Shown here one piece after another: positions 1 to 64,000 of a stretch of DNA of 64,000 nt. The notes below the pieces were generated by a model. That model was not told the DNA's origin, made no database searches, and was given only the letters and a program-made list of their open reading frames with translations. Source of the stretch: Bacteroidales bacterium (GTDB lineage: Bacteria; Bacteroidota; Bacteroidia; Bacteroidales; VadinHA17). The stretch's first letter is position 1. Every line of letters starts with the position of its first letter. A program made the position numbers and the translations under genes. The stretch covers positions 31,776 to 95,775 of the forward strand of contig JAVVEL010000002.1 in NCBI GenBank assembly GCA_032260385.1. Direction: 5' to 3'.

Positions 1-686
1 GATCTGAATTCCTTCTTGCCTGTTTTCATATTCCAGAAGGGTACGAGGGCACAGTGTGCTGACCCTGTTACGGGGTCCTCAACGATACCCATGTCCGGGA
101 CAAAGCATCTGGCCACAAAGTCAAATTCTTTTTTTGACGATACAGCTGTCACCATAAGTTCACCAAGCCCTGCACTTTGGAGTTTATCAGGATTGGGGCT
201 TACCTTAACAACCTCATCTTCCGAACGCACAAGAACCAGTTTCCAGTTATAGTCACTCTGGTACAGTTCAAGCGCATCAAGGCCAGTGCTTTGTTTGAAT
301 GATGGGGGGATGTCGATTCTCCTGAGGCTGTATACAGGGAAGTTCATAACTATGCTGTTTCCTCTTTTTATTACCGTCAGCTCACCGGCTTTTGAATTAA
401 ATTTAATGGGATTACCTGCGCCCACAATGCCTGTTTCGTAAAGTATGTGAGATGCTGAAAGAGTGGCATGCCCGCATAAATCCACCTCGGTTACCGGGGT
501 AAAGTAACGTATCTCAAATTCATCTCCTCGTGGCATAACGAAAGCGGTTTCAGACAGATTCATTTCCATTGCAAGGTTCTGCATCCTTTCCTGCGAAGGC
601 AGATTACCGGCAATATATACGCCGGCGGGGTTTCCTTTAAATGCTTCAGATGTGAAAGCATCGACCTGATATATAATATTCTTCAT
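1..686 (-). CDS. PhzF-family isomerase (YddE/PhzF-like); its 3' end runs off the window
   Basis: Absent from the ORF track because there is no in-window stop. My reverse-complement translation from the ATG at 684-686 gives MKNIIYQVDAFTSEAFKGNPAGVY...LSETAFV...DLCGHATLSAS...VEDPVTGSAHCALVPFW, which are PhzF-family hallmarks. Confidence 0.8.
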   Translation of the reverse strand, partial: MKNIIYQVDAFTSEAFKGNPAGVYIAGNLPSQERMQNLAMEMNLSETAFVMPRGDEFEIRYFTPVTEVDLCGHATLSASHILYETGIVGAGNPIKFNSKAGELTVIKRGNSIVMNFPVYSLRRIDIPPSFKQSTGLDALELYQSDYNWKLVLVRSEDEVVKVSPNPDKLQSAGLGELMVTAVSSKKEFDFVARCFVPDMGIVEDPVTGSAHCALVPFWNMKTGKKEFR

Positions 687-788
687 TCGTTTAAAATTTT
701 TAGTTTACTGAAAATGAAGAAACTAAGAATTTCTTCACATTCAGGAACTCCCGATGAATTTTAATCATTTTCGTATGTGTATTTTAAA

Positions 789-857
789 ATGTTAAAATTA
801 CTTCGTGAGCTCGCAAGCTCGGTTCGTGCTCGTTTCATTTTGATAATTTAGTTTTTA
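789..857. repeat. Copy 1 of a ~65-bp repeated intergenic element; the partner is at 20125-20197
   Basis: A 37-nt identical core, atgttaaaattacttcgtgagctcgcaagctcggttc, then tcgtttcat, are shared with 20125-20197. It contains the hairpin GAGCT-CGCA-AGCTC. Confidence 0.75.
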
Positions 858-972
858 TAATGTGCACACAATATACTAAATCCTTTCAAGCCTGAAAAAA
901 GGCTCCTGTGACGGGTGATAGTATCATATATAATCGTATTTTGCATATATAAATCATGAAACAAACCTGATA

Positions 973-2016
973 ATGACCATTGATAACAAGGAGAAAGATA
1001 CTATCCCCACAGACAGGAGGATGATAATAAAAACGGTTGATATGCACACATGTGGCGAACCTCTGAGAATAATAACAGGAGGTTTGCCTGAGTTAATGGG
1101 CAATACAATCCTGGAGAGAAGGAAGTATTTTGCCACTCATCATGATAATATACGCATCGCATTAATGTTTGAGCCCAGGGGCCATGCTGATATGTATGGT
1201 GCCGTATTAACAGGGCCATCCTCTGATGGGGCTGATTTTGGAGCCTTTTTTATGCACAATGAGGGTTACAGTACAATGTGCGGACACGCAATAATAGCTA
1301 TTACAAGATTTGCACTTGAGTCGGGCTATGTGAAAAAAGAGGGTAAGAACCCTGTACTTGAAATAGATGTCCCTGCCGGAAGAGTTAAATCAAGGGCTTA
1401 TGTACGGGACGGAAAAGTGGAGAAGGTTTCCTTTCTGAATGTGCCTTCCTTTCTTCTTATAAGGGATGAGACATTGGATGTGCGGGGACTGGGGCGTATT
1501 AGCTTTGACCTTGCCTTTGGAGGTGCTTTTTATGCTTTTTGTGATGCCGGTGACCTGGGCCTTAATCTTGATGCAAGCGACTACAATAAATTAATTGATT
1601 ACGGCAAAAAGATTAAATCTGCCGTGATGGAAAATTTCAGAATAGAGCATCCTTTTGAACCTGAGCTTAGCTTTCTTTACGGTACAATTTTTACCGGTAA
1701 AGCATATGACCTTGATAACTGGAGTCGCAATGTATGTGTCTTTGCCGGGGGTGAAGTAGACCGTTCTCCCACAGGTACCGGGATAAGCGCAAGGGCCGGT
1801 CTTCATTTTACCAAGGGAGAACTGTCAATTAACGAGCGTGTTACCATAGAAAGCATACTTGGGACTACCATGGATGTGGAGATAAAGGAGGTGCTGGAAT
1901 ATGGCTCATATAAGGCTGTGATCCCTGAAGTGACAGCAAGGGCTTATTACACCGGGAGTCATGAATTCTGGATCGACAGTGATGACCCGCTGAAAGAAGG
2001 ATTTATTTTCAGGTAA
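973..2016 (+). CDS. Proline racemase-family enzyme with a Cys/Thr catalytic pair (trans-3-hydroxy-L-proline dehydratase-like)
   Basis: Motifs VDMHTCGEPLRII, STMCGHA (Cys103) and VDRSPTGTG (Thr267 where racemases and epimerases have Cys). The start could instead be the internal Met at aa 17. Confidence 0.8.
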   Translation: MTIDNKEKDTIPTDRRMIIKTVDMHTCGEPLRIITGGLPELMGNTILERRKYFATHHDNIRIALMFEPRGHADMYGAVLTGPSSDGADFGAFFMHNEGYSTMCGHAIIAITRFALESGYVKKEGKNPVLEIDVPAGRVKSRAYVRDGKVEKVSFLNVPSFLLIRDETLDVRGLGRISFDLAFGGAFYAFCDAGDLGLNLDASDYNKLIDYGKKIKSAVMENFRIEHPFEPELSFLYGTIFTGKAYDLDNWSRNVCVFAGGEVDRSPTGTGISARAGLHFTKGELSINERVTIESILGTTMDVEIKEVLEYGSYKAVIPEVTARAYYTGSHEFWIDSDDPLKEGFIFR

Positions 2017-2114
2017 TGCTGTAATTCTTACCGGGAGAAGAATAATGGCGGGACCGGAATAAAAGACCGGCCATAATTGTCTAATCAGAAAGTATTATTA
2101 ACAAATAAAAAATC

Positions 2115-2504
2115 ATGAAAAAGATAATAAAAGGTATGGGAGTGCTCATTCTCTCTATGATTATGACCTCTGCTTTTGGTCAGCAGAGAGGGCAGGGGAT
2201 GCGCCAGGTGGATCCTGATGAGATGGCAAAGCGTCAGCTTGAACAGATGAAAGAGATCATTGAACTGAAAAATAACAAGGAAGAAAAAGCTGTTAAGGAA
2301 GTCTTCGTTAAGTATGCAAAGGAACGGCAAAAAATGTTCAGCGAAATGGAAAGGGGAGGTGAACCGGGTGCCAACAGGGATAAAATGGATGAATTGCTGA
2401 ATAAGCAGAATGAGGAACTGAAAGGCATTCTTGGAGAAGAACGCTTTAAAACCTACGATACCAGGATGCAGGAATTAAGACGTAACAGAATGCGAAGAAA
2501 TTAG
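2115..2504 (+). CDS. Small secreted Lys/Glu-rich helical protein (Spy/CpxP-like or DUF4890-like); function unknown
   Basis: Signal peptide MKKIIKGMGVLILSMIMTSAFGQQ followed by a charged helical sequence. No catalytic motif. Confidence 0.4.
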   Translation: MKKIIKGMGVLILSMIMTSAFGQQRGQGMRQVDPDEMAKRQLEQMKEIIELKNNKEEKAVKEVFVKYAKERQKMFSEMERGGEPGANRDKMDELLNKQNEELKGILGEERFKTYDTRMQELRRNRMRRN

Positions 2505-2527
2505 CAGGTCCCACGCTAAAATTTATA

Positions 2528-2560
2528 AGCCGGGTAAGCTATTTGCACCCGGCTTTTATC
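2528..2560. terminator. Hairpin terminator between convergent genes
   Basis: Perfect 8-bp stem AGCCGGGT/ACCCGGCT with an 11-nt loop, followed by TTTTATCTTT. The 3' arm overlaps the last codons of the minus-strand gene. Confidence 0.55.
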
Positions 2561-3321
2561 TTTATTATAGTTATTTCCGGTGACATGCCAATGCGGGCAG
2601 GGATACCTATGGTACCCAGTCCGCGATTTACATACAGATAATTATTATCCCTGCCATAAAGACCGTTCCATGCCGGGTAGAGGATGCTTGCCGGACTCAG
2701 TTGAAATCCGGGCAGCAATATTCCTGTCTGCATTCCATGGGTATGCCCTGATAAGGTGAGTTCAATATCATCCCGGTACTGAATTTCACGCAGCCAGTGA
2801 TTGGGATCATGGCTTAGTAAAATATTGAAATCAGAATTGACGGTTCCCTCAAAGGCACCTTCTGTGTCACCGTAATAAAGATCCGGAACCATCCCGTAAG
2901 TAACTATCCCGGTAAGCGAAACAGTCAGGCTATCAACAGTTATAAAGATGCTGGTGTCATTAAGGAAGGTATGATGAGAATTTTCCAGCATTTTCCTGAT
3001 AATGCCCAGGTGCTCGTCGTAATTCCCACCATTGTATTCTTTGCTGTAAAGGCCCGTATCATGATTTCCCGGAATAGCATATACTCCATACCTGGCATGC
3101 AATGATCCCAGTAATACGGTAAAGGCTTCCATTTCGTTCCACAGAAAGGTGACAAAGTCACCGGTATTGACTATAATATCGGGTTCATAAGAATTAATGC
3201 TGTCAAAAACCTGTACTAATTTATCCCGGTGTCCGATGAAGCTCTTGAGGTGGAGGTCGGAGATATGGGCTACAGTAAATCCGTCGAGTGCGGCAGGCAG
3301 TTTATCATATTCAATTTCCAC
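2539..3321 (-). CDS. Calcineurin-like metallophosphoesterase (YkuE/YaeI-like)
   Basis: Motifs AHISDLHL, NTGDFV, GNHD and SGHTHG. The tracked start is a GTG, and an in-frame TM helix lies upstream with no canonical start (see findings). Confidence 0.8.
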   Translation of the reverse strand: MEIEYDKLPAALDGFTVAHISDLHLKSFIGHRDKLVQVFDSINSYEPDIIVNTGDFVTFLWNEMEAFTVLLGSLHARYGVYAIPGNHDTGLYSKEYNGGNYDEHLGIIRKMLENSHHTFLNDTSIFITVDSLTVSLTGIVTYGMVPDLYYGDTEGAFEGTVNSDFNILLSHDPNHWLREIQYRDDIELTLSGHTHGMQTGILLPGFQLSPASILYPAWNGLYGRDNNYLYVNRGLGTIGIPARIGMSPEITIIKIKAGCK

Positions 3322-3546
3322 AATCCTGTACTTAAAATTAAATCTTCCATGGAAGATGCCAAGCAGTAAGATAAGTAAAAACAGGCCCGGCAGGCCGATA
3401 ATGAACCACCGGAGTACATGATGCCTTCTATTACTTGTTTTCTTGTTCAGCGGTATGTATTTTTTAAATATTTTAAAGGATAAAGATACTTTTTCACTCG
3501 GTAGACTGGAAGCTAATCATTATCTTTTGCAAAAAAAGATCCCGCT

Positions 3547-3987
3547 ATGCTTAAAGTGGATTTTCATTCGCCGGACTTTCTTCCGGATTGTGGGCTTACC
3601 TTTGTAATAATTGGAGCCAGGTACAAAGGTAACTGGATCTTCATAAGGCATAAACACAGGAAGGCATATGAGCTTCCGGCAGGACATATCAATCATTCCG
3701 AGGAGGCTGGTGATGCGGCCAGGAGGGAGCTGGAGGAAGAAACAGGGGCATTGAAATACACTATTGAGTGTATTGCAACCTATACAGTAAGTGAAGATGG
3801 GAAGGCCAGGGCAGGAAGATTATATTATGCAGTGGTCAGGGCTATGAGTGAGGAAGTGGATGATAATGAAGTTGATGAAGTCTTATTATGCGGATCGCTG
3901 CCTCAGGAATTAAGTTTTCCCTATGTTCAGGCTGCCTTATTTGCTTACCTTGAAAAATATCATGCCCGTCAGATAAATTCAAGGTAG
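3547..3987 (+). CDS. NUDIX hydrolase
   Basis: Nudix box GHINHSEEAGDAARRELEEETGA. Confidence 0.8.
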   Translation: MLKVDFHSPDFLPDCGLTFVIIGARYKGNWIFIRHKHRKAYELPAGHINHSEEAGDAARRELEEETGALKYTIECIATYTVSEDGKARAGRLYYAVVRAMSEEVDDNEVDEVLLCGSLPQELSFPYVQAALFAYLEKYHARQINSR

Positions 3988-5150
3988 ACTTCCTTAAGCC
4001 AGTTTTCTTCAAGCATTGCAGCTATCTTCTTCACAACATTACGCCTTATTTCAAGATCAACCGGAAGGTTTGGATCCTGGTGTGCAATATTGATCCTGGT
4101 ACCAATGATGAACCTGATCTCATCTGATTCCATGAATAGCCTGACTATTTTATCAGCCGGACCCTTGCCGGGTTTGTGTTTTTTATAATTCCCAAGAATT
4201 TCGGCTACTTTTTGGAGGCTCAATATACCTTCGGTGACAAGGTCTATTCCTTCAATAAAACTTTCAGGCGGCAGTTCGGGATCTTCAAAAACCATATTGT
4301 CAGTTATTTCCTTTCCTGTTTCCCTTGCTATTATATCTGCTGTAGTGCCACCGCTGATAATTACTCTTCCGCTGAAATCCCTGACCTTTGCCGCAAGTGA
4401 CTTATCGTTTTCCTTTTCATAGGGAGGTCCCGTACACAGCAGCAGCTTCCTGGGCTCCCTGAAATATATCCCGGCGCAACTTGTATCGTCCCTTGAGCTG
4501 TATTCATCGTTCTTATGAGCCATGGTGATAATTTTTGAAGCCAGTTTACCTGCTGATATTGTCGGTTCGGATGATATTAACATCCTTGAGTAGCTTATTA
4601 AATTTTCCCTGCCCCATCCAAAGGGATAGCTTTCACTTCCCATTCCGCTCTGTACAACGCCATCGGTGCATGTTATTATCCTGTCCTCCTTCTCGGCCGT
4701 GAAAGAGCACGTGAGGAGCTGCCTGCCGGCATGCTTACCTTCAGTAAGCTCTACTTTCTTCCAGGATGGTTCGTATATTCCGGTGCCCCTGATTACTATG
4801 CAGGGAGGATTGTCAAACTCCAGAATGGTGACCCTTCCGTTAACTTCAATATCGATAATGGTAAAAGTGGCATAGCTGATCTTTCTCTCAGAACATACCG
4901 GCAAAGTATTCATTATAATGGATGCAATCTTTTCTACCTCCCTGTGTTCACGAGTAAAATTTAATGCCATGGTTGCACTGAGAGTCGCCAGGATATTTGC
5001 CTTTACACCATGACCCATGCCATCGGAAAGCACGGTAATAATTCGTCCTTCCTCCCTGATTCTTCTTGACAGAAAGACATCACCACAAATCTTCTCTTCA
5101 TGATGACTTCTCTGCTGGCAGTCAACTTCTATATGAAACTCCTTGTTCAC
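3969..5150 (-). CDS. PP2C/SpoIIE-family Ser/Thr phosphatase with a ~170-aa C-terminal domain of unknown function
   Basis: CGDVF...VLSDGMGHGVKA...DGV at the N-terminus. It is the last gene of the ferredoxin / HydS-PAS / phosphatase operon, with an 11-nt gap to the upstream gene. Confidence 0.8.
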   Translation of the reverse strand: MNKEFHIEVDCQQRSHHEEKICGDVFLSRRIREEGRIITVLSDGMGHGVKANILATLSATMALNFTREHREVEKIASIIMNTLPVCSERKISYATFTIIDIEVNGRVTILEFDNPPCIVIRGTGIYEPSWKKVELTEGKHAGRQLLTCSFTAEKEDRIITCTDGVVQSGMGSESYPFGWGRENLISYSRMLISSEPTISAGKLASKIITMAHKNDEYSSRDDTSCAGIYFREPRKLLLCTGPPYEKENDKSLAAKVRDFSGRVIISGGTTADIIARETGKEITDNMVFEDPELPPESFIEGIDLVTEGILSLQKVAEILGNYKKHKPGKGPADKIVRLFMESDEIRFIIGTRINIAHQDPNLPVDLEIRRNVVKKIAAMLEENWLKEVYLEFI

Positions 5151-5161
5151 CGGCCCTGGTA

Positions 5162-7036
5162 TTAATTCTGAGTCTTATTATCTTCCTTGTTTTTCCTGTA
5201 TGATTCCAGTATCGAATTAAGCATTTTTTCAGTTTCTGAAGCTCCCTCTCCGAGGAGGAAGCCTATTTTCTGAACCATATCGAGATTCTTTTCGATCACA
5301 TCATTGATCCGCATAATTATTTCTTCCCTCTGAACCTCCGGTGAAAACATATCGCGTAATACAGCCCCGGCTATCTTGCCCTTGCTTATCGGAAACACAG
5401 AAATGTTAAGCATCGTCTCGTTAAATCTTATGTCCCTGTTAACAACCGACTCATCCTGCCTCAGAGCATAGGTAAACATGTTATAGACATTGAAGGGCAG
5501 AATGGATTTAAGATCAGCGCCCTTTAGCCCCGGTATGATTTCTGAAATATTTACTGCATCCTCTCCTGCAATATTTATAAATGACTTATTTGAATGAATT
5601 ATCTTCAGGTTCTGGTCGACAATGACCACAGCCGAGGGAAGTTTTTCAAGCATTGAATTAACCGTTTCTGAAGCTTCCTGTGTCAGCTCTTTTTCCCTGC
5701 GTGCCTGAGTTTCCGATTCGCGGAGGGCTTTTTGGGTCTCTGACAATTTTTTATTTGTTATTCTCAGTTTTTCAATATACTCCTGTTTGTTCCTGATATT
5801 ATATTTGTGACACATCTCCGGGATTGTCAGTCCCATTGCCACCGTTACTGCAAAATCACGGCACGATTCGTAACCGCAGGCACCGCAGTTGTCTTCAATC
5901 CGGTCGCCTGTTCTTCCAATTATCCTCAGTACTTCATTAATGGCTGATTCGGGAGGTTCGGGGATTCTCTGATCATCAGCCCGAAATTTTCTTGAATAAT
6001 CAAGCACACTCCACTTCTTCATATCCTTTTCCCATTGCTCCCTGTCGAGTTCTTTAAGCCTTTTATCAGTGTAGAGCCTTACCAGGTTACGCCTCCTGTA
6101 CCTTTCGTTGTGATGGTCCATCCCGGGACCCAGCAGGCAACCCTGGCAAAAGAAAAGGTTGAAATGATGCTTTATGATGTCAATGTGGCTGTGAAAATCC
6201 TTTACCGCCTCGCTTATGTCATCTTTACCGGAAGCGGTAATAATGCCACTTTCCATAACATCACGCTTTATTCCTGCCGCATATATTATCCCCGAGGGTA
6301 TTGGAAATAAGGCCCCATAATTGCCGTATGGAGGATCGAAATCAGAATTTTTTACTTTTTTTTCTTCTATCCCTGCTTCTTCGAAAAGCTTCCTCAGTTC
6401 AATGAAGGTAAGAACCGAATCAATTGTGCCCTTGCCCTTCCCGCTTAATGCCTCGTCCTTGCTGTCAATACAGGGGCCAATGTAGATAAGGTTGGTAGCT
6501 TCACCATATTTCTCCCTGGCTATCATCCCGGTAGCGACCATGGGAGACACCAGGGGAGCAAGGTTTGACGCGAGCCCCGGATAGTATTTTTCAATCATCT
6601 TTACAATGACGGGGCAATTCGATGTAATATAATACTTACCCCGGGCTGATTCGAACAAGTCGCGGTAGAGTGCAGCAATTATGTCAACCCCGAAAGAAAC
6701 TTCGTGAACATGGTCAAAACCCAGTTGTCTCACCATCGCAACAAGCTTCCTGTAGTCGGTTATGTCATCAAACTCCGAGGCTATGCTGGGGGCAACCAGC
6801 GCAATATTTTTTTTTCCGTTCCTGAGTAATTTGAGCGTTTCTTCCGTTGAATCCCTGAATCTTACAGCCCCGGCTGAGCAGGCTATAAAACATAGTCCGC
6901 AGCCAATACACCTGTCAGGGATTATGGCAGGATGCTGATTGCCCGCCTTTACCTCGATGGCCTTAACCGGACAAACCCTGATACAACTGTATGAATCGGT
7001 GCATTTATCCTGGTCAATGTATATTATGGGCTCCAT
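5162..7036 (-). CDS. Sensory-type [FeFe]-hydrogenase-like protein with a C-terminal PAS domain (HydS/HfsB-like)
   Basis: N-terminal 2x[4Fe-4S] motifs (CTDSYSCIRVCP, CIGCGLCFIACS). H-cluster motifs TSNCP, GPCIDSKDE and FFCQGCLLGPG. A Cx2Cx4Cx16C motif at aa 384-409, a coiled coil, and a PAS-like segment at about aa 460-565. Confidence 0.85.
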   Translation of the reverse strand: MEPIIYIDQDKCTDSYSCIRVCPVKAIEVKAGNQHPAIIPDRCIGCGLCFIACSAGAVRFRDSTEETLKLLRNGKKNIALVAPSIASEFDDITDYRKLVAMVRQLGFDHVHEVSFGVDIIAALYRDLFESARGKYYITSNCPVIVKMIEKYYPGLASNLAPLVSPMVATGMIAREKYGEATNLIYIGPCIDSKDEALSGKGKGTIDSVLTFIELRKLFEEAGIEEKKVKNSDFDPPYGNYGALFPIPSGIIYAAGIKRDVMESGIITASGKDDISEAVKDFHSHIDIIKHHFNLFFCQGCLLGPGMDHHNERYRRRNLVRLYTDKRLKELDREQWEKDMKKWSVLDYSRKFRADDQRIPEPPESAINEVLRIIGRTGDRIEDNCGACGYESCRDFAVTVAMGLTIPEMCHKYNIRNKQEYIEKLRITNKKLSETQKALRESETQARREKELTQEASETVNSMLEKLPSAVVIVDQNLKIIHSNKSFINIAGEDAVNISEIIPGLKGADLKSILPFNVYNMFTYALRQDESVVNRDIRFNETMLNISVFPISKGKIAGAVLRDMFSPEVQREEIIMRINDVIEKNLDMVQKIGFLLGEGASETEKMLNSILESYRKNKEDNKTQN

Positions 7037-7050
7037 AGTTGCTTGTTTAA

Positions 7051-7305
7051 TTATATATTAATACCGGGCCTATCTTTAAGTATCATTTCGATATTGCCCT
7101 TCTTAATATCCCCTATAATATCATCATTAAACGAAATATTGGGTCCTTTCTGGCAATTGCCCAGGCAATGCGAGCCCTTGATAACAAGCTTGTCCCTGAG
7201 ATGATGCTTCTCAAGAAAGGAATTAAGCTCTTCTACAATATCTTTATTCCCCCGTGCAAAGCATGAACTGCCAAGGCATATCCTTATTTCATCAGGTTTT
7301 TTCAA
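7051..7305 (-). CDS. Small thioredoxin-like [2Fe-2S] ferredoxin (NuoE/HydC-fold)
   Basis: CLGSSC...CLGNC four-Cys pattern. TTG start at 7303-7305. First gene of the minus-strand operon. Confidence 0.7.
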   Translation of the reverse strand: MKKPDEIRICLGSSCFARGNKDIVEELNSFLEKHHLRDKLVIKGSHCLGNCQKGPNISFNDDIIGDIKKGNIEMILKDRPGINI

Positions 7306-7330
7306 TTTTGTTGTTTATTTAATAACATTC

Positions 7331-7338
7331 CAAATTTA
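7331..7338 (-). promoter_or_regulatory. Bacteroidota-type -7 promoter box (TAAATTTG) for the ferredoxin / HydS-PAS / PP2C operon
   Basis: The reverse complement of caaattta matches TAnnTTTG, 26-33 nt upstream of the TTG start. Confidence 0.3.
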
Positions 7339-7504
7339 ATCAAATAATCAATACTGCTTAAAGAATTGAATTACTTTTTAAGAGCTGCAGTAATTTCTAT
7401 TTATTATTTGGTGGCTAATTGCAGGTTTATTATCGAATTGAAGTCCTGGATATATTAATACATTATATATCAATAAAATAACATTAGTATATTTAGTTAT
7501 TTTG

Positions 7505-7524
7505 AGTGTTAATAAAATAACACT
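7505..7524. promoter_or_regulatory. Candidate Rex operator (perfect 7-bp inverted repeat)
   Basis: AGTGTTA-ATAAAA-TAACACT. The inner 18-mer GTGTTAATAAAATAACAC matches the clostridial/thermotogal Rex consensus TTGTTAAnnnnTTAACAA at 11 of 14 defined positions. It lies about 60 nt upstream of the hydC ATG, and a rex gene is in the same locus. Confidence 0.4.
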
Positions 7525-7553
7525 GTTTAATGCGTAACAATAAATATATTGTT

Positions 7554-7561
7554 TATATTTG
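7554..7561 (+). promoter_or_regulatory. -7 promoter box TATATTTG for the hydCBA operon
   Basis: Matches TAnnTTTG. It sits inside a 16-mer, ATTGTTTATATTTGTA (7548-7563), that is repeated identically at 15237-15252. Confidence 0.45.
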
Positions 7562-7581
7562 TAGTGCAAGAATATTTCCAT

Positions 7582-8061
7582 ATGAAAATGGATAAAAAAA
7601 CAAGGAATAATCCAGGTAAATATAAGACTTCCGGACGGAATGACCTGATAACTCTCTTACAGGAGATTCAGGCTGAAAAGGGGTTTATTTCTGAGGAATC
7701 AATTAAAGCACTTGGGGAGCTTCTTGGAATAAGCACCACCAAAATATACGGGGTAGCAAGTTTTTATGATGGTTTTCGCTTTTCGCCCGGGGGCAGGGTA
7801 TATATACGTCTATGTAAGGGAACAGCTTGCTATGTGAACAGGACTTTTAATATTGCTGAGCTTATATCGGAAGAGCTTAAGATCAAACCGGGTGAGACAT
7901 CACCTGACGGGAAGCTCAGTATTGAGATGGTCGATTGTATGGGGGCATGTCATCTAGGGCCCCTGATAGCCGTAAATGAAAGATATTATACAATAGGTTC
8001 AGAAAGAGAACTACGACAAATACTTGGGAGGATAAAGAAGGATGAGCAGTCAGTCGTCTGA
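7582..8061 (+). CDS. hydC: [FeFe]-hydrogenase NuoE-like [2Fe-2S] subunit
   Basis: CKGTAC...CMGAC pattern and NuoE-like LLQEIQAEKGFIS. I prefer the ATG at 7582 over the TTG at 7549 in the track. Confidence 0.85.
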   Translation: MKMDKKTRNNPGKYKTSGRNDLITLLQEIQAEKGFISEESIKALGELLGISTTKIYGVASFYDGFRFSPGGRVYIRLCKGTACYVNRTFNIAELISEELKIKPGETSPDGKLSIEMVDCMGACHLGPLIAVNERYYTIGSERELRQILGRIKKDEQSVV

Positions 8062-10003
8062 ATATAATGGTGGCGATAAGAGGAAATTCCTGATTGAAGA
8101 GGTACTCGCCAATCGCTCCGATACCGTAAGCAATGAAGTACAGGCCGTCCTTGATACAATCAGCAGGGCCAGTGCAGAGCTTCCAATTATCTCAGTGTCG
8201 TACAACAGTGGAAGTATTATTTCGGGTGCTGATAAAACTTATGAGGCTCTCGGTCAATATATACTTGATTATGGTGTGCAGGCTGATATTCTAAAAGGCG
8301 GATGGTCTGGCGCTACCAACTTTGACCCTGTAGTGACAATTAAGCTGCCGGGTAAAAACTGCTTATTCTTCAGGAATATTTATCCTGAGAAAGTGGAAAG
8401 CCTTCTGAGCAGTGTCCTGCACAGTGAGATCCCGGCGGATGACTTCCTGGGCCAGGAAGGAAAGAACAAGTCAGGAGAATGGCCCGGACTGGTCTACCTT
8501 TCAGATCATCCCTTCATGAAGTTTCAGAAAAGATGGCTACTGAGTGAGGGTGAACCGTATGAACCTGCAGATATTGAGTTATATATAGCGAATGGAGGAT
8601 ATAAAACCCTTGTAAAGACTCTTAATAGTTACACAATAGAAGAAGTGTGTGACATCATTGAAAAAAGTGGTTTAAGGGGAAGGAGCGGAAGTGGCTTTCC
8701 TACGGGGCGGAAATGGAAATATGCACAGGCTTCGGACTCTGAAGTAAAATATCTTGTCTGCAATGCCCGTGAGAGCGATCCGGGGGCCTTTACAGACAAG
8801 ATGCTGATAGAAGGACAACCACACAAACTGCTGGAAGGCATGGTAATAGCATCCTATGCCATGGGGGCATCAAAGGCTTTTATCTATACTCAAAACGGTG
8901 CTGATCATACAATCTCAGTATTAAAAGAATCCATAAAACAGGCTTACGATTACGGCCTGCTGGGTGATAATATCTTCGACAGCGGATTCAGACTGGATAT
9001 AGAAGTACGGGTTGATCCCGGAGCTTTTGTCTGCGGTGAAGAAACGGCCCTGGTGGGAAGCCTTGAAGGGCGAAGGGGCATGCCACAGGTAAAACCACCC
9101 TTTCCGTCGTCTTCGGGACTGAATAACTGCCCAACCATTATCAATAACGTGGAGACCCTTATGAATGTACCGCTAATTATGAAGAACGGCCCTGAATGGT
9201 TCAGTGAGGCAGGTACTCCCGGTAGTAAGGGAACCAAGGTATTCTGGCTCTCGGGTAAGTCAGCTCTGAAGGGGCTTATTGAGGTTGAAATGGGTACCTC
9301 ATTAAGGTCGGTTATAGAGGATACAGGTGATGGCATTGCTGGTGGTAAAGAATTGAAAGCCCTGTTGATAGGAGGAGTGTCAGGCTATCTTCTCCCCGAA
9401 AAAAAGATCGATATTGCCATTGATTATGAAGAATTGAAGAAGGCCGGAGCAGGAATGGGATCGGGCGGACTCCTTATAATTGATGAGAATACCTGCCTTA
9501 TTGATCTTTCGAGATACCAGATGGAATATATGCAGAACCAGAGCTGTGGGAAATGTATACCCTGCAGGGAGGGCACATCACGAATGTTTGAAATATTATC
9601 AGCTGTGGTTAAAAAACCACCTGTTGAATCGGCAATGACAACCCTTGAGAGGTTTAAGGGTGTAATGCAGCTTGAAAATATAGCGAAGGTAATGAAGGAA
9701 ACCTCCCTTTGCGGACTGGGCCAGAATGCACCCAACCTCTTTCTTTCTGTCCTGACCGATTTCAGGGATGAACTGGAAGAACATATTTTTGACCGTCGCT
9801 GCCGGGCAAATCGCTGCCACGGCCTTCGTACCTTTGTCATAGATGTTGATAAATGCACAGGGTGTACCCTGTGTGCTGAGAAATGCCCGGTAAATGCCAT
9901 TTACGGAACCAGGTTGCAGCCTTATTTTATTGTGGATGAAAAGTGTACCGGTTGTGGTATCTGCTATGATGTGTGCAAGTTTGATGCGGTTTCAGTAAAG
10001 TAA
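8042..10003 (+). CDS. hydB: [FeFe]-hydrogenase NuoF-like flavoprotein subunit
   Basis: Motifs RGRSGSGFPTGRKW, ESDPGAF and SCGKCIPCREG...LCGLGQ, plus C-terminal CTGCTLCAEKCP and CTGCGICYDVCK. It overlaps hydC by 20 nt. Confidence 0.9.
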   Translation: MSSQSSEYNGGDKRKFLIEEVLANRSDTVSNEVQAVLDTISRASAELPIISVSYNSGSIISGADKTYEALGQYILDYGVQADILKGGWSGATNFDPVVTIKLPGKNCLFFRNIYPEKVESLLSSVLHSEIPADDFLGQEGKNKSGEWPGLVYLSDHPFMKFQKRWLLSEGEPYEPADIELYIANGGYKTLVKTLNSYTIEEVCDIIEKSGLRGRSGSGFPTGRKWKYAQASDSEVKYLVCNARESDPGAFTDKMLIEGQPHKLLEGMVIASYAMGASKAFIYTQNGADHTISVLKESIKQAYDYGLLGDNIFDSGFRLDIEVRVDPGAFVCGEETALVGSLEGRRGMPQVKPPFPSSSGLNNCPTIINNVETLMNVPLIMKNGPEWFSEAGTPGSKGTKVFWLSGKSALKGLIEVEMGTSLRSVIEDTGDGIAGGKELKALLIGGVSGYLLPEKKIDIAIDYEELKKAGAGMGSGGLLIIDENTCLIDLSRYQMEYMQNQSCGKCIPCREGTSRMFEILSAVVKKPPVESAMTTLERFKGVMQLENIAKVMKETSLCGLGQNAPNLFLSVLTDFRDELEEHIFDRRCRANRCHGLRTFVIDVDKCTGCTLCAEKCPVNAIYGTRLQPYFIVDEKCTGCGICYDVCKFDAVSVK

Positions 10004-10008
10004 TTATT

Positions 10009-11724
10009 ATGCTGATAACTATAGAAGTAAACAGAAAGAAACTGAAGGCTGAAAAGGGAGAGACAATCCTCAAGGCACTGAACAGGAATGGTATAAACAT
10101 ACCCACCCTCTGTCGCCTCAGGGGTCTTACACCAACGGGAGCATGCAGGATCTGTGTCGTGGAGGTGGAAGGGGAGGATATGCTTGTTACAGCCTGTTCT
10201 GAACCTGTAAGGGAATGGATGAAGATAAAAACTCATTCTCCCAGGGTTATCAGGGCAAGAAAGTCTATAGTAGAATTGTTGCTCTCAAATCATCCTGACA
10301 ATTGCCTGTACTGTGACAGGAATCTTAACTGTGAATTACAGAGCTTAGCCGGTGAGCTCAACATCCGGGAACGCCGTCTGAGTGGCAATAAACTGACTCT
10401 CAAACTGGACCAGTCAAGCCCTGCCATAACAAGAGAATTGTCAAAATGTATCTTATGTGGCCGCTGTGTTCGTATTTGTGAGGAAGTGGTGGGGGTAAAT
10501 ACCCTGGATTTTATCGGAAAGGGAAGGACAACACATATAGGCACCACAATGGATAAGGATTTTAATTTTTCCAGTTGCATACATTGTGGTCAGTGTGTCA
10601 CTGTATGTCCTACCGGTGCTCTCCATGAAAAACACAATATAAGGGAGGTCCAGGATTACCTCACAAAGAAAGACACACTTAAGGTAATCCAGTTTTCTCC
10701 CCTGGTGGCCTTCTCTGTTGCCCGGGAGATGGGCTTAAAGTATTCTCAGAACTTTGATAAGAAGCTCAGTGAGGCGCTTGTCCGGATAGGCTTTGACAGG
10801 GTTTATTACGCAGGTTTTGGTTCCGATATAATGATAAATGAATTGACGGAGCAGCTGGTAAATAATAAGGCCGGTAAATTGAACCAGACTATTTATACTT
10901 CCCATTGCCCTGCATGGGTGAAATATGCCGAACAATTTATGCCCGGTCTTCTTGAAAAGTTATCTGATTTGAAGTCGCCTCAACAAATTACAGGAGCCCT
11001 GATTAAAACCCTGGTAAGCGCCAGGGAGGAAGTAAGTCCTGAAAATATATATTCTGTGTCAGCCACCCTCTGTACGGCGGCCAAGTATGAAGCCAGGCGG
11101 GATGTAATGACAAGAAAGGGAATAAGCGATATAGAAACCATACTGACAGTGCGTGAACTGGTACAGCTACTGAAACTTTATGGTATAAATATGGATATGC
11201 TTGACGGAAGAAATATTGATGAACCACTGAACCTTTCCAGTTTCTCGGCTTTAATAACCGAGGTTTCCGGGGGTCTGACAGAGGCACTTGTAAAAAATAT
11301 TGCCCGGGACAAGGGCTTTGAGCTCTCTGCTTCTGATATAAGGAAATTAAGAACGGCAGGCGATTTCAGGGAACTTATGATAAGAGCCGGGGAACATGAG
11401 TACAACTTTGCTCTTGTGGATGGTCTTACCGGGCTTGATAAGCTCAGTAACAGGATGGGATCAGTTCATTATGACCTGGTTGAAATAATGGTCTGCCAGT
11501 CAGGATGCGTCAATGGAGGAGGGGTTAACAGTGATGAGAACGGTGAGTCAGTAAGGGACCGTATTAAGATGGTATATAAAAGTGAAGGAAATACTGCTAT
11601 CAGCATGCCAATGGATAATCCGGCACTCAGAAATTTTTATGAAAAATGGCTACCCTTTGATAAAGACTTGTCAGATAAAAAGATATTCAAAAACAAATAT
11701 TCAAAAAAGAACGTCCTTCTATGA
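10009..11724 (+). CDS. hydA: CpI-architecture (M3-type) [FeFe]-hydrogenase large subunit with non-canonical H-cluster environment motifs
   Basis: N-terminal 2Fe-2S (CRLRGLTPTGACRIC), His-ligated and 2x[4Fe-4S] motifs, then TSHCPAW, TLCTAAKYE and EIMVCQSGCVNGGG. The C-terminal tail resembles a small-subunit domain. Confidence 0.9.
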   Translation: MLITIEVNRKKLKAEKGETILKALNRNGINIPTLCRLRGLTPTGACRICVVEVEGEDMLVTACSEPVREWMKIKTHSPRVIRARKSIVELLLSNHPDNCLYCDRNLNCELQSLAGELNIRERRLSGNKLTLKLDQSSPAITRELSKCILCGRCVRICEEVVGVNTLDFIGKGRTTHIGTTMDKDFNFSSCIHCGQCVTVCPTGALHEKHNIREVQDYLTKKDTLKVIQFSPLVAFSVAREMGLKYSQNFDKKLSEALVRIGFDRVYYAGFGSDIMINELTEQLVNNKAGKLNQTIYTSHCPAWVKYAEQFMPGLLEKLSDLKSPQQITGALIKTLVSAREEVSPENIYSVSATLCTAAKYEARRDVMTRKGISDIETILTVRELVQLLKLYGINMDMLDGRNIDEPLNLSSFSALITEVSGGLTEALVKNIARDKGFELSASDIRKLRTAGDFRELMIRAGEHEYNFALVDGLTGLDKLSNRMGSVHYDLVEIMVCQSGCVNGGGVNSDENGESVRDRIKMVYKSEGNTAISMPMDNPALRNFYEKWLPFDKDLSDKKIFKNKYSKKNVLL

Positions 11725-13706
11725 ATTCAGTGGGGAGAAACAGGCAATTGGTTTATACACGCAGGGAACTTTGCAGAACATGTTATACTTGTGTGAGGGA
11801 ATGTCCTGCCAAAGCCATCAGGATAGAAAACGGACAGGCAGAGGTAATACACGAAAGGTGTATTGCCTGTGGAAATTGTACCAAGGTTTGCAGCCAGGGA
11901 GCAAAAGTCTTCATGTGGACAAAGGATATAGTGGAGGAGATACTTAAATCAGGAAAGACGGCAGCGATAGTGGCACCAAGCTTTCCTGCCGAGTTCAATG
12001 ACCTTTCCGACCACAGCTTCCTTGTCTCGATGATAAGGGCACTGGGTTTCAGTTATGTAAGTGAGGTTGCCTTTGGTGCTGATCTTGTTGCCGACTGCTA
12101 CCGTCAACTTCTGAACGAATGTGACAGGAAGTATTATATTTCCTCTGACTGCCCTTCAATAACGAGATTTATTAAATATTATCATCCTGACCTGACAGAC
12201 AGCCTTGCCCCCGTGGTATCCCCGATGGTGGCAATGACCAGGGCCATGAGGAAGCTGTACGGACAGGATCTTAGGATTGTCTTCATCGGACCATGCGTGG
12301 CAAAAAAAGATGAAAGTACAGAGGTTGACGAGGCCCTTACTTTTACTGAACTGAGATCTATGTTTGAAGAGAGAGGTATAAGTCCTGAGACTGTTATACC
12401 AGCTGAATTTGATCCCCCCCTGGGAGGCAAGGGAGCCATTTTCCCCGTAGCCAGGGGTTTGCTCCAGACGGCAGGTATTAATGATGATGCCGTTTCGGGA
12501 AATATAATAGCCGCTGAAGGAAGAACAGCCTTCCAGGAGGCTATTAAAGAATTTGAGGAAGGGCAGGTTCATGACCAGCACCTTGAGCTGCTTTGCTGCA
12601 TGGGTTGTATTATGGGACCGGGATTTACTGACCGCGGAAAATATTATAACCGCAGAACTCATGTAAGCAGCTATGCCCGCAAAAAGCTTGATTCAATGGA
12701 TCACAGGCAATGGAAGGAAGCCTTCATTAAAATGAATGATCTTGACCTTTCAGTTAAGCATGAACCGGATGACAGGAGACTGGAAAACCCCGGAAGGTTT
12801 GAGATTGAAAACGTCCTGAGACAGATGGGAAAAAACAGTATCAAAGATCATTTGAACTGTGGTGCCTGCGGATATGAGACATGTATTGAACATGCTGTGG
12901 CAATAAGCAAGGGACTGGCAGAGGTTGAGATGTGCCTGCCATTTACAATAGAACAGCTGCACAGCTCGGTGAATGATCTGGCGCTTTCAAATGAGAAGCT
13001 GAGTTCAATGAAGCAGGCTCTGAGACAATCGGAAAAACTTGCCCATATGGGTCAGCTATCTGCCGGTATAGCTCACGAGCTGAACAATCCTCTCGGAGTG
13101 GTAATAATGTACAGTAATATATTACTGGAAGAATGTGCAGAAGATGACCCTTTAAGGGATGACCTGAACCTGATTACCGAGCAGGCGGCCAGATGTAAAA
13201 AGATTGTTTCAGGACTGCTCAATTTTGCAAGGAAGAGCCAGGTAAACCATGATTATGCCAACCTGAATGAAGTCATTAAACAAAGCATCGAGTCACTTAT
13301 AATACCGGAAGGTATCGATTTAAAAATTGAGGATAAATCAAATAATCCTTCGGTTATGGTGGATACTGAACAGATGATACAGCTTATCTCAAACCTGCTT
13401 AAAAACTCGGTGGATGCAATGAAGGGAAGGGGGAACCTGAGAATTACCCTGGAAGATTCCGGCAAAAACGTCACCTTGAAGGTCTGGGATAACGGGCCCG
13501 GCATAGACGAGGATAAAAGAGAAAAAATATTTGAACCCTTCTTCACTACCAAGGAGACAGGCAGCGGTACAGGCCTGGGACTGGCAACTGCCTATGGTAT
13601 AGTGAAGATGCATAAGGGCCAGATAAAGGTCGATTCAAACAGCGATCCCGAAAAAGGCCCTACATTTACACAATTTATTATAAGCATACCAAGGACAAAT
13701 GAATAA
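11721..13706 (+). CDS. Sensory-type [FeFe]-hydrogenase domain fused to a histidine kinase (HisKA + HATPase_c)
   Basis: 2x[4Fe-4S] N-terminus. H-cluster motifs [14 protein letters not shown] and [12 protein letters not shown] Cx2Cx4Cx16C motif at aa 380-405. H-box AHELNNPL, N-box [15 protein letters not shown] and GSGTGLGLA. There is an ATGA overlap with the hydA stop. Confidence 0.85.
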
Positions 13707-14091
13707 GAAGATTACAGTTTTTGTTGTTGATGACGACCCGGATTACCTTTTTCAAACGGTAGTCCACCTTGAAAAAGCGGGATATAATGTTATTAGCGCT
13801 GTGAGTCAAAAAGAAGCCGAGGATATCATAGATACGGTAAAACCGGATATTGCATTGTTTGACCTTATGATGGAACAGGATGACAGTGGTTTTATACTTT
13901 GCTATAAACTGAAGAAAAAATATCCGGATCTGCCCGTAATAATTGCTACCTCTGTCTCCAGGGAGACAGGCCTGTCTTTCGGCCTGGATTCGGAGGAGGA
14001 AAGAAGGTGGATAAAGGCAGATGCTTACCTTGAAAAGGGAGTACGGGCTGATCAGCTTAACGAAGAAATTAAACGTCTGTTAAAAATTTGA
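13699..14091 (+). CDS. Stand-alone response-regulator receiver protein
   Basis: VVDDD, FDLMM (phospho-Asp), IIATS and EKG motifs. No output domain. It overlaps the upstream kinase gene by 8 nt. Confidence 0.85.
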   Translation: MNKKITVFVVDDDPDYLFQTVVHLEKAGYNVISAVSQKEAEDIIDTVKPDIALFDLMMEQDDSGFILCYKLKKKYPDLPVIIATSVSRETGLSFGLDSEEERRWIKADAYLEKGVRADQLNEEIKRLLKI

Positions 14092-14092
14092 A

Positions 14093-15229
14093 ATGGCTGA
14101 ACTAAAGATATTGATAGTGGATGATGAAGCCGGAATCAGATCAGGTGTCAGCAGGATTTTGAACAGGTTCAGGGTAAACTATCCTTTTATGGATGAAGTC
14201 TATACTTTTAAGGTGATTGAGGCTGAGACAGGTGAAAAGGGTATTGAGATAATTGACACTGAAAGGCCTGATATAGTATTGCTTGATAATAAACTTCCAG
14301 GAATTTCCGGCGTTGAAGTGCTTGACTATATTAAGCAGAAAAATTATGACATAGTTGTGGCGATGATTACATCTTATGCATCGCTTGATGTGGCATTGAG
14401 GGCTACAAGGGACGGAGCCACCGACTTTATACCCAAACCATTTACACCCCAGGAACTTAAATCCTCGATCGAGAATATAAGCAAGCAGCTGTATCTTAAA
14501 AGGATAACAAGCAGTATGAATGAGGAAGGAAAGAAGATCCGGTTCAGGTTCCTGTCGGTTTTGTCACATGAGCTTAAGTCGCCCCTGAATGCCGTGGAAG
14601 GATATCTGTATATGATGAGGGACCGCGAAGCAGGAGACAATATGAACGATTATACACCCATGATCGAAAGATCAATACAGCGCATACAGGGAATGCGTAC
14701 CCTGATCATGGATCTGCTCGATTTTACCAAGATAAGACTGGAAGTGAAGAAAGATAAGGTGCTTGATTTAGATCCTGCCTTGATTATGAAACAATGTATA
14801 GAAACTATTAATCCACTTGCCATACAGAAAGATGTCTCAATAGTAATTGATAAAAAGTCAGATATCATAATATCAGCAGATGAGGAGGATATAAATATCA
14901 TCTTCAACAACCTGCTTTCAAATGCGGTGAAGTATAACAAAGAGGGGGGTAGTATTTTTATTACAATCGACAGAAAAGTGAACGACGCTGTAATAGAAGT
15001 GAAAGACACTGGCATTGGAATAAGCAGTGAAGACCAGCAGGTTCTTTTTAATGAGTTCGTACGGATCAAAAATGATAAAACACGGAATATTACCGGAAGC
15101 GGACTGGGTTTGTCTATAGTGAAAAAGATCGTCGCTTTGTATAATGGTTCGATAACAGTCGACAGCAGGCCTGACGAAGGAAGCGTTTTTACATTGAAAC
15201 TTCCAATCCGGCAGGAAAAAGGAGGATAA
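14093..15229 (+). CDS. Hybrid receiver-histidine kinase (REC-HisKA-HATPase_c)
   Basis: IVDDE...LLDNKLPG receiver, SHELKSPLN H-box, NLLSNAVKYN, DTGIGI and GSGLGLSIV. Confidence 0.85.
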   Translation: MAELKILIVDDEAGIRSGVSRILNRFRVNYPFMDEVYTFKVIEAETGEKGIEIIDTERPDIVLLDNKLPGISGVEVLDYIKQKNYDIVVAMITSYASLDVALRATRDGATDFIPKPFTPQELKSSIENISKQLYLKRITSSMNEEGKKIRFRFLSVLSHELKSPLNAVEGYLYMMRDREAGDNMNDYTPMIERSIQRIQGMRTLIMDLLDFTKIRLEVKKDKVLDLDPALIMKQCIETINPLAIQKDVSIVIDKKSDIIISADEEDINIIFNNLLSNAVKYNKEGGSIFITIDRKVNDAVIEVKDTGIGISSEDQQVLFNEFVRIKNDKTRNITGSGLGLSIVKKIVALYNGSITVDSRPDEGSVFTLKLPIRQEKGG

Positions 15230-15242
15230 TTATTCTATTGTT

Positions 15243-15250
15243 TATATTTG
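15243..15250 (+). promoter_or_regulatory. -7 promoter box TATATTTG upstream of rex
   Basis: Part of the 16-mer ATTGTTTATATTTGTA (15237-15252), which is identical to 7548-7563. It lies 22 nt before the rex ATG. Confidence 0.4.
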
Positions 15251-15272
15251 TACGGTTGACAAAATCATAAGG

Positions 15273-15893
15273 ATGAAAGAACTACCAGGAAAAACTGTTG
15301 AAAGGCTGAGTGGTTACCGCAGGAATCTTCTGGGCTACCTGTCTGCCGGTAATAGTTATATCTACTCCCATGAGCTGGCTGCCCTGCTTCATATTACGGC
15401 AGTGCAGGTAAGAAGAGACCTGATGCTTATAGGCTATTCCAGTGTTCAGAAAAAAGGCTATGATGTAAAGGAGCTCATTGATACCATAGCTTCAATAATT
15501 GATTCTGAACAAGGCCAGAATATTGCAGTAATAGGCATTGGAAATCTCGGCCGCGCAATAACTTCCTATTTCAAGGGTAAAAGATCCAAACTCAATATTG
15601 TTGCTTCATTCGACAATGACCCACAGAAAGTCAACAGGGTAATAGCCGGAGTTAGATGCTATCCTGTTGAACAAATGGAGCATATTGTGGCAGAACAGAA
15701 TATCACGATTGCCTTGCTTACCATACCTCCCGATTTTGCCAGGCCTGTTGCCGATGCAGCCATAAGGGCCGGGATAAAAGGCATCCTGAATTTTACAACC
15801 GTTCCGCTAAATGTGCCACCAAATGTCTATCTTGAAGAGTATGACATGATTACGTCAATAGAGAAAGTTGCATATTTTGTAAAAGAAGGATAA
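15273..15893 (+). CDS. rex: Redox-sensing transcriptional repressor Rex
   Basis: N-terminal winged helix (RLSGYRR...VQVRRDL), a Rossmann motif IGIGNLGRA, and GIKGILNFT. Confidence 0.85.
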   Translation: MKELPGKTVERLSGYRRNLLGYLSAGNSYIYSHELAALLHITAVQVRRDLMLIGYSSVQKKGYDVKELIDTIASIIDSEQGQNIAVIGIGNLGRAITSYFKGKRSKLNIVASFDNDPQKVNRVIAGVRCYPVEQMEHIVAEQNITIALLTIPPDFARPVADAAIRAGIKGILNFTTVPLNVPPNVYLEEYDMITSIEKVAYFVKEG

Positions 15894-15908
15894 GGATAGG
15901 AGCAGGGG

Positions 15909-16835
15909 ATGAAAGTATATTATGGATTGGAGGAGGTGGAGAAAATAAAGAATCCTGTTATTACAACAGGTACCTTCGATGGTGTGCATTTTGGGCATAA
16001 GACCATCCTCGGAAGAATCAAAAAACTTGCTGAACAATATGAGGGAGAATCAGTCCTCATAAGTTTCTATCCCCATCCCCGCAAGGTGCTTTATCCTTCT
16101 ACGGAAGGTAAGTGCCTCCATTTGATAACAACTCTGGATGAGAAAATAGACCTACTTGAAAAAGAGGGACTCGATAACCTTATCCTGCTTGAATTTACCA
16201 AAGAATTTGCAAGGGTATCAAGCAGTGAATTCATTGAAAAATATATATCTTCCAAACTCCGGCCCAGGGTGATTGTTGTTGGGTATAACCACCATTTTGG
16301 ACACAACAAGGAAGGTAATTACCAGTACTTAAAGTCAATATCTGCCTTGTATGGCTTTGATACTGAAGAGATTCCCGAACAGGAAGTGCTGAATGAGACG
16401 GTGAGTTCAACGCAAATAAGAAAGGCACTGGTCGAAGGATATATTCAAAGGGTAAACGCCTATCTCGATCACTTTTATTTTATTAGCGGCTCACCCGGAA
16501 AGTGGGAACCGGATACTCATCTTAATGACCATACCGGAATAGTGCTGAGGATTGATGATGAGGATAAACTTCTTCCACGTCAGGGTGCTTACGCCGTGAG
16601 TGTCCCCGGGGATGGGTCCAAAACACACGGGCTGGCTTTTATCCCGCAAAAAACGGAAGGAAGAAGAGAGGTGGCAATTATTTTATTCGAAAACTTTTCT
16701 CCGGGCATTAATATTACCCACAGGTTAAGGATTAATTTTCATAAAAGGATGGACGGTAAAATACAGTTTGATTCACCTGAATCATTACGGGTTCCTGAGA
16801 AGTTAATCAATGATACCATGGAACTTATTTATTGA
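15909..16835 (+). CDS. ribF: RibF-like FAD synthetase with an apparently degenerate riboflavin-kinase domain
   Basis: The N-terminal half has GTFDGVHFGH and SSTQIR. The C-terminal half aligns with the kinase fold (GAYAV...) but lacks the G-x-x-LGFPTAN motif. Confidence 0.7.
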   Translation: MKVYYGLEEVEKIKNPVITTGTFDGVHFGHKTILGRIKKLAEQYEGESVLISFYPHPRKVLYPSTEGKCLHLITTLDEKIDLLEKEGLDNLILLEFTKEFARVSSSEFIEKYISSKLRPRVIVVGYNHHFGHNKEGNYQYLKSISALYGFDTEEIPEQEVLNETVSSTQIRKALVEGYIQRVNAYLDHFYFISGSPGKWEPDTHLNDHTGIVLRIDDEDKLLPRQGAYAVSVPGDGSKTHGLAFIPQKTEGRREVAIILFENFSPGINITHRLRINFHKRMDGKIQFDSPESLRVPEKLINDTMELIY

Positions 16836-16919
16836 AGGATATGATATAATTCATTGTAATCGCTTCCTTCATTTACTTTATTTGCAGTACGTTTAATCAG
16901 TATAAGTCTAAATAACGAT

Positions 16920-18344
16920 ATGAAATTCAATCCCGAAAAATTATCAATAAGGGATCAGAGGATGAAAGCCTTCATTGATCCTGATGAAATCTGGAATATA
17001 ATAAACAACACAAAGCCGGACAGGCAAAGGGTGAAGGAGGTAATAGCCAAATCGCTTGACAAGAACAGGCTGACCCTGGAAGAAACGGCTGTGCTTATAA
17101 ATGCTGACGACCCCGGCTTGATTGAGGAGATAAAGGCCGGGGCACGCGCCCTGAAGGAAAAAGTGTACGGAAACAGGATCGTTCTCTTTGCTCCCTTATA
17201 TATAGGTAATTTTTGCAGCAATAATTGCCTGTACTGTGGTTTCAGGTCAAGTAACACCGAGGCCGTGAGAAGGACACTGACCGATGATGAGATAGTTAAA
17301 GAAGTATCGGCACTTGAGGATAACGGGCAGAAGCGCCTTATCCTGGTTTACGGTGAGCATGCCAAATATTCAGCTGAATACATAGCACATACCGTGAAAC
17401 TGGTTTATGGAGTCAAAAAGGGCAGGGGTGAGATAAGGAGGGTAAACATCAATGCTGCTCCACTTGATATAGAGGGCTTCCGAACAGTAGGTGAAGCAGG
17501 TATAGGGACTTACCAGATCTTCCAGGAAACATATCATCCTGAAGCTTATAAATGGTATCACCTTGCCGGCAAAAAGAGCGATTATGACTGGAGGCTGACA
17601 GGTCTTGACAGGGCACAGGAGGCAGGAGTTGATGACGTAGGCATTGGCGCCTTATTCGGATTGTATGACTGGCGTTTCGAAGTGCTGGGCCTGGTACGTC
17701 ATACAAACCACCTGGAGGCATGCTATAATGTGGGCCCCCACACAATCTCATTCCCGAGGCTCAAGGATGCCGCCACAATAAATATGAACAGGAATTTTGA
17801 AGTGAAAGATGATGAATTCAAGCGACTTGTGGCTATACTCAGACTGGCTGTGCCCTATACGGGTATGATACTGACAGCAAGGGAGAGCCATGATGTGAGA
17901 AGGGAAGTGATAAAGTATGGCGTTTCCCAGATTGACGGCGGTACAAAAATTGAACTTGGCTCATATTCTGATCTTAAGAATGAGCAGCAGAACCTTAACA
18001 GGGAACAGTTCATGATCAATGATGCCAGGTCGCTGGCTGAAGTGATTGACGAATTGCTCGATGATAACTTTATACCTTCTTTCTGTACCGCATGCTACAG
18101 GCTGGGAAGAACAGGAGAACATTTCATGGAGTTTTCCGTAGCCGGATTTATAAAAAGATATTGCTCACCTAATGCTGCACTTACCCTCGCAGAATACCTG
18201 GTCGATTATGCAGATGAACAGCTTGCTGAAAAAGGATGGAGGGCAATAGACCGGGGACTGGCAGCCTTAGATGAAGATGTAGCATTAAAAACAAAGGAGA
18301 GAATTGAAAGGATAAAGCAGGGTGATAGAGATCTTTATTTTTAA
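16920..18344 (+). CDS. hydG: [FeFe]-hydrogenase H-cluster radical-SAM maturase HydG
   Basis: CSNNCLYCGF radical-SAM motif and C-terminal CTACx22C (CTACYRLGRTGEHFMEFSVAGFIKRYC). Confidence 0.9.
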   Translation: MKFNPEKLSIRDQRMKAFIDPDEIWNIINNTKPDRQRVKEVIAKSLDKNRLTLEETAVLINADDPGLIEEIKAGARALKEKVYGNRIVLFAPLYIGNFCSNNCLYCGFRSSNTEAVRRTLTDDEIVKEVSALEDNGQKRLILVYGEHAKYSAEYIAHTVKLVYGVKKGRGEIRRVNINAAPLDIEGFRTVGEAGIGTYQIFQETYHPEAYKWYHLAGKKSDYDWRLTGLDRAQEAGVDDVGIGALFGLYDWRFEVLGLVRHTNHLEACYNVGPHTISFPRLKDAATINMNRNFEVKDDEFKRLVAILRLAVPYTGMILTARESHDVRREVIKYGVSQIDGGTKIELGSYSDLKNEQQNLNREQFMINDARSLAEVIDELLDDNFIPSFCTACYRLGRTGEHFMEFSVAGFIKRYCSPNAALTLAEYLVDYADEQLAEKGWRAIDRGLAALDEDVALKTKERIERIKQGDRDLYF

Positions 18345-18364
18345 ATTTATACGAATAACTAAGT

Positions 18365-18892
18365 ATGGCAAAAATAGTAGCAATAAGGGTAATAGACAGG
18401 ATAAAGGAGGCAGGACACACACAGGATGTTCTGAGTAAGCATTCTTCAATAATTAAAACACGGCTCGGCTTTCATGAACTAAATGAGGACAGATGCAGCA
18501 GGGAAGGCTATATTTTGCTTTATCTCAGGGATAATGCGAAGGGGCGGAGTGACTTTTTGAAGGATCTCGATAAGATTTACGGCATCGAGATAAAGGAAAT
18601 GAACCTGCTTGCCGGGCCGGTTAAGCCTGCTTCCATCCCTGACGGATCTGCCGTTACCGTGGTGGGCTTGGTGGTAAATAACAGGTCAGATATTGCCAGT
18701 GAAGTCCAGCGAGCACTCACCTTATACGGTTGTACAATAAGAACACGTATGGGTATCAATGAAGAAGACCATGGCCACGACACCGGTCTTATCCTGCTGG
18801 AGCTTAAGGGCGATAATTCAGAGATGAACAGTCTGCTAAAACGGCTGGAACAAATTGAAAACGTAATTGTTGGAGTTATCTCCTTCAGTTGA
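18365..18892 (+). CDS. Tandem TM1266-like (ACT/NikR-C-like) putative iron-only hydrogenase system regulator
   Basis: Two ~80-aa halves share a beta-alpha-beta pattern (VAIRVIDR...TRLGF...GYILLYL and VVGLVVNN...TRMGI...GLILLEL). It lies directly after hydG, as TM1266-family genes do. Confidence 0.5.
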   Translation: MAKIVAIRVIDRIKEAGHTQDVLSKHSSIIKTRLGFHELNEDRCSREGYILLYLRDNAKGRSDFLKDLDKIYGIEIKEMNLLAGPVKPASIPDGSAVTVVGLVVNNRSDIASEVQRALTLYGCTIRTRMGINEEDHGHDTGLILLELKGDNSEMNSLLKRLEQIENVIVGVISFS

Positions 18893-18907
18893 GATATACC
18901 GGATATC

Positions 18908-18998
18908 AGCCTTAGCCTCAGCTTCAGCCTTAGCCTCAGCTTCAGACTTAGCCTTAGCTTAAGCCTTAGCCAGCCTCAGCCTCAGCCTCAGCTTCAGC
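18908..18998. repeat. Hexanucleotide tandem repeat (AGCYTN)n, about 15 units
   Basis: agcctt agcctc agcttc agcctt agcctc agcttc agactt agcctt agctta agcctt ... agcctc x3 agcttc. It fills the gap between convergent genes and contains the stop codon of the minus-strand gene. Confidence 0.9.
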
Positions 18999-20115
18999 CA
19001 ATCCTGTATATAACCCCCCTTTCTTTGAGATAGCCAAGGATAAATTTCAGATGCCCTTCTGTTTTGCCTATATATTCGGGAGGGTTGATCCCGGGTGCTT
19101 CGTACATACCTTCCATTATCAGGTTTGCCACGGCTGTTGCTGTGTAACCTGTTGTCCTGGCCATGGAGGTGATATTGTTTTCACGGTCGTAGCGGTCAAA
19201 AAGATCATACCTGTATTTGTATTTTTCACCGCTGTCCCTGCCTTCAATAATAATCCTCATCACCGTGAATTCTTCTTCTCCTTCCTTCAATTGCCATTGT
19301 GGAAACATCAGACGGGAGGTGAGGTCAATGGGCCTTATCTTCCTGCCACCTACATCCACCTCATCATAGCTGAAAAAGCCGGCTTCCCTGAGCATCCGGA
19401 GGTAGTCAATTGTACCGGGATACCTCAGTGTTTTTTCTATCATGTTAGCTACCGGGATTGTTTTCAGAAGACTTCTCAGTCCGTCCGAATTCCAGGCCTC
19501 GAGGGTACCAATCTCATCAAATTCAATATATTCGGGTTCCGAGAGAGCTTCCCTCACCACAATTTCACCATTCAGCATATACCTTGCAGGGCGTGTGTAT
19601 TCTTCAATAACATCAATGGGTGAGAAAACGGCTTTATATTGCCATGGCCATTCCCTCCTGAAAGGCAGCCCGCCAACATAGCACTCATATCTTTCAATAT
19701 TCATTTTTGCATGGTGATGCCCGAGGATGATATTACCCATGCCGGGGGACACACCGCAGTCAGTGACAACAGTCACTCCCTTGTTTTTGGCCAGCCTGTC
19801 CAGGCCGAAGGGATCTTCCGGGAAGAAGGATATATCAACCATATCTTTCCCGGCCTCAATTGTATCCCTGACCGATTTATATCCCATATGTCCCGGCAGG
19901 GCTCCTATTACAAGGTCGTAGCCGCGAACTAGGTCTTTTATTATTGATGAATCTGAAAGGTCAGCCGTAACGGCTTTTACGTTATCCAGGCCTTTGAGAC
20001 CGTTAATATTATCTGAAGAGATATCAACAGCCGTAACAAGGTAATCCTTGCAAAGGTCTTTTACTATTGCTGAGCCAACGAGGCCGGTTCCAAGTACTAT
20101 AATTTTATTTTTCAT
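18994..20115 (-). CDS. Saccharopine dehydrogenase-family NAD(P)-binding protein
   Basis: N-terminal Rossmann motif KIIVLGTGLVGSAI, and overall length and pattern typical of the family. Confidence 0.7.
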   Translation of the reverse strand: MKNKIIVLGTGLVGSAIVKDLCKDYLVTAVDISSDNINGLKGLDNVKAVTADLSDSSIIKDLVRGYDLVIGALPGHMGYKSVRDTIEAGKDMVDISFFPEDPFGLDRLAKNKGVTVVTDCGVSPGMGNIILGHHHAKMNIERYECYVGGLPFRREWPWQYKAVFSPIDVIEEYTRPARYMLNGEIVVREALSEPEYIEFDEIGTLEAWNSDGLRSLLKTIPVANMIEKTLRYPGTIDYLRMLREAGFFSYDEVDVGGRKIRPIDLTSRLMFPQWQLKEGEEEFTVMRIIIEGRDSGEKYKYRYDLFDRYDRENNITSMARTTGYTATAVANLIMEGMYEAPGINPPEYIGKTEGHLKFILGYLKERGVIYRIG

Positions 20116-20124
20116 TAGTTTGAG

Positions 20125-20197
20125 ATGTTAAAATTACTTCGTGAGCTCGCAAGCTCGGTTCATGGTCGTTTCATCCTTCAGGATTAATTTATTTTTA
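20125..20197. repeat. Copy 2 of the ~65-bp repeated intergenic element; the partner is at 789-857
   Basis: Same 37-nt core and hairpin as copy 1. It sits between the hydE stop (20209) and the downstream gene start (20115). Confidence 0.75.
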
Positions 20198-20208
20198 TTC
20201 AGGGGAAT

Positions 20209-21324
20209 TCATTTACCTTCTTCTTTCTGCCTGCGCAAATAATGTAGTGAATCACCCCATTCACCATAGCCCGGCTCCGCGTTAACCTCCCTCAGTCCCA
20301 TCGTCAGGTTTTTAATAAAATCATCCAGTGAGTCACCTGTGAGCGGTTTGTTTTCATAGAGATAATAATCGTCGCGGTAGAGGCCCGGGGTTATATTGGG
20401 CATTATAACATTTGCACCTATGCTGACAGCTTTTTCCCTGCCCTTTGGATCTATTGCCTGCAGGGCTGTGGATGCAGCTATATTGATGTCTTTCATAAGT
20501 ACCCGTAACACTGCTATCATCTTCAGGGAAAGATCGAAGCGGTCTGCAAGGGGGAGAAGCTCATCCTTATATTTTGCCAGCGGTGTACCGGAGTGCTCAA
20601 TGTAAGGGCCCATACCGACCATATCGATATCAAATTTTTTCATAAAGAGAAGGTCGGCTGCAAGATCTTCATAGGTCTGGAAGGGCAGGCCTATCATCAC
20701 ACCTGTGCCCGCATGGTACCTGAGCCTCTTTAAGGTGTGGAGACATTCCAGCCTCCTGTGATAACTGTGCAGTTCATCATCCGGGTGCAGCTTTGCATAT
20801 AGCCCGGGATTGGATGCTTCAATACGGAGCAGGTACCTGTGAGCACCTGCTTCATACCATTCGCGGTAAACTTCCTCGCTCTGTTCTCCCAGGGAAAGTG
20901 TAATACCCAGCCTGCCATCCGAAAGGTCCTTTATTGATTTCAGCAGGCGTGTTACCCTGAATGTAAAAGATGGATTACTCCTCTCACCCGACTGTAAAAC
21001 TATCGACCCGAAATTATTTTCAAATGCATAACGGGCAGCGTCCAGTACTTCTTTGTCGCTAAGGGTATATCTTTTGAATTTTTTATTATCCCTGCGAATG
21101 CCGCAATAGAGGCAATTCTTTTCACAGACATTTGATAATTCTATTAATCCCCTGAAATAAACCTTATTGCCGGAATATTTATGCTTTAAGCGGGCTGACT
21201 CCCTGAAAAGTTCATCCCTGTCATCCCCTTCGGTCCTGAGCAGTCTTATTATTTTATCCGCATCAAACTTTTTACCCTTCAATATGTCTTTTATCATGCT
21301 TCTCATTCTCTTTATTGGGATCAC
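20209..21324 (-). CDS. hydE: [FeFe]-hydrogenase H-cluster radical-SAM maturase HydE
   Basis: CEKNCLYCGIRRDN motif and a BioB-like fold pattern. The true start may be one of the internal Met residues at aa 7 or 10. Confidence 0.8.
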   Translation of the reverse strand: MIPIKRMRSMIKDILKGKKFDADKIIRLLRTEGDDRDELFRESARLKHKYSGNKVYFRGLIELSNVCEKNCLYCGIRRDNKKFKRYTLSDKEVLDAARYAFENNFGSIVLQSGERSNPSFTFRVTRLLKSIKDLSDGRLGITLSLGEQSEEVYREWYEAGAHRYLLRIEASNPGLYAKLHPDDELHSYHRRLECLHTLKRLRYHAGTGVMIGLPFQTYEDLAADLLFMKKFDIDMVGMGPYIEHSGTPLAKYKDELLPLADRFDLSLKMIAVLRVLMKDINIAASTALQAIDPKGREKAVSIGANVIMPNITPGLYRDDYYLYENKPLTGDSLDDFIKNLTMGLREVNAEPGYGEWGDSLHYLRRQKEEGK

Positions 21325-21526
21325 AAATATAGTAAGAAAGGATGATATAATAAGTCAAAAGTTTATACCACAATTCACTGTTTGTCCTGGTTCGACTCCC
21401 GTGCTGAGAACATTGATAAGAGCTTCAAATAAGTCCTCCTGAATATGTTAAGGGAGGCCGCCTGGTTAACAGGGTTTGATGGCATCAGCTTATTCACTAA
21501 ATTTGCTCATAAACAAGCAAAGTACA

Positions 21527-21973
21527 ATGGATAAGGAAAGCATTACAAAAGAAGCCATAGATAGATTCAGGTCGGGTTTTAATTGTTCGCAATCGGTCCT
21601 GGCTTCCCTTGCAGGTGAACTTGCTACAGATGTGTCATTTCTTGAAAGGGTGTCATCCGGTTTTGGTGGCGGCATGGGACATATGCAGGCTACATGCGGT
21701 GCAGTTACGGGCAGCTTCATGGCAATAAGCCTGTATTGCTGCAATAAGTATGCTGATAATGACCGCCGGACAACAGAAGCATACGGGATGATAAAGAAAT
21801 TCGATGCTGAGTTTAAGGAATTACACCGTACAACAATATGTAAGGACCTTATTAAATATGAACTCGATTCAGAGGAAGAACACCGGAAGCTGGTCGATAA
21901 TAATGTTTTTGAGCTGGTCTGTGAAAAATGTATCGCTGATTCAGTTGATATACTAAGTCGTTTAATAGATTAA
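21527..21973 (+). CDS. C_GCAxxG_C_C-family putative redox-active protein
   Basis: FNCSQSV...ATCGAVTG...CKDLI...CEKC pattern. The start is taken at MDKESITKEA. Confidence 0.75.
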   Translation: MDKESITKEAIDRFRSGFNCSQSVLASLAGELATDVSFLERVSSGFGGGMGHMQATCGAVTGSFMAISLYCCNKYADNDRRTTEAYGMIKKFDAEFKELHRTTICKDLIKYELDSEEEHRKLVDNNVFELVCEKCIADSVDILSRLID

Positions 21974-21991
21974 TAACCAGTAATATATAAT

Positions 21992-22204
21992 ATGATGAAG
22001 ATTAGTGCTAGAAATGTTTTAAAGGGAAAAATCCTTTCTTATGAAATAGGAGCCGTAAATGTTGAAGTGGTCATTGAGATAAGGCCCGGGCTCGAGATTA
22101 CCTCGGTTATCACCAAAAACTCATTTGAAAAACTGGGGCTCGAAGAGGGCAGTGAGGCCTATGCTATAATCAAAGGATCAAATGTTATGATTGGTGTGGA
22201 TTAA
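21992..22204 (+). CDS. TOBE-domain molybdenum-pterin-binding protein (Mop-like)
   Basis: A 70-aa protein with ISARNVLKGKI...VEV...ITS and SNVMIGV, typical of Mop/TOBE proteins. Confidence 0.75.
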   Translation: MMKISARNVLKGKILSYEIGAVNVEVVIEIRPGLEITSVITKNSFEKLGLEEGSEAYAIIKGSNVMIGVD

Positions 22205-22305
22205 ATTATCCGCCAGGTCGGCAATAATAATTATCATTGCATGATTTGTTTGAATTTTATACATTGGCCATCAGTTCAAACCATTTGCTGACTAAGAATA
22301 ACACT

Positions 22306-24366
22306 ATGATTAATAATTACTTACTAAACCCCCGTAGTATTGTCGTTGTAGGGGGATCGGATAATTTGTCCAAGCCGGGAGGAAAGGTCCTGAAAAACAT
22401 CATTGATGGTGACTTTAAAGGAGAGCTCTATGTAATAAACCCCGGTTCAGTCATGGTCCAGGGCCTTAAATCCTACAGCAGCCCCTCGGACATTCCCAAA
22501 ACAGACCTGGCAATTATTGCGGTGGCCGCGAAGTATTGCAAACAGACGGTTGAAATACTGGCACATCAGAAGGATACAAAGGCCTTTATTATTCTCTCGG
22601 CCGGCTTTGCGGAGGAGGATGAAGAAGGGGCCAGGCTGGAGAAGGAGATAGTCGATATTATCGATTCGACAGGAGGCTGCCTGATAGGCCCGAATTGCAT
22701 AGGGGTGCTGACCCGTGCCTACAATGGTGTTTTCACGGAGCCCATTCCACCGCTTGACCCGCAGGGCGTGGACCTGGTTTCGGGTTCAGGTGCCACGGCC
22801 GTATTCATAAAGGAATCGACTATGCCCAACGGCATCCGCTATTCAAGTGTGTTTTCCGTTGGAAACAGTGCACAGCTGGGTGTTGAAGATTTGTTGAAGT
22901 ACCTCGACGAAACTTATGAGCATGGCAGGAGTGCCCCGGTGAAACTCTTATATATTGAAAATATAAGCAAGCCCGAGATGCTTCTCAGGCATGCCTCATC
23001 ACTTATTGGCAAGGGATGCAGGATAGCGGCTATTAAGGCCGGCTCATCCGAGGCAGGAAGCAGGGCCGCATCGTCGCACACCGGTGCCATGGCCAGTCCT
23101 GATGTGGCAGTGGATGCACTGTTCAGGAAAGCAGGGATAATAAGATGCTACGGGCGTCACGAACTGGCAGCGGTGGCGGCAGTTCTCTTAAGTCCCCTGC
23201 CGTCAGGAAAAAATATGGCTATAGTCACACATGCCGGTGGACCCGCAGTAATGATGACCGATGCACTTTCAAAGGAAGGAATGGAGATTCCACAGCTCAA
23301 AGGGGAAAAGGCCGATGCCCTGCTGGAAAAGCTCTTCCCGGGCTCATCAGTGGCCAACCCTGTTGATTTTCTTGCCACGGGGACAGCCGGACAGCTGGAT
23401 GCGATACTAGATGCATGTGAGAATGACTTCGGCGGTATTGACGCGGTGGCAGTCATCTTTGGCAGCCCCGGTCTGTTTGACGTAGATGAGGTATATGATG
23501 TTCTGCATGACCGGATGCGTTCGGGCAAGAAACCTGTTTACCCGGTGCTTCCTTCATTGATAAATGCGGGAAAAGCAATAAAAGCATTCATAGAAAAGGG
23601 AAATGTCAATTTCCCTGATGAAGTGGTTTTTGCACAGGCTCTTGGCAAAGTAATGAATACACCTTTTTACGGGGATGATATACACGACAAAGCGGAAATA
23701 AAGATTGATATAATAAGAGAAGTTATAGCCAGGAGCAGTGATGCCTACCTGGAGCCTGAAGATGTGAGCCTCTTACTCGATGCAGCCGGCATAGACAGGG
23801 TTGAAGAAGCTATTGTCTCAGGTGAGGAGGAAGCGGCAGAAAAATCAACAGAGCTGGGTTTTCCGCTGGTTATGAAGGTAGTAGGCCCCGTCCATAAGTC
23901 TGATGTGGGAGGTGTGGTTCTCGGTGTGGACAGCAGGGAAAAAGCACTTGCTGAATTCAGACGCCTGATGAAGATCGAAGGGGCGAAAGCAGTGCTTATG
24001 CAACCCATGATAAACGGGCAGGAGTTATTTGCAGGGGCAATAAGGGAAGGTCAGTTCGGGCACCTGCTGATGGCCGGTCTTGGTGGTATATTCATAGAGG
24101 TATTAAAGGACGTAAACAGTGCCCTTGTCCCGCTGGGAAGGAGGGAGGCTGAAGATATGATAAAAAGGCTGAAAGGTTTTAAAATGCTAGAGGGTACAAG
24201 AGGCCGTAAGGGAGTCAATGTTAAAGGATTTGCAGATGTTCTTATACGTCTTTCCACTCTTCTCGAAGCAGCACCTGAAATAGCCGAGATCGACCTTAAT
24301 CCCCTTATGGGAAACCCTGAAACAGTTAAAGCAGTTGATACAAGGATAAGGATAGAGCAATTATGA
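22306..24366 (+). CDS. ADP-forming acetate/acyl-CoA ligase (CoA-binding plus ATP-grasp fusion)
   Basis: PRSIVVVGGSDNLSKPGG, SHTGAMAS (phospho-His loop) and a C-terminal ATP-grasp domain (GFPLVMKVVGPVHKSDVGGV). The start is taken at MINNYLLNP. Confidence 0.85.
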   Translation: MINNYLLNPRSIVVVGGSDNLSKPGGKVLKNIIDGDFKGELYVINPGSVMVQGLKSYSSPSDIPKTDLAIIAVAAKYCKQTVEILAHQKDTKAFIILSAGFAEEDEEGARLEKEIVDIIDSTGGCLIGPNCIGVLTRAYNGVFTEPIPPLDPQGVDLVSGSGATAVFIKESTMPNGIRYSSVFSVGNSAQLGVEDLLKYLDETYEHGRSAPVKLLYIENISKPEMLLRHASSLIGKGCRIAAIKAGSSEAGSRAASSHTGAMASPDVAVDALFRKAGIIRCYGRHELAAVAAVLLSPLPSGKNMAIVTHAGGPAVMMTDALSKEGMEIPQLKGEKADALLEKLFPGSSVANPVDFLATGTAGQLDAILDACENDFGGIDAVAVIFGSPGLFDVDEVYDVLHDRMRSGKKPVYPVLPSLINAGKAIKAFIEKGNVNFPDEVVFAQALGKVMNTPFYGDDIHDKAEIKIDIIREVIARSSDAYLEPEDVSLLLDAAGIDRVEEAIVSGEEEAAEKSTELGFPLVMKVVGPVHKSDVGGVVLGVDSREKALAEFRRLMKIEGAKAVLMQPMINGQELFAGAIREGQFGHLLMAGLGGIFIEVLKDVNSALVPLGRREAEDMIKRLKGFKMLEGTRGRKGVNVKGFADVLIRLSTLLEAAPEIAEIDLNPLMGNPETVKAVDTRIRIEQL

Positions 24367-24466
24367 ATTCTGAACAGAGCAGGTCGAGTATCCCGGGTAC
24401 CAGGGATGCGAGGCCTTTGAGCTCGCTGAGGGCCGAAGGCCTGAGGCAATTACACATTATAAATTT

Positions 24467-25162
24467 ATGAAGAAGGCTGATATATATATTGTTTTATTCC
24501 TGGCATTAATTTTCACTCCTTTCATTATGAGTGGGACCTTATATAATTTTTATGACTGGTTTTACTCGGCATATCCATTCCTGACAAGTTTTATAAAGTT
24601 TGCCATACTCGCTACCACGGGTGAGTTAATCGGACTGAGAATAAAGACCGGACGTTATATTGCTCCAGGCTTCGGAATACTGCCGCGTGCCCTGGTGTGG
24701 GGGATACTAGGAATGACCATCCAGGCAGCTTTTATAATCTTTGCCCGGGGGGTCCCGATACTCCTGGAGTTTACAGGATTGAAAGGTTCCATAGATGCTA
24801 TGGAGGGTTCACTGAATGCAGGTAAACTTGGAGTGGCTTTCAGCATCAGCTTCCTGTTAAATATCTTTTATGCCCCGGTTTTAATGACCGTGCACAAGAT
24901 CACGGATTCGCACATTGAAATGACCGGAGGAACAATGCGGGGCTTCTTTACAAAAATAAAGGTGAGCCAGATATTAAAGCAAATAGACTGGGATACTCAT
25001 TTTGGATTTGTACTGAAAAAAACCATAATCTTTTTCTGGATACCCGCACAGACATTAAATTTCCTGATGCCCGAACAGTTCAGGGTACTTATAGCAGCAG
25101 TCTACGGCATTATACTTGGCGTGATACTTGCTTTTGCGGCCATATCCAAACCTGATGTTTAA
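24467..25162 (+). CDS. Polytopic membrane protein of unknown function
   Basis: Five or six hydrophobic segments and no recognisable motif. Confidence 0.45.
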   Translation: MKKADIYIVLFLALIFTPFIMSGTLYNFYDWFYSAYPFLTSFIKFAILATTGELIGLRIKTGRYIAPGFGILPRALVWGILGMTIQAAFIIFARGVPILLEFTGLKGSIDAMEGSLNAGKLGVAFSISFLLNIFYAPVLMTVHKITDSHIEMTGGTMRGFFTKIKVSQILKQIDWDTHFGFVLKKTIIFFWIPAQTLNFLMPEQFRVLIAAVYGIILGVILAFAAISKPDV

Positions 25163-25341
25163 CATGTTTTAAATTGAGTATGGAATTTGTATATTTAAGC
25201 TCCCAATGAGTTGAGTATGCTTATGAGTTGTGTTTTACTGAAAAAAAACGATAGTAATGATATGCGATTGTTATTGCCTTATATTATTCATATGCTCATG
25301 GGTTTAGTTGTATTTGTGATGGAAAGGGAATAAATATAGTG

Positions 25342-25378
25342 ACAGGGGCGGTTTGAACAGACTGCCCCTGTTCATTTT
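25342..25378 (+). terminator. Strong hairpin plus T-run (terminator or leader attenuator)
   Basis: ACAGGGGCGGTTT-GAAC-AGACTGCCCCTGT is a 13-bp stem including G-U pairs, followed by TCATTTTG. It lies 24 nt upstream of the aminotransferase ATG. Confidence 0.5.
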
Positions 25379-25401
25379 GAAAATGAGTAAAACTGATATT
25401 T

Positions 25402-26715
25402 ATGAGAAATACCCCTATCAATTCTTCGATAGTTGAAGCCAGGATCAGGGAGAGCGACCTTGACTCACTCGATAATGCTAGTATACGTGAGATTGTTAAG
25501 CTGGTAAACCAGATAGAGAAAGAAACAGGTGAGAAATACATCAGGATGGAAATGGGAGTCCCGGGCTTACCCTCCCCGCTTGTTGGTATTGAAGCTGAGA
25601 AAGCAGCCCTGGATGACGGGGTTACATCAATATATCCAAATATCGAAGGTTTGCCGCAGCTGAAGAATGAGACAGCAAGATTTATCAAATTATTCCTTGA
25701 TATCGATGTTAATCCCAGTGGCTGTGTTCCTACTGTGGGCTCACTGATGGGAGGCATGGCAGGCTTCATGGTGGTTAACAGGAACGACAAAACAAGGGAA
25801 GGCACTCTCTTTATTGACCCGGGCTTCCCGGTACAGAAACAGCAGGTAAAGATTCTGGGGCAGGATTACAGGTCATTTGACGTTTACAATTACCGTGGCG
25901 AAAAGCTCAGGACAAAACTTGAATCATACCTTGAGACAGGCAAAGTGTCAAGCATACTCTATTCAAATCCGAATAACCCTTCATGGATCTGCTTTACCGA
26001 TGATGAACTGAAAATTATTGGTGAACTGGCAACTAAATATGATGTTGTTGTCATTGAAGACCTGGCATATTTTGGTATGGATTTCCGAAATAATTACGGA
26101 AGACCCGGTCAGGCTCCTTTCCAGCCTACCGTTGCCAGATACTGTGACAATTATCTTTTACTCATATCCAGCTCTAAAGCTTTCAGCTATGCCGGCCAGC
26201 GCGTTGGGATGCTGGTTATATCCGATACACTTTATAGTCGTCGTTTCCCCGATCTAAAAAGGTACTATACAAGCGACCTCTTTGGACATGCCATTGTTTT
26301 CGGGGCCTTATATGCACTGTCAGCGGGCGTAACACATACGGCACAGTACGGACTTTATGCAATGCTTAAGGCAGTTAATAATGGGGAATATAACTATATT
26401 GCAGAAGTTAAAGAGTATGGTGAAAGAGCCAGGATGATAAAACAGATGTTTATAGCAAACGGCTTTAATATAGTATATGATACCGACATTGACAGACCTA
26501 TAGCCGATGGTTTCTATTTTACCATTTCCTTTCCGGGCATGAGCAGCGGGGAATTGCTGGAGAACCTTCTTTATTATGGAATAAGCGCGATAACACTGAA
26601 TATTACCGGGAGTGATAAGAAAGAGGGACTTAGAGCATGTGTATCACAGATACCCAATACCATGTTTCCCTTACTTGAGACCAGATTACAGAGATTTTAT
26701 GAAGATTTTAAATAA
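25402..26715 (+). CDS. Class I/II PLP-dependent aminotransferase
   Basis: SSSKAFSYAGQRVG (PLP lysine context), with size and pattern of Bacteroidota aminotransferases. Confidence 0.8.
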   Translation: MRNTPINSSIVEARIRESDLDSLDNASIREIVKLVNQIEKETGEKYIRMEMGVPGLPSPLVGIEAEKAALDDGVTSIYPNIEGLPQLKNETARFIKLFLDIDVNPSGCVPTVGSLMGGMAGFMVVNRNDKTREGTLFIDPGFPVQKQQVKILGQDYRSFDVYNYRGEKLRTKLESYLETGKVSSILYSNPNNPSWICFTDDELKIIGELATKYDVVVIEDLAYFGMDFRNNYGRPGQAPFQPTVARYCDNYLLLISSSKAFSYAGQRVGMLVISDTLYSRRFPDLKRYYTSDLFGHAIVFGALYALSAGVTHTAQYGLYAMLKAVNNGEYNYIAEVKEYGERARMIKQMFIANGFNIVYDTDIDRPIADGFYFTISFPGMSSGELLENLLYYGISAITLNITGSDKKEGLRACVSQIPNTMFPLLETRLQRFYEDFK

Positions 26716-26741
26716 CAGATTAACAATTTAATATAAAGAAT

Positions 26742-26966
26742 ATGGCCAAAATAAAAGGATCGATAGTTATCGATATAGAAAAATGCAAAGGTTGTGGTGT
26801 ATGTGTAACAGCATGTCCCACAGAGGTTATTGCCCTGGCATCCGAGGTTAACAGCAAGGGCTATAATTATGCGGAAGCTGTAAACATGGATGCATGTACA
26901 GGCTGTACAAACTGCGCCGTTGTTTGTCCTGATGGAGTAATAAGCGTTTACCGTGTAAAGATTTAA
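26742..26966 (+). CDS. 2-oxoacid:ferredoxin oxidoreductase delta subunit (2x[4Fe-4S] ferredoxin)
   Basis: CKGCGVCVTACP and CTGCTNCAVVCP. Confidence 0.8.
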   Translation: MAKIKGSIVIDIEKCKGCGVCVTACPTEVIALASEVNSKGYNYAEAVNMDACTGCTNCAVVCPDGVISVYRVKI

Positions 26967-26991
26967 TTTTATAAAAGCATAAAAATAAAAT

Positions 26992-28062
26992 ATGGAAAAG
27001 GAACTGAGATTAATGAAAGGCAACGAGGCTATTGCTGAAGCAGCAATAAGGGCCGGTACCGATGGCTATTTCGGCTATCCCATCACTCCACAGAGTGAAG
27101 TGCTTGAGTACCTTACGGCGGAAAAGCCACACGAAAGGACAGGCATGGTAGTTTTGCAGGCAGAAAGTGAAGTGGCTGCCATTAATATGGTTTACGGTGG
27201 CGCAGGATGCGGCAAGAAGGTAATGACATCATCCTCTTCGCCCGGTATATCACTCAAGCAGGAGGGGATAAGCTATATTGCAGGGGCTGAATTACCCTGC
27301 CTGATAGTAAATGTTGTCAGAGGTGGACCAGGCCTGGGTACCATACAGCCGGCCCAGTCTGACTATTTCCAGTCTACCAAAGGAGGCGGTCATGGCGATT
27401 ACAGGCTTATAGTGCTGGCACCGGCCTCAGTACAGGAAATGGCCGACTTTGTTGAACTGGCCTTTGACCTGGCCTTCAAATACAGGAATCCCGCAATGAT
27501 ACTTTCAGATGGTGCTATTGGCCAGATGATGGAAAAAGTATGGCTTAAACCGCAGAAGGAGAGAAATAAAGACCTGCCTGCCTGGGCAACTACGGGAAAA
27601 ACACCCGGCAGGGAGAGAAATATTATCACATCACTTGATCTTGATTCCAATAAGCAGGAGCAGTTTAATATCAAGCTCCAGAAAAAATACCGCGAGATGC
27701 AGGAGAAGGAGGTCAGGTATGAAACTTTCCAGTGTGATGATGCCGAATATCTGCTTGTAGCCTATGGCACCAGTTCACGCGTATCACAGAAAGCAATTCA
27801 ACTGGCCAGGGAGGAGGGAATAAAGGTAGGCCTCCTCAGGCCAATTACACTCTTCCCCTTTCCAACAAAAGAAATCGCTGATCTGGCCGGCAGGGTTAAA
27901 GGCATCCTCTCGGTAGAAATGAGTGCCGGTCAGATGGTAGAAGATGTGAGGCTGGCTGTAAAAGGCAGGGTGCCGGTAGAACACTTTGGCAGAATGGGAG
28001 GTATAGTGCCGACAGCTGAGGAAGTTGTTGAGAATTTGAAAACTAAAATTATTGGAGGATAA
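26992..28062 (+). CDS. 2-oxoacid:ferredoxin oxidoreductase alpha subunit (VorB/KorA-like)
   Basis: LMKGNEAIAEAAIRAG...GYPITPQSE. Confidence 0.85.
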   Translation: MEKELRLMKGNEAIAEAAIRAGTDGYFGYPITPQSEVLEYLTAEKPHERTGMVVLQAESEVAAINMVYGGAGCGKKVMTSSSSPGISLKQEGISYIAGAELPCLIVNVVRGGPGLGTIQPAQSDYFQSTKGGGHGDYRLIVLAPASVQEMADFVELAFDLAFKYRNPAMILSDGAIGQMMEKVWLKPQKERNKDLPAWATTGKTPGRERNIITSLDLDSNKQEQFNIKLQKKYREMQEKEVRYETFQCDDAEYLLVAYGTSSRVSQKAIQLAREEGIKVGLLRPITLFPFPTKEIADLAGRVKGILSVEMSAGQMVEDVRLAVKGRVPVEHFGRMGGIVPTAEEVVENLKTKIIGG

Positions 28063-28066
28063 GAAT

Positions 28067-28846
28067 ATGGCAGACAATATAAGTATTAAAGATATAGTAA
28101 AGCCCGAAAACCTGGTCTATAAAAGATCTTCTGTGATGACGGACAATATTATGCATTATTGCCCGGGTTGCGGACATGGAACAACTCATCAGATTCTGGC
28201 TGAGGTAATCGAAGAGATGGGTATACAGCAGGATACTATTGGGATAACACCCGTCGGCTGCTCGGTGCTAATGTATAACTATATGGATATTGATATGCAG
28301 GAGGCAGCTCACGGAAGAGCACCTGCGCTGGCTACAGCCATTAAAAGACTGATGCCTGAAAAATATGTGTTTACATACCAGGGCGACGGCGACCTGGCAG
28401 CAATAGGAACAGCAGAGACAATCCATAGCTGCAACAGGGGCGAAAATATCCTCATTATATTTATTAACAATGGTATTTACGGGATGACCGGGGGGCAGAT
28501 GGCCCCAACCACCATTGTAGGCATGAAATCATCCACCACTCCCTACGGAAGGGATGTTAAACTGATGGGTAATCCTTTGAAAATGACCGATATAGTAGCC
28601 ACCCTGCCCGGAACTTATTATGTCACCAGGCAAAGTGTGCATAAGCCGGGTAATGTGAGAAAAACAAAAAAGGCAATTCGTAAGGCATTGGAATACCAGA
28701 AGCTTAATAAAGGAACCTGCTTTATCGAGGTCGTATCTAATTGTCCTTCAGGATGGAAAATGACTCCTGTTGAATCAAATCAATGGATGGAAGAGAATAT
28801 GTTTCCATTCTATCCGCTGGGTGATTTTAAAGTACCTGAGGAATAA
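28067..28846 (+). CDS. 2-oxoacid:ferredoxin oxidoreductase beta subunit (TPP-binding)
   Basis: YCPGCGHG...GDGD...NNGIYGMTGGQ. Confidence 0.85.
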   Translation: MADNISIKDIVKPENLVYKRSSVMTDNIMHYCPGCGHGTTHQILAEVIEEMGIQQDTIGITPVGCSVLMYNYMDIDMQEAAHGRAPALATAIKRLMPEKYVFTYQGDGDLAAIGTAETIHSCNRGENILIIFINNGIYGMTGGQMAPTTIVGMKSSTTPYGRDVKLMGNPLKMTDIVATLPGTYYVTRQSVHKPGNVRKTKKAIRKALEYQKLNKGTCFIEVVSNCPSGWKMTPVESNQWMEENMFPFYPLGDFKVPEE

Positions 28847-28877
28847 GAGTCTTAATAATAATTGAAAACTGAATATT

Positions 28878-29423
28878 ATGACAGAAGAAATAATAATAGC
28901 CGGTTTTGGCGGACAGGGAGTACTGTCAATGGGTAAAATAATGGCTTACTCAGGCATCATGCAGGATATGGAAGTGAGCTGGATGCCATCTTACGGCCCG
29001 GAAATGCGGGGTGGAACAGCTAACGTGACGGTTATACTTAGTGATGAAAGAATAAGCAGCCCGATACTAAGGACTTTTGACACTGCTATTATACTTAACC
29101 AGCAATCACTCGATAAGTTTGAACCTGCAGTAAAACCCGGTGGTACACTGATATATGATGGAAACGGGATTACACGGCATCCTGAAAGAAAGGATATAGA
29201 AATTTACAGGATCGATGCAACAGAGGAGGCCACACAGATGGAGAGCTCCAAAACATTTAACATGATTGTCCTGGGGGGATTTCTGAAGATCAAACCCGTA
29301 CTCAGGATGGAAAATGTAATCACGGGATTGAAAAAATCACTCCCCGAGAGATATCATCACCTTATTCCAATGAATGAGAAAGCACTTTCCCGTGGAATGG
29401 AAATTATCAGGAAGCTGGCTTAA
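28878..29423 (+). CDS. 2-oxoacid:ferredoxin oxidoreductase gamma subunit
   Basis: IIIAGFGGQGVLSMGKI...YGPEMRGG. Confidence 0.85.
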   Translation: MTEEIIIAGFGGQGVLSMGKIMAYSGIMQDMEVSWMPSYGPEMRGGTANVTVILSDERISSPILRTFDTAIILNQQSLDKFEPAVKPGGTLIYDGNGITRHPERKDIEIYRIDATEEATQMESSKTFNMIVLGGFLKIKPVLRMENVITGLKKSLPERYHHLIPMNEKALSRGMEIIRKLA

Positions 29424-29429
29424 GAAGAT

Positions 29430-30020
29430 TTATTCATAAAAATGCATGTCCCTGATGTATTCCCATACACCCGGGGGCAGGAAATGGCGAAGGTTCTTAC
29501 CTTCCTTTATAGCCGATCGTATGAAGGTACCTGAAATTTCAATTTCAGGGGCATTAACAATTTTAATATCGGCAGTTCTCAGCATTGATTTTACATCCGG
29601 CGCAGGTTCCTTCCCCTGGTTCTTCCTTGGATAAACGAAGACCCTGCAGGAATTGAGAAGTATCCCGGCATTCTTCCATTTATTAATGGTTAAAAGGTTG
29701 TCGCTTCCCATAATAAGGGCAAACTGCCTCAGAGGATATTTTTCCCTGAGGTGTGTCAGTGTGTCTATTGTATATGAGGGACGGGGGAGTTTTGTTTCTA
29801 TATCTGAAATCCTGAACCTCTCATCATCGCCTATGGCAATTTCAGCGAGGCGCAGCCTGTGGTGATCGGCCAGCAGACTGCTTTTTTGTTTCAGTGGGTT
29901 ATGGGGACTTACAACAAACCATATTTCATCAAGGTCTGAATACTCGTAAATATAATTTGCTATGGCCAGGTGCCCTATATGCACCGGATTGAATGAGCCA
30001 AAGTAGAGTCCGGTTTTCAT
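29430..30020 (-). CDS. nadD: Nicotinate-nucleotide adenylyltransferase
   Basis: GLYFGSFNPVHIGHL...ISGTFIR. Confidence 0.85.
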   Translation of the reverse strand: MKTGLYFGSFNPVHIGHLAIANYIYEYSDLDEIWFVVSPHNPLKQKSSLLADHHRLRLAEIAIGDDERFRISDIETKLPRPSYTIDTLTHLREKYPLRQFALIMGSDNLLTINKWKNAGILLNSCRVFVYPRKNQGKEPAPDVKSMLRTADIKIVNAPEIEISGTFIRSAIKEGKNLRHFLPPGVWEYIRDMHFYE

Positions 30021-30023
30021 ATT

Positions 30024-30608
30024 TTATCTGTAATTCAGAAATGCTTCACAAATTTCCAGGGCTTCCCTGCATGCTCTCTCAAGATCATCATTTACTATAA
30101 TCTTATCAAAAAAGGGGGCTTTCTCCATTTCCACCCTGGCTTTGTTTATCCTTACTTCAATTTCGCATGGGTTATCAGTGCCTCGCTTAATTAAGCGCTG
30201 CCTCAACTCATCAATTCCCGGAGGTTTTATAAATAATGACATTGCCCCGGAACCATATTCTTTTTTAAGACTGAGGCCTCCCTTAACATCAACGTCAAAT
30301 ATAATGTGCCGGCCCTTCTTCCACATTCTCTGAATTTCACTGCGGAGGGTGCCGTAATATGTGTTTTTATATACTTCTTCCCATTCAACAAATTCATCAT
30401 TATCAATTTTATGCCTGAACCTATCTGCTGAAAGAAAATAATAATCATAACCGTCTTTTTCATTTTTACGGGGCGACCTGCTTGTTGCCGAGATAGAAAA
30501 ACCAAGATCAGGGATATGCTCCAGGAGGTATTTAACAATACTGGTTTTACCCGATCCCGATGGTGCAGATACTATTATTGATTTCCCGGTAATTTGTTCA
30601 TTTTTCAT
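30024..30608 (-). CDS. gmk: Guanylate kinase
   Basis: VSAPSGSGKTS P-loop and SATSR...YYF. Confidence 0.9.
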   Translation of the reverse strand: MKNEQITGKSIIVSAPSGSGKTSIVKYLLEHIPDLGFSISATSRSPRKNEKDGYDYYFLSADRFRHKIDNDEFVEWEEVYKNTYYGTLRSEIQRMWKKGRHIIFDVDVKGGLSLKKEYGSGAMSLFIKPPGIDELRQRLIKRGTDNPCEIEVRINKARVEMEKAPFFDKIIVNDDLERACREALEICEAFLNYR

Positions 30609-31477
30609 AATACGTTAAGTAACTGTTCTTTTACCTTTTCCAGTTCATCCTTCATCATTACCACAAACCTTTGTATTATTGCATCATTAGCTTTAGAACC
30701 CAGGGTGTTAATTTCCCTTCCTATTTCCTGTGAAATGAAAGCCAGTTTTTTGCCGTTGGCATCCTCCGTTTCAAGAGTTTCAATAAAATAATCACAGTGC
30801 TTTTTCAGTCTGACCTTTTCTTCGTTTATATCAAGTCTTTCAATATAATAGAGTATTTCCTGCTCAAACCTGTTTTCATCGGTATTTTCATTCTCCAGCT
30901 GTTTAAGACTGGCACTTATTCTTTCTTTTATCCTTTTGATTCTTGCTTCTTCCAGGGGTTTTATTTCATTAAGATAACTTTCAATATTTCTGATTCTTTC
31001 ACGAAGGTCCTTCTCAATTGATATCCCTTCTTCCAGCCTGAAGCTGTCCAGGCCGGCTATAGAATCATCCAGCAAACCCTTAAGAATTCCCCATTCTTCC
31101 TCACCCAGGGTTTTTTTCTCGGTTTTGAGAGTCTCAGGAAGCCTCATAATAATCGAAAGTAGCTCCTTCCGGTTTTCAATATAGAGTTCTCCTGCCACAT
31201 CAATCAACTGCCTGTAGTAACTTTTGATAGCAGCTTTATTCAGTATGGGTACGTTTTCATCATCAATGGAATCAACAGAAATTATAAGGTCGGCTTTTCC
31301 CCTGGTGAGACCCTGGCTTATTTTTGACCTGATCTCAATTTCTTTTTCTTTGTAATACCATGGCATTTTGGTATTAATATCAGTTTGCTTGCTGTTCAGT
31401 GAGCGCAACTCAACTGTAATCTTTTTTTCAGGAGTTTCAGCATAAGCTGACCCATAACCTGTCATTGATCTGATCAT
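30605..31477 (-). CDS. yicC: YicC-family stress-induced protein
   Basis: MIRSMTGYG...SLNSK...EIGREINTLGSKAND. Confidence 0.85.
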   Translation of the reverse strand: MIRSMTGYGSAYAETPEKKITVELRSLNSKQTDINTKMPWYYKEKEIEIRSKISQGLTRGKADLIISVDSIDDENVPILNKAAIKSYYRQLIDVAGELYIENRKELLSIIMRLPETLKTEKKTLGEEEWGILKGLLDDSIAGLDSFRLEEGISIEKDLRERIRNIESYLNEIKPLEEARIKRIKERISASLKQLENENTDENRFEQEILYYIERLDINEEKVRLKKHCDYFIETLETEDANGKKLAFISQEIGREINTLGSKANDAIIQRFVVMMKDELEKVKEQLLNVL

Positions 31478-31518
31478 AACTTCTTAATTGTTGAACAAAT
31501 GTATTAAAAATCGGGCTT

Positions 31519-32862
31519 TTATTTAAGTTGTGGCTTCACAATGGTTTTTTTCTTCCAGCGGCCTGTCAGATAATAAACCCATGACATAATTAGGCCCATT
31601 ACCCAGCTCATCGGGTATGACCACCAGATACCTGTTTCACCAAACCTGTCGGACAGAAAGACTGCAAAGGGTATTCTCACAAGCCATAGAGAGATAAGTG
31701 TGAAGATCATAGGTATGAAGGTATCGCCGGCGCCCCTCATCACACCGTTAAACGTAAACATAAAGGCAAAAACAATATAAAAAAGGCTCACTATCGTCAG
31801 GTAGTCTGAACCAATTTCTATTACATCCCGGTCATTGGTAAATGCATCCATGAAAATGTCACCGAAGGATACAATTATTGCCGTTGTTGCTATTGTAACA
31901 ATACTCGTCAGCAGTATGGTCGACAATAATCCTGTTTTCACCCGGTGCGATTTATTGGCTCCCAGGTTTTGACCTACAAAGGTTGCCAGGGCTTGTGCCA
32001 TTATCATGGCAGGTATGGTGGCAATTGCATCAAGACGCGCAGCCACGGAAAAAGCTGCTATCACATTTGTGCCGAAGGTGTTCACAACCCCCATTATTGC
32101 CATACTGCCAAGGGCGACAAAACTATGCTGAAAACCGGTTGGCAGGCCAATCCTGATGCTCTGATTGAAAATCTTTCTGTCGAATACAAGCCCCCGCAGT
32201 TTTATGTCTATTATTTTGTGGTAATGGTTAAGATAGATAATGGCGGTAACCAGGGCCCCGGTCTGGGCTATCACGGTTGCCAGGGCAACCCCCTTAACAC
32301 CCATTTTGAATACTATTACAAAGAGAAGGTCAAGGCCTACATTTGTCAGGGTTGATATTATGAGAAAGTAAAGCGGGGTTTTTGAATCTCCCATACCCCT
32401 TAAAATGGCACTGGTCCCGTTAAAAATAAAGAATGTGACCATGCCCAGCAGGTAGATATTGAGGTATTCAAGGGCCATTGGCATTACTTCCTGCGGAAGG
32501 TTTAATAGAATGAATATATCCTTACTGAAGATTAGACCCACAGCAGTAATCACTATGGAGGCAAAGAACATCCCAATATACATGGTGTCTATTGCCTTTC
32601 TTACACTGGCATAGTCTTTTGCCCCGAAATATTGAGATATCACCACGGTAATACCGGCTCCCAGACCAATGATCATTGATATCAAAACAAAGATTACAGG
32701 GAAGGAGGCTCCCACTGCAGCAAGTGCTTCTTTACCAATAAAGTTACCAACAATAATGCTGTCGACAATGTTGTAAAATTGCTGAAAGAGGCTGCCTGCA
32801 AGCATTGGCAATGCAAATTGCAGAATCTGCCTGCCTTCTTTACCTGTAGTCATGTCTTTCAT
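31519..32862 (-). CDS. MATE-family efflux transporter
   Basis: ILQFALPMLAGSLFQQFYNIVDSIIVG and 12 TM segments. The start is taken at MKDMTTGK. Confidence 0.85.
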   Translation of the reverse strand: MKDMTTGKEGRQILQFALPMLAGSLFQQFYNIVDSIIVGNFIGKEALAAVGASFPVIFVLISMIIGLGAGITVVISQYFGAKDYASVRKAIDTMYIGMFFASIVITAVGLIFSKDIFILLNLPQEVMPMALEYLNIYLLGMVTFFIFNGTSAILRGMGDSKTPLYFLIISTLTNVGLDLLFVIVFKMGVKGVALATVIAQTGALVTAIIYLNHYHKIIDIKLRGLVFDRKIFNQSIRIGLPTGFQHSFVALGSMAIMGVVNTFGTNVIAAFSVAARLDAIATIPAMIMAQALATFVGQNLGANKSHRVKTGLLSTILLTSIVTIATTAIIVSFGDIFMDAFTNDRDVIEIGSDYLTIVSLFYIVFAFMFTFNGVMRGAGDTFIPMIFTLISLWLVRIPFAVFLSDRFGETGIWWSYPMSWVMGLIMSWVYYLTGRWKKKTIVKPQLK

Positions 32863-33042
32863 GGGAAACTGTAAATTGACTTGCAAAAGAAATGAAAATA
32901 CCACCAAGATCAAAATTATATTTTGACGTATATAAGTTTTCAGGCAAATCCCGTTTTATTTAAGAAATGCCTTAATTTTGGCATTGCTTTTGCAAAACAA
33001 AGCGGTATTATAATTCACTATTAACTTGACCAACAATTAAGT

Positions 33043-34941
33043 ATGTTTAATATTATCAGAAAATGCCCCTGTTTCTTTACCTTTCTAATGTTGATATCCC
33101 CGGGGATAAACACTGTTTTAGCCCAGGAAGGTATAAGAAGGGACTCAACCGGCTTTGTTATTGACACGCTCATGAAGCCTGAGATGGTTGATTCACTGGC
33201 ACTCCTGAAGAGCAGAGATGTAAATTTTGATTTTGAAGAGGCTCTTGAATATCTCTCAGCATGGTATGAGAGTGATGTATGGAACAGTGAGGATGATCCT
33301 CTCAGGAAGTCTATCAGGCGTTTACTCTTTGAGGCAAGCAACGATCCGGTTTATATAACCCGCGACTTTGTCAGGCAATATGACTGGGCTAAGATAAAAA
33401 TACCCGCAAGCAGTTTTTTTATGTGGGATACCATACATATACCCATCCCTTCGGAAAGAGTCAGAGACAGGAGCCGACAGGAAGACCAGGATGTGTTTGA
33501 TCCGCTCATGGCTGATACAGGACTTGCCCTCACTGATTCCACGCGTCTGCATGAGGCAGGGGATACCATCTTAAGTATGCGGGATAGTCTTATGATTATT
33601 AACCCGGGAGACCTGGATAATATCTTTGTGCAAGCAGAGAGGACGAGACCCGTGCATCTGAAGTCAGATAAGCATGACAGCATTATTGTCGTGATTTCCG
33701 ATACCCTTAAGAAGGTAATAAGTGGTAACCCTGATTTCCCCTTCCTTTATTACGATTATCCACTTGTGGGAGATTCTATCCAGTCAGCTATTAACAGGGT
33801 GATGCAGCATATTGAAAAAAATGATTCAAGCAGGGTCATTATTACCGGGACAAATAATTCAATTCCAGTGTGGCTGGGAAGGAATAAATCAAGAATGACC
33901 AGGTTATGGCTTAAAAATGAATGGGATGAGGAAGTATCTGTCTGGGTTGGTAGTACGTCTGTTGACTCAATTGATATAGTGGTTGAAAGAGGTGTGCATT
34001 TCAGGAGACCTGATAAGGCACCAAATATTGCAGATGCAAGGGTCCAGACTAAAACAGTTGATAATTCAAAACTGGCAGAAGCCAGAAAGATAGAAGTAAA
34101 ACCCCAGTACTGGAAATTCCTGTCAGAAGCATCCTTTGTTTTTAACCAGGCTATGATTAAAAACTGGGTGCAGGGTGGAGAGAGTAATATCACAACCCTG
34201 CTGGATGTTACAGGTACGGCAAGTTATACAAATAAAGATCTGAATATGACCTGGAATAATGCCGGGAGGATAAAATTTGGCCTTATTACAGGTGCGGGTA
34301 GCGGTATTCGTAAAAATACTGATGATATTGAACTGCTTTCAAAATTCAATAATAAGGCATTTGGTAAATTTGATTTCAGTACTACAATGTTATTTAAAAC
34401 ACAGCTGGCTTTTGGCTATAACTATCCAAATGATTCAGTTGTGGTATCCAAGTTCTTTAACCCCGCTTCGCTTACACTGGGCCTGGGACTTGATTATAAA
34501 CCTAACGAGAATACATCTATTAACTTTGCCCCCTTATCATACAAAGGGACCTTTGTGCCTGACACGGCGATGATTGATCAAACAAAACACGGCCTGCTAG
34601 CCGATCAGAGATTCAGGCACGAACCCGGTATCAGCGCGCAGATAAGCCATAAAACCACCCTGTTTGAACAGATTACCCTGGTGAATAAACTGAGACTGTT
34701 TACCAATTACATTCATAAGCCCCTGAATATTGATGTCGACTGGGAAATGATTGCTACAACCAAGCTCAACTGGTTTACTGATATCAGGCTGAATACACAT
34801 CTCATTTATGATGATGATACCCTTATTCCTGTCCTGGATGAAAATAATGAACAGGTCCTGAATGAGGATGGAAGCCCAAGGAAGATACCTAAGGTACAAT
34901 TCAAGGAGTTGATAGGTATATCAGTTATTTTCAGGTTCTGA
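33043..34941 (+). CDS. Secreted/outer-membrane protein with a DUF3078-like C-terminal half
   Basis: A signal peptide, NWVQGGESNITTLLDVTGTASYTNKD..W.N pattern, and a terminal aromatic residue (RF). Confidence 0.45.
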   Translation: MFNIIRKCPCFFTFLMLISPGINTVLAQEGIRRDSTGFVIDTLMKPEMVDSLALLKSRDVNFDFEEALEYLSAWYESDVWNSEDDPLRKSIRRLLFEASNDPVYITRDFVRQYDWAKIKIPASSFFMWDTIHIPIPSERVRDRSRQEDQDVFDPLMADTGLALTDSTRLHEAGDTILSMRDSLMIINPGDLDNIFVQAERTRPVHLKSDKHDSIIVVISDTLKKVISGNPDFPFLYYDYPLVGDSIQSAINRVMQHIEKNDSSRVIITGTNNSIPVWLGRNKSRMTRLWLKNEWDEEVSVWVGSTSVDSIDIVVERGVHFRRPDKAPNIADARVQTKTVDNSKLAEARKIEVKPQYWKFLSEASFVFNQAMIKNWVQGGESNITTLLDVTGTASYTNKDLNMTWNNAGRIKFGLITGAGSGIRKNTDDIELLSKFNNKAFGKFDFSTTMLFKTQLAFGYNYPNDSVVVSKFFNPASLTLGLGLDYKPNENTSINFAPLSYKGTFVPDTAMIDQTKHGLLADQRFRHEPGISAQISHKTTLFEQITLVNKLRLFTNYIHKPLNIDVDWEMIATTKLNWFTDIRLNTHLIYDDDTLIPVLDENNEQVLNEDGSPRKIPKVQFKELIGISVIFRF

Positions 34942-35019
34942 GGAAGTACAGGTGCTTAGTCGGTTCGGCTTGCCGGGTAGCGGGCTGTCCACCGAAGCTT
35001 TAGCGAAAGCGGGACTCAT

Positions 35020-35889
35020 TCATATATAAAGATCTGCAATGGCAAAAGCGCAAAAAGCAAGACCTGCATAACTGTTTATCATAGCGAAGGCCCTGGAAAT
35101 ACTTTTGTTATCCCCCGGCTTGATAATAATATGTTCATAAACAAGCATCATGCTAAAAATTACTGTGCCAATCCAGTAAAGCAGCCCTGAATGTGCTATC
35201 AATCCTGATACTGTAGCTGAAAGGACAGCCAGAAAGTGAAAAAATGCCGAAATTACCAGGGCTTGCTTTAAACCCAGTTTTGCCGGTAATGAAAACAGGC
35301 TGTTAACTGAATCAAATTCTGAATCCTGAAGAGAATATATTATATCAAATCCTCCCACCCAGAATAAGACTATTAAACTGTATAATAAGGGTACAGTGGC
35401 AAATTCGCCTGTGACTGATATGTATGCTCCCACTGGTGCGAGACTCAGGGCCAGTCCCAGAAAGAGGTGACTCATTGACGTGAATCGCTTTGTCATGCTG
35501 TATCCGAGTATAATAAACAAAGCCAGGGGAGAAAGAAACATTGTGAGCCTGTTAATGAGACTTGCAGAGATGATGAATAAGATTGCATTAACTGTTACAA
35601 AAATGAGTGCTGACCCTGGTTTTATTATACCCGAAGGAATTTCTCTGGAGGAGGTTCTGGGATTGAGCCTGTCAAATTTATAGTCGGCATACCTGTTAAA
35701 GCCCATTGCCGAATTTCTTGCGAAGACCATGCATAGCAGCACTAGGATAAATAATCGCCACGTGAATTCATTGTCACCGGCACTTATTGCAGTGAAGAAT
35801 CCGAGCAGGGCAAAGGGCATTGCAAAAACTGTGTGGCTGAATTTTACGAGTGAAAGATAATTACTGATCCTTTTTAACAGTGAGTCCAT
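35020..35889 (-). CDS. UbiA-family aromatic prenyltransferase (likely quinone biosynthesis)
   Basis: NRYADYKFD (NxxxDxxxD), a second Asp-rich motif DSEFD, and about 8 TM segments. Confidence 0.8.
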   Translation of the reverse strand: MDSLLKRISNYLSLVKFSHTVFAMPFALLGFFTAISAGDNEFTWRLFILVLLCMVFARNSAMGFNRYADYKFDRLNPRTSSREIPSGIIKPGSALIFVTVNAILFIISASLINRLTMFLSPLALFIILGYSMTKRFTSMSHLFLGLALSLAPVGAYISVTGEFATVPLLYSLIVLFWVGGFDIIYSLQDSEFDSVNSLFSLPAKLGLKQALVISAFFHFLAVLSATVSGLIAHSGLLYWIGTVIFSMMLVYEHIIIKPGDNKSISRAFAMINSYAGLAFCAFAIADLYI

Positions 35890-35900
35890 ATGAAGAATTT

Positions 35901-38351
35901 CTACCTTATTTGTGCACCGGTTTCTTTTTCGAATGCTTCCACCAGTTTCTTCATTACCTTGTCAATTATCTTGTCTGTGAGGGTCCGTTTGTCATCCCGA
36001 AGTATAAAGCTCACCGCATATGATTTCTTATTTTTTCCCAGCGCTTCACTTTCATAAACATCAAAAAGTCCGACCTGTCTGAGAAGGTCCTTTTCGGTTT
36101 TAAAGGCCAGCTTTTTAATATGATCAAAGCTTATTTCTTTATCAACAAGCAAGGCCAGATCCCTCCTGACTGATGGATATTTTGGCAATTCCCTGAAAGA
36201 GATACTGTGTTGCTTCAGTTTTTCAAGGACCGTATCAAATTCTATATGGCCATAGTAAACATCCTGTTTTACTTCCTGCCTGTTCAGATAATGCTTACTG
36301 ATCTTTCCGAAATGAGCAAGCAGTTCGCCTTTGATACTCAGTGCAAGGCCTTCGGTATAATAATCCTGTTCTCTTACTTCAGCGGTAAGTGAATTGCGAT
36401 CAAATCCAAGTTTTTCAAGTATGATCTCAATGACTGATTTGATACTGTAAGTATCAGTTTCCCTCTTATCTGCATTCCAGTTTTCCGGGCTTATCTTTCC
36501 TGAAATAAAAATATCGAGTGATAGTTTTTCGAGGTAATTTTCAACGGTGTTTCCGGACTCCTGTTTCTCCTTAAGAAAGTAGCATATGCCGAATTCATAA
36601 AGTCTCAGGTCAGGATTTTGCCTGTTGATATTTCTTGCTATCGAACTTAGTCCCCCGTACAATAGTGATTGCCTCATGCAATCAAGATCTGAACTGAGGG
36701 GATTGGCCAGCATGACCATTGTATTGTTATTAAAATCAGGGCTTTCAAGGTACCAGGCAGAAGGATTCAGGGAATTGGACATTATCTCTGTAAACCCTGC
36801 ACCTGAGAGTGTATCAGAGATTGTATTAATTACTTTCCCCTTATTTGGCTTATCAAAGAAGCTGATTGTTGAATTCACTTTTTCGGTGAACTCTATATTG
36901 TTATATCCATAAATTCGCAGTATCTCCTCAATAATGTCAGCTTCCCTTGTAACATCAACCCTGTAGTTAGGCACCTTACACTTAAAAGTATCACCACCCT
37001 TATCATCAATTTCTATATCAAGAGAATTGAGTATTTTCTGAATGTCTTTCCTGTTTATTTCCTTCCCGGTAAGCCTGTTAATATTTTTATAGCTCACTTC
37101 TACCGGCGGTTTTTCTATTCGCCTGGGGTAAACGTCAACAATATCCGAGCTTATCTTCCCGCCCGCCATTTCCTTGATAAGCAAGGCTGCTCTTTTAAGG
37201 GCCCAGATTGTTATATCAGGGTCTGATCCTCTTTCAAACCTGAAGGAAGCATCGGTATGAAGATCATGCCTGCGGGCTGTTTTTCTTATTGACACCGGGT
37301 TAAAGCAGGCACTTTCCAGGAAGATATTTACTGTTTTGTCCCTTACCCCGGATCCCTTCCCACCAAAGACCCCTGCAATGCACAAGCCTTTCTCATCATC
37401 GCATATCATCAGGTCCTTTTCTGACAGTTCTCTGTGCTGGTCATCAAGGCTTATGAAACTTGTTTTATCAGGCAGATTTTTTACTGAAATCCGGTTCCCT
37501 GCAATTTTATCAGCATCAAAAGCATGCAGGGGCTGTCCCGATTCGTGCAGTACATAGTTGGTAATATCCACAACATTATTCAGGGGACTGAGCCCGATGG
37601 CTTTAAGCCTGTTTTTTAACCAATCAGGCGATTCCTTTACTTTTATGCCGCTTATGGTAAGACCTGAATACCTTATGCAGTCGGTCTCATTCTCAATAAT
37701 AACAGGTACAGGTCTCAGGTTATTATCGACCCTGAAACTGTCTACTGAAGGCAGTGATATGCGGGATGGTTTGAACAGGTTAAAGTACGCATTCAGGTCG
37801 CGGGCCACTCCGAAATGGGATCCGCTGTCAATCCTGTTTGGCGTGAGCCCTATTTCAAAAATGGTATCATATTCCACGGGGAAAATTTCATGTGCGGATA
37901 TGCCAACAGGGGTGTCCGGTGGCAATACCATAATACCTTCGTGTGAGCTGCCAAGCCCCAGCTCGTCTTCGGCACATATCATTCCTTCCGATATTTCTCC
38001 CCTGATCTTGGATCTTTTCAACTCGAAGGGCATACCCTGGTAATCAAGTACGGTTCCCGGGGTGGCCACGAGCACTTTCTGTCCTGCTTCCACGTTTGGC
38101 GCCCCGCATACTATTCTGAGGTGTTCACCACTGCCGGTATCTACGGTTGTTACAAAAAGTTTATCTGCATTTGGATGCTTGCCGCAGGTTTTTACCTCTC
38201 CTGTAATTACTCCCTTCAGACCTCCTTTTACAGATATCCAGTCCTCCATGGCTTCAACTTCCAATCCTATATTAGTAAGGATCGGGCTTAACTCATCAGC
38301 CTGTTTATCTGTTTTCAGGTAATCACGTATCCAGTTGTATGAAATCTTCAT
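35901..38351 (-). CDS. pheT: Phenylalanine--tRNA ligase beta subunit
   Basis: MKISYNWIRDYL, and 816 aa with tRNA-binding, B3/4 and B5 domain patterns. Confidence 0.9.
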   Translation of the reverse strand: MKISYNWIRDYLKTDKQADELSPILTNIGLEVEAMEDWISVKGGLKGVITGEVKTCGKHPNADKLFVTTVDTGSGEHLRIVCGAPNVEAGQKVLVATPGTVLDYQGMPFELKRSKIRGEISEGMICAEDELGLGSSHEGIMVLPPDTPVGISAHEIFPVEYDTIFEIGLTPNRIDSGSHFGVARDLNAYFNLFKPSRISLPSVDSFRVDNNLRPVPVIIENETDCIRYSGLTISGIKVKESPDWLKNRLKAIGLSPLNNVVDITNYVLHESGQPLHAFDADKIAGNRISVKNLPDKTSFISLDDQHRELSEKDLMICDDEKGLCIAGVFGGKGSGVRDKTVNIFLESACFNPVSIRKTARRHDLHTDASFRFERGSDPDITIWALKRAALLIKEMAGGKISSDIVDVYPRRIEKPPVEVSYKNINRLTGKEINRKDIQKILNSLDIEIDDKGGDTFKCKVPNYRVDVTREADIIEEILRIYGYNNIEFTEKVNSTISFFDKPNKGKVINTISDTLSGAGFTEIMSNSLNPSAWYLESPDFNNNTMVMLANPLSSDLDCMRQSLLYGGLSSIARNINRQNPDLRLYEFGICYFLKEKQESGNTVENYLEKLSLDIFISGKISPENWNADKRETDTYSIKSVIEIILEKLGFDRNSLTAEVREQDYYTEGLALSIKGELLAHFGKISKHYLNRQEVKQDVYYGHIEFDTVLEKLKQHSISFRELPKYPSVRRDLALLVDKEISFDHIKKLAFKTEKDLLRQVGLFDVYESEALGKNKKSYAVSFILRDDKRTLTDKIIDKVMKKLVEAFEKETGAQIR

Positions 38352-38521
38352 GGGTATAAAAAATAAACAGTATTAAAACACCATTTCTCCGGCTCTGGCA
38401 AAAGTAAGGATTTTTAAAAAAGTATCGAGACGAAAAATTACTTTATTTAACTTATTGTATTTAGCTATCTTTGTATAATTCTTTGTGTTTCTAATATATT
38501 TTGTGAAAAAAGCTTTATGAT

Positions 38522-39307
38522 ATGAAGGTTGAGAAAGACGATAGGCTGATACTGCTTACTAATGATGACGGACTTTATGCTGAAGGACTTAATACTCTGA
38601 CGGAGCTGATGCAGGAATTCGGGAAGGTGGTCGTTATATCAACTATTGATAGCCGTTCAGGAATGTCACAGGCTCTTACGGTGAAAATGCCTATCAGGGT
38701 AAAACTGCTGAATGAGACCGAGACTAAAAGGGTATATGCATGCAGTGGCACACCCACTGACGGGGTGAAAATTGCCGTTAACCAGTTGCTGGAAAGAAAA
38801 CCCGAGTGGGTTGTGTCGGGTATAAACCATGGCTCAAACGCTTCGGTAAGCGTAATTTATTCAGGAACAATGGCAGCTGCTATTGAAGGTTGTTTGTATG
38901 GAATTGATTCAGTTGGTTTCTCGCTTAATGACTACTCGTCAAATGCTGATTTTAAAGCTTCAAGGAAGTATGTCAGGGAGGTCATGAATATGCTGAGCAA
39001 TAACAAACTGCCTCAGGGGATCTGCCTTAACGTGAATATCCCTTCATGTAAAGACAGCGAAATAAAGGGAATCAAAGTATGCAGGCAGGCAAGGGGTAAC
39101 TGGCGTGAGGAATTTGAAAAGCGTAAGGATCCGATGGGTAAGACATATTACTGGTTAACAGGGATATTCCAGAATCATGAACCTGAATCTATCGATACCG
39201 ATGAGTGGGCGCTGGAGAACAATTATGTTTCCGTCGTACCGGTTTCAATTGATATGACTGCCCACGGTTTTATTGATGACCTGAGAAAGCAGTTCAAGAA
39301 TGAATGA
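38522..39307 (+). CDS. surE: 5'/3'-nucleotidase SurE
   Basis: ILLTNDDGLYAEGL...GINHGSN...YSGTMAAA. Confidence 0.9.
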   Translation: MKVEKDDRLILLTNDDGLYAEGLNTLTELMQEFGKVVVISTIDSRSGMSQALTVKMPIRVKLLNETETKRVYACSGTPTDGVKIAVNQLLERKPEWVVSGINHGSNASVSVIYSGTMAAAIEGCLYGIDSVGFSLNDYSSNADFKASRKYVREVMNMLSNNKLPQGICLNVNIPSCKDSEIKGIKVCRQARGNWREEFEKRKDPMGKTYYWLTGIFQNHEPESIDTDEWALENNYVSVVPVSIDMTAHGFIDDLRKQFKNE

Positions 39308-39596
39308 ATCACCTATGAGTAACCGCTTTATTACCGGCTTCCTGGCAGGCTTGTTTTTACCGGTCATAGTGTATTTTATCGTCTATCTTTTTGTCGGTGA
39401 CGGTTTGTCCCTGGGCGAACATATTGAAAGGATCATCAGAAGTAAGGTGCTAACTCACTATATCAGTCTTTGCGTTTTATCCAACCTGGTAATATTCCTG
39501 GCCTTTAACCGTTTTGATAAACTGAGGAGCTCAAAAGGAGTTGTGGGAGTTACTCTCCTGTGGGCATTGACAGTGCTTGTGTTAAAACTGTTCTGA
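39300..39596 (+). CDS. Small three-TM membrane protein
   Basis: Hydrophobic segments only. It overlaps the surE stop by 8 nt. Confidence 0.4.
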   Translation: MNESPMSNRFITGFLAGLFLPVIVYFIVYLFVGDGLSLGEHIERIIRSKVLTHYISLCVLSNLVIFLAFNRFDKLRSSKGVVGVTLLWALTVLVLKLF

Positions 39597-39640
39597 GAAA
39601 TAAATATGTTAAAAATCTATTCATCCTGAAATAAACAGTA

Positions 39641-40777
39641 GTGAAATATTTTATTATTGCAGGTGAAGCAAGCGGCGATTTGCACGGGTCAAACCTTATT
39701 GCCGGGCTCGTTAAAACTGACCCCGAAGCAGAAATACGTTGCTGGGGTGGGGATAAAATGGAAAAAGCAGGCGGAGTCCTCCTGGTTCATTACAGGGAGC
39801 TCGCGGTGATGGGTATCTGGGAAGTGCTGATAAAACTTGGGAAAATATTCAAAAACCTCAGAATATGCAAGCAGCAGATACTTGAGTTTAATCCCGACCT
39901 GGTCATACTTATTGATTACCCGGGATTTAATCTCAGAATAGCTGAATATCTGAAAAATTCTAATATCAATGTTTATTATTATATAAGCCCTAAAGTATGG
40001 GCATGGAAGAAATCAAGGATAAAAAAGATTAAGTGTTATATAAACAGGATGTATGTTATCTTCCCTTTCGAACCTGAATTTTTTGAAAAATACAATTACA
40101 GGGTCCATTATTTTGGGAATCCCCTCGTCGATTCAGTAGAAAAGGGAATAAATGAAGCTGCCGGAAGGTCTCAGTTCCTGGATCGTTACGGACTCGATGA
40201 GAAGCCTTTTATATCACTTCTTGCCGGCAGCAGGAAACAGGAGATCAGGAAAATACTCCCTGTAATGGCAGGGATCGAAAAATATTATCCTGATTATCAG
40301 ATACTGGTTGCCGGGATCAGTAGCGTCGACCCCGGGGTGTATGAACATATCCTTAATGAAACAGGCATTAAAGTGATATATGACGATACATACAGCGTGC
40401 TTGTAAATTCTGATGCGGCACTCGTAACTTCAGGTACAGCAACCCTTGAAACGGCCGTCGCCGGTATACCACAGGTAGTATGTTACAAAACGAGCCGACT
40501 GTCATATGCTGTTGCCAGGATGCTTGTCAGGATAAGGTTTATTTCACTTGTCAACATAATAATGGATAAGGAGATAGTAAAAGAACTTATTCAGAAGGAC
40601 CTCAATGAAAGACGGCTGGTTTCGGAGCTGAATGTAATTCTGCCCGGTGGCTGGAAAAGAGAGCAAATGATTACTAATTATACGATTTTGAAAAAGAAAC
40701 TATCCGGCAAAGGCGCCTCCGAACGCATAGCAAAAGATATGTACCACTCTCTTAAACTGGTTGATAATGTTAACTAG
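39641..40777 (+). CDS. lpxB: Lipid-A-disaccharide synthase
   Basis: MKYFIIAGEASGDLHGSNL with a GTG start. Confidence 0.9.
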   Translation: MKYFIIAGEASGDLHGSNLIAGLVKTDPEAEIRCWGGDKMEKAGGVLLVHYRELAVMGIWEVLIKLGKIFKNLRICKQQILEFNPDLVILIDYPGFNLRIAEYLKNSNINVYYYISPKVWAWKKSRIKKIKCYINRMYVIFPFEPEFFEKYNYRVHYFGNPLVDSVEKGINEAAGRSQFLDRYGLDEKPFISLLAGSRKQEIRKILPVMAGIEKYYPDYQILVAGISSVDPGVYEHILNETGIKVIYDDTYSVLVNSDAALVTSGTATLETAVAGIPQVVCYKTSRLSYAVARMLVRIRFISLVNIIMDKEIVKELIQKDLNERRLVSELNVILPGGWKREQMITNYTILKKKLSGKGASERIAKDMYHSLKLVDNVN

Positions 40778-41933
40778 TTTTAGAAGCTGCATTTTAGTTT
40801 TTTTGACGCTCTCAGCATTTACAGTCAATTCCCTGGCGGGCGATATCAGAATCGGGCTGCTGAGCCTTGACCGGCCTTTTTCATTGACCATTAATATTTC
40901 CGGGGGAGAATATAAAATGCTGGCCGGCGGTAACTGCGTCAACCTAAAAAAATATGATAACATCCTCATTGTCAGAGCTGGAAATCAGGTGCTGGCCACT
41001 ACTGCTTCAGGCAATACCCTGGTGGCTGATTCCATAAGCCTGATAGCAGGCGGTTCTGAATCATATTGTTCAGTCAGGAATAATCTCAGGGAAGGAAGCC
41101 CCGGTAAATATTACGGCCATCTTACAGTTATGTCAGACATAGGAGCATTGCTGGCTGTTAATACAGTAGACGTTGAACATTACCTTGCAGGTGTTGTGCA
41201 GGCAGAGGCGGGATTCAAGGGCAATCCGGAATATTTTAAAACACAGGCAATGCTTGCCAGGACCTACCTTTACATGAATATTGACAGGCATATGCGTGAT
41301 GGATATAACCTTTGTGATAAGATACACTGCCAGGCCTATCACGGAAGGTCAGAGGTGGAGGTGATTCACGAGGCTGTAAAGGCAACGAGTGGCCGGGTGC
41401 TGGCCAATGCTGACAGCTTTCTTGTTTTTGCACCTTTTCATTCAAATTGCGGTGGTCAGACCCAATCGTCGGAAAATGTGTGGCTCGCTGCCATGCAACA
41501 CCTGTCAGGCGTGATTGACCCATATTGCGGTTTTTCAAGGAATGCACACTGGAAAAAGGAAATAAGCGTGGCAGAATGGATAGCCTACCTGGGTGAACAT
41601 GGTTACCGCCACCAGGATACTAATGACCTGGTTTTTAAGCAATGGAGCAGGAAGCGTGACTATATCGCAGCAGACTTTTCATTTCCCCTGATAAAGATTA
41701 GGGAAGATTGGGAATTGAGGTCAACTTTTTTTTCATTAAGTCTTGATAATGATAGTGTTATTATTGATGGCAGGGGCTATGGCCATGGGGTGGGACTGTG
41801 CCAGGAAGGTACCATGGTAATGTCGGAACGGGGATTTAAAATGGAGGAGATCATTGGTTTTTATTTCCGGGGACTAAAAATACTTGATATAAAGGATGTC
41901 AAACCCTCAGTTGAGATAAGTACGGCATTTTAA
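40761..41933 (+). CDS. SpoIID/LytB-domain protein
   Basis: VEHYLAGVVQAEAG...QAMLARTY...CDKIHCQAY...HSNCGGQT...GHGVGLCQ. Confidence 0.75.
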   Translation: MIMLTSFRSCILVFLTLSAFTVNSLAGDIRIGLLSLDRPFSLTINISGGEYKMLAGGNCVNLKKYDNILIVRAGNQVLATTASGNTLVADSISLIAGGSESYCSVRNNLREGSPGKYYGHLTVMSDIGALLAVNTVDVEHYLAGVVQAEAGFKGNPEYFKTQAMLARTYLYMNIDRHMRDGYNLCDKIHCQAYHGRSEVEVIHEAVKATSGRVLANADSFLVFAPFHSNCGGQTQSSENVWLAAMQHLSGVIDPYCGFSRNAHWKKEISVAEWIAYLGEHGYRHQDTNDLVFKQWSRKRDYIAADFSFPLIKIREDWELRSTFFSLSLDNDSVIIDGRGYGHGVGLCQEGTMVMSERGFKMEEIIGFYFRGLKILDIKDVKPSVEISTAF

Positions 41934-41956
41934 GTACATTTGTATTCAAATTTCGA

Positions 41957-44392
41957 ATGATGCTTGCTATATACAGGAGAGAAATAAGCAGCTTTTTTAC
42001 AGGTATGACAGGCTATATCGTAATCTTTGTCTACCTGCTCATAAACAGTACATTTATGTGGATCCTGCCTGGTGAATGGAATGTGCTGGACAGCGGCTAT
42101 GCCAGCCTTGAACCACTGTTTATTATAAGTCCCTGGGTCTTCCTCTTCCTTGTACCGGCCGTTACCATGCGCATGGTGGCCGAGGAAAAGCGCAGCGGTA
42201 CCATGGAACTGCTCCTGTCAAGACCTGTAAGGGAAGGACACATAATATATGGCAAATACCTGGCATCTGTTACACTTGTGCTCCTGGCTCTTCTTCCCTG
42301 CATTGTCTATTATATATCAGTAAGTATACTCGGAGATCCCCCTGCTAATATTGACAGGGGCGGTACACTCGGGGCAAGCCTCGGTCTCTTTTTTCTTGCC
42401 TCCGTATATGCTGCCATAGGGATCTTCTCCACCACGCTTAGTTCAAACCAGGTGGTGGCATTTATAATAGCTGTTATCACCGGTTTCATCCTTTTTGCCG
42501 GCTTCGATTCATTTGCCCTCCTCCCGGGGCTGAAAAAACTTGATGAATTTATAATAGGACTGGGAATAAATGAGCACTATAAATCAGTAAGCAGGGGAGT
42601 AATCGATTTAAGAGATATTGTCTACTTCGTGGTGAGTGTGCTGATTTTCACCGAGGCGTCCAGGCTGGTTCTGTCGGCACGCAGATGGAAACACGGAAGG
42701 TCAAATCCATTCCATAAGAGACCTGCCGGTAAAATCAGCAGCTATGCCATGATGATAGTCATACTGCTACTGATGGCCATCTTTTCATCCTTTATTTCAT
42801 TCAGAATAGACCTTACCTCGGATAAGAGGCACACCCTGTCTGATCAAACAAAAGAAATACTGTCCGGCCTCGAAGATGATATATTCTTCCAGGTTTATCT
42901 GGACGGGGAAATGCCCATAGCTTTCAAGAAGCTAAGGAGATCAGTAAGGGCGATGCTTGATGAGTTCAGGATGTACTCAGGGAGAAAAGTTGATTACCAG
43001 TTTATTAATCCGTCAGGAGCAGATCAGGAGGAGGAAAGAAACAGGCAGCAAATATCACTGATAAATAAAGGCCTGATGCCCGTGACAGTGTTTGACAATG
43101 ATGAGGAAGGTGGCAGATCAGAAAAACGAATATTCCCGGGGATAATATTGAATTATAACTCGGTGGAGCTGCCAATAAACTTCCTTAAAAATAATCCTTC
43201 CATGCCTGCTGAAGTAAATCTGTCAAATTCAGTTGAAGGACTTGAATATGAGTTGATACAACCGATAGCAACCCTCATTTCGGGAAAAATAAATAAGGTG
43301 GCCTTTATTGAAGGTCACGGTGAGCTTGATGAGATGGAAGTTGCAGATATAACCCTGGAGATGGCAAAGTACTTTACCGTTGACAGGGGCTCAATAAATG
43401 GCCAGCCGGGCATACTCGACGACTATGCCGCAATAATCATCGCCGGGCCCACTCAGGAATTCAGTGAAGAGGATAAGCTTGTAATCGACCAGTATATTAT
43501 GAACGGAGGCAAGGTCCTGTGGCTTATTGATGAGGTTATGGTAAGTGCCGACAGCCTTGCACTGGGAGGAACTGTTGCATTGTACAGGCCCTTGAATATT
43601 GAAGACCAGTTGTTTAAATATGGCATACGGATTAACCCGGTTCTGATACAATCTACCGACTGTCTTATTATACCCGTCAGCTCAACCATCAGGGATTCCC
43701 GGCAGATAATTCCCGTACCCTGGATCTACTATCCCTTGTTGCAAACCAATGCTAACAGCTCATTGACAAGAAATATTAACAGGCTTAAATCAGAGTTTGT
43801 CAATTCTGTGGATACAGTAGGACAGAACCCGGAAGTTAATAAAGTTATACTCCTTGCCAGCTCAAGAAAAAGCAGAACAGTTAATCCTCCCCTGTTTATT
43901 AAGCTGGATGACTATAAGAATCCTCCCCCCGAAGAGGTTTTTACAGACTCATACATACCGGTTGCGGTGCTGCTTGAAGGTCGTTTTAATTCACTGTATG
44001 CAAACAGGCTTACTTCATTTGGGGGCGGGGGTCTGAAAAAGGAAAGTACAGATTCAAAAATGATAGTTGTTGCTGACGGCGATATAATAAAAAATGAGGT
44101 AAGCATGGTTGGTAACATGATTACTCCGCAGAGCCTGGGCGTGGACAGGTATTCCGGGCAGACTTTCGGCAATAAAGACTTTATTATTAATTGCCTGAAC
44201 TACCTGGTAGACGATAAAGAATTGATAAGCCTGCGATCAAGGGAGTTTAAAATTAGACTGCTTAACAGGGATAAGATTAAAGAAAACAGGATTTTCTGGC
44301 AACTGGTCAATACCCTGGGACCTGTATTGCTTTTGTTTATTGCCGGAACGGGCTTTATGATTATCAGGAAAAAGAAATACGTTCAGTATTAA
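41957..44392 (+). CDS. Fused gliding-motility ABC-2 permease (GldF-like) and GldG-like protein
   Basis: Aa 1-240 are a GldF-type permease (MRMVAEEKRSGTMELLLSRP). Aa ~260-811 are GldG-like (RIDLTSDKRHTLSDQTKEIL...) with a terminal TM segment. The frame is continuous, with no stop between the halves. Confidence 0.7.
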   Translation: MMLAIYRREISSFFTGMTGYIVIFVYLLINSTFMWILPGEWNVLDSGYASLEPLFIISPWVFLFLVPAVTMRMVAEEKRSGTMELLLSRPVREGHIIYGKYLASVTLVLLALLPCIVYYISVSILGDPPANIDRGGTLGASLGLFFLASVYAAIGIFSTTLSSNQVVAFIIAVITGFILFAGFDSFALLPGLKKLDEFIIGLGINEHYKSVSRGVIDLRDIVYFVVSVLIFTEASRLVLSARRWKHGRSNPFHKRPAGKISSYAMMIVILLLMAIFSSFISFRIDLTSDKRHTLSDQTKEILSGLEDDIFFQVYLDGEMPIAFKKLRRSVRAMLDEFRMYSGRKVDYQFINPSGADQEEERNRQQISLINKGLMPVTVFDNDEEGGRSEKRIFPGIILNYNSVELPINFLKNNPSMPAEVNLSNSVEGLEYELIQPIATLISGKINKVAFIEGHGELDEMEVADITLEMAKYFTVDRGSINGQPGILDDYAAIIIAGPTQEFSEEDKLVIDQYIMNGGKVLWLIDEVMVSADSLALGGTVALYRPLNIEDQLFKYGIRINPVLIQSTDCLIIPVSSTIRDSRQIIPVPWIYYPLLQTNANSSLTRNINRLKSEFVNSVDTVGQNPEVNKVILLASSRKSRTVNPPLFIKLDDYKNPPPEEVFTDSYIPVAVLLEGRFNSLYANRLTSFGGGGLKKESTDSKMIVVADGDIIKNEVSMVGNMITPQSLGVDRYSGQTFGNKDFIINCLNYLVDDKELISLRSREFKIRLLNRDKIKENRIFWQLVNTLGPVLLLFIAGTGFMIIRKKKYVQY

Positions 44393-44393
44393 A

Positions 44394-45353
44394 ATGAAAT
44401 GGGTAGCAGGAGTAATATTGATTATAGTACTCATTATTGCACTCTTTTTAATTGGGAGACATGTTCCTTTCGGTGCAGGCAATTCCGTTTTCAACCTTGA
44501 GAATGCGGAAGGGGTAACAAGTATATCCATTGTCTCGGATAATTCATCAGTTAACCTGGAACGAAGGACTGACAAATGGTATGTTAACGGAAAAGAACCG
44601 GCCAGGCAGGCGGCAGTTGAATCATTACTGAAAATTATAAGGGATATAAGAATTAAGTCACCCGTTTCATCTGATGTGTTTAATGATATCCTAAGGGATG
44701 GAGATACGCAACGTACAGATATTAAGATATATGATGACAGAAGAATTGTTCAGTCCTTCCATATTTACAGTAATCCATCATATGAGGTCCCCTGTATTAT
44801 GAGAAAAAGGGATGATGCAAAACCTTTCTTTGTTCATGTGCCGGCTTATGATCTTGATCCGGGGACTTTTTTTATTGCTGACCAAAGGTTCTGGATGCCC
44901 AACACGCTGTTCAGTACAAGTCCGGGCATGATCAAAGAAATACACTTTGAATATTTTGAAACACCTGATTCATCCTTCAGTATCAGCATAAACGGAAGTC
45001 AGGTCTCGTTCAGGAGTGAAATATACGTGAATGAAACTATTGATACCACAGCTGTCGGGAGGTACCTGTCATACTTTACATATGTGCCATTTGAAAGCAG
45101 GGTCCTGGATATGACCCGGGCAGCCATGGATTCAATCAGGCAGGACCCGCCATACTTTAAGCTGGAGCTCATAGGCAGGGGAGCTGATACAACTAGCCTG
45201 TTGACATGGACGAGGATATTTAAGGGTGGGAGTAAGAATCTAAAAGATACCGACAGGCTTTGGGGCAGCATCAACGGAGAGGATTTGTTAATATTTAGAT
45301 ACTATGACCTGGATCCTCTTATCAAAGGACCGTCCTATTTTATTTCGGACTGA
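44394..45353 (+). CDS. DUF4340-like protein following GldG
   Basis: An N-terminal TM anchor, and a position and size typical of the gene found after gldG. Confidence 0.45.
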   Translation: MKWVAGVILIIVLIIALFLIGRHVPFGAGNSVFNLENAEGVTSISIVSDNSSVNLERRTDKWYVNGKEPARQAAVESLLKIIRDIRIKSPVSSDVFNDILRDGDTQRTDIKIYDDRRIVQSFHIYSNPSYEVPCIMRKRDDAKPFFVHVPAYDLDPGTFFIADQRFWMPNTLFSTSPGMIKEIHFEYFETPDSSFSISINGSQVSFRSEIYVNETIDTTAVGRYLSYFTYVPFESRVLDMTRAAMDSIRQDPPYFKLELIGRGADTTSLLTWTRIFKGGSKNLKDTDRLWGSINGEDLLIFRYYDLDPLIKGPSYFISD

Positions 45354-45489
45354 TTTTTATTTGAGGATAAAACTTTTTTTACTAATATTGATAAACTGTA
45401 ATTAATATAAAACATGCCTTTGATTCAGGCATTTAACTCATTCGATTACTGTTAAAGGGATAATTGGTAAAACTAAATAAACATAAAAC

Positions 45490-46620
45490 ATGAAATTCGT
45501 CGTATCAAGTACTGAGCTTCTGGGCCATCTTCAGGGTATAAGTAAGGTAATAAGTTCAAAAAACACACTTCCCATACTTGATAATTTCCTCTTTAAACTT
45601 GAGGGAGATAACCTTGAGATAACGGCTTCTGATCTTGAGTCAACGCTCATAACCAAAATGAGTCTTCAGAACACCGAGGGTGACGGGAGTATTGCTATCC
45701 CGGCAAGAATTCTCCTTGATACACTGAAGGAGTTTTCTGAACAGCCGCTTACTTTTGAGATCAACATGGATACCATGGCCATAGTGATTAGCTCTGAAAA
45801 GGGTAAATTCAGTATAGTGGGCCAGAACGGAGTTGACTTTCCTGTGCTGCCTGTCATTAAAGGAGATAAGAAGGTTTCCTTTGATCTTGATGCTGAATTA
45901 TTGCTCTCGGGTATCAATAAGACTCTGTTTGCCACGGCTGATGACGAGTTAAGGCCGGTGATGGGTGGTATTTTTATTGAAGCCGGAGCCGACAAGATTA
46001 CATTTGTGGCCTCTGATGCACATAAGCTGGTGAGGTACCAGCGCAGCGACGCAAAATCCGAAGAGAATGCATCATTTATCCTGCCCAAGAAGCCGGCCTC
46101 ATTACTGAAGAACATACTGCCCAGGGAAGAAGGTGTGGTGTCACTTGAACTGGATGATAAAAATGCTTTTTTCACCCTTTCGGAATATAAAGTGGTTTGC
46201 AGGCTTGTTGAAGGTAATTATCCTAATTACAATTCTGTAATACCCACCAATAATCCTAGGAAGATCACCATTGACAGGGTGGAATTGTTAAATACCCTTA
46301 AGAGAGTATCCGTATTTTCAAACCAGGCCAGTAACCTTGTAAAACTTGAATTTACAGGCAACCAGATAAGGGTATCTGCCCAGGATATAGATTTTTCCAT
46401 TTCTGCTTATGAGAGACTCAATTGTCAATATGAAGGGGATGATATGGAGATTGGCTTTAAATCAGTCTTCCTCCTGGAAATACTTTCCAATATTGAATCT
46501 TCTGATGTGGTGATTGAACTGGCCGATCCAACCAGGGCCGGTTTATTTCTGCCTTCGGAAACAGATAATGAGGCTGAGGATGTCCTGATGCTCCTTATGC
46601 CTATGATGATCAATGCCTGA
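45490..46620 (+). CDS. dnaN: DNA polymerase III beta sliding clamp
   Basis: MKFVVSSTELLGHLQGISKVISSKNTLPILDNFLF, 376 aa. Confidence 0.9.
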   Translation: MKFVVSSTELLGHLQGISKVISSKNTLPILDNFLFKLEGDNLEITASDLESTLITKMSLQNTEGDGSIAIPARILLDTLKEFSEQPLTFEINMDTMAIVISSEKGKFSIVGQNGVDFPVLPVIKGDKKVSFDLDAELLLSGINKTLFATADDELRPVMGGIFIEAGADKITFVASDAHKLVRYQRSDAKSEENASFILPKKPASLLKNILPREEGVVSLELDDKNAFFTLSEYKVVCRLVEGNYPNYNSVIPTNNPRKITIDRVELLNTLKRVSVFSNQASNLVKLEFTGNQIRVSAQDIDFSISAYERLNCQYEGDDMEIGFKSVFLLEILSNIESSDVVIELADPTRAGLFLPSETDNEAEDVLMLLMPMMINA

Positions 46621-46628
46621 CTAAGCGG

Positions 46629-47399
46629 ATGGAACTGAACCTCAAACGACCACTTGCTTTTTTTGATCTTGAAACAACAGGGATAAATATCGCCAGGGAC
46701 CGGATAATAGAAATATCAGTTGTTAAAATACATCCCGGTGGAAGGGAGGAATGGTTTACTAAACGACTTAATCCCGGCATGCCCATAAGTCCACAGGCCA
46801 GTGCTGTTCATGGCATAACTGATGATGATGTAAAGGATTGCCCTTCTTTCAGGGAGATCGGCAAGAACCTGGCAAAATTTCTTGAAGGTTGCGACCTGGC
46901 CGGCTATAATGCTATACGCTTCGATATCCCCTTGCTTGCCGAGGAGTTTCTGAGGGAAGAAATTGATTTTGATATAAGGAAAAGAAAATACATTGACGTT
47001 CAGGTTATCTTTCATAAAAAAGAGCAGAGAACACTAAGTGCTGCCTATGTTTTTTATTGCAACAAGGAACTTTCAAACGCTCACAGCGCAAAAGCTGACA
47101 CCGAGGCAACCTACGAAATACTCAAAGCCCAGATTCAGAGATATGATGATCTTGATAATGATGTGGATGAACTGGCTAAATTCAGTCATCACAGTAAATT
47201 TGCAGATCTGGCAGGACGCATAGTCTTTAATTCAAAGGGACAGGAAGTGTTTAACTTTGGGAAACATAAAGGTGAGCCGGTTGAAGAAGTCCTGAAAAAT
47301 GAACCAAGTTACTTTGCATGGATGATGGAAGGTGACTTCCCGGAATATACCAAGAAAGTACTTACTGAAATAAAGCTAAGGACATTTAATAAGGGCTAA
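46629..47399 (+). CDS. DnaQ-like 3'-5' exonuclease
   Basis: FFDLETTG (Exo I), HGITD (Exo II) and HSAKADTEAT (Exo III). Confidence 0.8.
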   Translation: MELNLKRPLAFFDLETTGINIARDRIIEISVVKIHPGGREEWFTKRLNPGMPISPQASAVHGITDDDVKDCPSFREIGKNLAKFLEGCDLAGYNAIRFDIPLLAEEFLREEIDFDIRKRKYIDVQVIFHKKEQRTLSAAYVFYCNKELSNAHSAKADTEATYEILKAQIQRYDDLDNDVDELAKFSHHSKFADLAGRIVFNSKGQEVFNFGKHKGEPVEEVLKNEPSYFAWMMEGDFPEYTKKVLTEIKLRTFNKG

Positions 47400-47415
47400 G
47401 GCTGCTTTTTACAAC

Positions 47416-48027
47416 ATGAAAATAATTTGTATAGGACTTAATTACAGGGACCATGCAGAGGAAATGGGCAAGCCTCTTCCCCGGGAACCTCTCGTTTTTC
47501 TCAAACCTGACTCATCACTTCTAAAAAGGAATAAACCCTTCTTTATACCTGGTTTTTCCGACAATATACATTATGAGGCTGAAATAGTCCTGCGCATATG
47601 CAAGCTGGGCCGTTCTGTCGCTGAAAAATTTGCTTACAGGTACTTTGACCGTATTACTCTTGGTATAGATATGACGGCACGGGACCTTCAGTCATCTCTT
47701 TCAGCTGCCGGCAAACCCTGGGAAATAGCCAAATCATTCGACGGGGCAGCCCCGCTGGGTGAATTCATTAGCCTTGATGAGGCAGGTGATGCAAATGATA
47801 TTTCTTTCAGGCTCGAAAAAAACGGTAAAACAGTACAGAAGGGTAACACTTCACTGCTTATATTCAGCTTTGACAGTATTATTTCCTATGTGTCGCGTTT
47901 TTTTACCCTCAAAACAGGAGATCTGATTTTTACCGGTACTCCTTCCGGGGTAGGCCCCGTCAGCCGTAGCGACAGGTTAACAGGCTATATAGGCGACCTG
48001 AAAGTGATTGATTTTATGATAAAGTAA
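47416..48027 (+). CDS. Fumarylacetoacetate hydrolase-family protein
   Basis: KIICIGLNYRDHAEE...EAEIV...GDLIFTGTPSGVG. Confidence 0.85.
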   Translation: MKIICIGLNYRDHAEEMGKPLPREPLVFLKPDSSLLKRNKPFFIPGFSDNIHYEAEIVLRICKLGRSVAEKFAYRYFDRITLGIDMTARDLQSSLSAAGKPWEIAKSFDGAAPLGEFISLDEAGDANDISFRLEKNGKTVQKGNTSLLIFSFDSIISYVSRFFTLKTGDLIFTGTPSGVGPVSRSDRLTGYIGDLKVIDFMIK

Positions 48028-48058
48028 GGGGTGCGCTAATGATAACTTAAGCACCCCT
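48027..48058. terminator. Hairpin between convergent genes
   Basis: Perfect 8-bp stem AGGGGTGC/GCACCCCT with a 16-nt loop. There is no clean T-run, so it would be a Bacteroidota-style or bidirectional terminator. Confidence 0.45.
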
Positions 48059-48065
48059 CCATATC

Positions 48066-49877
48066 TTACTGAGTAAGAGGATCAGTATCTTCTTCCGTTG
48101 CAAGGTCTCCGGGTTCCCTTATCAGCCTTGACACGGGGTAGAGCCTGTTGTATTTCTCAATCTCATACATGGGTGCCCTTTCGTAAATGAACCTTAACTG
48201 AGCCAATGGATCGTTGGCAAAACTTTCATCTTCAGTTTTTCTTTTTTCCACTTCTGCACGCAGCTTATCATCCTCATGCAGCAGTTCCATAAGATGACTT
48301 TCAAAACCCCAGATGGAATAAAAGTCGTGCGACTCAAGGACAGGATCAAAAAAGTTCCATGCAAAATATGAGTTGGGAGCATGAGGCTCAAGCATTTCAA
48401 CAATGTACCTGTTGGCGTGTTGATTGGTTATAATAACGAAATCACCCTTGTAGTAGGGCATCGTTTGTTTCACAGGACGCACTTTTATATTCTGATTAAC
48501 GCGATGCCCCTGGTTGGCCCTCCCTGAAGGCTCGGCGTTTTCAATATAATAGGTTTCAACTTCAAGCTCGGTGTCTTCTTTGAGCCTGAATGCTGTAACC
48601 CCGTTATGGCAAAGTTTTCCGACCACATCACTCCATGCCTGGGGTATGATATAAGCCCAAGGCTTGCTTACCGTTAAAACAGGGTCATATTTGGTATAGT
48701 AAGGGATGGTGTCGGTCCAGGGGCGTTCATGATCATAGTAACCTCTCGCTCTCCTGTCTTCAGAGGGCTCAGGTCTCACATATTCATATCCCTTGAACAG
48801 CAGGTCTTCTGAGTATGACATATCTATTTCCCAGTCGAGATGATAGGTTTCCTCTTCCTTTATCTTTCTGTCGGCCTCATCCTTCAATTGCCTTATTTCG
48901 CTGCAGTTATCATAGGTAAATGCTGTAAGCTGCGTCAGAAAATCTATAACCGATCTTACCCTGTCTGGGAAGTACTTGTAAACAAGATTTTCTGTCATGA
49001 AGGAATAACAGTTAAAGAGGGCTGTGTATCCTGTGGAATAAAAAGGATCATCGTTGTAGGCCATTATCCCGTCTTTGATATCCCCGAAATAGTTACTCAT
49101 CTGAATGTATGGGATCATCCCGTAATCAGAATTTTTTTCCATTCTGTCGTAGAGATCAGGCAACATTTTTTCTTTGAAAAATTTACCCATGGCCGTATCA
49201 AGCTTACTGTAAAGGGTTTCTATCAGTGTTATGGTATACTGATGGTCAGACCCATTTGTGGTATGTGTATCAAGGAAGACATCGGGATTCAGGTGCAGGA
49301 AGATATTGACGAAGCTGCGCGCATTTTTGGTTTCCTGCTTTGCAAAGTCACGGTTCAGGTCCAGGTTGCGGGCATTCCTGCGTCTCCCCTTATAAACAGG
49401 ACCATTCTGGTTGGTCCTGTAATATTTGCTCCTGTCAAGTGTTCCCCCGATATTGTAAACCGGTATGATAGCAATTACTACCTTATCAAGGTATTCTTTC
49501 AGATTATCCTTATTTCTGAGAAGGTTCCATGAAAATTCAATGCTGGCATCAATGCCTTCAGGCTCTCCGGGATGGATACCGTTATTAATGAGAATTATGC
49601 ATTTACCTTTTTCCCTTATTGATTCAGGGTCAAAATCGCCGTCTCCGGAGATCATAAAAAGGTGGAGTGGTTTGCCTATGTCGGTTATTCCCATTTCCGT
49701 CAGCCTGGCTTCAGGATAATAATCAGCCAGTTGGCTGTAGGCATCAATCACTTCATGATATTCGAGACTCAGATTGTCGTCGTACTTGAGGTTTATGTTT
49801 ACCTCATCTTTATTTTGCTGCTTGCAGGCCGGTAAAATCAATAATCCAGCCATGGCAAAAATTAATAAATGTCTCAT
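48066..49877 (-). CDS. M14-family zinc carboxypeptidase lipoprotein
   Basis: Lipobox MRHLLIFAMAGLLILPAC, and GIHPGEPEG...NLDLNRDF...DTHTTNGSD. The start is taken at the Met of the signal peptide. Confidence 0.8.
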   Translation of the reverse strand: MRHLLIFAMAGLLILPACKQQNKDEVNINLKYDDNLSLEYHEVIDAYSQLADYYPEARLTEMGITDIGKPLHLFMISGDGDFDPESIREKGKCIILINNGIHPGEPEGIDASIEFSWNLLRNKDNLKEYLDKVVIAIIPVYNIGGTLDRSKYYRTNQNGPVYKGRRRNARNLDLNRDFAKQETKNARSFVNIFLHLNPDVFLDTHTTNGSDHQYTITLIETLYSKLDTAMGKFFKEKMLPDLYDRMEKNSDYGMIPYIQMSNYFGDIKDGIMAYNDDPFYSTGYTALFNCYSFMTENLVYKYFPDRVRSVIDFLTQLTAFTYDNCSEIRQLKDEADRKIKEEETYHLDWEIDMSYSEDLLFKGYEYVRPEPSEDRRARGYYDHERPWTDTIPYYTKYDPVLTVSKPWAYIIPQAWSDVVGKLCHNGVTAFRLKEDTELEVETYYIENAEPSGRANQGHRVNQNIKVRPVKQTMPYYKGDFVIITNQHANRYIVEMLEPHAPNSYFAWNFFDPVLESHDFYSIWGFESHLMELLHEDDKLRAEVEKRKTEDESFANDPLAQLRFIYERAPMYEIEKYNRLYPVSRLIREPGDLATEEDTDPLTQ

Positions 49878-49977
49878 ATTTTTCAGGGATTTAATTTCCC
49901 TGAAAAGTAATGAAAAAAAATTAACAGACAGACCGTAAAAAGTAATTTTACAACAGCCTGGCGGAGACACTTCCATT

Positions 49978-50229
49978 TCAGTCAGAAGCTATCATTTTCT
50001 CCGCAATTTCGAGTATTGTTGTATCATCTAATGTAACCAGGCCACCGTCCGGTCCCTGTTCAAGATGGATTCCTATGCTTTCGCCCTCATCAAAATTCCA
50101 GCCGCCAAAATAATTTCTAACTGTTTCTTCGTTCATGTCCAGCTTCCTCGCAATATCCTTTACACCACCTTCCGGGAGCTGGTCTTTTATCTCCCTCAGT
50201 TTATTGAATGTTATTGTTCTGCTCATCAT
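49978..50229 (-). CDS. Small protein with a possible HTH; function unknown
   Basis: GVKDIARKLDMNEETVRNYF resembles a helix-turn-helix. No other motif. Confidence 0.3.
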   Translation of the reverse strand: MMSRTITFNKLREIKDQLPEGGVKDIARKLDMNEETVRNYFGGWNFDEGESIGIHLEQGPDGGLVTLDDTTILEIAEKMIASD

Positions 50230-50331
50230 CCTTAATTAGTTCTTAATTAACCCTTACTATATAAAATTACATAAATTTTTCATGCCTCAATAACAATAGC
50301 TGCTTATTAACATATTTTTAAGAAATTACCA

Positions 50332-50769
50332 TTAGTTGACATCATCCGTATTTCTTATAATAAACACCTTATAATCACCCAGATACTTAAACCCGTATTT
50401 CTTGTAAAGCTTTATTGCCACTTTGTTGGAGCTGTGCACCTCAAGCTTAACCTGACATCCTGTTTCTTTGACATATTTAAGAGATTCTTCAAGGAGGTAG
50501 CCTGATAGACCTTTGCCCTGGTATCCGGGAGAAAGGCCAAAATGATGAAGGTATAACCTTCTGCCATCGTAAGTCATCCAGGATGTTCCGGCAATAACAC
50601 TGTTATTATCATCTACCAGTATCAATAATTTACCCCCTGTTTTCAGGCATCGTTCAATAGCATCTTTATCGTCACCGCGTTCGGGCCGTCCCATTCCCGT
50701 TTCCTGCCATATCTTAATCACAGCCTCGTAATCATCATTCTTGTAGTCTCTTAGACTGTAGCCTTTCAT
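50332..50769 (-). CDS. GNAT-family N-acetyltransferase
   Basis: LHHFGLSPGYQGKGLSGYLLE (acetyl-CoA motif A) and KLYKKYGF. Confidence 0.85.
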   Translation of the reverse strand: MKGYSLRDYKNDDYEAVIKIWQETGMGRPERGDDKDAIERCLKTGGKLLILVDDNNSVIAGTSWMTYDGRRLYLHHFGLSPGYQGKGLSGYLLEESLKYVKETGCQVKLEVHSSNKVAIKLYKKYGFKYLGDYKVFIIRNTDDVN

Positions 50770-50774
50770 TTTCT

Positions 50775-52211
50775 TTATTCATCTTTCAGGACGTACAACT
50801 GTCCGGCTTCGTCCCTTATCACACGTATGTTGGCGCCCCTCTCAATAAATCCTATATCTGATCGTGCATCATAAGTTTCGTTGTTAATAATAACCTTGCC
50901 GGAGGGTCTGAGTACAGTATGAGCCTTCCCTCTGGCTCCTATAAGTGATTTTTGTTTCTTACTGTCAAAACTTATATAACCTTCATCCATATTCTGTTTT
51001 TTCTGAAGAGCCAGTTTACCCAGTATATTAGATGGTGCGAATAGTTTGTTGCTGAGCCATATTGACAGCAGGAAGGCGAGGAACATAGAGATGATAACTA
51101 TAGCAAAAGAAGCCATCGCTCTTTGTATACCGGTTCCGTCGGGTGATGGTCCGAATTCGAAGGTAATTTTGTCTATCATGGTAAAGGTCAATCCTATAAC
51201 TATTCCGGCGATACCCAGTACTCCTGTGACTCCAAATCCGGGTATGGCGAATATCTCTACAAGGACCAGGATTATGCCAGCCACAAAAATTACTATCTGC
51301 CAGTTTGCCTGCAGCCCTTCGAGATAGAGCGGGGCGAAATACAGGACAGCTGCAAGTACGGATGCCGCCAGTGGAAAGCCAATGCCGGGCGACTGTAATT
51401 CAAAGTAAAGGCCACCTATAATAATCATTATTAATAAACCTGAAACGACAGGGTTAATAAGCAGTTGTATTATTTTTTCTGCACCCCCGGGCTTGAATTC
51501 TTCCATCCTGTAATTCTCTATTCCTGCCAGCCTTAAGGCATCATCCGGATTCAGTGCCTGCCCTTCGCAAAAACCCAGTTCGATGGCTTCAACTGTTGTA
51601 AGAGTAAGTACGTTACCTGTATCACTTACCCCTTCCACATAAACTTTGGGATCGACCATTGATTCTGCTATGGCAGGGTCCCGGTGCCATACATATGTGG
51701 TGTCGCCATCAACTACAAGGGGCTTTTTCCCATGTGCCTCGGCTGTTGACCTCATCATGCCTCTCATGAACGACTGGTACTTGTCAGGCACCTGCTGGCC
51801 TGTCTGGTCAACAACCGTAGCTGCTCCTATGCTGCCTCCCGGTCGCATATAGATGCTGTCACATGCTATTGATATGAGTGCACCTGCAGATATTGCCTGG
51901 TTATCGATAAATACAAGCACCGGCTTTGGATAGTTGAGTATGGCTGTCCTTACTGAGTCTGCCATATCCACCTGTCCCCCGTAAGTATTCATATGGATAA
52001 GAATATAGTCGGCTCCCAGCTTGGTTGCCTCCTCAAGGCTCAGCTTTGTTGTTCGCCAGATGGGAGCGGCAATGACCTTCTTGATATCAAATTTATACAC
52101 TATTACCTGGTCGTTCTCAGTGGCCGGCACATCTTGTGGATTTTCACCGGCTGATAAAACCTGGAAGTACACTGCAAGAAGACAAAAGCTCATTAAAAGA
52201 AAGCGTTCCAT
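50775..52211 (-). CDS. NfeD-family membrane-bound ClpP-class protease
   Basis: A signal peptide, a ClpP-like domain (IHMNTYGGQV...AISAGALI), a multi-TM core, and a C-terminal OB-like segment (GKAHTVLRPSGKVIINNETYDA). Confidence 0.75.
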   Translation of the reverse strand: MERFLLMSFCLLAVYFQVLSAGENPQDVPATENDQVIVYKFDIKKVIAAPIWRTTKLSLEEATKLGADYILIHMNTYGGQVDMADSVRTAILNYPKPVLVFIDNQAISAGALISIACDSIYMRPGGSIGAATVVDQTGQQVPDKYQSFMRGMMRSTAEAHGKKPLVVDGDTTYVWHRDPAIAESMVDPKVYVEGVSDTGNVLTLTTVEAIELGFCEGQALNPDDALRLAGIENYRMEEFKPGGAEKIIQLLINPVVSGLLIMIIIGGLYFELQSPGIGFPLAASVLAAVLYFAPLYLEGLQANWQIVIFVAGIILVLVEIFAIPGFGVTGVLGIAGIVIGLTFTMIDKITFEFGPSPDGTGIQRAMASFAIVIISMFLAFLLSIWLSNKLFAPSNILGKLALQKKQNMDEGYISFDSKKQKSLIGARGKAHTVLRPSGKVIINNETYDARSDIGFIERGANIRVIRDEAGQLYVLKDE

Positions 52212-52230
52212 ATTTTTTATTATTTTAAAA

Positions 52231-52995
52231 TCAGCTTATTTTAAGTTCATCAAGATACTTAAAAAAGGTATGCATGGCCAGTCTTTTTTCATCATCGAGT
52301 AAAAAATCAATGTTGTTGGTAAGATAATCCTTCAAGACATCATGGGGCATGACTCCCCTGTTACCGTAATATTCAACCACCCTGTCAATATTGACGACAC
52401 CGAAGGCCATGGCTTTGTTAAATTTTTCTATAAAATTACTGCTGAAACTTTTATTTGCTACCCAGCATGCAAAAACAAAGGGAAGACCTGTATGTTTATT
52501 CCACTCAGTGGCAAGATCCGTCCTGTGGCTGAATTTTGATTCCATCTCATAGCACTGGTCGCCTATTAGCACAAGGCCTTCATTATCAGCTATGTTTGTA
52601 AAACTGAAATCATGGTTTGTCTCCACCCAATTAAAATCACACTTCCAGAATTTTCTGGCCAGGAGGCGGGTAAGGGCAACGGATGTCCTCGACCTGTAAT
52701 CAAGGTAGATGGTGTCGAGTTTTTCAGGCGGCTTATTACTTAAGAGGAGCACCGTTCTCACCGGCCCCCTGCTTCCAATGCAGAAATCAGCTATTATTGA
52801 CAATGAGGGGTTTTGATGAATTGAAATTACAGGGATAAGGCCTATATCGGCCTCCCCTGTCACAATTTTTTTTGCACAGTCTGCAGGGTGGTCAATTTTA
52901 ATTTCTGCATTGAGCTCAATGCCTGAGTTCTCCAGCCCATAAATGAGAGGATAGGTATTTGAATACCTTACCGCCGAGATCCTGACTTCAAACAT
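52231..52995 (-). CDS. mqnA: Chorismate dehydratase MqnA (futalosine pathway)
   Basis: RISAVRYSNTYPLIYGL...GEADIGLIPV. Confidence 0.75.
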   Translation of the reverse strand: MFEVRISAVRYSNTYPLIYGLENSGIELNAEIKIDHPADCAKKIVTGEADIGLIPVISIHQNPSLSIIADFCIGSRGPVRTVLLLSNKPPEKLDTIYLDYRSRTSVALTRLLARKFWKCDFNWVETNHDFSFTNIADNEGLVLIGDQCYEMESKFSHRTDLATEWNKHTGLPFVFACWVANKSFSSNFIEKFNKAMAFGVVNIDRVVEYYGNRGVMPHDVLKDYLTNNIDFLLDDEKRLAMHTFFKYLDELKIS

Positions 52996-53110
52996 AGATG
53001 ATTAACTGAAACGTGGCTTAAATGCCCGAAATTACTAAATTTCAGTTTTATTTCCCCCTCTAATGTAGTAAATTTACATCCGGTCATAATCAGGAACTAA
53101 TTTTTATAAA

Positions 53111-54454
53111 ATGGACCTTAATAAATTAACGGCTATTTCCCCCATCGACGGTAGGTACAGGGAAAAGGTCATGGAACTGGCAGAGTACTTTTCTGAATAT
53201 GGGCTTATTAAATACAGGATTAGGTCAGAAGTGGAGTATTTTATAGCCCTGTGCAACCTTCCCCTGCCCCGGCTAAATGAATTTGCTACTGAAAATTTCA
53301 GCCACTTAAGATCGCTTTATCAGGATTTCAGTGTAAATGACGCCCGTCGGGTCAAGGATATAGAAAGTGCCACAAACCACGATGTAAAAGCTGTTGAATA
53401 CTATTTAAAGGAAAAGTTTCATGAGTTTAACCTTGGTGAGTGGTCAGAATTTATTCATTTTGGACTAACATCACAGGATATAAACAATACTGCCATTCCC
53501 TTATCCATTAAGGATTACACTGAGTCAGTCTTTTATCCAATGCTGGAAAGGCTTATTTCAGAGTTGGATAAGCTTGCTGATCAGTGGAAGGATATACCCA
53601 TGCTGGCCCGTACCCACGGTCAGCCTGCAACACCCACAAGACTGGGTAAGGAGATCCGGGTTTTTGTAAAAAGGCTGCAGGTACAGGCCGGACAATTAAA
53701 AGCTGTGCCCTGGTCTGCCAAATTCGGTGGTGCGAGTGGTAATCTGAATGCACATTACGTTGCCTTTCCCGGGGTTGACTGGGATAGTTTTGCTGATAAT
53801 TTTGTAAATGAGATACTTGGCTTAAGCAGATCAAAGCCCAGTACTCAGATCGATCACTATGATAATTTTGCAGCCATGTGTGATGCCTTAAGAAGGATCA
53901 ATACAATCATGATTGATTTTTGCCGCGATGTATGGCTCTATATATCATTTGATTATTTTAAACAAAAAATAAGCAGCACAGAAACAGGCTCGTCTGCAAT
54001 GCCCCATAAAGTAAACCCCATAGATTTCGAAAATGCCGAGGGAAACCTTGGATTATCAAATGCCATCCTGGGACACTTTTCGGAGAAACTGCCCGTATCA
54101 AGGCTGCAGCGGGATCTGTCAGATTCAACCGTATTGAGAAATGCAGGACAGCCTTTTGCCCACTCGCAGATAGCTATTCTTTCAATTTTGAAGGGACTGG
54201 GTAAACTTATTGTCAATAATGATAAAATATACCTTGACCTCAATGATAACTGGGCTGTAGTGGCTGAAGCAATACAGACTATACTCCGGAGGGAAGGATA
54301 TCCCAGACCCTACGAGGCACTGAAGGATCTGACCAGGACAAACAAAAATATAAGCAGGCAATCCCTGCTGGATTTTATCGATGGTCTTGATGTGAAGGAA
54401 GTTGTTAAAGAGGAATTAAAGGCTGTTACACCTTTTAATTATACAGGTAAATAA
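53111..54454 (+). CDS. purB: Adenylosuccinate lyase
   Basis: LTAISPIDGRYR...GLTSQDINNTA...GSSAMPHKVNP. Confidence 0.9.
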   Translation: MDLNKLTAISPIDGRYREKVMELAEYFSEYGLIKYRIRSEVEYFIALCNLPLPRLNEFATENFSHLRSLYQDFSVNDARRVKDIESATNHDVKAVEYYLKEKFHEFNLGEWSEFIHFGLTSQDINNTAIPLSIKDYTESVFYPMLERLISELDKLADQWKDIPMLARTHGQPATPTRLGKEIRVFVKRLQVQAGQLKAVPWSAKFGGASGNLNAHYVAFPGVDWDSFADNFVNEILGLSRSKPSTQIDHYDNFAAMCDALRRINTIMIDFCRDVWLYISFDYFKQKISSTETGSSAMPHKVNPIDFENAEGNLGLSNAILGHFSEKLPVSRLQRDLSDSTVLRNAGQPFAHSQIAILSILKGLGKLIVNNDKIYLDLNDNWAVVAEAIQTILRREGYPRPYEALKDLTRTNKNISRQSLLDFIDGLDVKEVVKEELKAVTPFNYTGK

Positions 54455-54468
54455 TTTCAATTCTAAGT

Positions 54469-56292
54469 ATGAAGCGATTCAGGGTTCTTCTGTCGTTTAT
54501 TAAACCCTACAAATGGTTTGCGGGTCAGAATATTTTGTTTAATATACTGGCTGCAATATTCTCGCTTTTTACCTTCAGCCTGATAAGTCCCTTTCTCAAG
54601 ATATTATTTGGAGTGGTGCCTGAAACAACGCATCCCGGAGTCTTCGAATTGAGCCGGGACTGGTTCACCGGTATGCTAAATTATCTTATAAGTCATTATA
54701 TCGACAAGATGGGCGCCGGTGCAGCCCTTATAGGGGTATGCGCCCTTGTAATAACAGCCAGCCTTTTCAGGAACGCCTTCGTCTTTGCTGCAAATAATGC
54801 TCTCGCCTACCTGAGGTCTGGAACGGTGAGGGATATGCGTAAGAAATTATATGATAAGGTATTGCGACTACCGGTATCCTACTTCACAGAATCCCGGAAA
54901 GGGGACGTGATGACCCGTATATCAAATGATGTTGAGGAAATCCAGGTATCGGTAATGGGTTCACTGCTCATGCTTCTCAGGGATCCTGTAACCATTATTA
55001 TTTTCCTGGTCTTCCTTTTTATAATAAGTTATAAACTGACCTTGTTCTCACTCTTATTAATGCCTGTAAGTGGCTGGCTTATAGGTAGAATAGGAAAAAA
55101 TCTGAGAGCAAAATCCTTTAAGGGGCAGGAACAACTGGGTAAACTGCTGTCAGTGGTGGAGGAAACCCTCGGCGGCCTCAGGATAATTAAAGCTTTTAAT
55201 GCAGAGAAGAATATGGAGAAAAGCTTTGCGGGCATCAATAATTTATTTACCAGGATTTACAGGAGAGTCCTGAGAAAAAGATACCTGGCATCACCCGTAA
55301 GTGAATTTCTTTCGACTATTTCCTTGATGCTGGTGATGTATTTTGGAAGTGTGATTGTGCTTAATGGATCTTCAGAAATGACATCCGACCAGCTGATAGT
55401 CTTCCTGGTAGTCTTCTCCCAGTTGATCCCGCCGGCAAAGAATATCACCACATCCTATTTCAACGTCCAAAAAGGTATGGCTTCACTTGAGCGTATTGAA
55501 TATATACTTGATGCAGAGGAAGTAATCATTGAACGTGAAAATGCTGTTGACTTTAAGTCCTTTGGTAGAACCATTAGCTATGAAAATGTGAGCTTTGCCT
55601 ATAATAAAGATCTTGTAATAAATGATGTGTCGTTTACAGTCCATAAGGGTGAAACCCTGGCAATAGTGGGTAAATCCGGGGCGGGAAAATCAACTCTCGT
55701 TGATCTTCTGCCCAGGTTTATGGATGTCGGCAGGGGTTGTATAAAAATCGACGGCGTGGATATCCGTGACATGAAGCTGAACGACCTTAGAGATTTAATG
55801 GGGATTGTAAGCCAGAATGCCATATTGTTTAATGACAATTTCAGTAATAATATCGCTTTCGGCTCTGATATGAATTCCCGGGAAGAAATTGAAAAAGCCG
55901 CACGGGTGGCCAATGCCCATGAATTTATTATGGAGACACCCGGTGGATATGACCATAATGTTGGTGAAGGAGGGAATAAGCTGAGTGGCGGTCAACGCCA
56001 GCGTATAAGCATAGCCAGGGCAGTATATGCCAACCCGCCCATTCTGATCCTGGATGAAGCTACCTCAGCCCTTGACACTGAATCAGAACGATTGGTCCAG
56101 GATGCTATTGAAAAACTGATGAAAAACAGGACCTCCATTGTTATTGCACACCGGCTGTCAACAGTCAGGAGAGCTGATAAAATTATCGTTATAGATGAAG
56201 GACGTATCGTTGAGCAGGGCTCACACGATGAGCTTCTTAAAAAGCGGGACGGATTGTATACGAAGTTGTATAATATGCAGATGATGGAGTGA
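54469..56292 (+). CDS. ABC exporter, fused permease/ATPase (MsbA-like)
   Basis: A six-TM N-terminal half, Walker A GKSGAGKST, signature LSGGQRQR and Walker B ILILDEATSALD. Confidence 0.9.
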   Translation: MKRFRVLLSFIKPYKWFAGQNILFNILAAIFSLFTFSLISPFLKILFGVVPETTHPGVFELSRDWFTGMLNYLISHYIDKMGAGAALIGVCALVITASLFRNAFVFAANNALAYLRSGTVRDMRKKLYDKVLRLPVSYFTESRKGDVMTRISNDVEEIQVSVMGSLLMLLRDPVTIIIFLVFLFIISYKLTLFSLLLMPVSGWLIGRIGKNLRAKSFKGQEQLGKLLSVVEETLGGLRIIKAFNAEKNMEKSFAGINNLFTRIYRRVLRKRYLASPVSEFLSTISLMLVMYFGSVIVLNGSSEMTSDQLIVFLVVFSQLIPPAKNITTSYFNVQKGMASLERIEYILDAEEVIIERENAVDFKSFGRTISYENVSFAYNKDLVINDVSFTVHKGETLAIVGKSGAGKSTLVDLLPRFMDVGRGCIKIDGVDIRDMKLNDLRDLMGIVSQNAILFNDNFSNNIAFGSDMNSREEIEKAARVANAHEFIMETPGGYDHNVGEGGNKLSGGQRQRISIARAVYANPPILILDEATSALDTESERLVQDAIEKLMKNRTSIVIAHRLSTVRRADKIIVIDEGRIVEQGSHDELLKKRDGLYTKLYNMQMME

Positions 56293-56308
56293 AAGGCTAA
56301 TAAAGTGA

Positions 56309-56351
56309 GAAGGAGTTTAGGATGAGTTTGGAATGAGTTTGGAATGAGTTA
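56309..56351. repeat. 11-bp tandem repeat (GGAATGAGTTT-like, about 4 units)
   Basis: aaggagttt aggatgagttt ggaatgagttt ggaatgagtt, immediately upstream of the next gene. Confidence 0.85.
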
Positions 56352-56366
56352 ATTTTGAAATATATC

Positions 56367-57050
56367 ATGAAACACAAAGTAACAGAGCATTTTATCATCT
56401 TATCGCTTAACCCTGGTACAGGTCGCTACAAGGTACTGGGGAATTATCTAACCTATGGCATAGTTGGTGCCATGCTGATGGATCTTTCTCTTGAAGAAAG
56501 AATATCAATTGCAGAACATAAGCTACTGGCAGGTAAGGATATGTCACCAACAGGAAATTCTGCATCAGAGCGGATGTTAAAAACTATAAGCCAGTCGGGC
56601 CGGCAACGTAATATTAAGACCTGGGTAAGGAGGCTGGGAAATAAATCTGCATGGTACAGGAAGGAGATGCAGAAATACTTTGTGAAGGAGGGAATCCTGA
56701 AAGTAGAGAATAAAAGGTTTATTGGTATACCATATAAGTTACATTATGTAGCGAAACCAGGGTTTAGGAAGAATCTTATCATCAGGTATAAAGATATTAT
56801 ACTGTTTAAAAAAATACCTGATGAATCTGAATTAATGGTTCTTGGACTTATGTTTGCCTGCAAAATGCATAAGGTTCTTTCGAATGTGGGCCCTGAAAGA
56901 AGAAAGATCAGGATAAGACTGCTGGAATTGACAAAGGATAATCCTTTTGCTTCCGATATCAACAAGGCAATAATTGAAATACAAGCCGCAATCACAGCAA
57001 GCATTGCAGCGACAGCAGCTGTGTCGGCAGCAACATCTGCGTCCAGCTAG
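56367..57050 (+). CDS. GPP34/GOLPH3-family protein
   Basis: FIILSLNPGTGRY...YGIVGAMLMDLSLEERI pattern and an Ala/Ser-rich hydrophobic tail. The start is taken at the ATG at 56367. Confidence 0.55.
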   Translation: MKHKVTEHFIILSLNPGTGRYKVLGNYLTYGIVGAMLMDLSLEERISIAEHKLLAGKDMSPTGNSASERMLKTISQSGRQRNIKTWVRRLGNKSAWYRKEMQKYFVKEGILKVENKRFIGIPYKLHYVAKPGFRKNLIIRYKDIILFKKIPDESELMVLGLMFACKMHKVLSNVGPERRKIRIRLLELTKDNPFASDINKAIIEIQAAITASIAATAAVSAATSASS

Positions 57051-57136
57051 GAATCAATTATTGAATATTTTCAACCATGTAAATTTATTTACTGCTGGCT
57101 AATGGCTAATTGAAAGGTGATCCAAAAGAATAAAAG

Positions 57137-58498
57137 ATGAAATACAGAATCGAAAAGGATGCGCTGGGTGATGTAAAAGTACCTGCTGATGCATTATACG
57201 GGGCACAAACACAGCGGGCAGTTGAGAATTTTCCTGTCAGCGGCTTAAGACTGCAGAAGCCCTTTATTATCTTCCTGGCTTTGATCAAGAAGAATGCCGC
57301 AAAGGTAAACGGGGAACTGGAACTGATTGATAAAAGGATATCAGATGCTCTTATAGAAGCAGCACAGGAGATTATAGAAGGGAAACATGACGGGGAATTT
57401 GTCGTGGATGTCTTCCAGACAGGCTCGGGTACTTCCACTAATATGAATATGAATGAGGTAATCGCCACCAGGGCAAATCAAATCCTCTCTGCCAAAGAAA
57501 TTAATGATGTCAGGGTTCATCCCAATGATCATGTGAACCTATGCCAGTCGAGTAATGATGTTATTCCTTCCGCCATCAATATTTCTGCCTTATACCTGAT
57601 AGAACGTGATCTCCTTCCGTCCCTTACCTGTCTGAAAGATGCCCTGGTTGAAAAAAGTATGGCTTTCTCAGGTATTCAAAAACTGGGCAGAACTCATCTC
57701 CAGGATGCTGTTCTCATGACACTGGGCGATGAATTTTCGGGATACGCAAGTCAGCTTGAAAAAGATATGGAAATGATGAATGCAGTAAAAGGCAGTTTAC
57801 TGGAACTAAGCCTTGGAGGGACGGCAGTGGGGACGGGAATCAATGCCCATCCTGCATTTGCAGAAAGAATCATTAAGAATATAGCTGACGAAACAGGTTT
57901 GTATTTTAAGGAGTCAAGAAATCATTTTGCTTCCCAGGCAGCACAGGACGATTCAGTGGCCCTGAGCGGTGTCCTGAAAACTATTGCCGTAAGCCTTGGC
58001 AAAATTGCCAATGATATAAGGTGGTTGTCTTCTGGGCCAAGGGCAGGAATTGGTGAGATCAGCCTGCCATCCGTACAGCCGGGTTCCTCAATTATGCCCG
58101 GAAAAGTAAACCCTGTAATCCCCGAGGCTGTACTCCAGGTGGCAGCCCAGGTTACAGGCAATGATGCCACAATAACTACTGCGGCACAGGGTGGTAATTT
58201 TGAGCTCAATACCATGTTGCCCTTAATTGCTTATAATCTTTTGCAGTCGTTGGAGATTTTATCCTCAGCCTCTGTAATGTTTTCTGAAAAATGCATTAAG
58301 GGCATAAGAGCCAATAAGGAAAAATGCAAATCAAACGTTGAGAACAGCCTCGATATAGCAGTAAAACTGATTCCCTATATAGGATATGATAAGGCCTCAG
58401 AAATAGCTAAAACAGCCTACAGGGAAGGCAAAACGGTCAGGCAGGTGGTGGAAGGGGAGAAGCTTTTAAGCCAGGAACAGATGAAAGAAGTATTTTAA
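57137..58498 (+). CDS. Class-II fumarase / aspartate ammonia-lyase family lyase; the SS-loop context favours AspA
   Basis: GSSIMPGKVNPVIPE is AspA-like (FumC has NPTQCE), but QTGSGT and EFSGY are FumC-like, so the assignment within the family is uncertain. Confidence 0.8.
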   Translation: MKYRIEKDALGDVKVPADALYGAQTQRAVENFPVSGLRLQKPFIIFLALIKKNAAKVNGELELIDKRISDALIEAAQEIIEGKHDGEFVVDVFQTGSGTSTNMNMNEVIATRANQILSAKEINDVRVHPNDHVNLCQSSNDVIPSAINISALYLIERDLLPSLTCLKDALVEKSMAFSGIQKLGRTHLQDAVLMTLGDEFSGYASQLEKDMEMMNAVKGSLLELSLGGTAVGTGINAHPAFAERIIKNIADETGLYFKESRNHFASQAAQDDSVALSGVLKTIAVSLGKIANDIRWLSSGPRAGIGEISLPSVQPGSSIMPGKVNPVIPEAVLQVAAQVTGNDATITTAAQGGNFELNTMLPLIAYNLLQSLEILSSASVMFSEKCIKGIRANKEKCKSNVENSLDIAVKLIPYIGYDKASEIAKTAYREGKTVRQVVEGEKLLSQEQMKEVF

Positions 58499-58571
58499 TT
58501 GCAAGCTTACCAGGAGCTTCTATTAGACTTGCCCTGCATCAAATGCAAATGAATTTTGAAAAAATAGTGAA

Positions 58572-61500
58572 ATGAAAACTCCAATAATCAAACTATTAGT
58601 TATTTTATTTCTTGTGAGCTGTTCTTCAAAGAAAGAGCCGGAATCAGTTTCTCCTGTCAACAGTTGTTCCATGCTTAAAAGCCTCTTTGCAGACCCCCCG
58701 TCTGAATACCGCAGTGCACCGCTCTGGAACTGGAATGAAGAAATTACAAAGGAAGGTATCAGTTTTCAGATGGGTGAATTTAAAAAGGCCGGCATTGGTG
58801 GTGTTTTTGTACATCCGCGGCCGGGTTTGCTAAACGAGTACCTGTCAGATGAATGGTTTCAACTGTTCGACTTTACAGTTCAGAAAGGCCGGGAACTGGA
58901 TATGAAAGTATGGATTTATGATGAAAATTCCTATCCATCCGGTTTTGCGGGTGGGCATGTTCCGGCTCAGATGCCTGATTCTTATCAAAATGGTACCGGT
59001 TTAAAAATGGAAGTACAGAATGAATTACAGGTCTTGCCCTCTGATACCATTGAAGTTATTCTGAAAAAAAACGAAACAGGTTTTACAGATGTCACTGCAC
59101 TGTATGAACAAGAAATGGGGCACCAGGGCACCTACTATGTGTTTCGTAAAACTTATCCTTCACGTTCTCCATGGTATGGAGGCTTTACTTATGTCGATCT
59201 CTTACATGAAGGGGTTACTGAAAAGTTTCTTGAAATTACCATGACCAGGGGTTACGAACGGAATAAAGCAGACTTCGGGACAACAGTGCTGGGTGTATTT
59301 ACCGATGAACCCAATCTTGAGGCAGCATTGTCACACGGTAGCCTTATACGCTGGACTCCCGGTTTGTGGGATGCTTTCCGGGAAAGGTGGGGATATGACT
59401 TGAAGATTCATCTTCCTTCACTGGTGGATGAAACCGGTAACTGGAAGAAAGTGCGGCATGATTATTATGAGCTCATCCTTGAGCTTTTTATTGAAAGATG
59501 GGCAAAACCATGGAGCACATACTGCGACGACAATGGTTTGAAATGGACCGGTCACTACTGGGAACATGGATGGCCCGTGCCCACGGATGGCCTTGACGAG
59601 GCTGCCTTCTACATCTGGCACCAGCAGCCCGGGATTGACATGCTGGGCAACCAGATGTTACCACAAGGCCTGGGCGGCCAGTTTGGTAATGACAGGGCAG
59701 TACGCGAACTTCGCAGCGCAGCAAACCAGGCAGGGAGAATTCGCACCTTAAGTGAGACATATGGTGGAGGAGGATGGGAGATGAGCTTTGAAAAACAAAA
59801 ACGGCTGCTTGACTGGCAATGTGTCCTGGGTGTTAATTTTGTTAACCAGCATCTGTCCTATTATTCTTTGAACGGGGTACGTAAATTTGACTACCCACCG
59901 TCCTTTTCCTACCATGAACCATGGTGGAAACACTATAAGCTGATGGGCGATTATATTGGCCGGATTTCGCTGGCTATGTCATCCGGTCAGCAAATTAATA
60001 AAACACTCGTTCTGCAACCCAATACATCTGCCTGGATGTATTTTTCAAGAAAGGGAAATAATCCAACAATTGATACTATCCAAAATGGGTTTAAGCATTT
60101 TGTTTACCTCCTGGAGCAACATCACCTGGAGTACGATCTTGGATCTGAATATGTACTGAAAACACTCGGAGCAGTTCAAGGTGATAGGCTGTGTCTTGGC
60201 CAGCGCAGCTACTCCCTGGTGGTGATCCCTGCAGAAATGGAAAATATCGATGCCGGCACCTTCCGCTTGCTCGATGCATACATGGCAGAAGGAGGTAAAG
60301 TTTTGTCTTTTCGCCAGGATATACCATACCTGGATGGAGAAAAATCTCCCCGGGTTAACGAACTCGCTGCCTCATACCCCGGTCAGTGGACTGTGGTTGA
60401 AAACCTGTCTGAACAGGCAGTCTTAAATATGCTGGCTAACCCTGAATTTGAAATGAAAGATATTACATCCAGTGGTATGTTATACCACCAGCGCCGGATT
60501 CTGGATGACGGACAGGTCTTGTTTGTGGTGAATTCTCATCCGGATAATAGAGCCTCGGCAGAGGTGTCATTACAAGGGAATCATGTTACCCTGCTTGATC
60601 TGCTTACCGGGGAAGTGGCCAACTACCCTGCCCAGGTAAGAAACGGGTGCTTGACTTTTTCTTTTGACCTTGCTCCTGCAGGCAGTAAACTGTTTGCCAT
60701 AACTGCTGAGCCCCTGACTGATAAAAAATTTGTGCCTTCATCAAAAAACGGATCGCAAATGAAATGTACAGGTGATCTACAGGTTAAAAGACTATCAGAC
60801 AATGTGCTGGTTGTTAACTACCTCGACCTGGAAACAGCTGACACAGACAGGAAAGAGCTCTATTTTATGGAAGCCCTTAACCTCTTATTCAGGGAAAATG
60901 GAATTGACATGGGGAATCCGTGGCAGCATAAGATACAGTACAGGAGAAATTATCTCGATCTGGACTCATTATTTACCCCTGAATCATGGTTTAATGCCAC
61001 TTATCATTTTACAATCCGGGAAAATTTAGATTTTAACGCAATGCAAAACATACGTGCTGTGGTTGAACGTCCGGAATTATGGACAGTGTACCTTAATGGT
61101 CAGGAAGTTGAAAAAATACCGGGAGAGCATTGGATCGATAAGGCCTTCCCTCTGTTCCATGTAGGTCCATTTCTGCAATACGGGGAAAATACGCTGACAC
61201 TGAAAGCACCCCGCATGAACATTTTAGCAGAAGTAATGCCTGTTTACCTGCTGGGAGATTTTTTAGTTGAACCTGAAGAAAAAGGATTTGAGATAAGCGG
61301 TGGTGAAATTAGTGGTACCGGTTCATGGCAGGACGCTGGATTACCCTTTTATTCACAGGAAATTAGCTATTCTTTGAATTTTAATGTCGGGGATCTCTCA
61401 GGTTCAACATATAAAGTTCAGCTGGGCGACTGGAAGGGTAGCCTGGCTGAAGTCCTGGTGAATGGGGTGAAAGCCGGTCTAATCGCATGGCAGCTTGGTG

Positions 61501-61736
61501 AGCTGGATGTAACTGAATGGATGAAACCAGGAACTAATATGATTACTGTCAACGTTACCGGAAGTCTGAAAAATACTTTTGGGTTTTTCTATGAGGATAA
61601 TGATAGCTGGATTTTTGGCCCGTTCTCATGGAACAGCGCGCCTGCGAAAATACCCCCGGCTTCGGATTATTACCTGATGGACTACGGGCTTTTTGAACCC
61701 TTTAAACTTATCCGCACAAATAATCCTGACAAATAA
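58572..61736 (+). CDS. Large secreted glycoside hydrolase lipoprotein (GH106-like N-terminal pattern); family uncertain
   Basis: Lipobox LFLVSCSS, and FADPPSEYRSAPLWNWNEEIT...KKAGIGGVFVHPRPGL as in Bacteroidota rhamnosidase-like glycoside hydrolases. Confidence 0.55.
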   Translation: MKTPIIKLLVILFLVSCSSKKEPESVSPVNSCSMLKSLFADPPSEYRSAPLWNWNEEITKEGISFQMGEFKKAGIGGVFVHPRPGLLNEYLSDEWFQLFDFTVQKGRELDMKVWIYDENSYPSGFAGGHVPAQMPDSYQNGTGLKMEVQNELQVLPSDTIEVILKKNETGFTDVTALYEQEMGHQGTYYVFRKTYPSRSPWYGGFTYVDLLHEGVTEKFLEITMTRGYERNKADFGTTVLGVFTDEPNLEAALSHGSLIRWTPGLWDAFRERWGYDLKIHLPSLVDETGNWKKVRHDYYELILELFIERWAKPWSTYCDDNGLKWTGHYWEHGWPVPTDGLDEAAFYIWHQQPGIDMLGNQMLPQGLGGQFGNDRAVRELRSAANQAGRIRTLSETYGGGGWEMSFEKQKRLLDWQCVLGVNFVNQHLSYYSLNGVRKFDYPPSFSYHEPWWKHYKLMGDYIGRISLAMSSGQQINKTLVLQPNTSAWMYFSRKGNNPTIDTIQNGFKHFVYLLEQHHLEYDLGSEYVLKTLGAVQGDRLCLGQRSYSLVVIPAEMENIDAGTFRLLDAYMAEGGKVLSFRQDIPYLDGEKSPRVNELAASYPGQWTVVENLSEQAVLNMLANPEFEMKDITSSGMLYHQRRILDDGQVLFVVNSHPDNRASAEVSLQGNHVTLLDLLTGEVANYPAQVRNGCLTFSFDLAPAGSKLFAITAEPLTDKKFVPSSKNGSQMKCTGDLQVKRLSDNVLVVNYLDLETADTDRKELYFMEALNLLFRENGIDMGNPWQHKIQYRRNYLDLDSLFTPESWFNATYHFTIRENLDFNAMQNIRAVVERPELWTVYLNGQEVEKIPGEHWIDKAFPLFHVGPFLQYGENTLTLKAPRMNILAEVMPVYLLGDFLVEPEEKGFEISGGEISGTGSWQDAGLPFYSQEISYSLNFNVGDLSGSTYKVQLGDWKGSLAEVLVNGVKAGLIAWQLGELDVTEWMKPGTNMITVNVTGSLKNTFGFFYEDNDSWIFGPFSWNSAPAKIPPASDYYLMDYGLFEPFKLIRTNNPDK

Positions 61737-62094
61737 GATTAAACTTGCTCGTAAAGAAGACGCAGAATTTGAAGCCTTGACGGGTGGTAAAATGGCCATG
61801 AACGGACAGATAATGGATGAGGCAGGTCCCGGTAGCGGACCCGCCGGCGCTCAAATGTTATTACAGTCCCATAACGGAATAATCCATCTGCTACCGGCCC
61901 TGCCGGCTGCCTGGGACGAAGGCAGTGTTAAAGGGCTGATGCCCCGTGGAGGCTTTGAATGTGATATTTCGTGGAAGGATGGAAAACTCACAAAAGCAGT
62001 GATACGTACCGAGAAAGGAGGCCAGGTAGAGGTAAAATATGGTAATGAGCACTTCCCGGTTGTCCTCCAACCAGATGAAGAGTTCGTTTATTAA
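61737..62094 (+). pseudogene. Remnant of the C-terminus of a GH95-type alpha-L-fucosidase
   Basis: AQMLLQSHNGIIHLLPALPAAWDEGSVKGLMPRGGFECDISWKDGKL matches the conserved GH95 C-terminal block. Only about 110 aa remain, and they start right after the stop of the upstream glycoside hydrolase. Confidence 0.6.
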
Positions 62095-62169
62095 CCCACC
62101 CTGCCCGGTTCCATTATTGCATTATTCCAAATACTGTTATCTTTGATGCTTTAACTACTAAGTTGACAG

Positions 62170-63069
62170 ATGGAAGCCAGCCTGTTTTCACAATATATCC
62201 TGCCGGTAACACTGGCCCTTATAATGATTACCCTGGGCCTGTCACTCAATTTCGGGGATTTCAAGACTATTTTTGCTACACCAAAAGCACTTATCACGGG
62301 TCTTGCATGCCAGATGTTATTATTGCCGGCCATAGCTTTCACCATAGCTTCTTTAAGCAGCCTGCCAGGCCCTATCAAACTGGGTATTGTGCTCATATCA
62401 ATCTGTCCGGGCGGGGCCACATCAAACCTGATAACCTATCTGCTTAAAGGTGACGTTGCCTTATCAATTTCACTTACTTCCATAAACAGCATACTTATAC
62501 TCTTTACCATTCCTGCTTTCGTTATGCTTGCAGGCAGGATGTTTATGGCAGAAGAAGCGCTTGTAACTATGCCGTTTGGTTCAACCATACTAAAGATCTT
62601 CCTCATGATATTACTACCCACGGCAGTTGGCATAATTATCCGTCAACGATTTCCAAAAAAGGCAGGGGTGGTGGAAAAATACATGAAATACATAACAACG
62701 ATATTGCTTGCCGTCGTTTACCTTTTTGTCATAATTACAAGCAATAATGAGAGCGAACACCCCATGCAACTCTACCTGAGAATAGCACCCCTCGTCTTAT
62801 TGCTCAATTTGTCAGGTATGGGTTCCGGGTATTTCCTGGGGCGCTGGCTCAGGTTCCGGAAACCAAAACTGGTTACACTTTCCGTCGAGGTGGGGATACA
62901 GAACAGTGCCCTGGCAATCACCATCGCAAGCAGCCCTGTCTTTCTCAACGATACAAGCATGGCTCTCCCGGCGGTAATCTACGGGATGTTCACATTTTTC
63001 AATGCAATACTCTTCGGCATGATCGTCAACCGCTGGCACAATATAAAGGGAAGGATAAAGTATATCTGA
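62170..63069 (+). CDS. Bile acid:sodium symporter (BASS)-family transporter
   Basis: ISICPGGATSNL, EVGIQNSALA and about 9 TM segments. Confidence 0.85.
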   Translation: MEASLFSQYILPVTLALIMITLGLSLNFGDFKTIFATPKALITGLACQMLLLPAIAFTIASLSSLPGPIKLGIVLISICPGGATSNLITYLLKGDVALSISLTSINSILILFTIPAFVMLAGRMFMAEEALVTMPFGSTILKIFLMILLPTAVGIIIRQRFPKKAGVVEKYMKYITTILLAVVYLFVIITSNNESEHPMQLYLRIAPLVLLLNLSGMGSGYFLGRWLRFRKPKLVTLSVEVGIQNSALAITIASSPVFLNDTSMALPAVIYGMFTFFNAILFGMIVNRWHNIKGRIKYI

Positions 63070-63090
63070 TACCCTTTCCGGTGGCCTTTA

Positions 63091-64000
63091 TCATTTCAAT
63101 TCCACTTCCACTGATTTACTCCCTGCTTTCCTGGATTCATAATCTACAACCACCTTTCCTTTTCCATTCACCAGGAACTGGTACTCAAGCTTGTCGAAAC
63201 CGGGAACCTGGCAAAATTGTATATGAGGCTTATGTTTTTTATAGTCAACCACGTCATTGTATGCATCGGTAAGTTTGCCGCCACTCACAACAGTAGCTGA
63301 GTTACAGCTAAGGGTAAGCATATCCTGGGGATACAATTTATTATTGACGCTGCTGTAAAGCATTGAGGACATAGCCCCGGAATTTACCAGCCTTACTCTT
63401 ATCCTGTACAGGTTTTTGTCAATTTTTTTTGTTTCGAATACTTCAAGTTTAACATCAGGTGTCTGCCCTGCAGCGAATATCACTGCCGAAGCGTTCCTGT
63501 GAACAAGGTCCTGCAACATAAAGGGGTGGGGCAGCCTTGAACTCATTTTTGCCCATCCTCCGATCTCGATGTCACCATATACCGGGTGATCATAAGCTTT
63601 CCATTCATGATATAATTCACCCTGGGTTACATGGTCATTGTATTTCAGCCTTATTCTGTCCTGTTCATTACTGCCTTCAAAAAGGCTCTGGCCCTCACTT
63701 TTCCTGAACAATGTCCCGTCATAGGTTTCTGTTTCAACCTGGAAAAGTTCACCCACAAAAGAATATGAACCTATAATATTATCGCAGAAATCGGTAAAAT
63801 CACCATAGGTAGCATACAGATCCTTCCAGCTTATCAGATACCTGTAGCCGGGTACGATCTTTTCAGCATTTTTACCCAGGTAGTCATAGACTGATATATC
63901 TCCCGGGTGAAGTTCTCCTTCTGCCTTTACTGACGGACCTCTGAGATACATTCCTCCATTGTTGTGAAAAGCAAATACCATAATAATATTTGGTCGGGCT
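63091..64000 (-). CDS. C-terminal part of an M14-like metallopeptidase; its 5' end lies beyond the window
   Basis: The frame stays open upstream of the tracked Met (ARPNII-MVFAFHNNGGMYLRGP). FHNNGG is typical of M14-family Bacteroidota peptidases. Confidence 0.45.
   Translation of the reverse strand, partial: ARPNIIMVFAFHNNGGMYLRGPSVKAEGELHPGDISVYDYLGKNAEKIVPGYRYLISWKDLYATYGDFTDFCDNIIGSYSFVGELFQVETETYDGTLFRKSEGQSLFEGSNEQDRIRLKYNDHVTQGELYHEWKAYDHPVYGDIEIGGWAKMSSRLPHPFMLQDLVHRNASAVIFAAGQTPDVKLEVFETKKIDKNLYRIRVRLVNSGAMSSMLYSSVNNKLYPQDMLTLSCNSATVVSGGKLTDAYNDVVDYKKHKPHIQFCQVPGFDKLEYQFLVNGKGKVVVDYESRKAGSKSVEVELK

Follow-up and report, generated by a model that had tools for sequence, protein, structure and literature searches.

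Organization of the locus

The window (the whole 64-kb stretch of Bacteroidales DNA analysed) contains a cluster of hydrogenase, sensor and maturase genes in two divergent arms. Domain and family assignments for its open reading frames use Pfam and NCBIfam profiles and these, together with a reading of the sequence, recover all of the genes, junctions and domains noted in an earlier sequence-only reading. The rightwards-transcribed arm has the arrangement hydC-hydB-hydA-hydS(HK)-rec-rec/hk-rex-ribF and lies behind a conserved Rex operator-like site; the leftwards-transcribed arm, fdx-hydS(PAS)-pp2c, uses the same control region. The three genes previously said to encode H-cluster domains (HydA, HydS-PAS and HydS-HK) are all matched, and each product has the four H-cluster cysteines. 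The rightwards genes overlap or abut as described: the hydA stop and HydS-HK start codons share an ATGA (11721–11724), the kinase gene and the stand-alone receiver gene (REC) overlap by 8 nt, and a single base separates the latter from the REC-HK gene.

The rex gene (15273–15893, + strand) encodes a predicted NADH/NAD+-sensing repressor (NF003995, 198 bits against a cut-off of 126) with matches to the Put_DNA-bind_N and CoA_binding domains and a GIGNLG dinucleotide-binding motif visible in the translation. It is followed, as expected from the earlier reading and as in nearly all related loci, by a gene for a RibF-like FMN adenylyltransferase paralogue (15909–16835, + strand; FAD_syn, E = 1.6e-44). 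FAD_syn is its sole Pfam domain, with no riboflavin-kinase domain detected, and no NCBIfam RibF model reaches its cut-off. Farther right are genes for the HydG maturase (16920–18344, + strand; TIGR03955, 490.8 bits, cut-off 312), a tandem CPF_0552/TM1266-like small regulator-type protein (18365–18892, + strand) and the HydE maturase (20209–21324, – strand; TIGR03956, 318.9 bits, cut-off 254.6), so that the rex, hydG and hydE assignments all stand above their NCBIfam cut-offs. The tandem regulator assignment agrees among NF052672 (E = 8.7e-44, two stretches), TIGR03959 and Pfam TM1266-like (two stretches). HydF was not found within the 64-kb window.

The Bacteroidota origin of the DNA is borne out: the closest relative among the matches listed is Bacteroidetes bacterium HyVt-32 (90% identity). 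An 11-gene block is present in nearly all of the 80 related Bacteroidales species loci with enough flanking sequence, and also in loci L001 and L003. The recurring order is a rightwards NUDIX gene, leftwards PP2C, HydS-PAS and Fdx genes and, beyond the control region, rightwards HydC, HydB, HydA, HydS-HK, REC, REC-HK, Rex and RibF genes; hydG and hydE accompany the cluster in most related loci. The PAS arm is missing entirely from five related loci, and the two sensors are therefore not obligatorily paired. Hundreds of uncultured Bacteroidales species carry such a cluster, and relatives of the fused sensor kinase are found in at least 555 stretches among GTDB species representatives.

Control region and predicted Rex operator

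The divergent control region (7306–7581) is the 276 bp between fdx and hydC, the length given previously, which holds provided that ATG 7582 is the hydC start. Orthologous control regions are mostly ~160–300 nt long (range 126–1693). A rightwards-facing promoter-like box, TATATTTG (7554–7561), is suggested by its match to the Bacteroidetes –7 promoter consensus TAnnTTTG; because this box occupies 7554–7561, an alternative hydC start at TTG 7549 is disfavoured.

A Rex operator-like palindrome, TGTTAATAAAATAACA (7507–7522), precedes the hydC start codon by approximately 75 nt and is the only match to TGTTAANNNNTTAACA with at most one mismatch in the 64-kb window. By itself this match is not significant (one observed against 0.25 expected, with at least one in 22 of 100 shuffled sequences), and the weight of the predicted site comes instead from conservation across species. 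The pattern TGT[TG]A-N6-T[AC]ACA is present in all 58 of the orthologous control regions, mostly 65–80 nt upstream of hydC, and across related loci totalling 1.46 Mb just 18 of its 105 matches fall elsewhere. In 23 loci with an intergenic gap before the receiver gene, a second Rex-type box is located ~79 nt upstream of that gene.

Similar sites are known in the Rex regulons of anaerobic Firmicutes and Thermotogae, where an 18-bp palindrome, TTGT(G/T)AA-N4-TT(C/A)ACAA, likewise precedes [FeFe]-hydrogenase genes, hydG and rex (PMC6391272, PMC5886521); Caldicellulosiruptor bescii Rex bound the corresponding promoters in electrophoretic mobility shift assays (PMC6391272). The palindrome also resembles the site TTGTTAATAAATTAACTA predicted at –78 of Thermoanaerobacterium saccharolyticum hfsABCD (PMC5886521). 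The present case differs in its Bacteroidales host and in the position of rex inside an operon apparently under its own control. The window ORFs scanned include neither a DNA-binding response regulator nor a STAS protein or RsbW-like kinase, which leaves two output routes out of three as guesses. To that extent the earlier statement that the output route is unknown holds, but Rex, with an operator-like site in every orthologous control region, is itself a predicted DNA-binding output with a conserved candidate operator upstream of hydC; one output is thus identifiable.

HydC-HydB-HydA and the HydA active site

HydC (7582–8061, + strand) is a NuoE-like [2Fe-2S] subunit (PF01257, E = 1.7e-39; NuoE-family NCBIfam match), and the NuoF-like HydB (8042–10003, + strand; Complex1_51K, NADH_4Fe-4S and two Fer4 domains; TIGR01959, 419 bits) carries an FMN/NADH site, a [4Fe-4S] site and a C-terminal 2x[4Fe-4S] domain. 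The N-terminal thioredoxin-like domain of HydB has lost its motif cysteines, these positions being Ser or Thr in 65 orthologues. HydA (10009–11724, + strand; 571 aa) has an M3 architecture. Its best PDB sequence match is the bifurcating HydA1 of Thermoanaerobacter kivui (8a6t, E = 2e-115), with further best matches to Acetobacterium woodii HydA1 and Thermotoga maritima HydA, and it scores 523.6 bits against NF040763, below the cut-off of 765.

Alignment to PDB sequences places H299, T353, L354, A358, L279, Q282 and N286 (CpI numbering) in the HydA pocket, so that the window protein has His at position 299 and lacks M353, K358, E279 and E282. Among 71 orthologues, position 299 is Ala in 63, His in 3 and otherwise another residue but never the proton-relay Cys, position 353 is Thr or Ser, position 358 is Met in 66, Ala in 3 and otherwise Asn or Gly but never Lys, and position 279 is mostly Ile or Leu and never Glu. 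Cysteines 300, 355, 496 and 500 are invariant in the same set, and M497 and the L3 motif keep their canonical form. With the relay Cys, M353, K358, E279 and E282 all missing, the pocket looks sensor-like, and HydA may not be an ordinary catalytic subunit, or even a functional hydrogenase. The description of the trimer as a HydCBA-type [FeFe]-hydrogenase is sound for its NuoE/NuoF-linked genes but requires qualification for the HydA pocket. It is this sensor-like active site in the "enzyme" subunit that looks new relative to earlier knowledge.

Such a pocket raises the alternative that HydA-B-C is a third sensing module that slowly brings H2 into equilibrium with NADH and ferredoxin pools and reports to HydS-HK, perhaps with the latter as a fourth subunit. 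In that case the locus as a whole would be regulatory, with the H2-evolving enzyme (group B or A1) encoded elsewhere. The sensor-type replacements at positions 299, 353, 358 and 279/282 in 71 of 71 orthologues point this way, as does the placement of HydA, in a rough neighbour-joining tree, among 24 clusters (defined at 50% identity) that form a wholly non-canonical clade. So do the loss of the HydB N-terminal [2Fe-2S] site, the hydA/hydS-HK ATGA overlap, also found in L003, and the term "T subunit" used for the sensor by Zheng & Huang (PMC11406978); in Bacteroides, an A3-type catalytic subunit had low activity and minimal transcription and a group B enzyme made the H2 (PMC12578642). The bifurcating electron-transfer architecture is nonetheless intact in the HydA FeS domains, the HydB FMN site and its C-terminal 2x[4Fe-4S] domain, and M497 and L3 are retained. 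A. woodii HydA1, an active enzyme, also deviates from TSCCP (TSCSP). T. maritima HydS (TmHydS), with Ala at 299, is still measurably active (PMC10055695). We consider a purely sensing HydA-B-C unlikely.

Two sensor paralogues with different outputs

The leftwards arm is headed, in the position of HfsA, by a gene for a small thioredoxin-like [2Fe-2S] ferredoxin (7051–7305, – strand; 84 aa; PF01257, E = 8.4e-11). Its CxxxxC...CxxxC cysteines are retained across 54 orthologues, and the gene lies 14 nt from the sensor gene. HydS-PAS (5162–7036, – strand; 624 aa; Fe_hyd_lg_C, E = 2.3e-40, with Fer4 and PF04060) is a putative H2 sensor composed of 2x[4Fe-4S], an H-domain, a Cx2Cx4C...C FeS motif, a coiled coil, PAS and two C-terminal helices. 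The predicted H-cluster ligands C141, C189, C297 and C300 are invariant in 53 orthologues. All 53 have Asn at position 299 (CpI numbering), L2 reads GPC[IL]D[ASN]K with Ser, Ala or Asn in place of K358, and L3 (NLFFCxGC) is shortened to a CxxC loop. The proposed PAS output is below the Pfam threshold (five PAS families at E 0.004–0.4) but is borne out by structure prediction: modelled with AlphaFold, the C-terminal 214 residues adopt a PAS topology (pLDDT ~80 in the PAS part), and the model's top 50 PDB Foldseek matches are all PAS domains (Aer2, NifL and PYP among them), each with probability 1.00.

The adjoining gene encodes a PP2C Ser/Thr phosphatase of RsbU/SpoIIE type (3969–5150, – strand; 393 aa; Pfam SpoIIE, E = 1.3e-14), and the sensor gene lies in an operon with ferredoxin and PP2C genes, as had been proposed. 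The AlphaFold model of the PP2C (pLDDT 81) best matches RsbU (3ke6), SpoIIE (5mqh/5ucg), RsbX (3w40), RssB and SiaA in Foldseek, and the Asp motifs that bind metal (GD, SDGMGHG, DG and DD) are retained across 54 orthologues. Its C-terminal alpha/beta domain of ~160 residues has no Pfam match and no credible PDB sequence match.

In HydS-HK (11721–13706, + strand; 661 aa; Fe_hyd_lg_C, E = 1.5e-41, with FeS, HisKA and HATPase_c) a coiled coil connects the sensor module directly with HisKA and HATPase domains. A set of 80 orthologues preserves the motifs [ST]SDCP (Asp at 299), GPC[VI]AKK, which retains K358, and ELLCCxGC, together with the H-box IAHELNNP, and the H-cluster cysteines are nearly invariant (one orthologue has Ser at C355). 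The stand-alone receiver (13699–14091, + strand; 130 aa; Response_reg, E = 5e-15) has a DD pair, D55, T84 and K113 conserved in 77 orthologues, and the REC-HisKA-HATPase hybrid assigned by Pfam (14093–15229, + strand; 378 aa) has D65, T93, K115 and the H-box LSHELK conserved in 73. Catalytic residues are thus kept in the kinase, both receivers and the phosphatase.

The two sensors are 35% identical over ~440 residues, the whole sensor module, and by this alignment HydS-PAS and HydS-HK are the same predicted module differing only in output: PAS beside a PP2C in one and a fused histidine kinase with two receivers behind it in the other, the unlike wiring noted from the sequence. Both keep all four H-cluster cysteines, which had been posed as a check on their identity, and the extra C-terminal FeS site, and both are replaced at C299, M353 and M497, as is typical of putative sensory enzymes (PMC10055695). 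HydDB does name subgroups C1 (kinase-linked), C2 and C3 (phosphatase-linked). Assigning one sensor to C1 and the other to C3 is doubtful, and probably wrong, because Zheng & Huang 2024 (PMC11406978) put both PAS-bearing and kinase-bearing types in C3 and the identity extends across the module.

That the paralogues instead sense redox (ferredoxin/NADH poise, or O2/CO) through FeS clusters, the H-domain being a degenerate scaffold, is less likely still than a sensing HydA-B-C. Each has three accessory [4Fe-4S] sites, there is a dedicated small ferredoxin, HydS-PAS has lost K358 and shortened its L3 loop, and H-cluster motifs are scarcely findable in some group C1 proteins according to Zheng & Huang (PMC11406978). 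However, the H-cluster cysteines are held in the 53 and, but for one Ser, the 80 orthologues, hydG and hydE are linked in most loci, the related TmHydS and TamHydS bind an H-cluster in vitro, and HydS-HK combines K358 with Asp at 299, the sole substitution reported active in prototypical enzymes (PMC10055695).

Relationship to known systems

The locus had been put forward as an undescribed system. Gene-neighbourhood comparison shows that the arrangement is widespread, but the layout is already in the literature: Zheng & Huang 2024 (PMC11406978) define a histidine-kinase-domain gene, bfuT, downstream of bfuA as sub-type V. In the cultured Bacteroidota Perlabentimonas gracilis, Tenuifilum thalassicum and Williamwhitmania taraxaci they report a second bfuT upstream of bfuC, which gives bfuABC a sensor gene on either side, and they call the "implications unclear". 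The likeness, compared by description for the two-bfuT variant, covers the kinase-domain sensor gene immediately downstream of bfuA/hydA, the second sensory gene upstream of bfuC/hydC, the Bacteroidota hosts and a HydA of M3a architecture. The layout is therefore not new but of a catalogued, uncharacterised kind; that account, in its available part, is a genomic note only, without mention of a Rex operator, receiver genes, a PP2C fold or the loss of C299 and K358 in HydA.

The leftwards arm resembles T. saccharolyticum hfsABCD (Shaw 2009; Eminoglu 2017, PMC5707799), in which a small FeS protein, a PAS-bearing sensory hydrogenase and a third gene follow in order; fdx-sensor-pp2c corresponds to hfsA-hfsB-hfsC, and HfsC is presumably a PP2C. 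It is labelled a "sporulation protein" in PMC5886521, and deletion of hfsA-hfsB-hfsC alters hydrogenase and adhE expression (PMC5707799, PMC8924675). Both systems have a predicted Rex site, and the regulatory phenotype there comes from genetics. In contrast, hfsD encodes a group B hydrogenase with no counterpart here, and the hfs cluster, in a Firmicute, has neither a kinase-fused sensor nor receivers.

TmHydS and Ruminococcus albus HydS, putative sensory group C [FeFe] hydrogenases, share with HydS-PAS the order N-terminal 2x[4Fe-4S], H-domain, C-terminal four-Cys FeS site and PAS, replacement of C299, M353 and M497, and linkage to bifurcating-type HydABC and Ser/Thr signalling proteins. HydS-PAS differs in its lack of K358 and, from TmHydS (Ala), in having Asn at 299, and the second window paralogue has a complete histidine kinase instead of PAS. 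The [NiFe] HoxBC-HoxJ-HoxA and HupUV-HupT-HupR systems follow the same logic, from slow sensor hydrogenase through histidine kinase to hydrogenase expression (PMC5707799), but they have an unrelated metal centre and belong to an unrelated protein family, their sensor and kinase are two proteins, and the cluster encodes a known DNA-binding activator response regulator. Signalling has been shown for no putative sensory [FeFe] hydrogenase (PMC8924675).

A proposed regulatory circuit

Strong synteny across related loci bears out the proposal of one functional unit, and the genes clearly form one. That their co-location is historical, the sensors controlling unlinked targets (e.g. chemotaxis or fermentation genes) with no bearing on hydCBA, would fit the lack of an output domain tying either sensor to the hydC promoter, the missing PAS arm in five loci and the action of the T. 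saccharolyticum hfs phenotype on adhE (PMC5707799), but is very improbable given a gene order held across ~80 species at only 64–67% protein identity, overlapping or abutting genes and a promoter region common to both arms.

The best reading, favoured with some confidence from gene content and conservation, is a Rex-repressed hydrogenase operon under H2 feedback control. At low NADH/NAD+, Rex would occupy the 7507–7522 palindrome and repress the rightwards operon, including rex, and a build-up of NADH would release it. HydA-B-C would act as a probably slow H2 enzyme, linked to NADH and ferredoxin, whose proton path is altered. Both HydS paralogues would react slowly with H2 at an H-cluster without the Cys relay, the redox state passing to the C-terminal [4Fe-4S] site and on to the coiled coil. 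In HydS-HK this would alter autophosphorylation, with the phosphoryl group moving to the single-domain receiver, the receiver of REC-HK, or both, and the second kinase, REC-HK, would signal to a response regulator encoded elsewhere. In HydS-PAS, with the small [2Fe-2S] ferredoxin as its likely electron partner, the PAS domain would control the adjoining PP2C, leading to dephosphorylation of a protein encoded elsewhere. The locus probably represents a single copy of a hydrogen-metabolism regulon conserved in Bacteroidales, and the circuit would tune the level of HydA-B-C to H2 pressure and NADH load.

Organization of the hydrogenase locus

In the reading that we favor, and consider reasonably probable, Rex represses the hydrogenase operon of this locus and H2 feeds back on it via two parallel sensors. 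An ORF listing together with Pfam and NCBIfam scans bears out the gene map drawn previously from the sequence alone. A minus-strand arm encodes an 84-aa thioredoxin-like [2Fe-2S] protein (7051–7305; Pfam/NCBIfam), the 624-aa putative H2 sensor HydS-PAS (5162–7036), in which an H-domain (E = 2e-40) is accompanied by two [4Fe-4S] motifs and a PF04060 FeS motif, and a 393-aa SpoIIE-family PP2C phosphatase (3969–5150), with intergenic gaps of 14 and 11 nt. The plus-strand arm encodes HydC/NuoE (7582–8061), HydB/NuoF (8042–10003), the 571-aa HydA (10009–11724), the 661-aa HydS-HK (11721–13706), which has the sensor module of HydS-PAS fused to HisKA and HATPase domains, a 130-aa receiver (13699–14091), a REC-HisKA-HATPase hybrid (14093–15229), Rex (15273–15893) and a RibF-like protein (15909–16835), followed by HydG and then a tandem CPF_0552/TM1266 protein. 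A saccharopine-dehydrogenase-like gene and hydE lie past this arm on the minus strand. HydF was not found in Pfam/NCBIfam domain scans of the window ORFs.

The ATGA overlap between hydA and the kinase gene, the 8-nt overlap that follows and then the 1-nt spacer are exactly as claimed, and the 276-bp length given for the control region is right provided that hydC starts at the ATG at 7582. An upstream TTG is an unlikely hydC start because the sequence contains a box at 7554–7561 matching TAnnTTTG, the Bacteroidetes -7 promoter consensus. A scan for sigma-70 promoters and terminators (54 versus 38±7 and 18 versus 16±5 in shuffled sequences) was set aside, since its yield is barely above that of the shuffles and it is unsuited to Bacteroidota.

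Several neighboring genes merit description. A NUDIX gene (3547–3987, plus strand) is convergent with the PP2C gene and their 3′ ends overlap by 19 nt (3969–3987); in most related loci it is within the conserved block. The RibF-like gene comes after rex in almost every related locus, and its product contains an FMN-adenylyltransferase (FAD_syn) domain only, with no riboflavin-kinase domain detected and all NCBIfam RibF models scoring below their cut-offs; it may represent a paralogue specialised in handling flavin for HydB. Just past hydE in window coordinates (21476–29423) are several genes that would furnish reduced ferredoxin and NADH for disposal by a HydABC-type enzyme, coding for a C_GCAxxG_C_C redox protein, an ADP-forming acyl-CoA synthetase (22237–24366), an aminotransferase (25402–26715) and a three-subunit 2-oxoacid:ferredoxin oxidoreductase (26992–29423). 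A proline racemase is encoded at 973–2016, and a 231-aa protein (56355–57050) matches GPP34 (Golgi phosphoprotein 3; E = 1e-26), an unusual-looking annotation for a bacterium.

An atypical HydA pocket

Pfam and NCBIfam matches give HydABC a group A3 architecture, with an M3 HydA, a NuoF-like HydB with FMN and C-terminal 2x[4Fe-4S] regions, and a NuoE-like HydC. The best PDB sequence matches of HydA are the T. kivui, A. woodii and T. maritima HydA proteins, to which it aligns without gaps. The H-cluster pocket (positions in CpI numbering) departs from the canonical motifs in L1 and L2. L1, canonically TSCCP, is TSHCP in the window and ISACP in most orthologues; L2, canonically MPCxxKK, is TLCTAAK in the window and TPCxAMK in most orthologues; L3 (ExMxCxxGC) is canonical. 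The proton-transfer residues E279, E282 and R286 are replaced by L, Q and N, respectively, and S319 is kept; orthologues have mostly Q at 282, and R or K at 286 in most cases. None of 71 orthologues has Cys at position 299 (Ala in 63, His in three), Lys at 358 (Met in 66, Ala in three) or Glu at 279 (mostly Ile/Leu, with Thr/Val/Met in six), and 353 is occupied by Thr or Ser. The same set conserves M497, S319 and all four ligand cysteines. The N-terminal thioredoxin-like domain of HydB (8042–8650; residues 1–200) keeps the fold region and has lost its [2Fe-2S] cysteines (VSYNSGSIISGA and GWSGATNFDP in the window), and is likewise Cys-poor in 65 orthologues.

HydA scores 523.6 bits against NF040763, the curated A6 model (cut-off 765). 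HMMER, run exhaustively against 1.84 billion cluster representatives, shows its clade to be isolated, with one cluster at 58% identity and the next best at 44% or less, and its nearest neighbors are nearly all non-canonical at the pocket positions. A rough NJ tree with midpoint rooting places the window HydA inside a group of 24 clusters that all lack the canonical pocket, and the wider radiation to which the clade belongs comprises at least 24 sequence clusters of M3-architecture HydA homologues without the relay Cys, M353 and K358. The top-scoring representative in this search (P0121) has 4122 residues with seven HydA-like stretches at 30% identity, and represents a giant fusion of several hydrogenases or else an artefact of assembly or gene calling.

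The main alternative to the favored reading starts from this pocket. HydABC in this clade would be not the metabolic enzyme but a sensor of H2, non-catalytic or very slow, with the NADH and ferredoxin pools as its reference, and together with the two HydS proteins and Rex it would form a purely regulatory three-input device. We consider this unlikely. The expected effect of losing K358 derives from mutagenesis work and calls for caution. Against the alternative, A. woodii HydA1 has TSCSP as its L1 in the alignment, and TmHydS, which carries Ala at 299, remains catalytically active (PMC10055695). The A3 catalytic subunit of B. thetaiotaomicron shows low activity and minimal transcription (PMC12578642), an observation possibly related to this clade. 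The only variation that excerpts of the Hydrogenedentota paper report is Cys versus Ser at the fifth position of P1, and no mention of the HydA pocket substitutions was found in them (PMC11406978).

Two putative H2 sensors

HydS-PAS and HydS-HK share 35% identity over ~440 residues that run from the first ferredoxin motif through the coiled coil, and their divergence is confined to the region from the start of the PAS or DHp domain onward; by sequence the two are paralogues of a single kind. Both match Fer4 families and PF04060, giving an N-terminal 2x[4Fe-4S] region and a C-terminal four-Cys FeS motif (a conserved CxxCx4C...C) before the signalling domain, as in group C. The sequence-only reading had named absence of the four H-cluster cysteines as counting against it; all are kept in both sensors (C141, C189, C297 and C300 in HydS-PAS; C144, C192, C293 and C296 in HydS-HK), and they are invariant in 53 PAS-type orthologues and nearly so in 80 kinase-type orthologues, one of which has Ser at C355. 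Beside these retained ligands, FeS-based redox sensing without H2, which would draw on the FeS motifs of both proteins, is a quite improbable alternative to H2 feedback through the two sensors.

Second-sphere positions separate putative sensory from prototypical [FeFe] hydrogenases (PMC10055695), and C299, M353 and M497 are replaced in both sensors. In the same two orthologue sets, position 299 is Asn in the PAS type and Asp in the kinase type, 353 is Gly in both, 358 is Ser/Ala/Asn in the PAS type and Lys in the kinase type, and 497 is Phe and Leu, respectively. Asp at 299 is the sole substitution reported to keep activity (PMC10055695). HydDB defines subgroups C1, C2 and C3, and in excerpts of Zheng & Huang both the PAS-bearing and the kinase-bearing BfuT proteins (their name for the sensor) are assigned to C3 (PMC11406978). 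A C1-versus-C3 split between the window sensors, probably an incorrect assignment, was considered and then set aside.

The PAS output proposed for HydS-PAS is borne out by fold and not by sequence. Pfam detects no PAS domain in the 624-aa protein at the default threshold, although five PAS families match one and the same stretch below it, and no precomputed PAS match occurs among 120 orthologues. Profile searches of the region against PDB sequences give weak matches (Aer2 PAS, E = 0.023). Modelled by AlphaFold with orthologues as input, the last 214 residues form a long helix, a beta-beta-helices-beta-beta-beta unit and two more helices, and the best 50 Foldseek matches in the PDB are all PAS domains (Aer2, NifL and PYP among them; probability 1.00 each). 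We take the PAS assignment as confirmed on the basis of this topology and these matches.

Phosphorelay and phosphatase components

Both kinases contain the H-box, N, G1 and G2 boxes. The stand-alone receiver keeps the acidic pocket (DD), the phospho-acceptor D55, Thr and Lys, and the hybrid keeps D65, Thr, Lys and H160; these signature residues are conserved across 73–80 orthologues. As the sequence-only reading had stated, no DNA-binding response regulator is found among the ORFs scanned (genes between 3.5 and 24.4 kb and, outside that range, ORFs of 150 aa or longer), nor any other receiver with an output domain.

The PP2C protein has the expected fold and conserved metal-binding aspartates. 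Its AlphaFold model (pLDDT 81) has RsbU, SpoIIE, RsbX, RssB and SiaA as best Foldseek matches, and on this model it is placed in the partner-switching class (RsbU/SpoIIE/RsbX). A STAS-domain substrate and an RsbW-type kinase were not found in the scanned window ORFs or in the conserved block. The C-terminal domain (~160 residues) has no Pfam match, and the Foldseek matches listed for the whole model are to PP2C throughout, with none to this domain. A FliG-like identity for it, from the best PDB profile match (E = 0.003), was judged not credible.

Conservation and distribution of the locus

Database relatives of HydS-HK that share its architecture number in the thousands. An exact look-up of the HydS-HK sequence of the window found no record. 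At least 555 stretches encoding relatives were found in a scan of GTDB species representatives, and the best 80 of these are all Bacteroidales MAGs (64–90% identity). Mapping each ORF of these 80 loci onto the window proteins shows one order in practically all loci with enough flank, with NUDIX rightwards, PP2C, HydS-PAS and Fdx leftwards, and then HydC, HydB, HydA, HydS-HK, REC, REC-HK, Rex and RibF rightwards; HydG, TM1266 and HydE are mostly nearby. The arrangement is a lineage-wide conserved cluster and no one-off. The fdx-HydS(PAS)-PP2C arm is an optional module, because it is absent from five loci (L047, L053, L068, L070 and L084) in which 10 kb upstream of the hyd genes is available. 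With the order recurring across the lineage, mere co-location of these genes with no functional coupling is very improbable. In one related genome (L001:471–1766, on a 1.8-Mb contig) a DDE transposase gene (DDE_Tnp_1/DDE_Tnp_1_4) lies between the NUDIX and PP2C genes.

The sequence-only reading had presented the locus as its best candidate for an undescribed regulatory system, a claim that prior characterisation of this exact arrangement would refute. It is refuted in part. Excerpts of Zheng & Huang (mSystems 2024, PMC11406978) already catalogue the layout as ‘sub-type V’ BfuABC (BfuABC being their name for HydABC), with a group C3 bfuT containing a His-kinase domain after bfuA (e.g. Caldithrix abyssi), and note a second bfuT upstream of bfuC in Perlabentimonas gracilis, Tenuifilum thalassicum and Williamwhitmania taraxaci, the implications of which they call unclear. 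The locus is thus a catalogued but experimentally untouched cluster type.

A conserved predicted Rex operator

Rex scores above the curated threshold (NF003995, 198 bits versus a cut-off of 126) and has winged-helix and Rossmann Pfam domains. A candidate Rex operator, TGTTAATAAAATAACA, is located at 7507–7522, 75 nt upstream of the hydC ATG, and fits the Rex consensus TTGT(G/T)AA-N4-TT(C/A)ACAA. Because this one match in the window (0.25 expected) is not significant by itself, we rely on conservation across species. The pattern TGT[TG]A-N6-T[AC]ACA is present in 58/58 orthologous control regions, mostly 65–80 nt upstream of hydC, and one locus has the classical TGTGAAAATATTCACA in its control region. 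The 1.46 Mb of related loci contain 105 matches, with 64 at hydC, 23 upstream of the receiver gene and 18 elsewhere, and the background is ~1 per 80 kb. hydC could be mapped in four of the five loci lacking the PAS arm, and all four retain the Rex box upstream of it.

The T. saccharolyticum hfsABCD genes have a predicted Rex site at -78 that is nearly the same as the window motif (PMC5886521), and in C. bescii Rex binds the [FeFe]-hydrogenase, hydG and rex promoters (PMC6391272). The plus-strand operon, and hence rex itself, is very likely repressed by Rex, as judged from the motif and its conservation.

Among the 63 loci whose kinase-receiver gap exceeds 50 nt, 23 have a second Rex-type palindrome 77–81 nt (about 79) upstream of the stand-alone receiver gene (e.g. 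L008:11969–12148, and loci L009, L016, L017, L022, L027 and L038). Some members of the clade thus appear to have rec-rec/hk-rex-ribF as a separate, putatively Rex-autoregulated unit; the window has no such gap since its two genes overlap.

Regulatory model and implications

The observation of two differently wired sensor modules and Rex around HydCBA is confirmed, whereas its interpretation is supported in part only. The output route had been described as unknown; one route can now be named, the predicted Rex operator, and the part of that statement concerning output response regulators holds for the ORFs scanned. In the favored reading, which builds on the observed parts and catalytic residues, the synteny and the conserved operator, HydS-HK would feed a multi-tier His-Asp relay through the free receiver and/or the REC-HK hybrid to an unlinked regulator, while HydS-PAS and its [2Fe-2S] partner would gate the partner-switching-type PP2C acting on an unlinked phosphoprotein. 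We infer the H2 responsiveness, the direction of signalling and all targets except the Rex site.

Surveys count HydA genes with such a sensor-like pocket as ‘bifurcating, H2-producing’; if HydABC in this clade were slow or regulatory, the capacity for H2 production read from ‘Group A3’ counts in metagenomes would be too high and such inferences would need correcting. Signal transmission has so far been shown for no putative sensory [FeFe] hydrogenase (PMC8924675). Carriers of the HydS-HK type number in the hundreds among Bacteroidales species of sediments, digesters and wetlands, and excerpts of PMC11406978 report three cultured relatives as carriers, which makes the question of [FeFe] H2 sensing testable. 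Its most direct assay is through the kinase-fused paralogue, and the locus is the most tractable handle on it to date. The conserved predicted Rex operator ties hydrogenase expression in Bacteroidota to NADH load in a concrete, checkable way.

Follow-up and report, generated by a model that had tools for sequence, protein, structure and literature searches.

The question raised by this locus is whether a hydrogenase subunit that has lost the canonical proton relay and Lys358 can still be a conventional H2-evolving enzyme when it is encoded beside the partners of an electron-bifurcating complex. In the window (the whole 64 kb stretch of Bacteroidales DNA that was analysed), hydA is adjoined by genes for NuoE-like and NuoF-like subunits, and the module is thus a HydC-HydB-HydA operon of the group A3/Bfu type. 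The HydA of this operon is probably a functional protein that is not a conventional high-turnover H2-evolving HydA. The favoured reading, with a probability of roughly 0.4, is that its H-cluster site has been remodelled within a HydABC scaffold and would turn over slowly.

The hydA reading frame starts with ATG, is intact, and encodes 571 residues. Pfam finds the domains Fer2_4, NADH-G_4Fe-4S_3, 2x[4Fe-4S], and Fe_hyd_lg_C (PF02906, E 2.5e-55), which make up an M3 architecture. In phmmer searches of the PDB, the best match is T. kivui HydA1 (8a6t_A, 2e-115), with further matches to A. woodii HydA1, T. maritima HydA, and CpI. An AF2 model gives pLDDT values of 80-94 for the H-domain, and its top Foldseek match is again 8a6t_A. 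Each of the 19 Cys residues stands at a ligand position, and all F-cluster ligands are present, as are the four [4Fe-4S]H ligands (C300, C355, C496, and C500 in the protein's own numbering). By its Fe_hyd_lg_C fold and these four Cys ligands, the protein is a member of the [FeFe] hydrogenase superfamily.

The register of the H-domain was set by four phmmer alignments, one to CpI and one to each of three bifurcating HydA subunits with solved structures, which run without gaps from residue ~208 to residue ~365. Alignment with CpI by MAFFT yields the identical register. The protein's own numbering equals that of CpI up to ~423 and then differs by -3. Since all of these alignments agree, the hand alignment behind the preliminary description was not offset, and every residue that it read is correct, including C300, C355, H299, L279, S319, Q282, N286, T353, L354, and A358. 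The C299/E279/E282/R286 relay and K358 are truly absent. In terms of the group A motifs, L1 (TSCCPxW) has C300 but His in place of C299, L2 (MPCxxKxxE) has C355 and E361 but Ala in place of K358, and L3 (ExMxCxxGCxxGGGQ) has the E, the M, and both Cys, with Val as the terminal residue. Residues 319-325 read SDLKSPQ, in which S319 is kept and S320 is Asp; the entry motif S320/H569 is replaced by D320 and K569. Residues 230-234 read SPLVA (S232L). Crude hand arithmetic of residue volumes suggests that the pocket substitutions roughly cancel in volume.

Not all of these changes carry equal weight. Although S232L was read correctly, it is a weak marker, because most canonical A3 representatives have Ala at 232 (and Thr at 268). 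Likewise, M353T is correct but is weak evidence, as CpII, which is active and uptake-biased, has T353 too (PMC5506873). The earlier idea that the L2 Lys had shifted by one position is rejected. CpI itself has K358-K359, and K359 is kept in 60/62 canonical cluster representatives and in 38/43 representatives without K358; the remaining Lys is thus the ordinary, orthologous K359 and not a relocated K358.

On TIGR02512, the NCBIfam model for group A [FeFe] hydrogenases (curated cut-off 405.95 bits), the window's HydA scores 306.9 bits, below the cut-off. A sister-clade relative (L003) scores 348.9, and two relatives bearing C299/K358, L062 (435.4) and L078 (460.0), both pass. The best NCBIfam match in the A3/Bfu test, to NF040763 ('NADH-dependent group A6'), is 523.6 bits, below the cut-off of 765. 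The absent relay (L279, Q282, N286) and the non-Cys residue at 299 (H299) are of the sensory type, but the architecture is not that of groups C/D: there is a full M3 N-terminus instead of an M2-type one, no C-terminal Cx2Cx4Cx16C cluster, and no FeS (PF04060), PAS, or HisKA domain, whereas the two neighbouring sensor proteins have such domains.

Coordinates of the locus are collected in Table 1. HydC is intact; the true start of hydC is possibly an ATG near 7582. The PDB matches of HydB are NiFe-HydB (7t2r_B, 1.5e-157), NfnB, and HydB. The four Cys ligands of its N-terminal Trx-like domain are replaced, so the N-terminal [2Fe-2S] cluster of BfuB is absent, a loss that is lineage-wide in Bacteroidales and includes the orthologues bearing C299/K358. 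The start of hydS-HK overlaps the hydA stop by 4 bp, and its product keeps S232, D299, and K358; the window's HydS-PAS is without K358. The adjoining hydG, hydE, and TM1266-family genes, together with the syntenic sensors and Rex, suit a module whose link to H2 and NADH persists. A scan of the 64 kb window found neither hydF nor further hydrogenases, and no formate dehydrogenase was found in the operon or the window. Matches to the Rex operator, sought with a Firmicute consensus, were not above those in shuffled sequence, and none lay in the hydC promoter region.

Table 1. Features of the hydrogenase locus, by position in the window.
Feature	Position	Strand	Evidence
Divergent sensor module	3969-7305	-	Pfam, motifs, synteny
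PP2C/SpoIIE phosphatase (divergent sensor module)	3969-5150	-	Pfam
HydS-PAS-type H-domain protein (ITSNCPVI, GPCIDSKDE)	5162-7036	-	Pfam, motifs
Small Trx-like [2Fe-2S] protein (divergent sensor module)	7051-7305	-	Pfam
hydC (NuoE-like thioredoxin-fold [2Fe-2S] subunit)	7549-8061	+	PF01257, 1.7e-39
hydB (NuoF-like FMN/NADH subunit, [4Fe-4S] site, C-terminal 2x[4Fe-4S] ferredoxin domain)	8042-10003	+	Pfam, PDB
hydA (M3-type HydA/BfuA homologue, 571 aa, non-canonical H-cluster pocket)	10009-11724	+	ORF, Pfam, PDB match, AF2/Foldseek
Former proton-relay helix NELTEQLVNN (277-286) vs CpI MEEATELVQR: E279L, E282Q, R286N; E278 kept	10837-10866	+	Gap-free alignments
L1 motif YTSHCPAW (296-303) vs canonical FTSCCPGW: H299 at 10903-10905, ligand C300 kept	10894-10917	+	Alignments
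L2 motif TLCTAAKYE (353-361) vs canonical MPCTSKKFE: M353T, P354L, K358A; C355, K359, E361 kept	11065-11091	+	Alignments
Pocket loop TEVSGGL (417-423) vs CpI FGATGGV: F417T, G418E, V423L	11257-11277	+	Alignments
L3 motif EIMVCQSGCVNGGGV: M497, C499, C503 (CpI numbering) kept; Q509V	11482-11526	+	Alignments
hydS-HK (sensory-type H-domain + FeS motif + HisKA/HATPase)	11721-13706	+	Pfam, motifs, synteny
Response regulator	13699-14091	+	Pfam, synteny
Hybrid response regulator-histidine kinase	14093-15229	+	Pfam, synteny
rex (redox-sensing repressor)	15273-15893	+	Pfam, synteny
ribF-like FAD synthetase	15909-16835	+	Pfam, synteny
hydG maturase	16920-18344	+	TIGR03955, 490.8 bits > cut-off 312
TM1266/CPF_0552-family putative hydrogenase-system regulator	18365-18892	+	NF052672, TIGR03959 (matches reported for the 16920-18892 pair)
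hydE maturase	20209-21324	-	TIGR03956, 318.9 bits > cut-off 254.6

The preliminary description treated this HydA as a singular oddity, which it is not; it belongs to a large lineage in which the pattern is conserved clade-wide. In a neighbour-joining tree of Poisson-corrected p-distances, deep-branching relatives retain C299 and K358, a derived monophyletic clade carries ACPAW / TPCMAMKFE, and the subclade of the window's HydA carries TSHCPAW / T.CTAAKYE. The tree indicates that this HydA is descended from C299/K358-bearing orthologues in the same type of cluster. The cluster, of ~12 genes that include two HydS-type sensors, Rex, RibF, and HydG, is syntenic across Bacteroidales MAGs, and two H2-sensor-type proteins and Rex accompany the hydA operon in almost all of 80 loci. 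The state of the derived pocket is common to hundreds of species-level genomes of uncultured Bacteroidales, and JGI annotates relatives as "iron-only hydrogenase group A". In one relative (L070, UBA5621), hydA is interrupted.

Within the subclade, H299 is present in 10/10 close relatives (P0001-P0010). The sister clade, which is much larger and has T268, carries Ala at 299 in 57/61 orthologues and tolerates V, S, T, N, Y, and L there. In the wider family, His299 recurs in four separate 50%-identity clusters; position 299 may be S, F, A, N, G, or H and position 358 A, R, E, Q, M, G, or S, without a single convergent new pocket. These distributions bear on the two alternatives offered in the preliminary description, an enzyme with a His-based proton relay or a module that is not a conventional H2-evolving hydrogenase. 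His299 cannot be the family's proton solution, since in the sister clade the same operon encodes a HydA with Ala299, and this position accepts many other residues. What stands is that a conventional, fast H2-evolving enzyme is unlikely, because the relay and K358 are absent from the HydA of a HydC-HydB-HydA operon.

The new pocket is itself conserved. Besides A299, the 61 sister-clade orthologues share T353 (58/61), M358 (58/61), E418 (58/61), and K359 (61/61), and the unchanged residues of the [2Fe] pocket, P324, Q325, G421, G422, R449, and M497, are conserved as well. Conservation at pocket positions is 0.89 versus 0.72 for the mean H-domain column (P=0.0004); at the former relay positions 279, 282, and 286 it is 0.47, 0.58, and 0.44. 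A conserved pocket together with drifting relay positions indicates that constraint still acts on the pocket but no longer on the relay, which has been given up. Being shared and conserved across the clade, the pocket pattern is, as the alignments indicate, not a chance one. Between the window and an 87%-identical relative (dS ~0.5), the H-domain has a dN/dS of 0.159 and the F-domain one of 0.086, low values that point to purifying selection on hydA. Relative to HydB and the F-domain, the H-domain evolves at ~1.5-2x the rate seen in the C299/K358-bearing orthologues.

The favoured reading combines these observations as follows. Within a HydABC-type complex linked to NADH and ferredoxin, the protein would serve as the BfuA/HydA subunit. 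It would descend from ordinary group A3 HydA, and its equipment for fast catalysis (the C299-E279-E282-R286 relay, S320/H569, the CN anchor K358, M353, and F417-G418) would have been lost within one conserved operon lineage. The H-cluster would still be bound, in a remodelled and less polar pocket, and would form a slow hydrogenase site with kinetics like those of sensory HydS proteins. Electrons would pass between this site and the HydBC flavin/FeS core by way of the intact F-clusters, and protons would enter by a non-canonical route. One candidate base, in the subclade, is the conserved His299 beside ligand C300; a second, common to the whole derived clade, is E418. A slow site is supported by the lack of both Cys299 and the relay, combined with a small residue at 353: characterised sensory HydS proteins, which carry an H-cluster but have low turnover, show exactly this signature (PMC10055695, PMC8163306, PMC10407848). 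Against a slow site count the loss of K358, which sensory TmHydS retains, the variability of positions 299 and 358 across the wider family, and the faster evolution of the H-domain; in addition, the hydG and hydE maturases could serve the adjacent HydS-HK alone.

In the main rival, which is quite possible though not probable, the H-domain would hold only [4Fe-4S]H and lack the [2Fe] subcluster, and the protein would serve purely in electron transfer, like HylA in HylABC-FdhF2. The complex would then be a plain NADH/ferredoxin redox module or would need a separate H2-reactive partner, for which the obvious candidate is the co-transcribed and translationally coupled HydS-HK, with its intact D299, S232, and K358. 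K358 (K228 in CrHydA1) is described as extremely well conserved, and group A scaffolds that lose it, such as the K228 variants, reportedly fail to assemble the H-cluster (PMC9516953). Here both of the usual CN-partner side chains are changed (K358A and S232L), the wider family even has Phe299 and Glu358, the H-domain evolves faster than its partners, and the protein falls below the TIGR02512 cut-off. A precedent exists in HylA, a homologue of HydA that belongs to a Bfu complex but has no hydrogenase function (PMC6085437, PMC9304861). Unlike HylA, however, this HydA retains the four H-cluster Cys residues and the L3 spacing, the [2Fe]-pocket residues are conserved and so are the changed ones, the H-domain dN/dS is low, and the conserved operon contains no gene for an enzyme acting on a third substrate.

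A fully competent confurcating or bifurcating hydrogenase that moves protons by another path, with His299 as an adt-proximal base in the subclade and/or E418 and waters, is unlikely. It would be in keeping with the intact HydBC core and with an H299 that never varies within the subclade and turns up again in other clusters. Working alternatives are also known: C299D is a functional non-Cys relay in CpI, TamHydS has a Glu-based path (PMC10055695, PMC10407848), the S230/T353 state occurs in active CpII (PMC5506873), and catalysis by CrHydA1 does not inherently require the distal CN interaction (PMC9516953). The Ala299 and the many tolerated residues of the sister clade argue against such an enzyme, as do the replacement of both the relay and the entry motif and the missing K358; moreover, the characterised enzymes without the canonical relay are all slower by orders of magnitude (PMC8163306; bioRxiv 10.64898/2026.09.22.753672). 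It is very improbable that the differences stem from a dead domain drifting under relaxed constraint or from a hand alignment in the wrong register. Among the structural genes of the operon, nothing evolves faster than the H-domain, and one relative has the interrupted hydA mentioned above, but the four gap-free profile alignments are independent and agree with MAFFT, and the pocket state is common to hundreds of species-level genomes. A pseudogene is rejected given the intact reading frame, pocket conservation above background, and an H-domain dN/dS of 0.16.

A bolder and rather improbable idea is that the HydABC scaffold, in the Bacteroidota lineage that carries this operon, may have changed from an H2 evolver into part of a regulatory device. 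The non-catalytic or sensor-grade HydA, with HydBC, would couple the NADH/NAD+ and ferredoxin pools electronically to the co-transcribed HydS-histidine kinase, and the cell would sense H2 pressure against its own redox state, as a thermodynamic comparator for the feasibility of confurcation. In a weaker form of this idea, nature may have produced here an [FeFe] site in which the diiron subcluster stays in place although Lys358 no longer anchors it.

In metagenomic surveys of hydrogenases, such genes will probably be scored as H2 producers of group A3. Should the clade prove slow, sensory, or [2Fe]-less, the H2-production potential of environmental Bacteroidales in fens, sediments, and digesters would be overestimated. 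The clade is also a natural experiment on proton access to the H-cluster without the Cys299 relay and on the need for the contact between Lys358 and the distal cyanide, which is hard to probe as K228 variants of CrHydA1 do not assemble. The same-operon orthologues form a series, C299/K358 to Ala299/Met358 to His299/Ala358, and are ready-made controls.

Published work on proton transfer in A3 or Bacteroides enzymes and on non-conserved HydABC sites yielded no description of this clade, and full-text searches did not find the motif TSHCP with hydrogenase in a relevant context. A B. thetaiotaomicron 'group A3' subunit has 0.22% of the activity of CrHydA1 (PMC12578642); this value is not used as evidence, because no link to the clade is established and every relative of P0038, a variant of 587 aa, comes from an environmental MAG. 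Among characterised systems, the group A3 HydABC complexes (T. kivui 8A6T, A. woodii 7Q4V, and T. maritima 7P5H) are the best matches in sequence and fold. They share the M3 domain order, the F-cluster ligands, the hydC-hydB-hydA operon, and the core of FMN and C-terminal 2x[4Fe-4S]. The window's HydA differs from them in L1 and L2, at E279, E282, R286, S320, and H569, in the change of F417-G418 to T-E, in the loss of Q509, and in its score below the group A cut-off; its HydB also differs, in lacking the N-terminal [2Fe-2S] ligands.

The combined absence of the relay and K358 has otherwise been described for sensory groups C/D (PMC10055695, PMC8163306); the preliminary description had named sensory groups for loss of the relay. 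Like TmHydS (group C) and TamHydS (group D), this HydA lacks the relay and Cys299 and has a small residue at 353 (PMC10055695, PMC8163306, PMC10407848), and it is encoded in a hydrogenase regulatory neighbourhood. It differs from them in its M3 N-terminus, its HydBC partners, its M497, and its lack of PAS and kinase domains and of the C-terminal Cys cluster, and phylogenetically it falls in neither group. The view that sensory enzymes in general are without K358 is rejected: TmHydS, unlike this HydA, keeps K358-K359 (GPCIAKK, from published mutagenesis primers). HylA, from the formate-dependent HylABC-FdhF2, is likewise homologous to HydA, belongs to a complex resembling HydABC, and departs from the L1-L3 motifs; its presumed role is confined to electron transfer (PMC6085437, PMC9304861). 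However, HylA is without H-cluster motifs and is encoded with a formate dehydrogenase, whereas this HydA keeps the four Cys residues in an operon with no alternative catalytic partner. Finally, the uptake-biased CpII of C. pasteurianum has, as this HydA does, S230 and T353 close to the 2Fe subsite, and its T268 is shared by the sister clade; in contrast, CpII is monomeric and keeps the L1-L3 motifs, including C299 and K358 (PMC5506873).

In the window HydA, the subunit encoded after HydC and HydB, Pfam recognizes Fer2_4 as an N-terminal [2Fe-2S] domain, a His/Cys [4Fe-4S] motif of the NuoG type, a ferredoxin domain with 2x[4Fe-4S], and PF02906, the large-subunit domain of iron hydrogenases (E 2.5e-55). 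This set is the M3 architecture of Clostridium pasteurianum CpI and bifurcating HydA. The nearest solved structures are T. kivui HydABC HydA1 (8a6t_A, 2e-115), A. woodii HydA1, and T. maritima HydA, with CpI next. 8a6t_A is also the top Foldseek match of an AlphaFold2 model (60 family members as input), in which the H-domain has a pLDDT of 80-94 and the cofactor-dependent N-terminal part is modelled poorly.

Residues are numbered as in CpI, which the protein's own numbering follows up to ~423. Four HMMER and two MAFFT alignments with CpI all give the same register, with 0 gaps from the FGxD anchor (~270) to L1 and from L1 to L2 (the H-cluster motifs L1, L2, and L3 are canonically TSCCPxW, MPCxxKxxE, and ExMxCxxGCxxGGGQ). 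Because these alignments agree and direct reading of the sequence matches them, the residues listed by hand in the preliminary description are correct. In addition, Lys is present at both CpI H565 and H569, and all 19 Cys lie at cluster-ligand positions. However, the Lys that had been described as shifted by one position is the orthologue of K359 rather than a displaced K358, since CpI itself has K358-K359 and K359 is present in 60 of the 62 canonical cluster representatives and, where K358 is lacking, in 38 of 43. S232L, though a real substitution, has little weight as a marker because canonical A3 representatives have mostly Ala232 (and Thr268). CpII, which is active and uptake-biased, is in the S230 and T353 state and also has T268, and natural replacements of M353 are most often Thr (PMC5506873). 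The substitutions of weight are those at C299, E279/E282/R286, S320/H569, K358, P354, and F417-G418.

Features of the window and pocket motifs of the window HydA (nucleotide positions for genes and regions, CpI residue numbers for motifs)
Feature	Position	Strand	Content
Proline racemase-family gene	973-2016		
hydS-PAS	5162-7036	-	PAS-type H-domain protein
hydS-PAS/hydC divergent intergenic region	7470-7525		direct repeat
hydC	7549-8061	+	NuoE-like; overlapped by hydB
hydB	8042-10003	+	NuoF-like; overlaps hydC
HydB N-terminal Trx-like domain	8042-8650		
hydA	10009-11724	+	ATG start, 571 aa; begins 5 nt downstream of hydB
hydS-HK	11721-13706		sensory H-domain/histidine kinase
175-aa protein	18365-18892		
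ADP-forming acyl-CoA synthetase	22237-24366		
2-oxoacid:ferredoxin oxidoreductase gene set	26992-29423		POR_N, TPP_enzyme_C, POR gamma
SPLVA	230-234		S232L
NELTEQLVNN	277-286		L279, Q282, N286; E278 retained
YTSHCPAW	296-303		H299, C300
SDLKSPQ	319-325		S319 retained, S320D
TLCTAAKYE	353-361		T353, L354, C355, A358, K359, E361
TEVSGGL	417-423		F417T, G418E, V423L
EIMVCQSGCVNGGGV	L3		M497, C499, C503 retained; Q509V

None of the 120 best database relatives, which come from MAGs of Bacteroidales and Bacteroidota and have 59-87% identity, carries C299 or K358. A scan with one genome per species yields 562 relatives, and nearly all of the best 80 loci among these, examined in detail, share one gene order: the minus strand encodes PP2C phosphatase, HydS-PAS, and a small ferredoxin of Trx-like type, and the plus strand carries hydC, hydB, hydA, the hydS-histidine kinase fusion (hydS-HK), a response regulator, a hybrid RR-kinase, rex, ribF, and hydG. 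hydS-HK is missing in L025 and L052 and both sensor modules in L076, while hydA is interrupted in L070 (10001-11690, UBA5621) by a frameshift or assembly error. Bacteroidales-type operons on contigs binned to a Chloroflexota MAG (L014) and a Thiohalospira MAG (L064) most likely reflect mis-binning rather than gene transfer.

Within this synteny, HydA of the best 80 loci (of 562) occurs in three states. State (i), the window and its 87%-identical relative HyVt-32, reads TSHCPAW / TLCTAAKYE / GGGV. State (ii), 60 loci of 53-61% identity, reads [IV][ST]ACPAW / TPC[MIT]AMKFE / G[AG]G[LM]. State (iii), 18 loci of 46-48% identity, reads SSCCPGW / [MT]PCTAKKFE / GGGQ and retains E282 and R286 but mostly has Gln in place of E279. 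Neighbour-joining with CpI as the root makes (i) and (ii) together monophyletic in 100/100 bootstraps and (iii) paraphyletic; thus, C299 and K358 were lost within the operon's own history. Against TIGR02512, the curated NCBIfam model for [FeFe] hydrogenases of group A with a cut-off of 405.95 bits, the window protein (306.9 bits) and a clade (ii) protein (348.9 bits) fall short, and two clade (iii) proteins (435.4 and 460.0 bits) pass. This outcome is consistent with the generic names given to these proteins by NCBI annotation; JGI uses 'iron-only hydrogenase group A'.

Among 124 representatives of 50%-identity clusters with the key sites covered, 62 are canonical and 39 lack both C299 and K358, of which 34 keep all four Cys ligands. 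Non-canonical clusters occupy ranks 2-22 of the representative search. Rank 1 (P0133), a 4122-aa predicted protein with canonical L2/L3 motifs and seven H-domains, six of them near-identical tandem copies with a 444 aa period, probably represents an artefact, either eukaryotic or of assembly, and is unrelated to this finding. Two non-canonical representatives, P0135 (44% identity) and P0136 (41%), are located after hydC-hydB, as in the window, and the longer contig of P0136 carries a complete hydC-hydB-hydA-hydS(HK)-RR-RRHK-rex-ribF operon. Deeper representatives have S/F/A/N/G/H at position 299 and A/R/E/Q/M at 358; no single new pocket solution is apparent at this depth, which makes the case for one shared new chemistry weaker.

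Mean pairwise identity for the HydA F-domain, HydA H-domain, and HydB is 87.5%, 62.6%, and 76.3% within (ii) and 74.5%, 59.1%, and 61.3% within (iii). Thus, the derived-clade H-domain evolves roughly 1.5-2x faster relative to its partners. New pocket residues are fixed in (ii) (A299 57/61, T353 58/61, M358 58/61, E418 58/61, A417 50/61), and P324, Q325, G421, G422, R449, and M497 are unchanged and still conserved. Pocket columns have a conservation of 0.89 versus 0.72 for random H-domain columns (P=0.0004), and for the five changed positions the mean is 0.93 (P=0.019); conservation at the former relay positions 279/282/286 is down to 0.47/0.58/0.44. Between the window and its 87%-identical relative, dN/dS is 0.159 for the H-domain and 0.086 for the F-domain (dS ~0.5). 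From the column conservation and dN/dS, we conclude that the canonical relay has been abandoned that the pocket is under purifying selection in its new state, and that the gene is not a pseudogene.

The hydA stop and hydS-HK start overlap by 4 bp (ATGA), and the response regulator and hydS-HK by 8 bp; the genes form one operon. HydS-HK has APSFP / ISSDCPSI / GPCVAKKDE (S232, Asp299, K358-K359), with Asp299 in every orthologue inspected; Asp is the only tolerated replacement of Cys299 in prototypical [FeFe] hydrogenases (PMC10055695). HydS-PAS has ITSNCPVI / GPCIDSKDE, retaining K359 and lacking K358, unlike TmHydS, whose L2 (GPCIAKK) was recovered from published mutagenesis primers; HydS-PAS orthologues have S/A/I/H at position 358. 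With HydA counted in, the canonical CN-anchoring Lys is thus missing from two of the three H-domain proteins encoded here.

HydB contains an FMN/NADH domain, a SCGKCxPCREG [4Fe-4S] site, and a C-terminal 2x[4Fe-4S] domain, and with HydC looks like a Bfu-type core. In its N-terminal domain all four [2Fe-2S] Cys are gone (…YNSGSIISGA…KGGWSGATNFDPVV…), a loss common to the whole Bacteroidales lineage in all three HydA clades, (iii) included. Further along are genes for a true HydG (490.8 bits against a cut-off of 312), a protein of the TM1266 family, and HydE (318.9 bits against 254.6). The TM1266-family protein, 175 aa long, has an N-terminal part of the CPF_0552 family, and its C-terminal part is TM1266-like ('iron-only hydrogenase system regulator'); its gene comes after hydG and is followed by a saccharopine-dehydrogenase-like gene and then hydE. 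Neither hydF nor any other hydrogenase was found in the 64 kb window. The intergenic direct repeat, AATAAAATAACA(T/C)T in two copies ~38 bp apart, may be a regulator binding site; a search with the Firmicute-type Rex box gave nothing above chance. The oxidoreductase, synthetase, and racemase genes suggest an amino-acid or 2-oxoacid fermenting lifestyle producing reduced ferredoxin.

The observation made in the preliminary description is confirmed overall, and its interpretation, a His-based relay or a non-conventional module, is supported in part. We consider it probable (about 0.8) that the window HydA is a functional protein and not a conventional high-turnover H2-evolving subunit. The leading reading within this, tentative and at somewhat less than even odds, is a slow H-cluster site: the cofactor would still be bound in a remodelled, less polar pocket, electrons would be exchanged with the HydBC core, and protons would enter by a non-canonical route. 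Candidates for this route are E418, shared across the clade, and His299, which is invariant in the subclade and recurs in four other clusters.

The loss of K358 and the range of residues that positions 299 and 358 take at depth are the main grounds for a [2Fe]-less electron-transfer subunit, which may serve the co-transcribed HydS-HK; this is a doubtful reading, although a serious one. A fully active enzyme with a His/Glu relay is unlikely because the sister clade carries Ala299 and slow turnover is the rule in every enzyme known to be without the canonical relay. Decay or an alignment artefact is the least credible source of the differences, given the HMMER alignments, the pocket conservation test, and dN/dS, which exclude it. 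The variant is widespread in environmental Bacteroidales and directly testable; a literature search found no paper on its clade.

Active enzymes also vary in L1, which calls for care: A. woodii HydA1, a bifurcating enzyme of proven activity, reads TSCSPGW (PDB 7q4v_A alignment), with Ser at the cluster-ligand C300 position, and Ser is common there in A3 enzymes (Hydrogenedentota paper). The recently proposed proton-entry motif E278/S320/H569 (bioRxiv 10.64898/2026.09.22.753672) is D320/K569 at its last two positions in the window HydA and T320/H569 in clade (iii). Among group C sensory enzymes, just 17% of sequences have Cys at position 299 and 43% have Ala; these enzymes carry Gly, Ser, or Thr at 353 and lack the relay; TmHydS nevertheless binds the H-cluster, with slow turnover (PMC10055695). 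In group D, TamHydS relies on an alternative path that is Glu-based and begins at the position of CpI V423 (PMC10407848). The window HydA resembles such enzymes in its 'sensor-like' second sphere, but differs in its M3 N-terminus, its HydBC partners, and its lack of an output domain. In lacking K358 it is unlike every characterised enzyme checked. The equivalent K228 of CrHydA1 is described as extremely well conserved and its variants fail H-cluster assembly, although the distal-CN contact is not intrinsically essential to catalysis in CrHydA1 (PMC9516953). HylA is a HydA homologue whose role in a Bfu complex has been reduced to electron transfer; unlike the window HydA, it no longer has the cluster motifs, and its partner is a formate dehydrogenase (PMC6085437, PMC9304861).

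Follow-up and report, generated by a model that had tools for sequence, protein, structure and literature searches.

The gene at 11721..13706 most likely encodes an H2 or redox sensor that controls the neighbouring hydrogenase genes. It lies in a window of 64,000 nucleotides, the whole stretch of DNA that was analysed, from a Bacteroidales bacterium (VadinHA17; GCA_032260385.1, contig JAVVEL010000002.1, positions 31,776 to 95,775, forward strand). We think it probable that the product is a cytoplasmic, soluble histidine kinase with a sensory (group C-type) [FeFe]-hydrogenase as its input module. The gene and its parts, in window positions, are:

11721..13706, forward: sensor gene, H-cluster domain with fused histidine kinase (open reading frame and translation, 661 aa; Pfam, AF2, Foldseek)
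11754..11903, forward: N-terminal ferredoxin-like domain, aa 12-61, with two CxxCxxCxxxCP motifs (Pfam Fer4_10, Fer4_9, Fer4)
11955..12620, forward: H-domain, aa 79-300 (Pfam Fe_hyd_lg_C, E=1.5e-41; alignments to solved hydrogenases)
12147..12149, forward: GAC codon of Asp143, which aligns with CpI Cys299, where the proton relay begins (alignments)
12852..12941, forward: C-terminal Fe-S domain C380-x2-C383-x4-C388-x16-C405 (PF04060; Pfam FeS, E=2.8e-8, aa 378-407)
12936..13133, forward: single long helix, aa 406-471 (DSSP on the AF2 model)
13047..13235, forward: HisKA (DHp), aa 443-505 (Pfam HisKA, E=8.5e-14), with the codon of the phospho-acceptor His452 at 13074-13076
13362..13670, forward: HATPase_c, aa 548-650, with N, G1, F and G2 boxes (Pfam, E=3e-25)

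Pfam and the translation give the domain order that an earlier note had read from this DNA (2x[4Fe-4S], H-domain, Cx2Cx4Cx16C, helix, HisKA, HATPase_c), and every motif quoted there is present: SSDCP, GPCVAKKDE, a stretch of 11 residues, C380-x2-C383-x4-C388-x16-C405 and AHELNNPL. Fe_hyd_lg_C, PF04060, HisKA and HATPase_c were all recovered by Pfam, which found neither PAS nor any other domain at residues 407-443, so that nothing intervenes between metallo-sensor and kinase, again as proposed. The ferredoxin-like domain is predicted to hold 2x[4Fe-4S] accessory clusters; its cysteines (C18, C21, C24, C28, C47, C50, C53, C57) are invariant or nearly so in alignment A2, and C380, C383, C388 and C405 are all invariant. 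The resemblance of the H-domain to hydrogenases persisted in profile and fold searches (Pfam, HMMER, Foldseek). The AF2 model of the sensor (mean pLDDT 84.9) matched solved [FeFe]-hydrogenases at E=6e-22 (CbA5H) and, at E=7e-18, the core of the ZraS kinase in Foldseek, so that the domain similarity is not due to chance.

The pocket of the H-domain resembles that of a sensory rather than a catalytic enzyme. All four H-cluster cysteines are present (C144, C192, C293 and C296 align with C300, C355, C499 and C503 of CpI), and K195 (K358 in CpI) and A85-P86-S87 (A230-P231-S232) are kept, as are P324 and F417. Gly190 occupies the position of CpI M353 and Leu291 that of M497. The sensor lacks the proton pathway of group A: in the alignment to CpI, E279 is replaced by Tyr, E282 by Leu and S319 by Ala, and R286 falls in a gap. 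(The Ser of 'KSPQQ' was considered as S319 and rejected, because in CpI numbering it is S323.) The sensor thus has the four ligands in P1, P2 and P3 motifs, the 2x[4Fe-4S] domain and the C-terminal Cx2Cx4Cx16C of group C-type (HydS) enzymes, and, like them, unconserved Cys299, M353, M497 and group A pathway, a fused signalling module and adjoining hydCBA genes. The TSCCP Cys299, E279-S319-E282-R286, M353 and M497 by which catalytic group A is recognized are all missing, and the scores with the NCBIfam group A and group B models are far under the cut-offs. Group D (M2e, TamHydS-like) does not fit either, since Gly190 rather than Ser or Thr is found at M353 and Leu247 stands at the CpI V423 position; the alternative Glu of that group is probably absent, if E252 of TamHydS is equivalent to CpI V423, as we infer from PMC10407848. 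Kinase-bearing group C forms appear under both C1 and C3 labels (PMC5037454, PMC11406978, PMC7768429).

D143 falls on CpI C299, and C144 on the ligand C300, in HMMER alignments to T. maritima HydA, T. kivui HydA1 and the C178A variant of DdH and in a MAFFT alignment to CpI, confirming the Asp reported earlier; the best-scoring CpI entry for the sensor by sequence is the structure of a C299D variant (6glz). The alignments also uphold the observation that the three H-domains of the locus carry three different residues here (Asp in the sensor, Asn in a paralog, His in HydA), none of them Cys. D143 is invariant in the closest homologues (120/120) and at every Bacteroidota locus examined; none of 118 representatives of 50%-identity clusters has Asp. 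Fused-family members of other phyla have T, A or P, and the position is hypervariable across the family. Asp is a Bacteroidota-specific residue and no property of the whole fused family, and the T, A or P of other phyla imply that it is dispensable for the family's function. The earlier statement that Asp is the only Cys substitution retaining turnover in model enzymes is borne out for CaHydA C298D (Morra 2012, PMC3485046; restated in PMC10055695); in model enzymes the change moves the bias to H2 evolution, away from H2 uptake (PMC9563086). The engineered CaHydA C298D and CpI C299D variants have Asp in the same position as the sensor. However, they retain E279, S319, E282 and R286 behind it, whereas the sensor has none of these; Asp143 therefore cannot join the known group A proton pathway and is at most a putative relay.

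The link to the kinase is direct. One continuous helix (residues 406-471) begins right after the last cluster ligand, C405, and passes through His452 in the AF2 model. The spacing from C405 to the His is 47 in 119/119 close homologues, and spacings of 33, 40, 47, 54 or 68 (47 +/- 7n) are found in 28 of the 31 distant representatives in which the distance could be measured, as well as in 24 of 25 loci. That the heptad phase is kept argues for direct coiled-coil coupling. In alignment A2, H452 is nearly invariant; N455, N456 and P457 are invariant, as are N562, D590, G592, G594 and G618-L621 of HATPase_c, where F604/F607/F608 are conserved. PDB sequence matches of the kinase part include ZraS (4.9e-31) and ThkA (1.5e-30), and the H-box His in the DHp helix, the N, G1, F and G2 boxes and an adjoining receiver gene mark the protein as a HisKA-class kinase.

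The sensor is embedded in a hydrogenase and signalling locus:

3969..5150, reverse: PP2C/SpoIIE phosphatase of a second sensor unit (Pfam)
5162..7036, reverse: HydS-type paralog with Asn (TSNCP) at the relay position (Pfam)
7051..7305, reverse: small 2Fe-2S thioredoxin-like gene of the divergent second sensor unit, 3969..7305 (Pfam)
7549..8061, forward: hydC, NuoE-like (Pfam)
8042..10003, forward: hydB, NuoF-like (Pfam)
10009..11724, forward: hydA (Pfam; best solved match T. kivui bifurcating HydA1, E=2.2e-115)
13699..14091, forward: stand-alone receiver without output domain (Pfam Response_reg)
14093..15229, forward: REC-HisKA-HATPase_c, second-tier kinase with N-terminal receiver, position conserved across phyla (Pfam)
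15273..15893, forward: Rex-type redox-sensing repressor, 43 nt 3' of the second kinase (Pfam Put_DNA-bind_N and CoA_binding)
16920..18344, forward: hydG (NCBIfam HydG, 490.8 bits against a cut-off of 312)
18365..18892, forward: TM1266-like gene, among the H-cluster maturation genes
20209..21324, reverse: hydE (NCBIfam HydE, 318.9 bits against a cut-off of 254.6)

The start codon of the sensor does overlap the hydA stop (ATGA, 4 nt), as had been pointed out. The stoichiometric co-expression drawn from this does not follow, however: a 4-nt overlap suggests translational coupling, and in relatives the junction varies from an 18-nt gap (locus L001) to a 1-nt overlap (L003). At its other end the sensor gene overlaps the start of the response-regulator gene by 8 nt. 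This receiver is likely the phosphoryl acceptor of the sensor; it lies directly 3' of the sensor gene in most loci examined, across phyla. Neither relay protein (the receiver and the REC-HK) has a DNA-binding output domain. In Bacteroidales the Rex gene lies downstream, and in L015, L016, L018 and L024 it precedes hydC. The operon hydC-hydB-hydA-sensor-RR-(REC-HK) occurs in at least seven phylum-level lineages, in some without adjacent hydCBA in the DNA read. In full it was seen in Bacteroidota, Planctomycetota (Thermoguttaceae, Ca. Kuenenia), Ignavibacteriota, Bdellovibrionales and Anaeromyxobacteraceae; in Desulfobacteraceae, Elusimicrobiota and Bacillota the DNA read has the sensor and relay genes but no hydCBA beside them. 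The second sensor unit, in whose paralog the PAS domain is a weak Pfam match (PAS_8, E=0.0065), is found in Bacteroidales-type loci with the upstream flank read (L001, L003-L005, L023) and is missing from L006. hydF was not found among the window ORFs scanned, a scan that covered part of the window. Between 7000 and 19200, terminator-like sites number 10 against a shuffled expectation of 10.3, none of them in an intergenic gap, and the promoter scan of the same region used a sigma-70 consensus, which is not suited to Bacteroidota. The window sequence is present in four metagenome runs, all DNA.

The HydA encoded next to the sensor has His (TSHCP) at the C299 position, and Cys299 and Lys358 are missing from 120/120 of its homologues, so that the H-cluster pocket of Bacteroidales HydA is remodelled and less complete than that of the neighbouring sensor. 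In some Bacteroidota (L008, L009, L012) HydA is fully canonical and the sensors also carry Asp; Asp thus did not arise to replace HydA. Assignment of HydA as a subunit of a Sporomusa-type Nfn (Stn) transhydrogenase was rejected, because StnC is a GltD-NuoG fusion without an H-domain. One speculative reading of the Bacteroidales locus, to which we give rather little credence, is that HydA has lost the [2Fe]-holding residues, while the pocket of the kinase-fused sensor is still complete, and the operon may no longer make or consume H2 through HydA; the only true H-cluster proteins would then be the two sensors, which would respond to H2 from outside (interspecies H2) and adjust an NADH/ferredoxin oxidoreductase derived from HydABC, with the invariant Asp as an adaptation that fixes the threshold for H2 or the dependence of sensing on pH.

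The mechanism that we propose builds on features observed directly, namely the domain architecture, ligand conservation, helix continuity, heptad phase, kinase motifs that are intact and an operon context that is conserved. An H-cluster would be built in the H-domain by the HydE and HydG of the same locus, and H2 would bind there and be split heterolytically. Asp143 has the only side chain beside the bridgehead amine that can be protonated and so might accept the proton, and electrons would pass to the accessory clusters, among them the one with the C-terminal Cx2Cx4Cx16C motif. Since the coiled-coil helix is capped by the ligand C405 of this cluster and runs on unbroken as the DHp helix with His452, the redox state of this cluster could alter the register or rotation of the helix, and this change would toggle between autophosphorylation and phosphatase activity. 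The stand-alone receiver encoded next door, the receiver of the REC-HK or both would take up the phosphoryl group, and the two-tier relay together with Rex may adjust the expression or activity of the hydCBA operon. The studied sensory enzymes of T. maritima (TmHydS) and Thermoanaerobacter mathranii (TamHydS) bind the H-cluster and react with H2, and their low turnover and stabilised reduced states (PMC8163306, PMC10055695, PMC10407848) fit sensing.

Alternatively, the kinase might report reducing pressure, with the N-terminal clusters swapping electrons with ferredoxin or HydABC and the H-domain serving as a mere scaffold or holding only the [4Fe-4S] subcluster. Two accessory [4Fe-4S] motifs do lie at the surface-facing N-terminus, what lies nearest the kinase is an ordinary 4-Cys cluster rather than the H-cluster, the gene cluster also encodes Rex, which senses NADH/NAD+, and position 299 is hypervariable in the family, as though H2 chemistry were loosely constrained. 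However, the residues that touch only the [2Fe] subcluster (K358, S232, P231, P324, F417) are conserved in the sensor and would be superfluous in a scaffold that lacks [2Fe]; hydE and hydG remain in the locus despite the degenerate Bacteroidales HydA pocket, and Asp143 is invariant in Bacteroidota. We therefore consider sensing of the redox pool alone unlikely.

That the sensor is instead a fourth, stably bound subunit of HydABC ('BfuT'), which reads the enzyme's own redox state and whose translational coupling to hydA serves assembly of the complex, would agree with the ATGA overlap, with its place immediately 3' of hydA in 17/20 distinct loci with a readable upstream neighbour, and with its naming as a T subunit by Zheng and Huang (PMC11406978). 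The solved HydABC complexes of T. maritima, T. kivui and A. woodii, however, have no such subunit, docking is unnecessary for a histidine kinase that forms dimers and has its own relay, the junction with hydA is unconserved in L001 and L003, and L011, L013 and L049 have the sensor without adjacent hydCBA in the DNA read; we find this quite improbable. Finally, the natural Cys-to-Asp change might keep turnover, making the protein a competent hydrogenase whose kinase regulates itself and which, in Bacteroidales, is the sole H2-converting site of the operon. The activity of C298D in CaHydA, alone among substitutions, and a pocket more intact than that of HydA speak for it, but Gly at M353, Leu at M497 and the missing proton pathway resemble low-activity sensory enzymes, and Asp is also found where HydA is fully canonical, making this reading very doubtful.

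We thus return to a sensory kinase, a kind of protein that is catalogued but uncharacterised. The fusion itself is not new: HydDB has a class C1 of 'histidine kinase-linked' [FeFe]-hydrogenases in group C (PMC5037454), and Zheng and Huang (2024) described a His-kinase 'BfuT' downstream of bfuA in sub-type V BfuABC clusters (Caldithrix abyssi WP_006928132.1, called C3; PMC11406978). Bacteroidota clusters with a second sensor (bfuT) upstream of bfuC are known from Perlabentimonas, Tenuifilum and Williamwhitmania (PMC11406978; see also PMC5037454 and, for Petrimonas, PMC7768429). The window sensor shares with these the H-domain and kinase in one protein, the gene directly 3' of bfuA/hydA and the second upstream sensor in Bacteroidota; it has no architectural difference from them and is a further member. 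TmHydS (group C, M2f, PAS) has the same N-terminal 2x[4Fe-4S], H-domain, Cx2Cx4Cx16C and Gly at M353, does not conserve Cys299 or the proton pathway and is linked to a bifurcating hydrogenase (PMC8163306, PMC10055695), but it carries a PAS domain and no kinase, with Ala at 299 and Ser at M497, where the sensor has HisKA/HATPase_c attached by a helix, with Asp and Leu at these positions. TamHydS (group D, M2e) resembles the sensor in lacking PAS, in its three-part cluster architecture and in Leu at M497, and its gene neighbours include a histidine kinase-like ATPase (PMC8163306), separate there and fused here; unlike the sensor, with Gly at M353 and Leu at the inferred Glu252 site, it carries Ala at 299, has Ser in place of M353 and uses a separate proton path, Glu252-Glu289 (PMC10407848). 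Regulatory [NiFe] HoxBC/HoxJ (HydDB group 2b) follows the same logic, a hydrogenase module of low activity that signals the presence of H2 to a histidine kinase, through which hydrogenase genes are controlled (PMC5037454), but with an unrelated metal site and fold and with separate sensor and kinase joined via a PAS-like region, whereas the window sensor is one polypeptide. The HydDB C1/BfuT literature covered makes no mention of the invariant Bacteroidota Asp, the heptad-phased cluster-His link or the conserved RR and REC-HK pair, nor does the literature covered mention the remodelled Bacteroidales HydA pocket. No biochemical study of any kinase-fused class member was found in the literature searched.

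To our knowledge, no 'sensory' [FeFe]-hydrogenase has been demonstrated to sense H2 or to pass a signal on, and we know of no assayable output for the studied sensory enzymes TmHydS and TamHydS. Direct fusion to a kinase provides a one-protein readout whose output would be easy to assay, with the adjacent receiver as a defined first partner. The sensor is also a natural Cys-to-Asp variant that can be compared with the T, A and P forms of other phyla, and the heptad-phased helix from the 4-Cys cluster to the phospho-His offers a concrete, mutable model of redox-to-kinase coupling. If confirmed, the degenerate pocket of Bacteroidales HydA would alter the reading of 'group A3' counts in gut and sediment metagenomes as H2-producing capacity.

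The sensor gene is overlapped on both sides: it shares ATG as ATGA with the hydA stop, as an earlier note on this locus had proposed, and its own stop overlaps the start of the stand-alone receiver gene by 8 nt. Its product is organized as follows (domain limits from Pfam).

11721..13706 (+), sensor ORF, 661 aa
sensor aa 12-61, ferredoxin-like dicluster
sensor aa 79-300, Fe_hyd_lg_C (E=1.5e-41)
sensor aa 378-407, PF04060 four-Cys domain
sensor aa 443-505, HisKA
sensor aa 548-650, HATPase_c

Pfam found no domain between sensor residues 407 and 443, which agrees with the claim that the kinase is reached without an intermediary PAS domain. All motifs given in the earlier note were found in the translation, including [26 protein letters not shown]380-x2-C383-x4-C388-x16-C405 and AHELNNPL with H452.

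In an AlphaFold2 model built from a 20-sequence alignment (mean pLDDT 84.9), one helix spanning sensor residues 406 to 471 begins right after the last cluster ligand, C405, and runs through H452. By Foldseek, the N-terminal two-thirds of the model matches [FeFe]-hydrogenases (CbA5H, 6e-22; DdH, TkHydA1 and CpI) and the remainder matches the ZraS kinase core; sensory hydrogenases of groups C and D were absent from the sequence and fold matches of the sensor to solved structures. Every close homologue (119/119) has a spacing of 47 residues from the last Cys of Cx2Cx4Cx16C to the phospho-His. Distant direct fusions show spacings of 33 (n=3), 40 (n=4), 47 (n=16), 54 (n=4) or 68 (n=1), with just three off-phase values (44, 48 and 49), and in the fetched loci the spacing is 40 (n=5), 47 (n=19) or 44 (n=1); these counts are inflated by relatedness, the pattern nonetheless being seen in several phyla. 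Across these sequences the spacing varies by multiples of seven, as predicted for a coiled-coil signalling helix that must hold cluster and His in register.

When the sensor was aligned by HMMER with T. maritima HydA, T. kivui HydA1 and DdH C178A, D143 fell on CpI C299 and C144 on C300, a cluster ligand; a MAFFT alignment including the CpI H-domain gave the same pairing, so that all alignments agree on the Asp that had been read at the CpI C299 position. The top-scoring CpI entry in the PDB for the sensor is the C299D variant 6glz. It had also been noted that the three H-domains of the locus carry three different residues here and no Cys, and this holds: Asp in the sensor, Asn in the paralog at 5162..7036 (-) and His in HydA. 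Aligned to CpI, the sensor pocket retains the four cluster Cys, K358, A230-P231-S232, P324 and F417, has Gly for M353 and Leu for M497, and is without E279, E282, R286 and S319. The pocket therefore looks able to hold an H-cluster, but the established route for protons behind the Asp is missing. The statement in the earlier note that Asp is the only substitution retaining activity in model [FeFe]-hydrogenases proved accurate, C298D alone staying active in Morra 2012 (PMC3485046). Two facts count against the simple reading that Asp equals an efficient relay: the rest of the pathway is missing, and Cys-to-Asp exchange in CaI, CpII and CrHydA1 biases the enzymes to H2 evolution, not oxidation. 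The observation made in the earlier note is confirmed, and its interpretation is supported in part.

All close homologues of the sensor (120/120) carry the motif [ST]SDCP, as does every Bacteroidota locus, at identities down to 53% (L005-L009, L012 and L023). At the Asp position, Thr is found in Planctomycetota, Desulfobacteraceae and Bdellovibrionales loci, and Ala or Pro in Ignavibacteriota, Elusimicrobiota and Bacillota loci. Asp was found at position 299 in none of 118 cluster representatives (50%-identity clusters), in which this is the most variable position of the pocket (A, P, T, S, N, H, C, F and others). Published position-299 statistics for sensory enzymes list Ala (~43%), Cys (17%), Pro (10%) and Ser (10%), with Asp unmentioned (PMC10055695). 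Being invariant in Bacteroidota, T, A or P elsewhere and absent from the 118 representatives, the Asp is not required for the fused family, yet not random; it is a residue fixed and maintained in one phylum.

The best 120 database matches all have the sensor architecture (~653 aa, 65-90% identity) and come mainly from Bacteroidales MAGs. When representatives of 50%-identity clusters were scanned exhaustively with HMMER, direct fusions with a complete H-domain made up at least 40 distinct clusters; other matches had an insert of 90-400 aa or were of the PAS type and had no kinase. Full-length fusions occur in GTDB genomes of Bacteroidota, Thermoguttaceae, Ca. Kuenenia, Desulfobacteraceae, Elusimicrobiota, Ignavibacteriota, Bdellovibrionales, Anaeromyxobacteraceae and Bacillota, and the order hydC-hydB-hydA-sensor-RR-(REC-HK) is found again in most fusion-bearing GTDB lineages. 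In Ignavibacteriota-type loci (L014, L017, L019 and L021), a further receiver gene and a second copy of hydCBA lie downstream of sensor-RR-(REC-HK), and in these genomes the relay may be placed between two hydrogenase operons. The surroundings of the operon in the window include the following genes.

7051-7305 (-), truncated thioredoxin-like [2Fe-2S] protein, 84 aa, matching the NuoE/HydC profile in its C-terminal half only
15273-16835 (+), Rex-type repressor gene and ribF (FAD synthetase), after the relay genes and before hydG
18365-18892 (+), TM1266-like and CPF_0552-family fusion, between hydG and a saccharopine-dehydrogenase-like gene

Gaps of 43 nt and 15 nt precede the Rex-type gene and ribF, respectively, and the order is the same in other Bacteroidales loci; Bacteroidales have Rex downstream, and L015, L016, L018 and L024 have it upstream of hydC. 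The maturases HydG (490.8 bits) and HydE (318.9 bits) are encoded, both above the NCBIfam cut-off. The 18365-18892 protein has a CPF_0552-family domain at its N-terminus (NCBIfam, 8.7e-44) and a TM1266-like putative 'iron-only hydrogenase system regulator' domain at aa 97-169. A divergent unit encoding a small 2Fe-2S protein, a HydS paralog and a PP2C phosphatase is present in most Bacteroidales-type loci; in the window, and also in L001, L003-L005 and L023, the 84-aa [2Fe-2S] gene heads it. The HydS-type paralog at 5162-7036 (-) has not just Asn at the relay position but also Ser in place of Lys358 (IGPCIDSKDE) and Ser for the second Cys of its first ferredoxin motif (CxxSxxCxxxCP); its PAS domain match is weak (Pfam PAS_8, E=0.0065).

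The HydA beside the sensor is, judged by its residues, not a canonical group A enzyme. Compared with CpI it has C299 replaced by His, K358 by Ala, M353 by Thr, P354 by Leu, S232 by Leu, F417-G418 by Thr-Glu, E279 by Leu and E282 by Gln, with all four Cys kept, and it scores under both NCBIfam group A cut-offs (523.6 vs 765; 306.9 vs 405.95). Among its 120 closest homologues (59-100% identity), Cys299 was seen in 0 of the 111 with a readable motif, and Lys358 is replaced by Met or Ala in every P2 motif listed. The remodelled [2Fe]-subcluster pocket of this HydABC-type HydA is shared by window hydA (10009-11724, +) and the loci L001, L003, L005, L006 and L023: position 299 is His in the window and Ala in most relatives, K358 is Ala/Met, M353 Thr, S232 Leu/Met and F417-G418 Thr/Ala-Glu, E279/E282 are lost, and the four Cys ligands are retained. 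The same-operon HydA is fully canonical in deeper Bacteroidota (L008, L009 and L012) and in other phyla. The motif TSCSP, in which Ser takes the CpI C300 ligand position, occurs in HydA of L010, L015, L016 and L018, in the second HydA copies of L014, L017, L019 and L021, and in A. woodii HydA1, whose structure is solved. A B. thetaiotaomicron group A3 subunit with low activity and minimal transcription, described in 2025 (PMC12578642), may or may not belong to the remodelled clade.

In HydDB, [FeFe] group C1 bears the label 'histidine kinase-linked (putative)' (PMC5037454), and a histidine kinase-linked [FeFe] gene near hnd has been reported from a Petrimonas genome (PMC7768429). Zheng and Huang (2024) described 'BfuT', which carries a His-kinase domain and is encoded downstream of bfuA in clusters of sub-type V (Caldithrix), and a second bfuT upstream of bfuC in the Bacteroidota Perlabentimonas, Tenuifilum and Williamwhitmania (PMC11406978); the window has exactly the layout of these last clusters. 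The architecture and locus type are therefore already known from comparative genomics. In the literature searched, we found no experimental study of any kinase-fused member. The sensor belongs to a catalogued but uncharacterised class, and is distinguished by its phylum-specific invariant Asp and its cluster-to-kinase helix.

We propose that the H-cluster of the sensor would split H2, with Asp143 as the probable proximal base or acid, since there is no other candidate at that position. Electrons would be taken up by the accessory clusters, including the kinase-proximal four-Cys cluster, and a change at C405 would travel along the helix to the DHp, setting kinase versus phosphatase activity; the stand-alone receiver and the REC-HK would then take up the signal and pass it on to an output. 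The anatomy of the sensor, its conservation, its kinase motifs and the maturase genes are seen in the sequences; by analogy with the behaviour of TmHydS and TamHydS, we infer that the cofactor is inserted and that H2 is the ligand, as well as the role of the Asp and the output. In practical terms, sensory [FeFe]-hydrogenases gain an assayable output.
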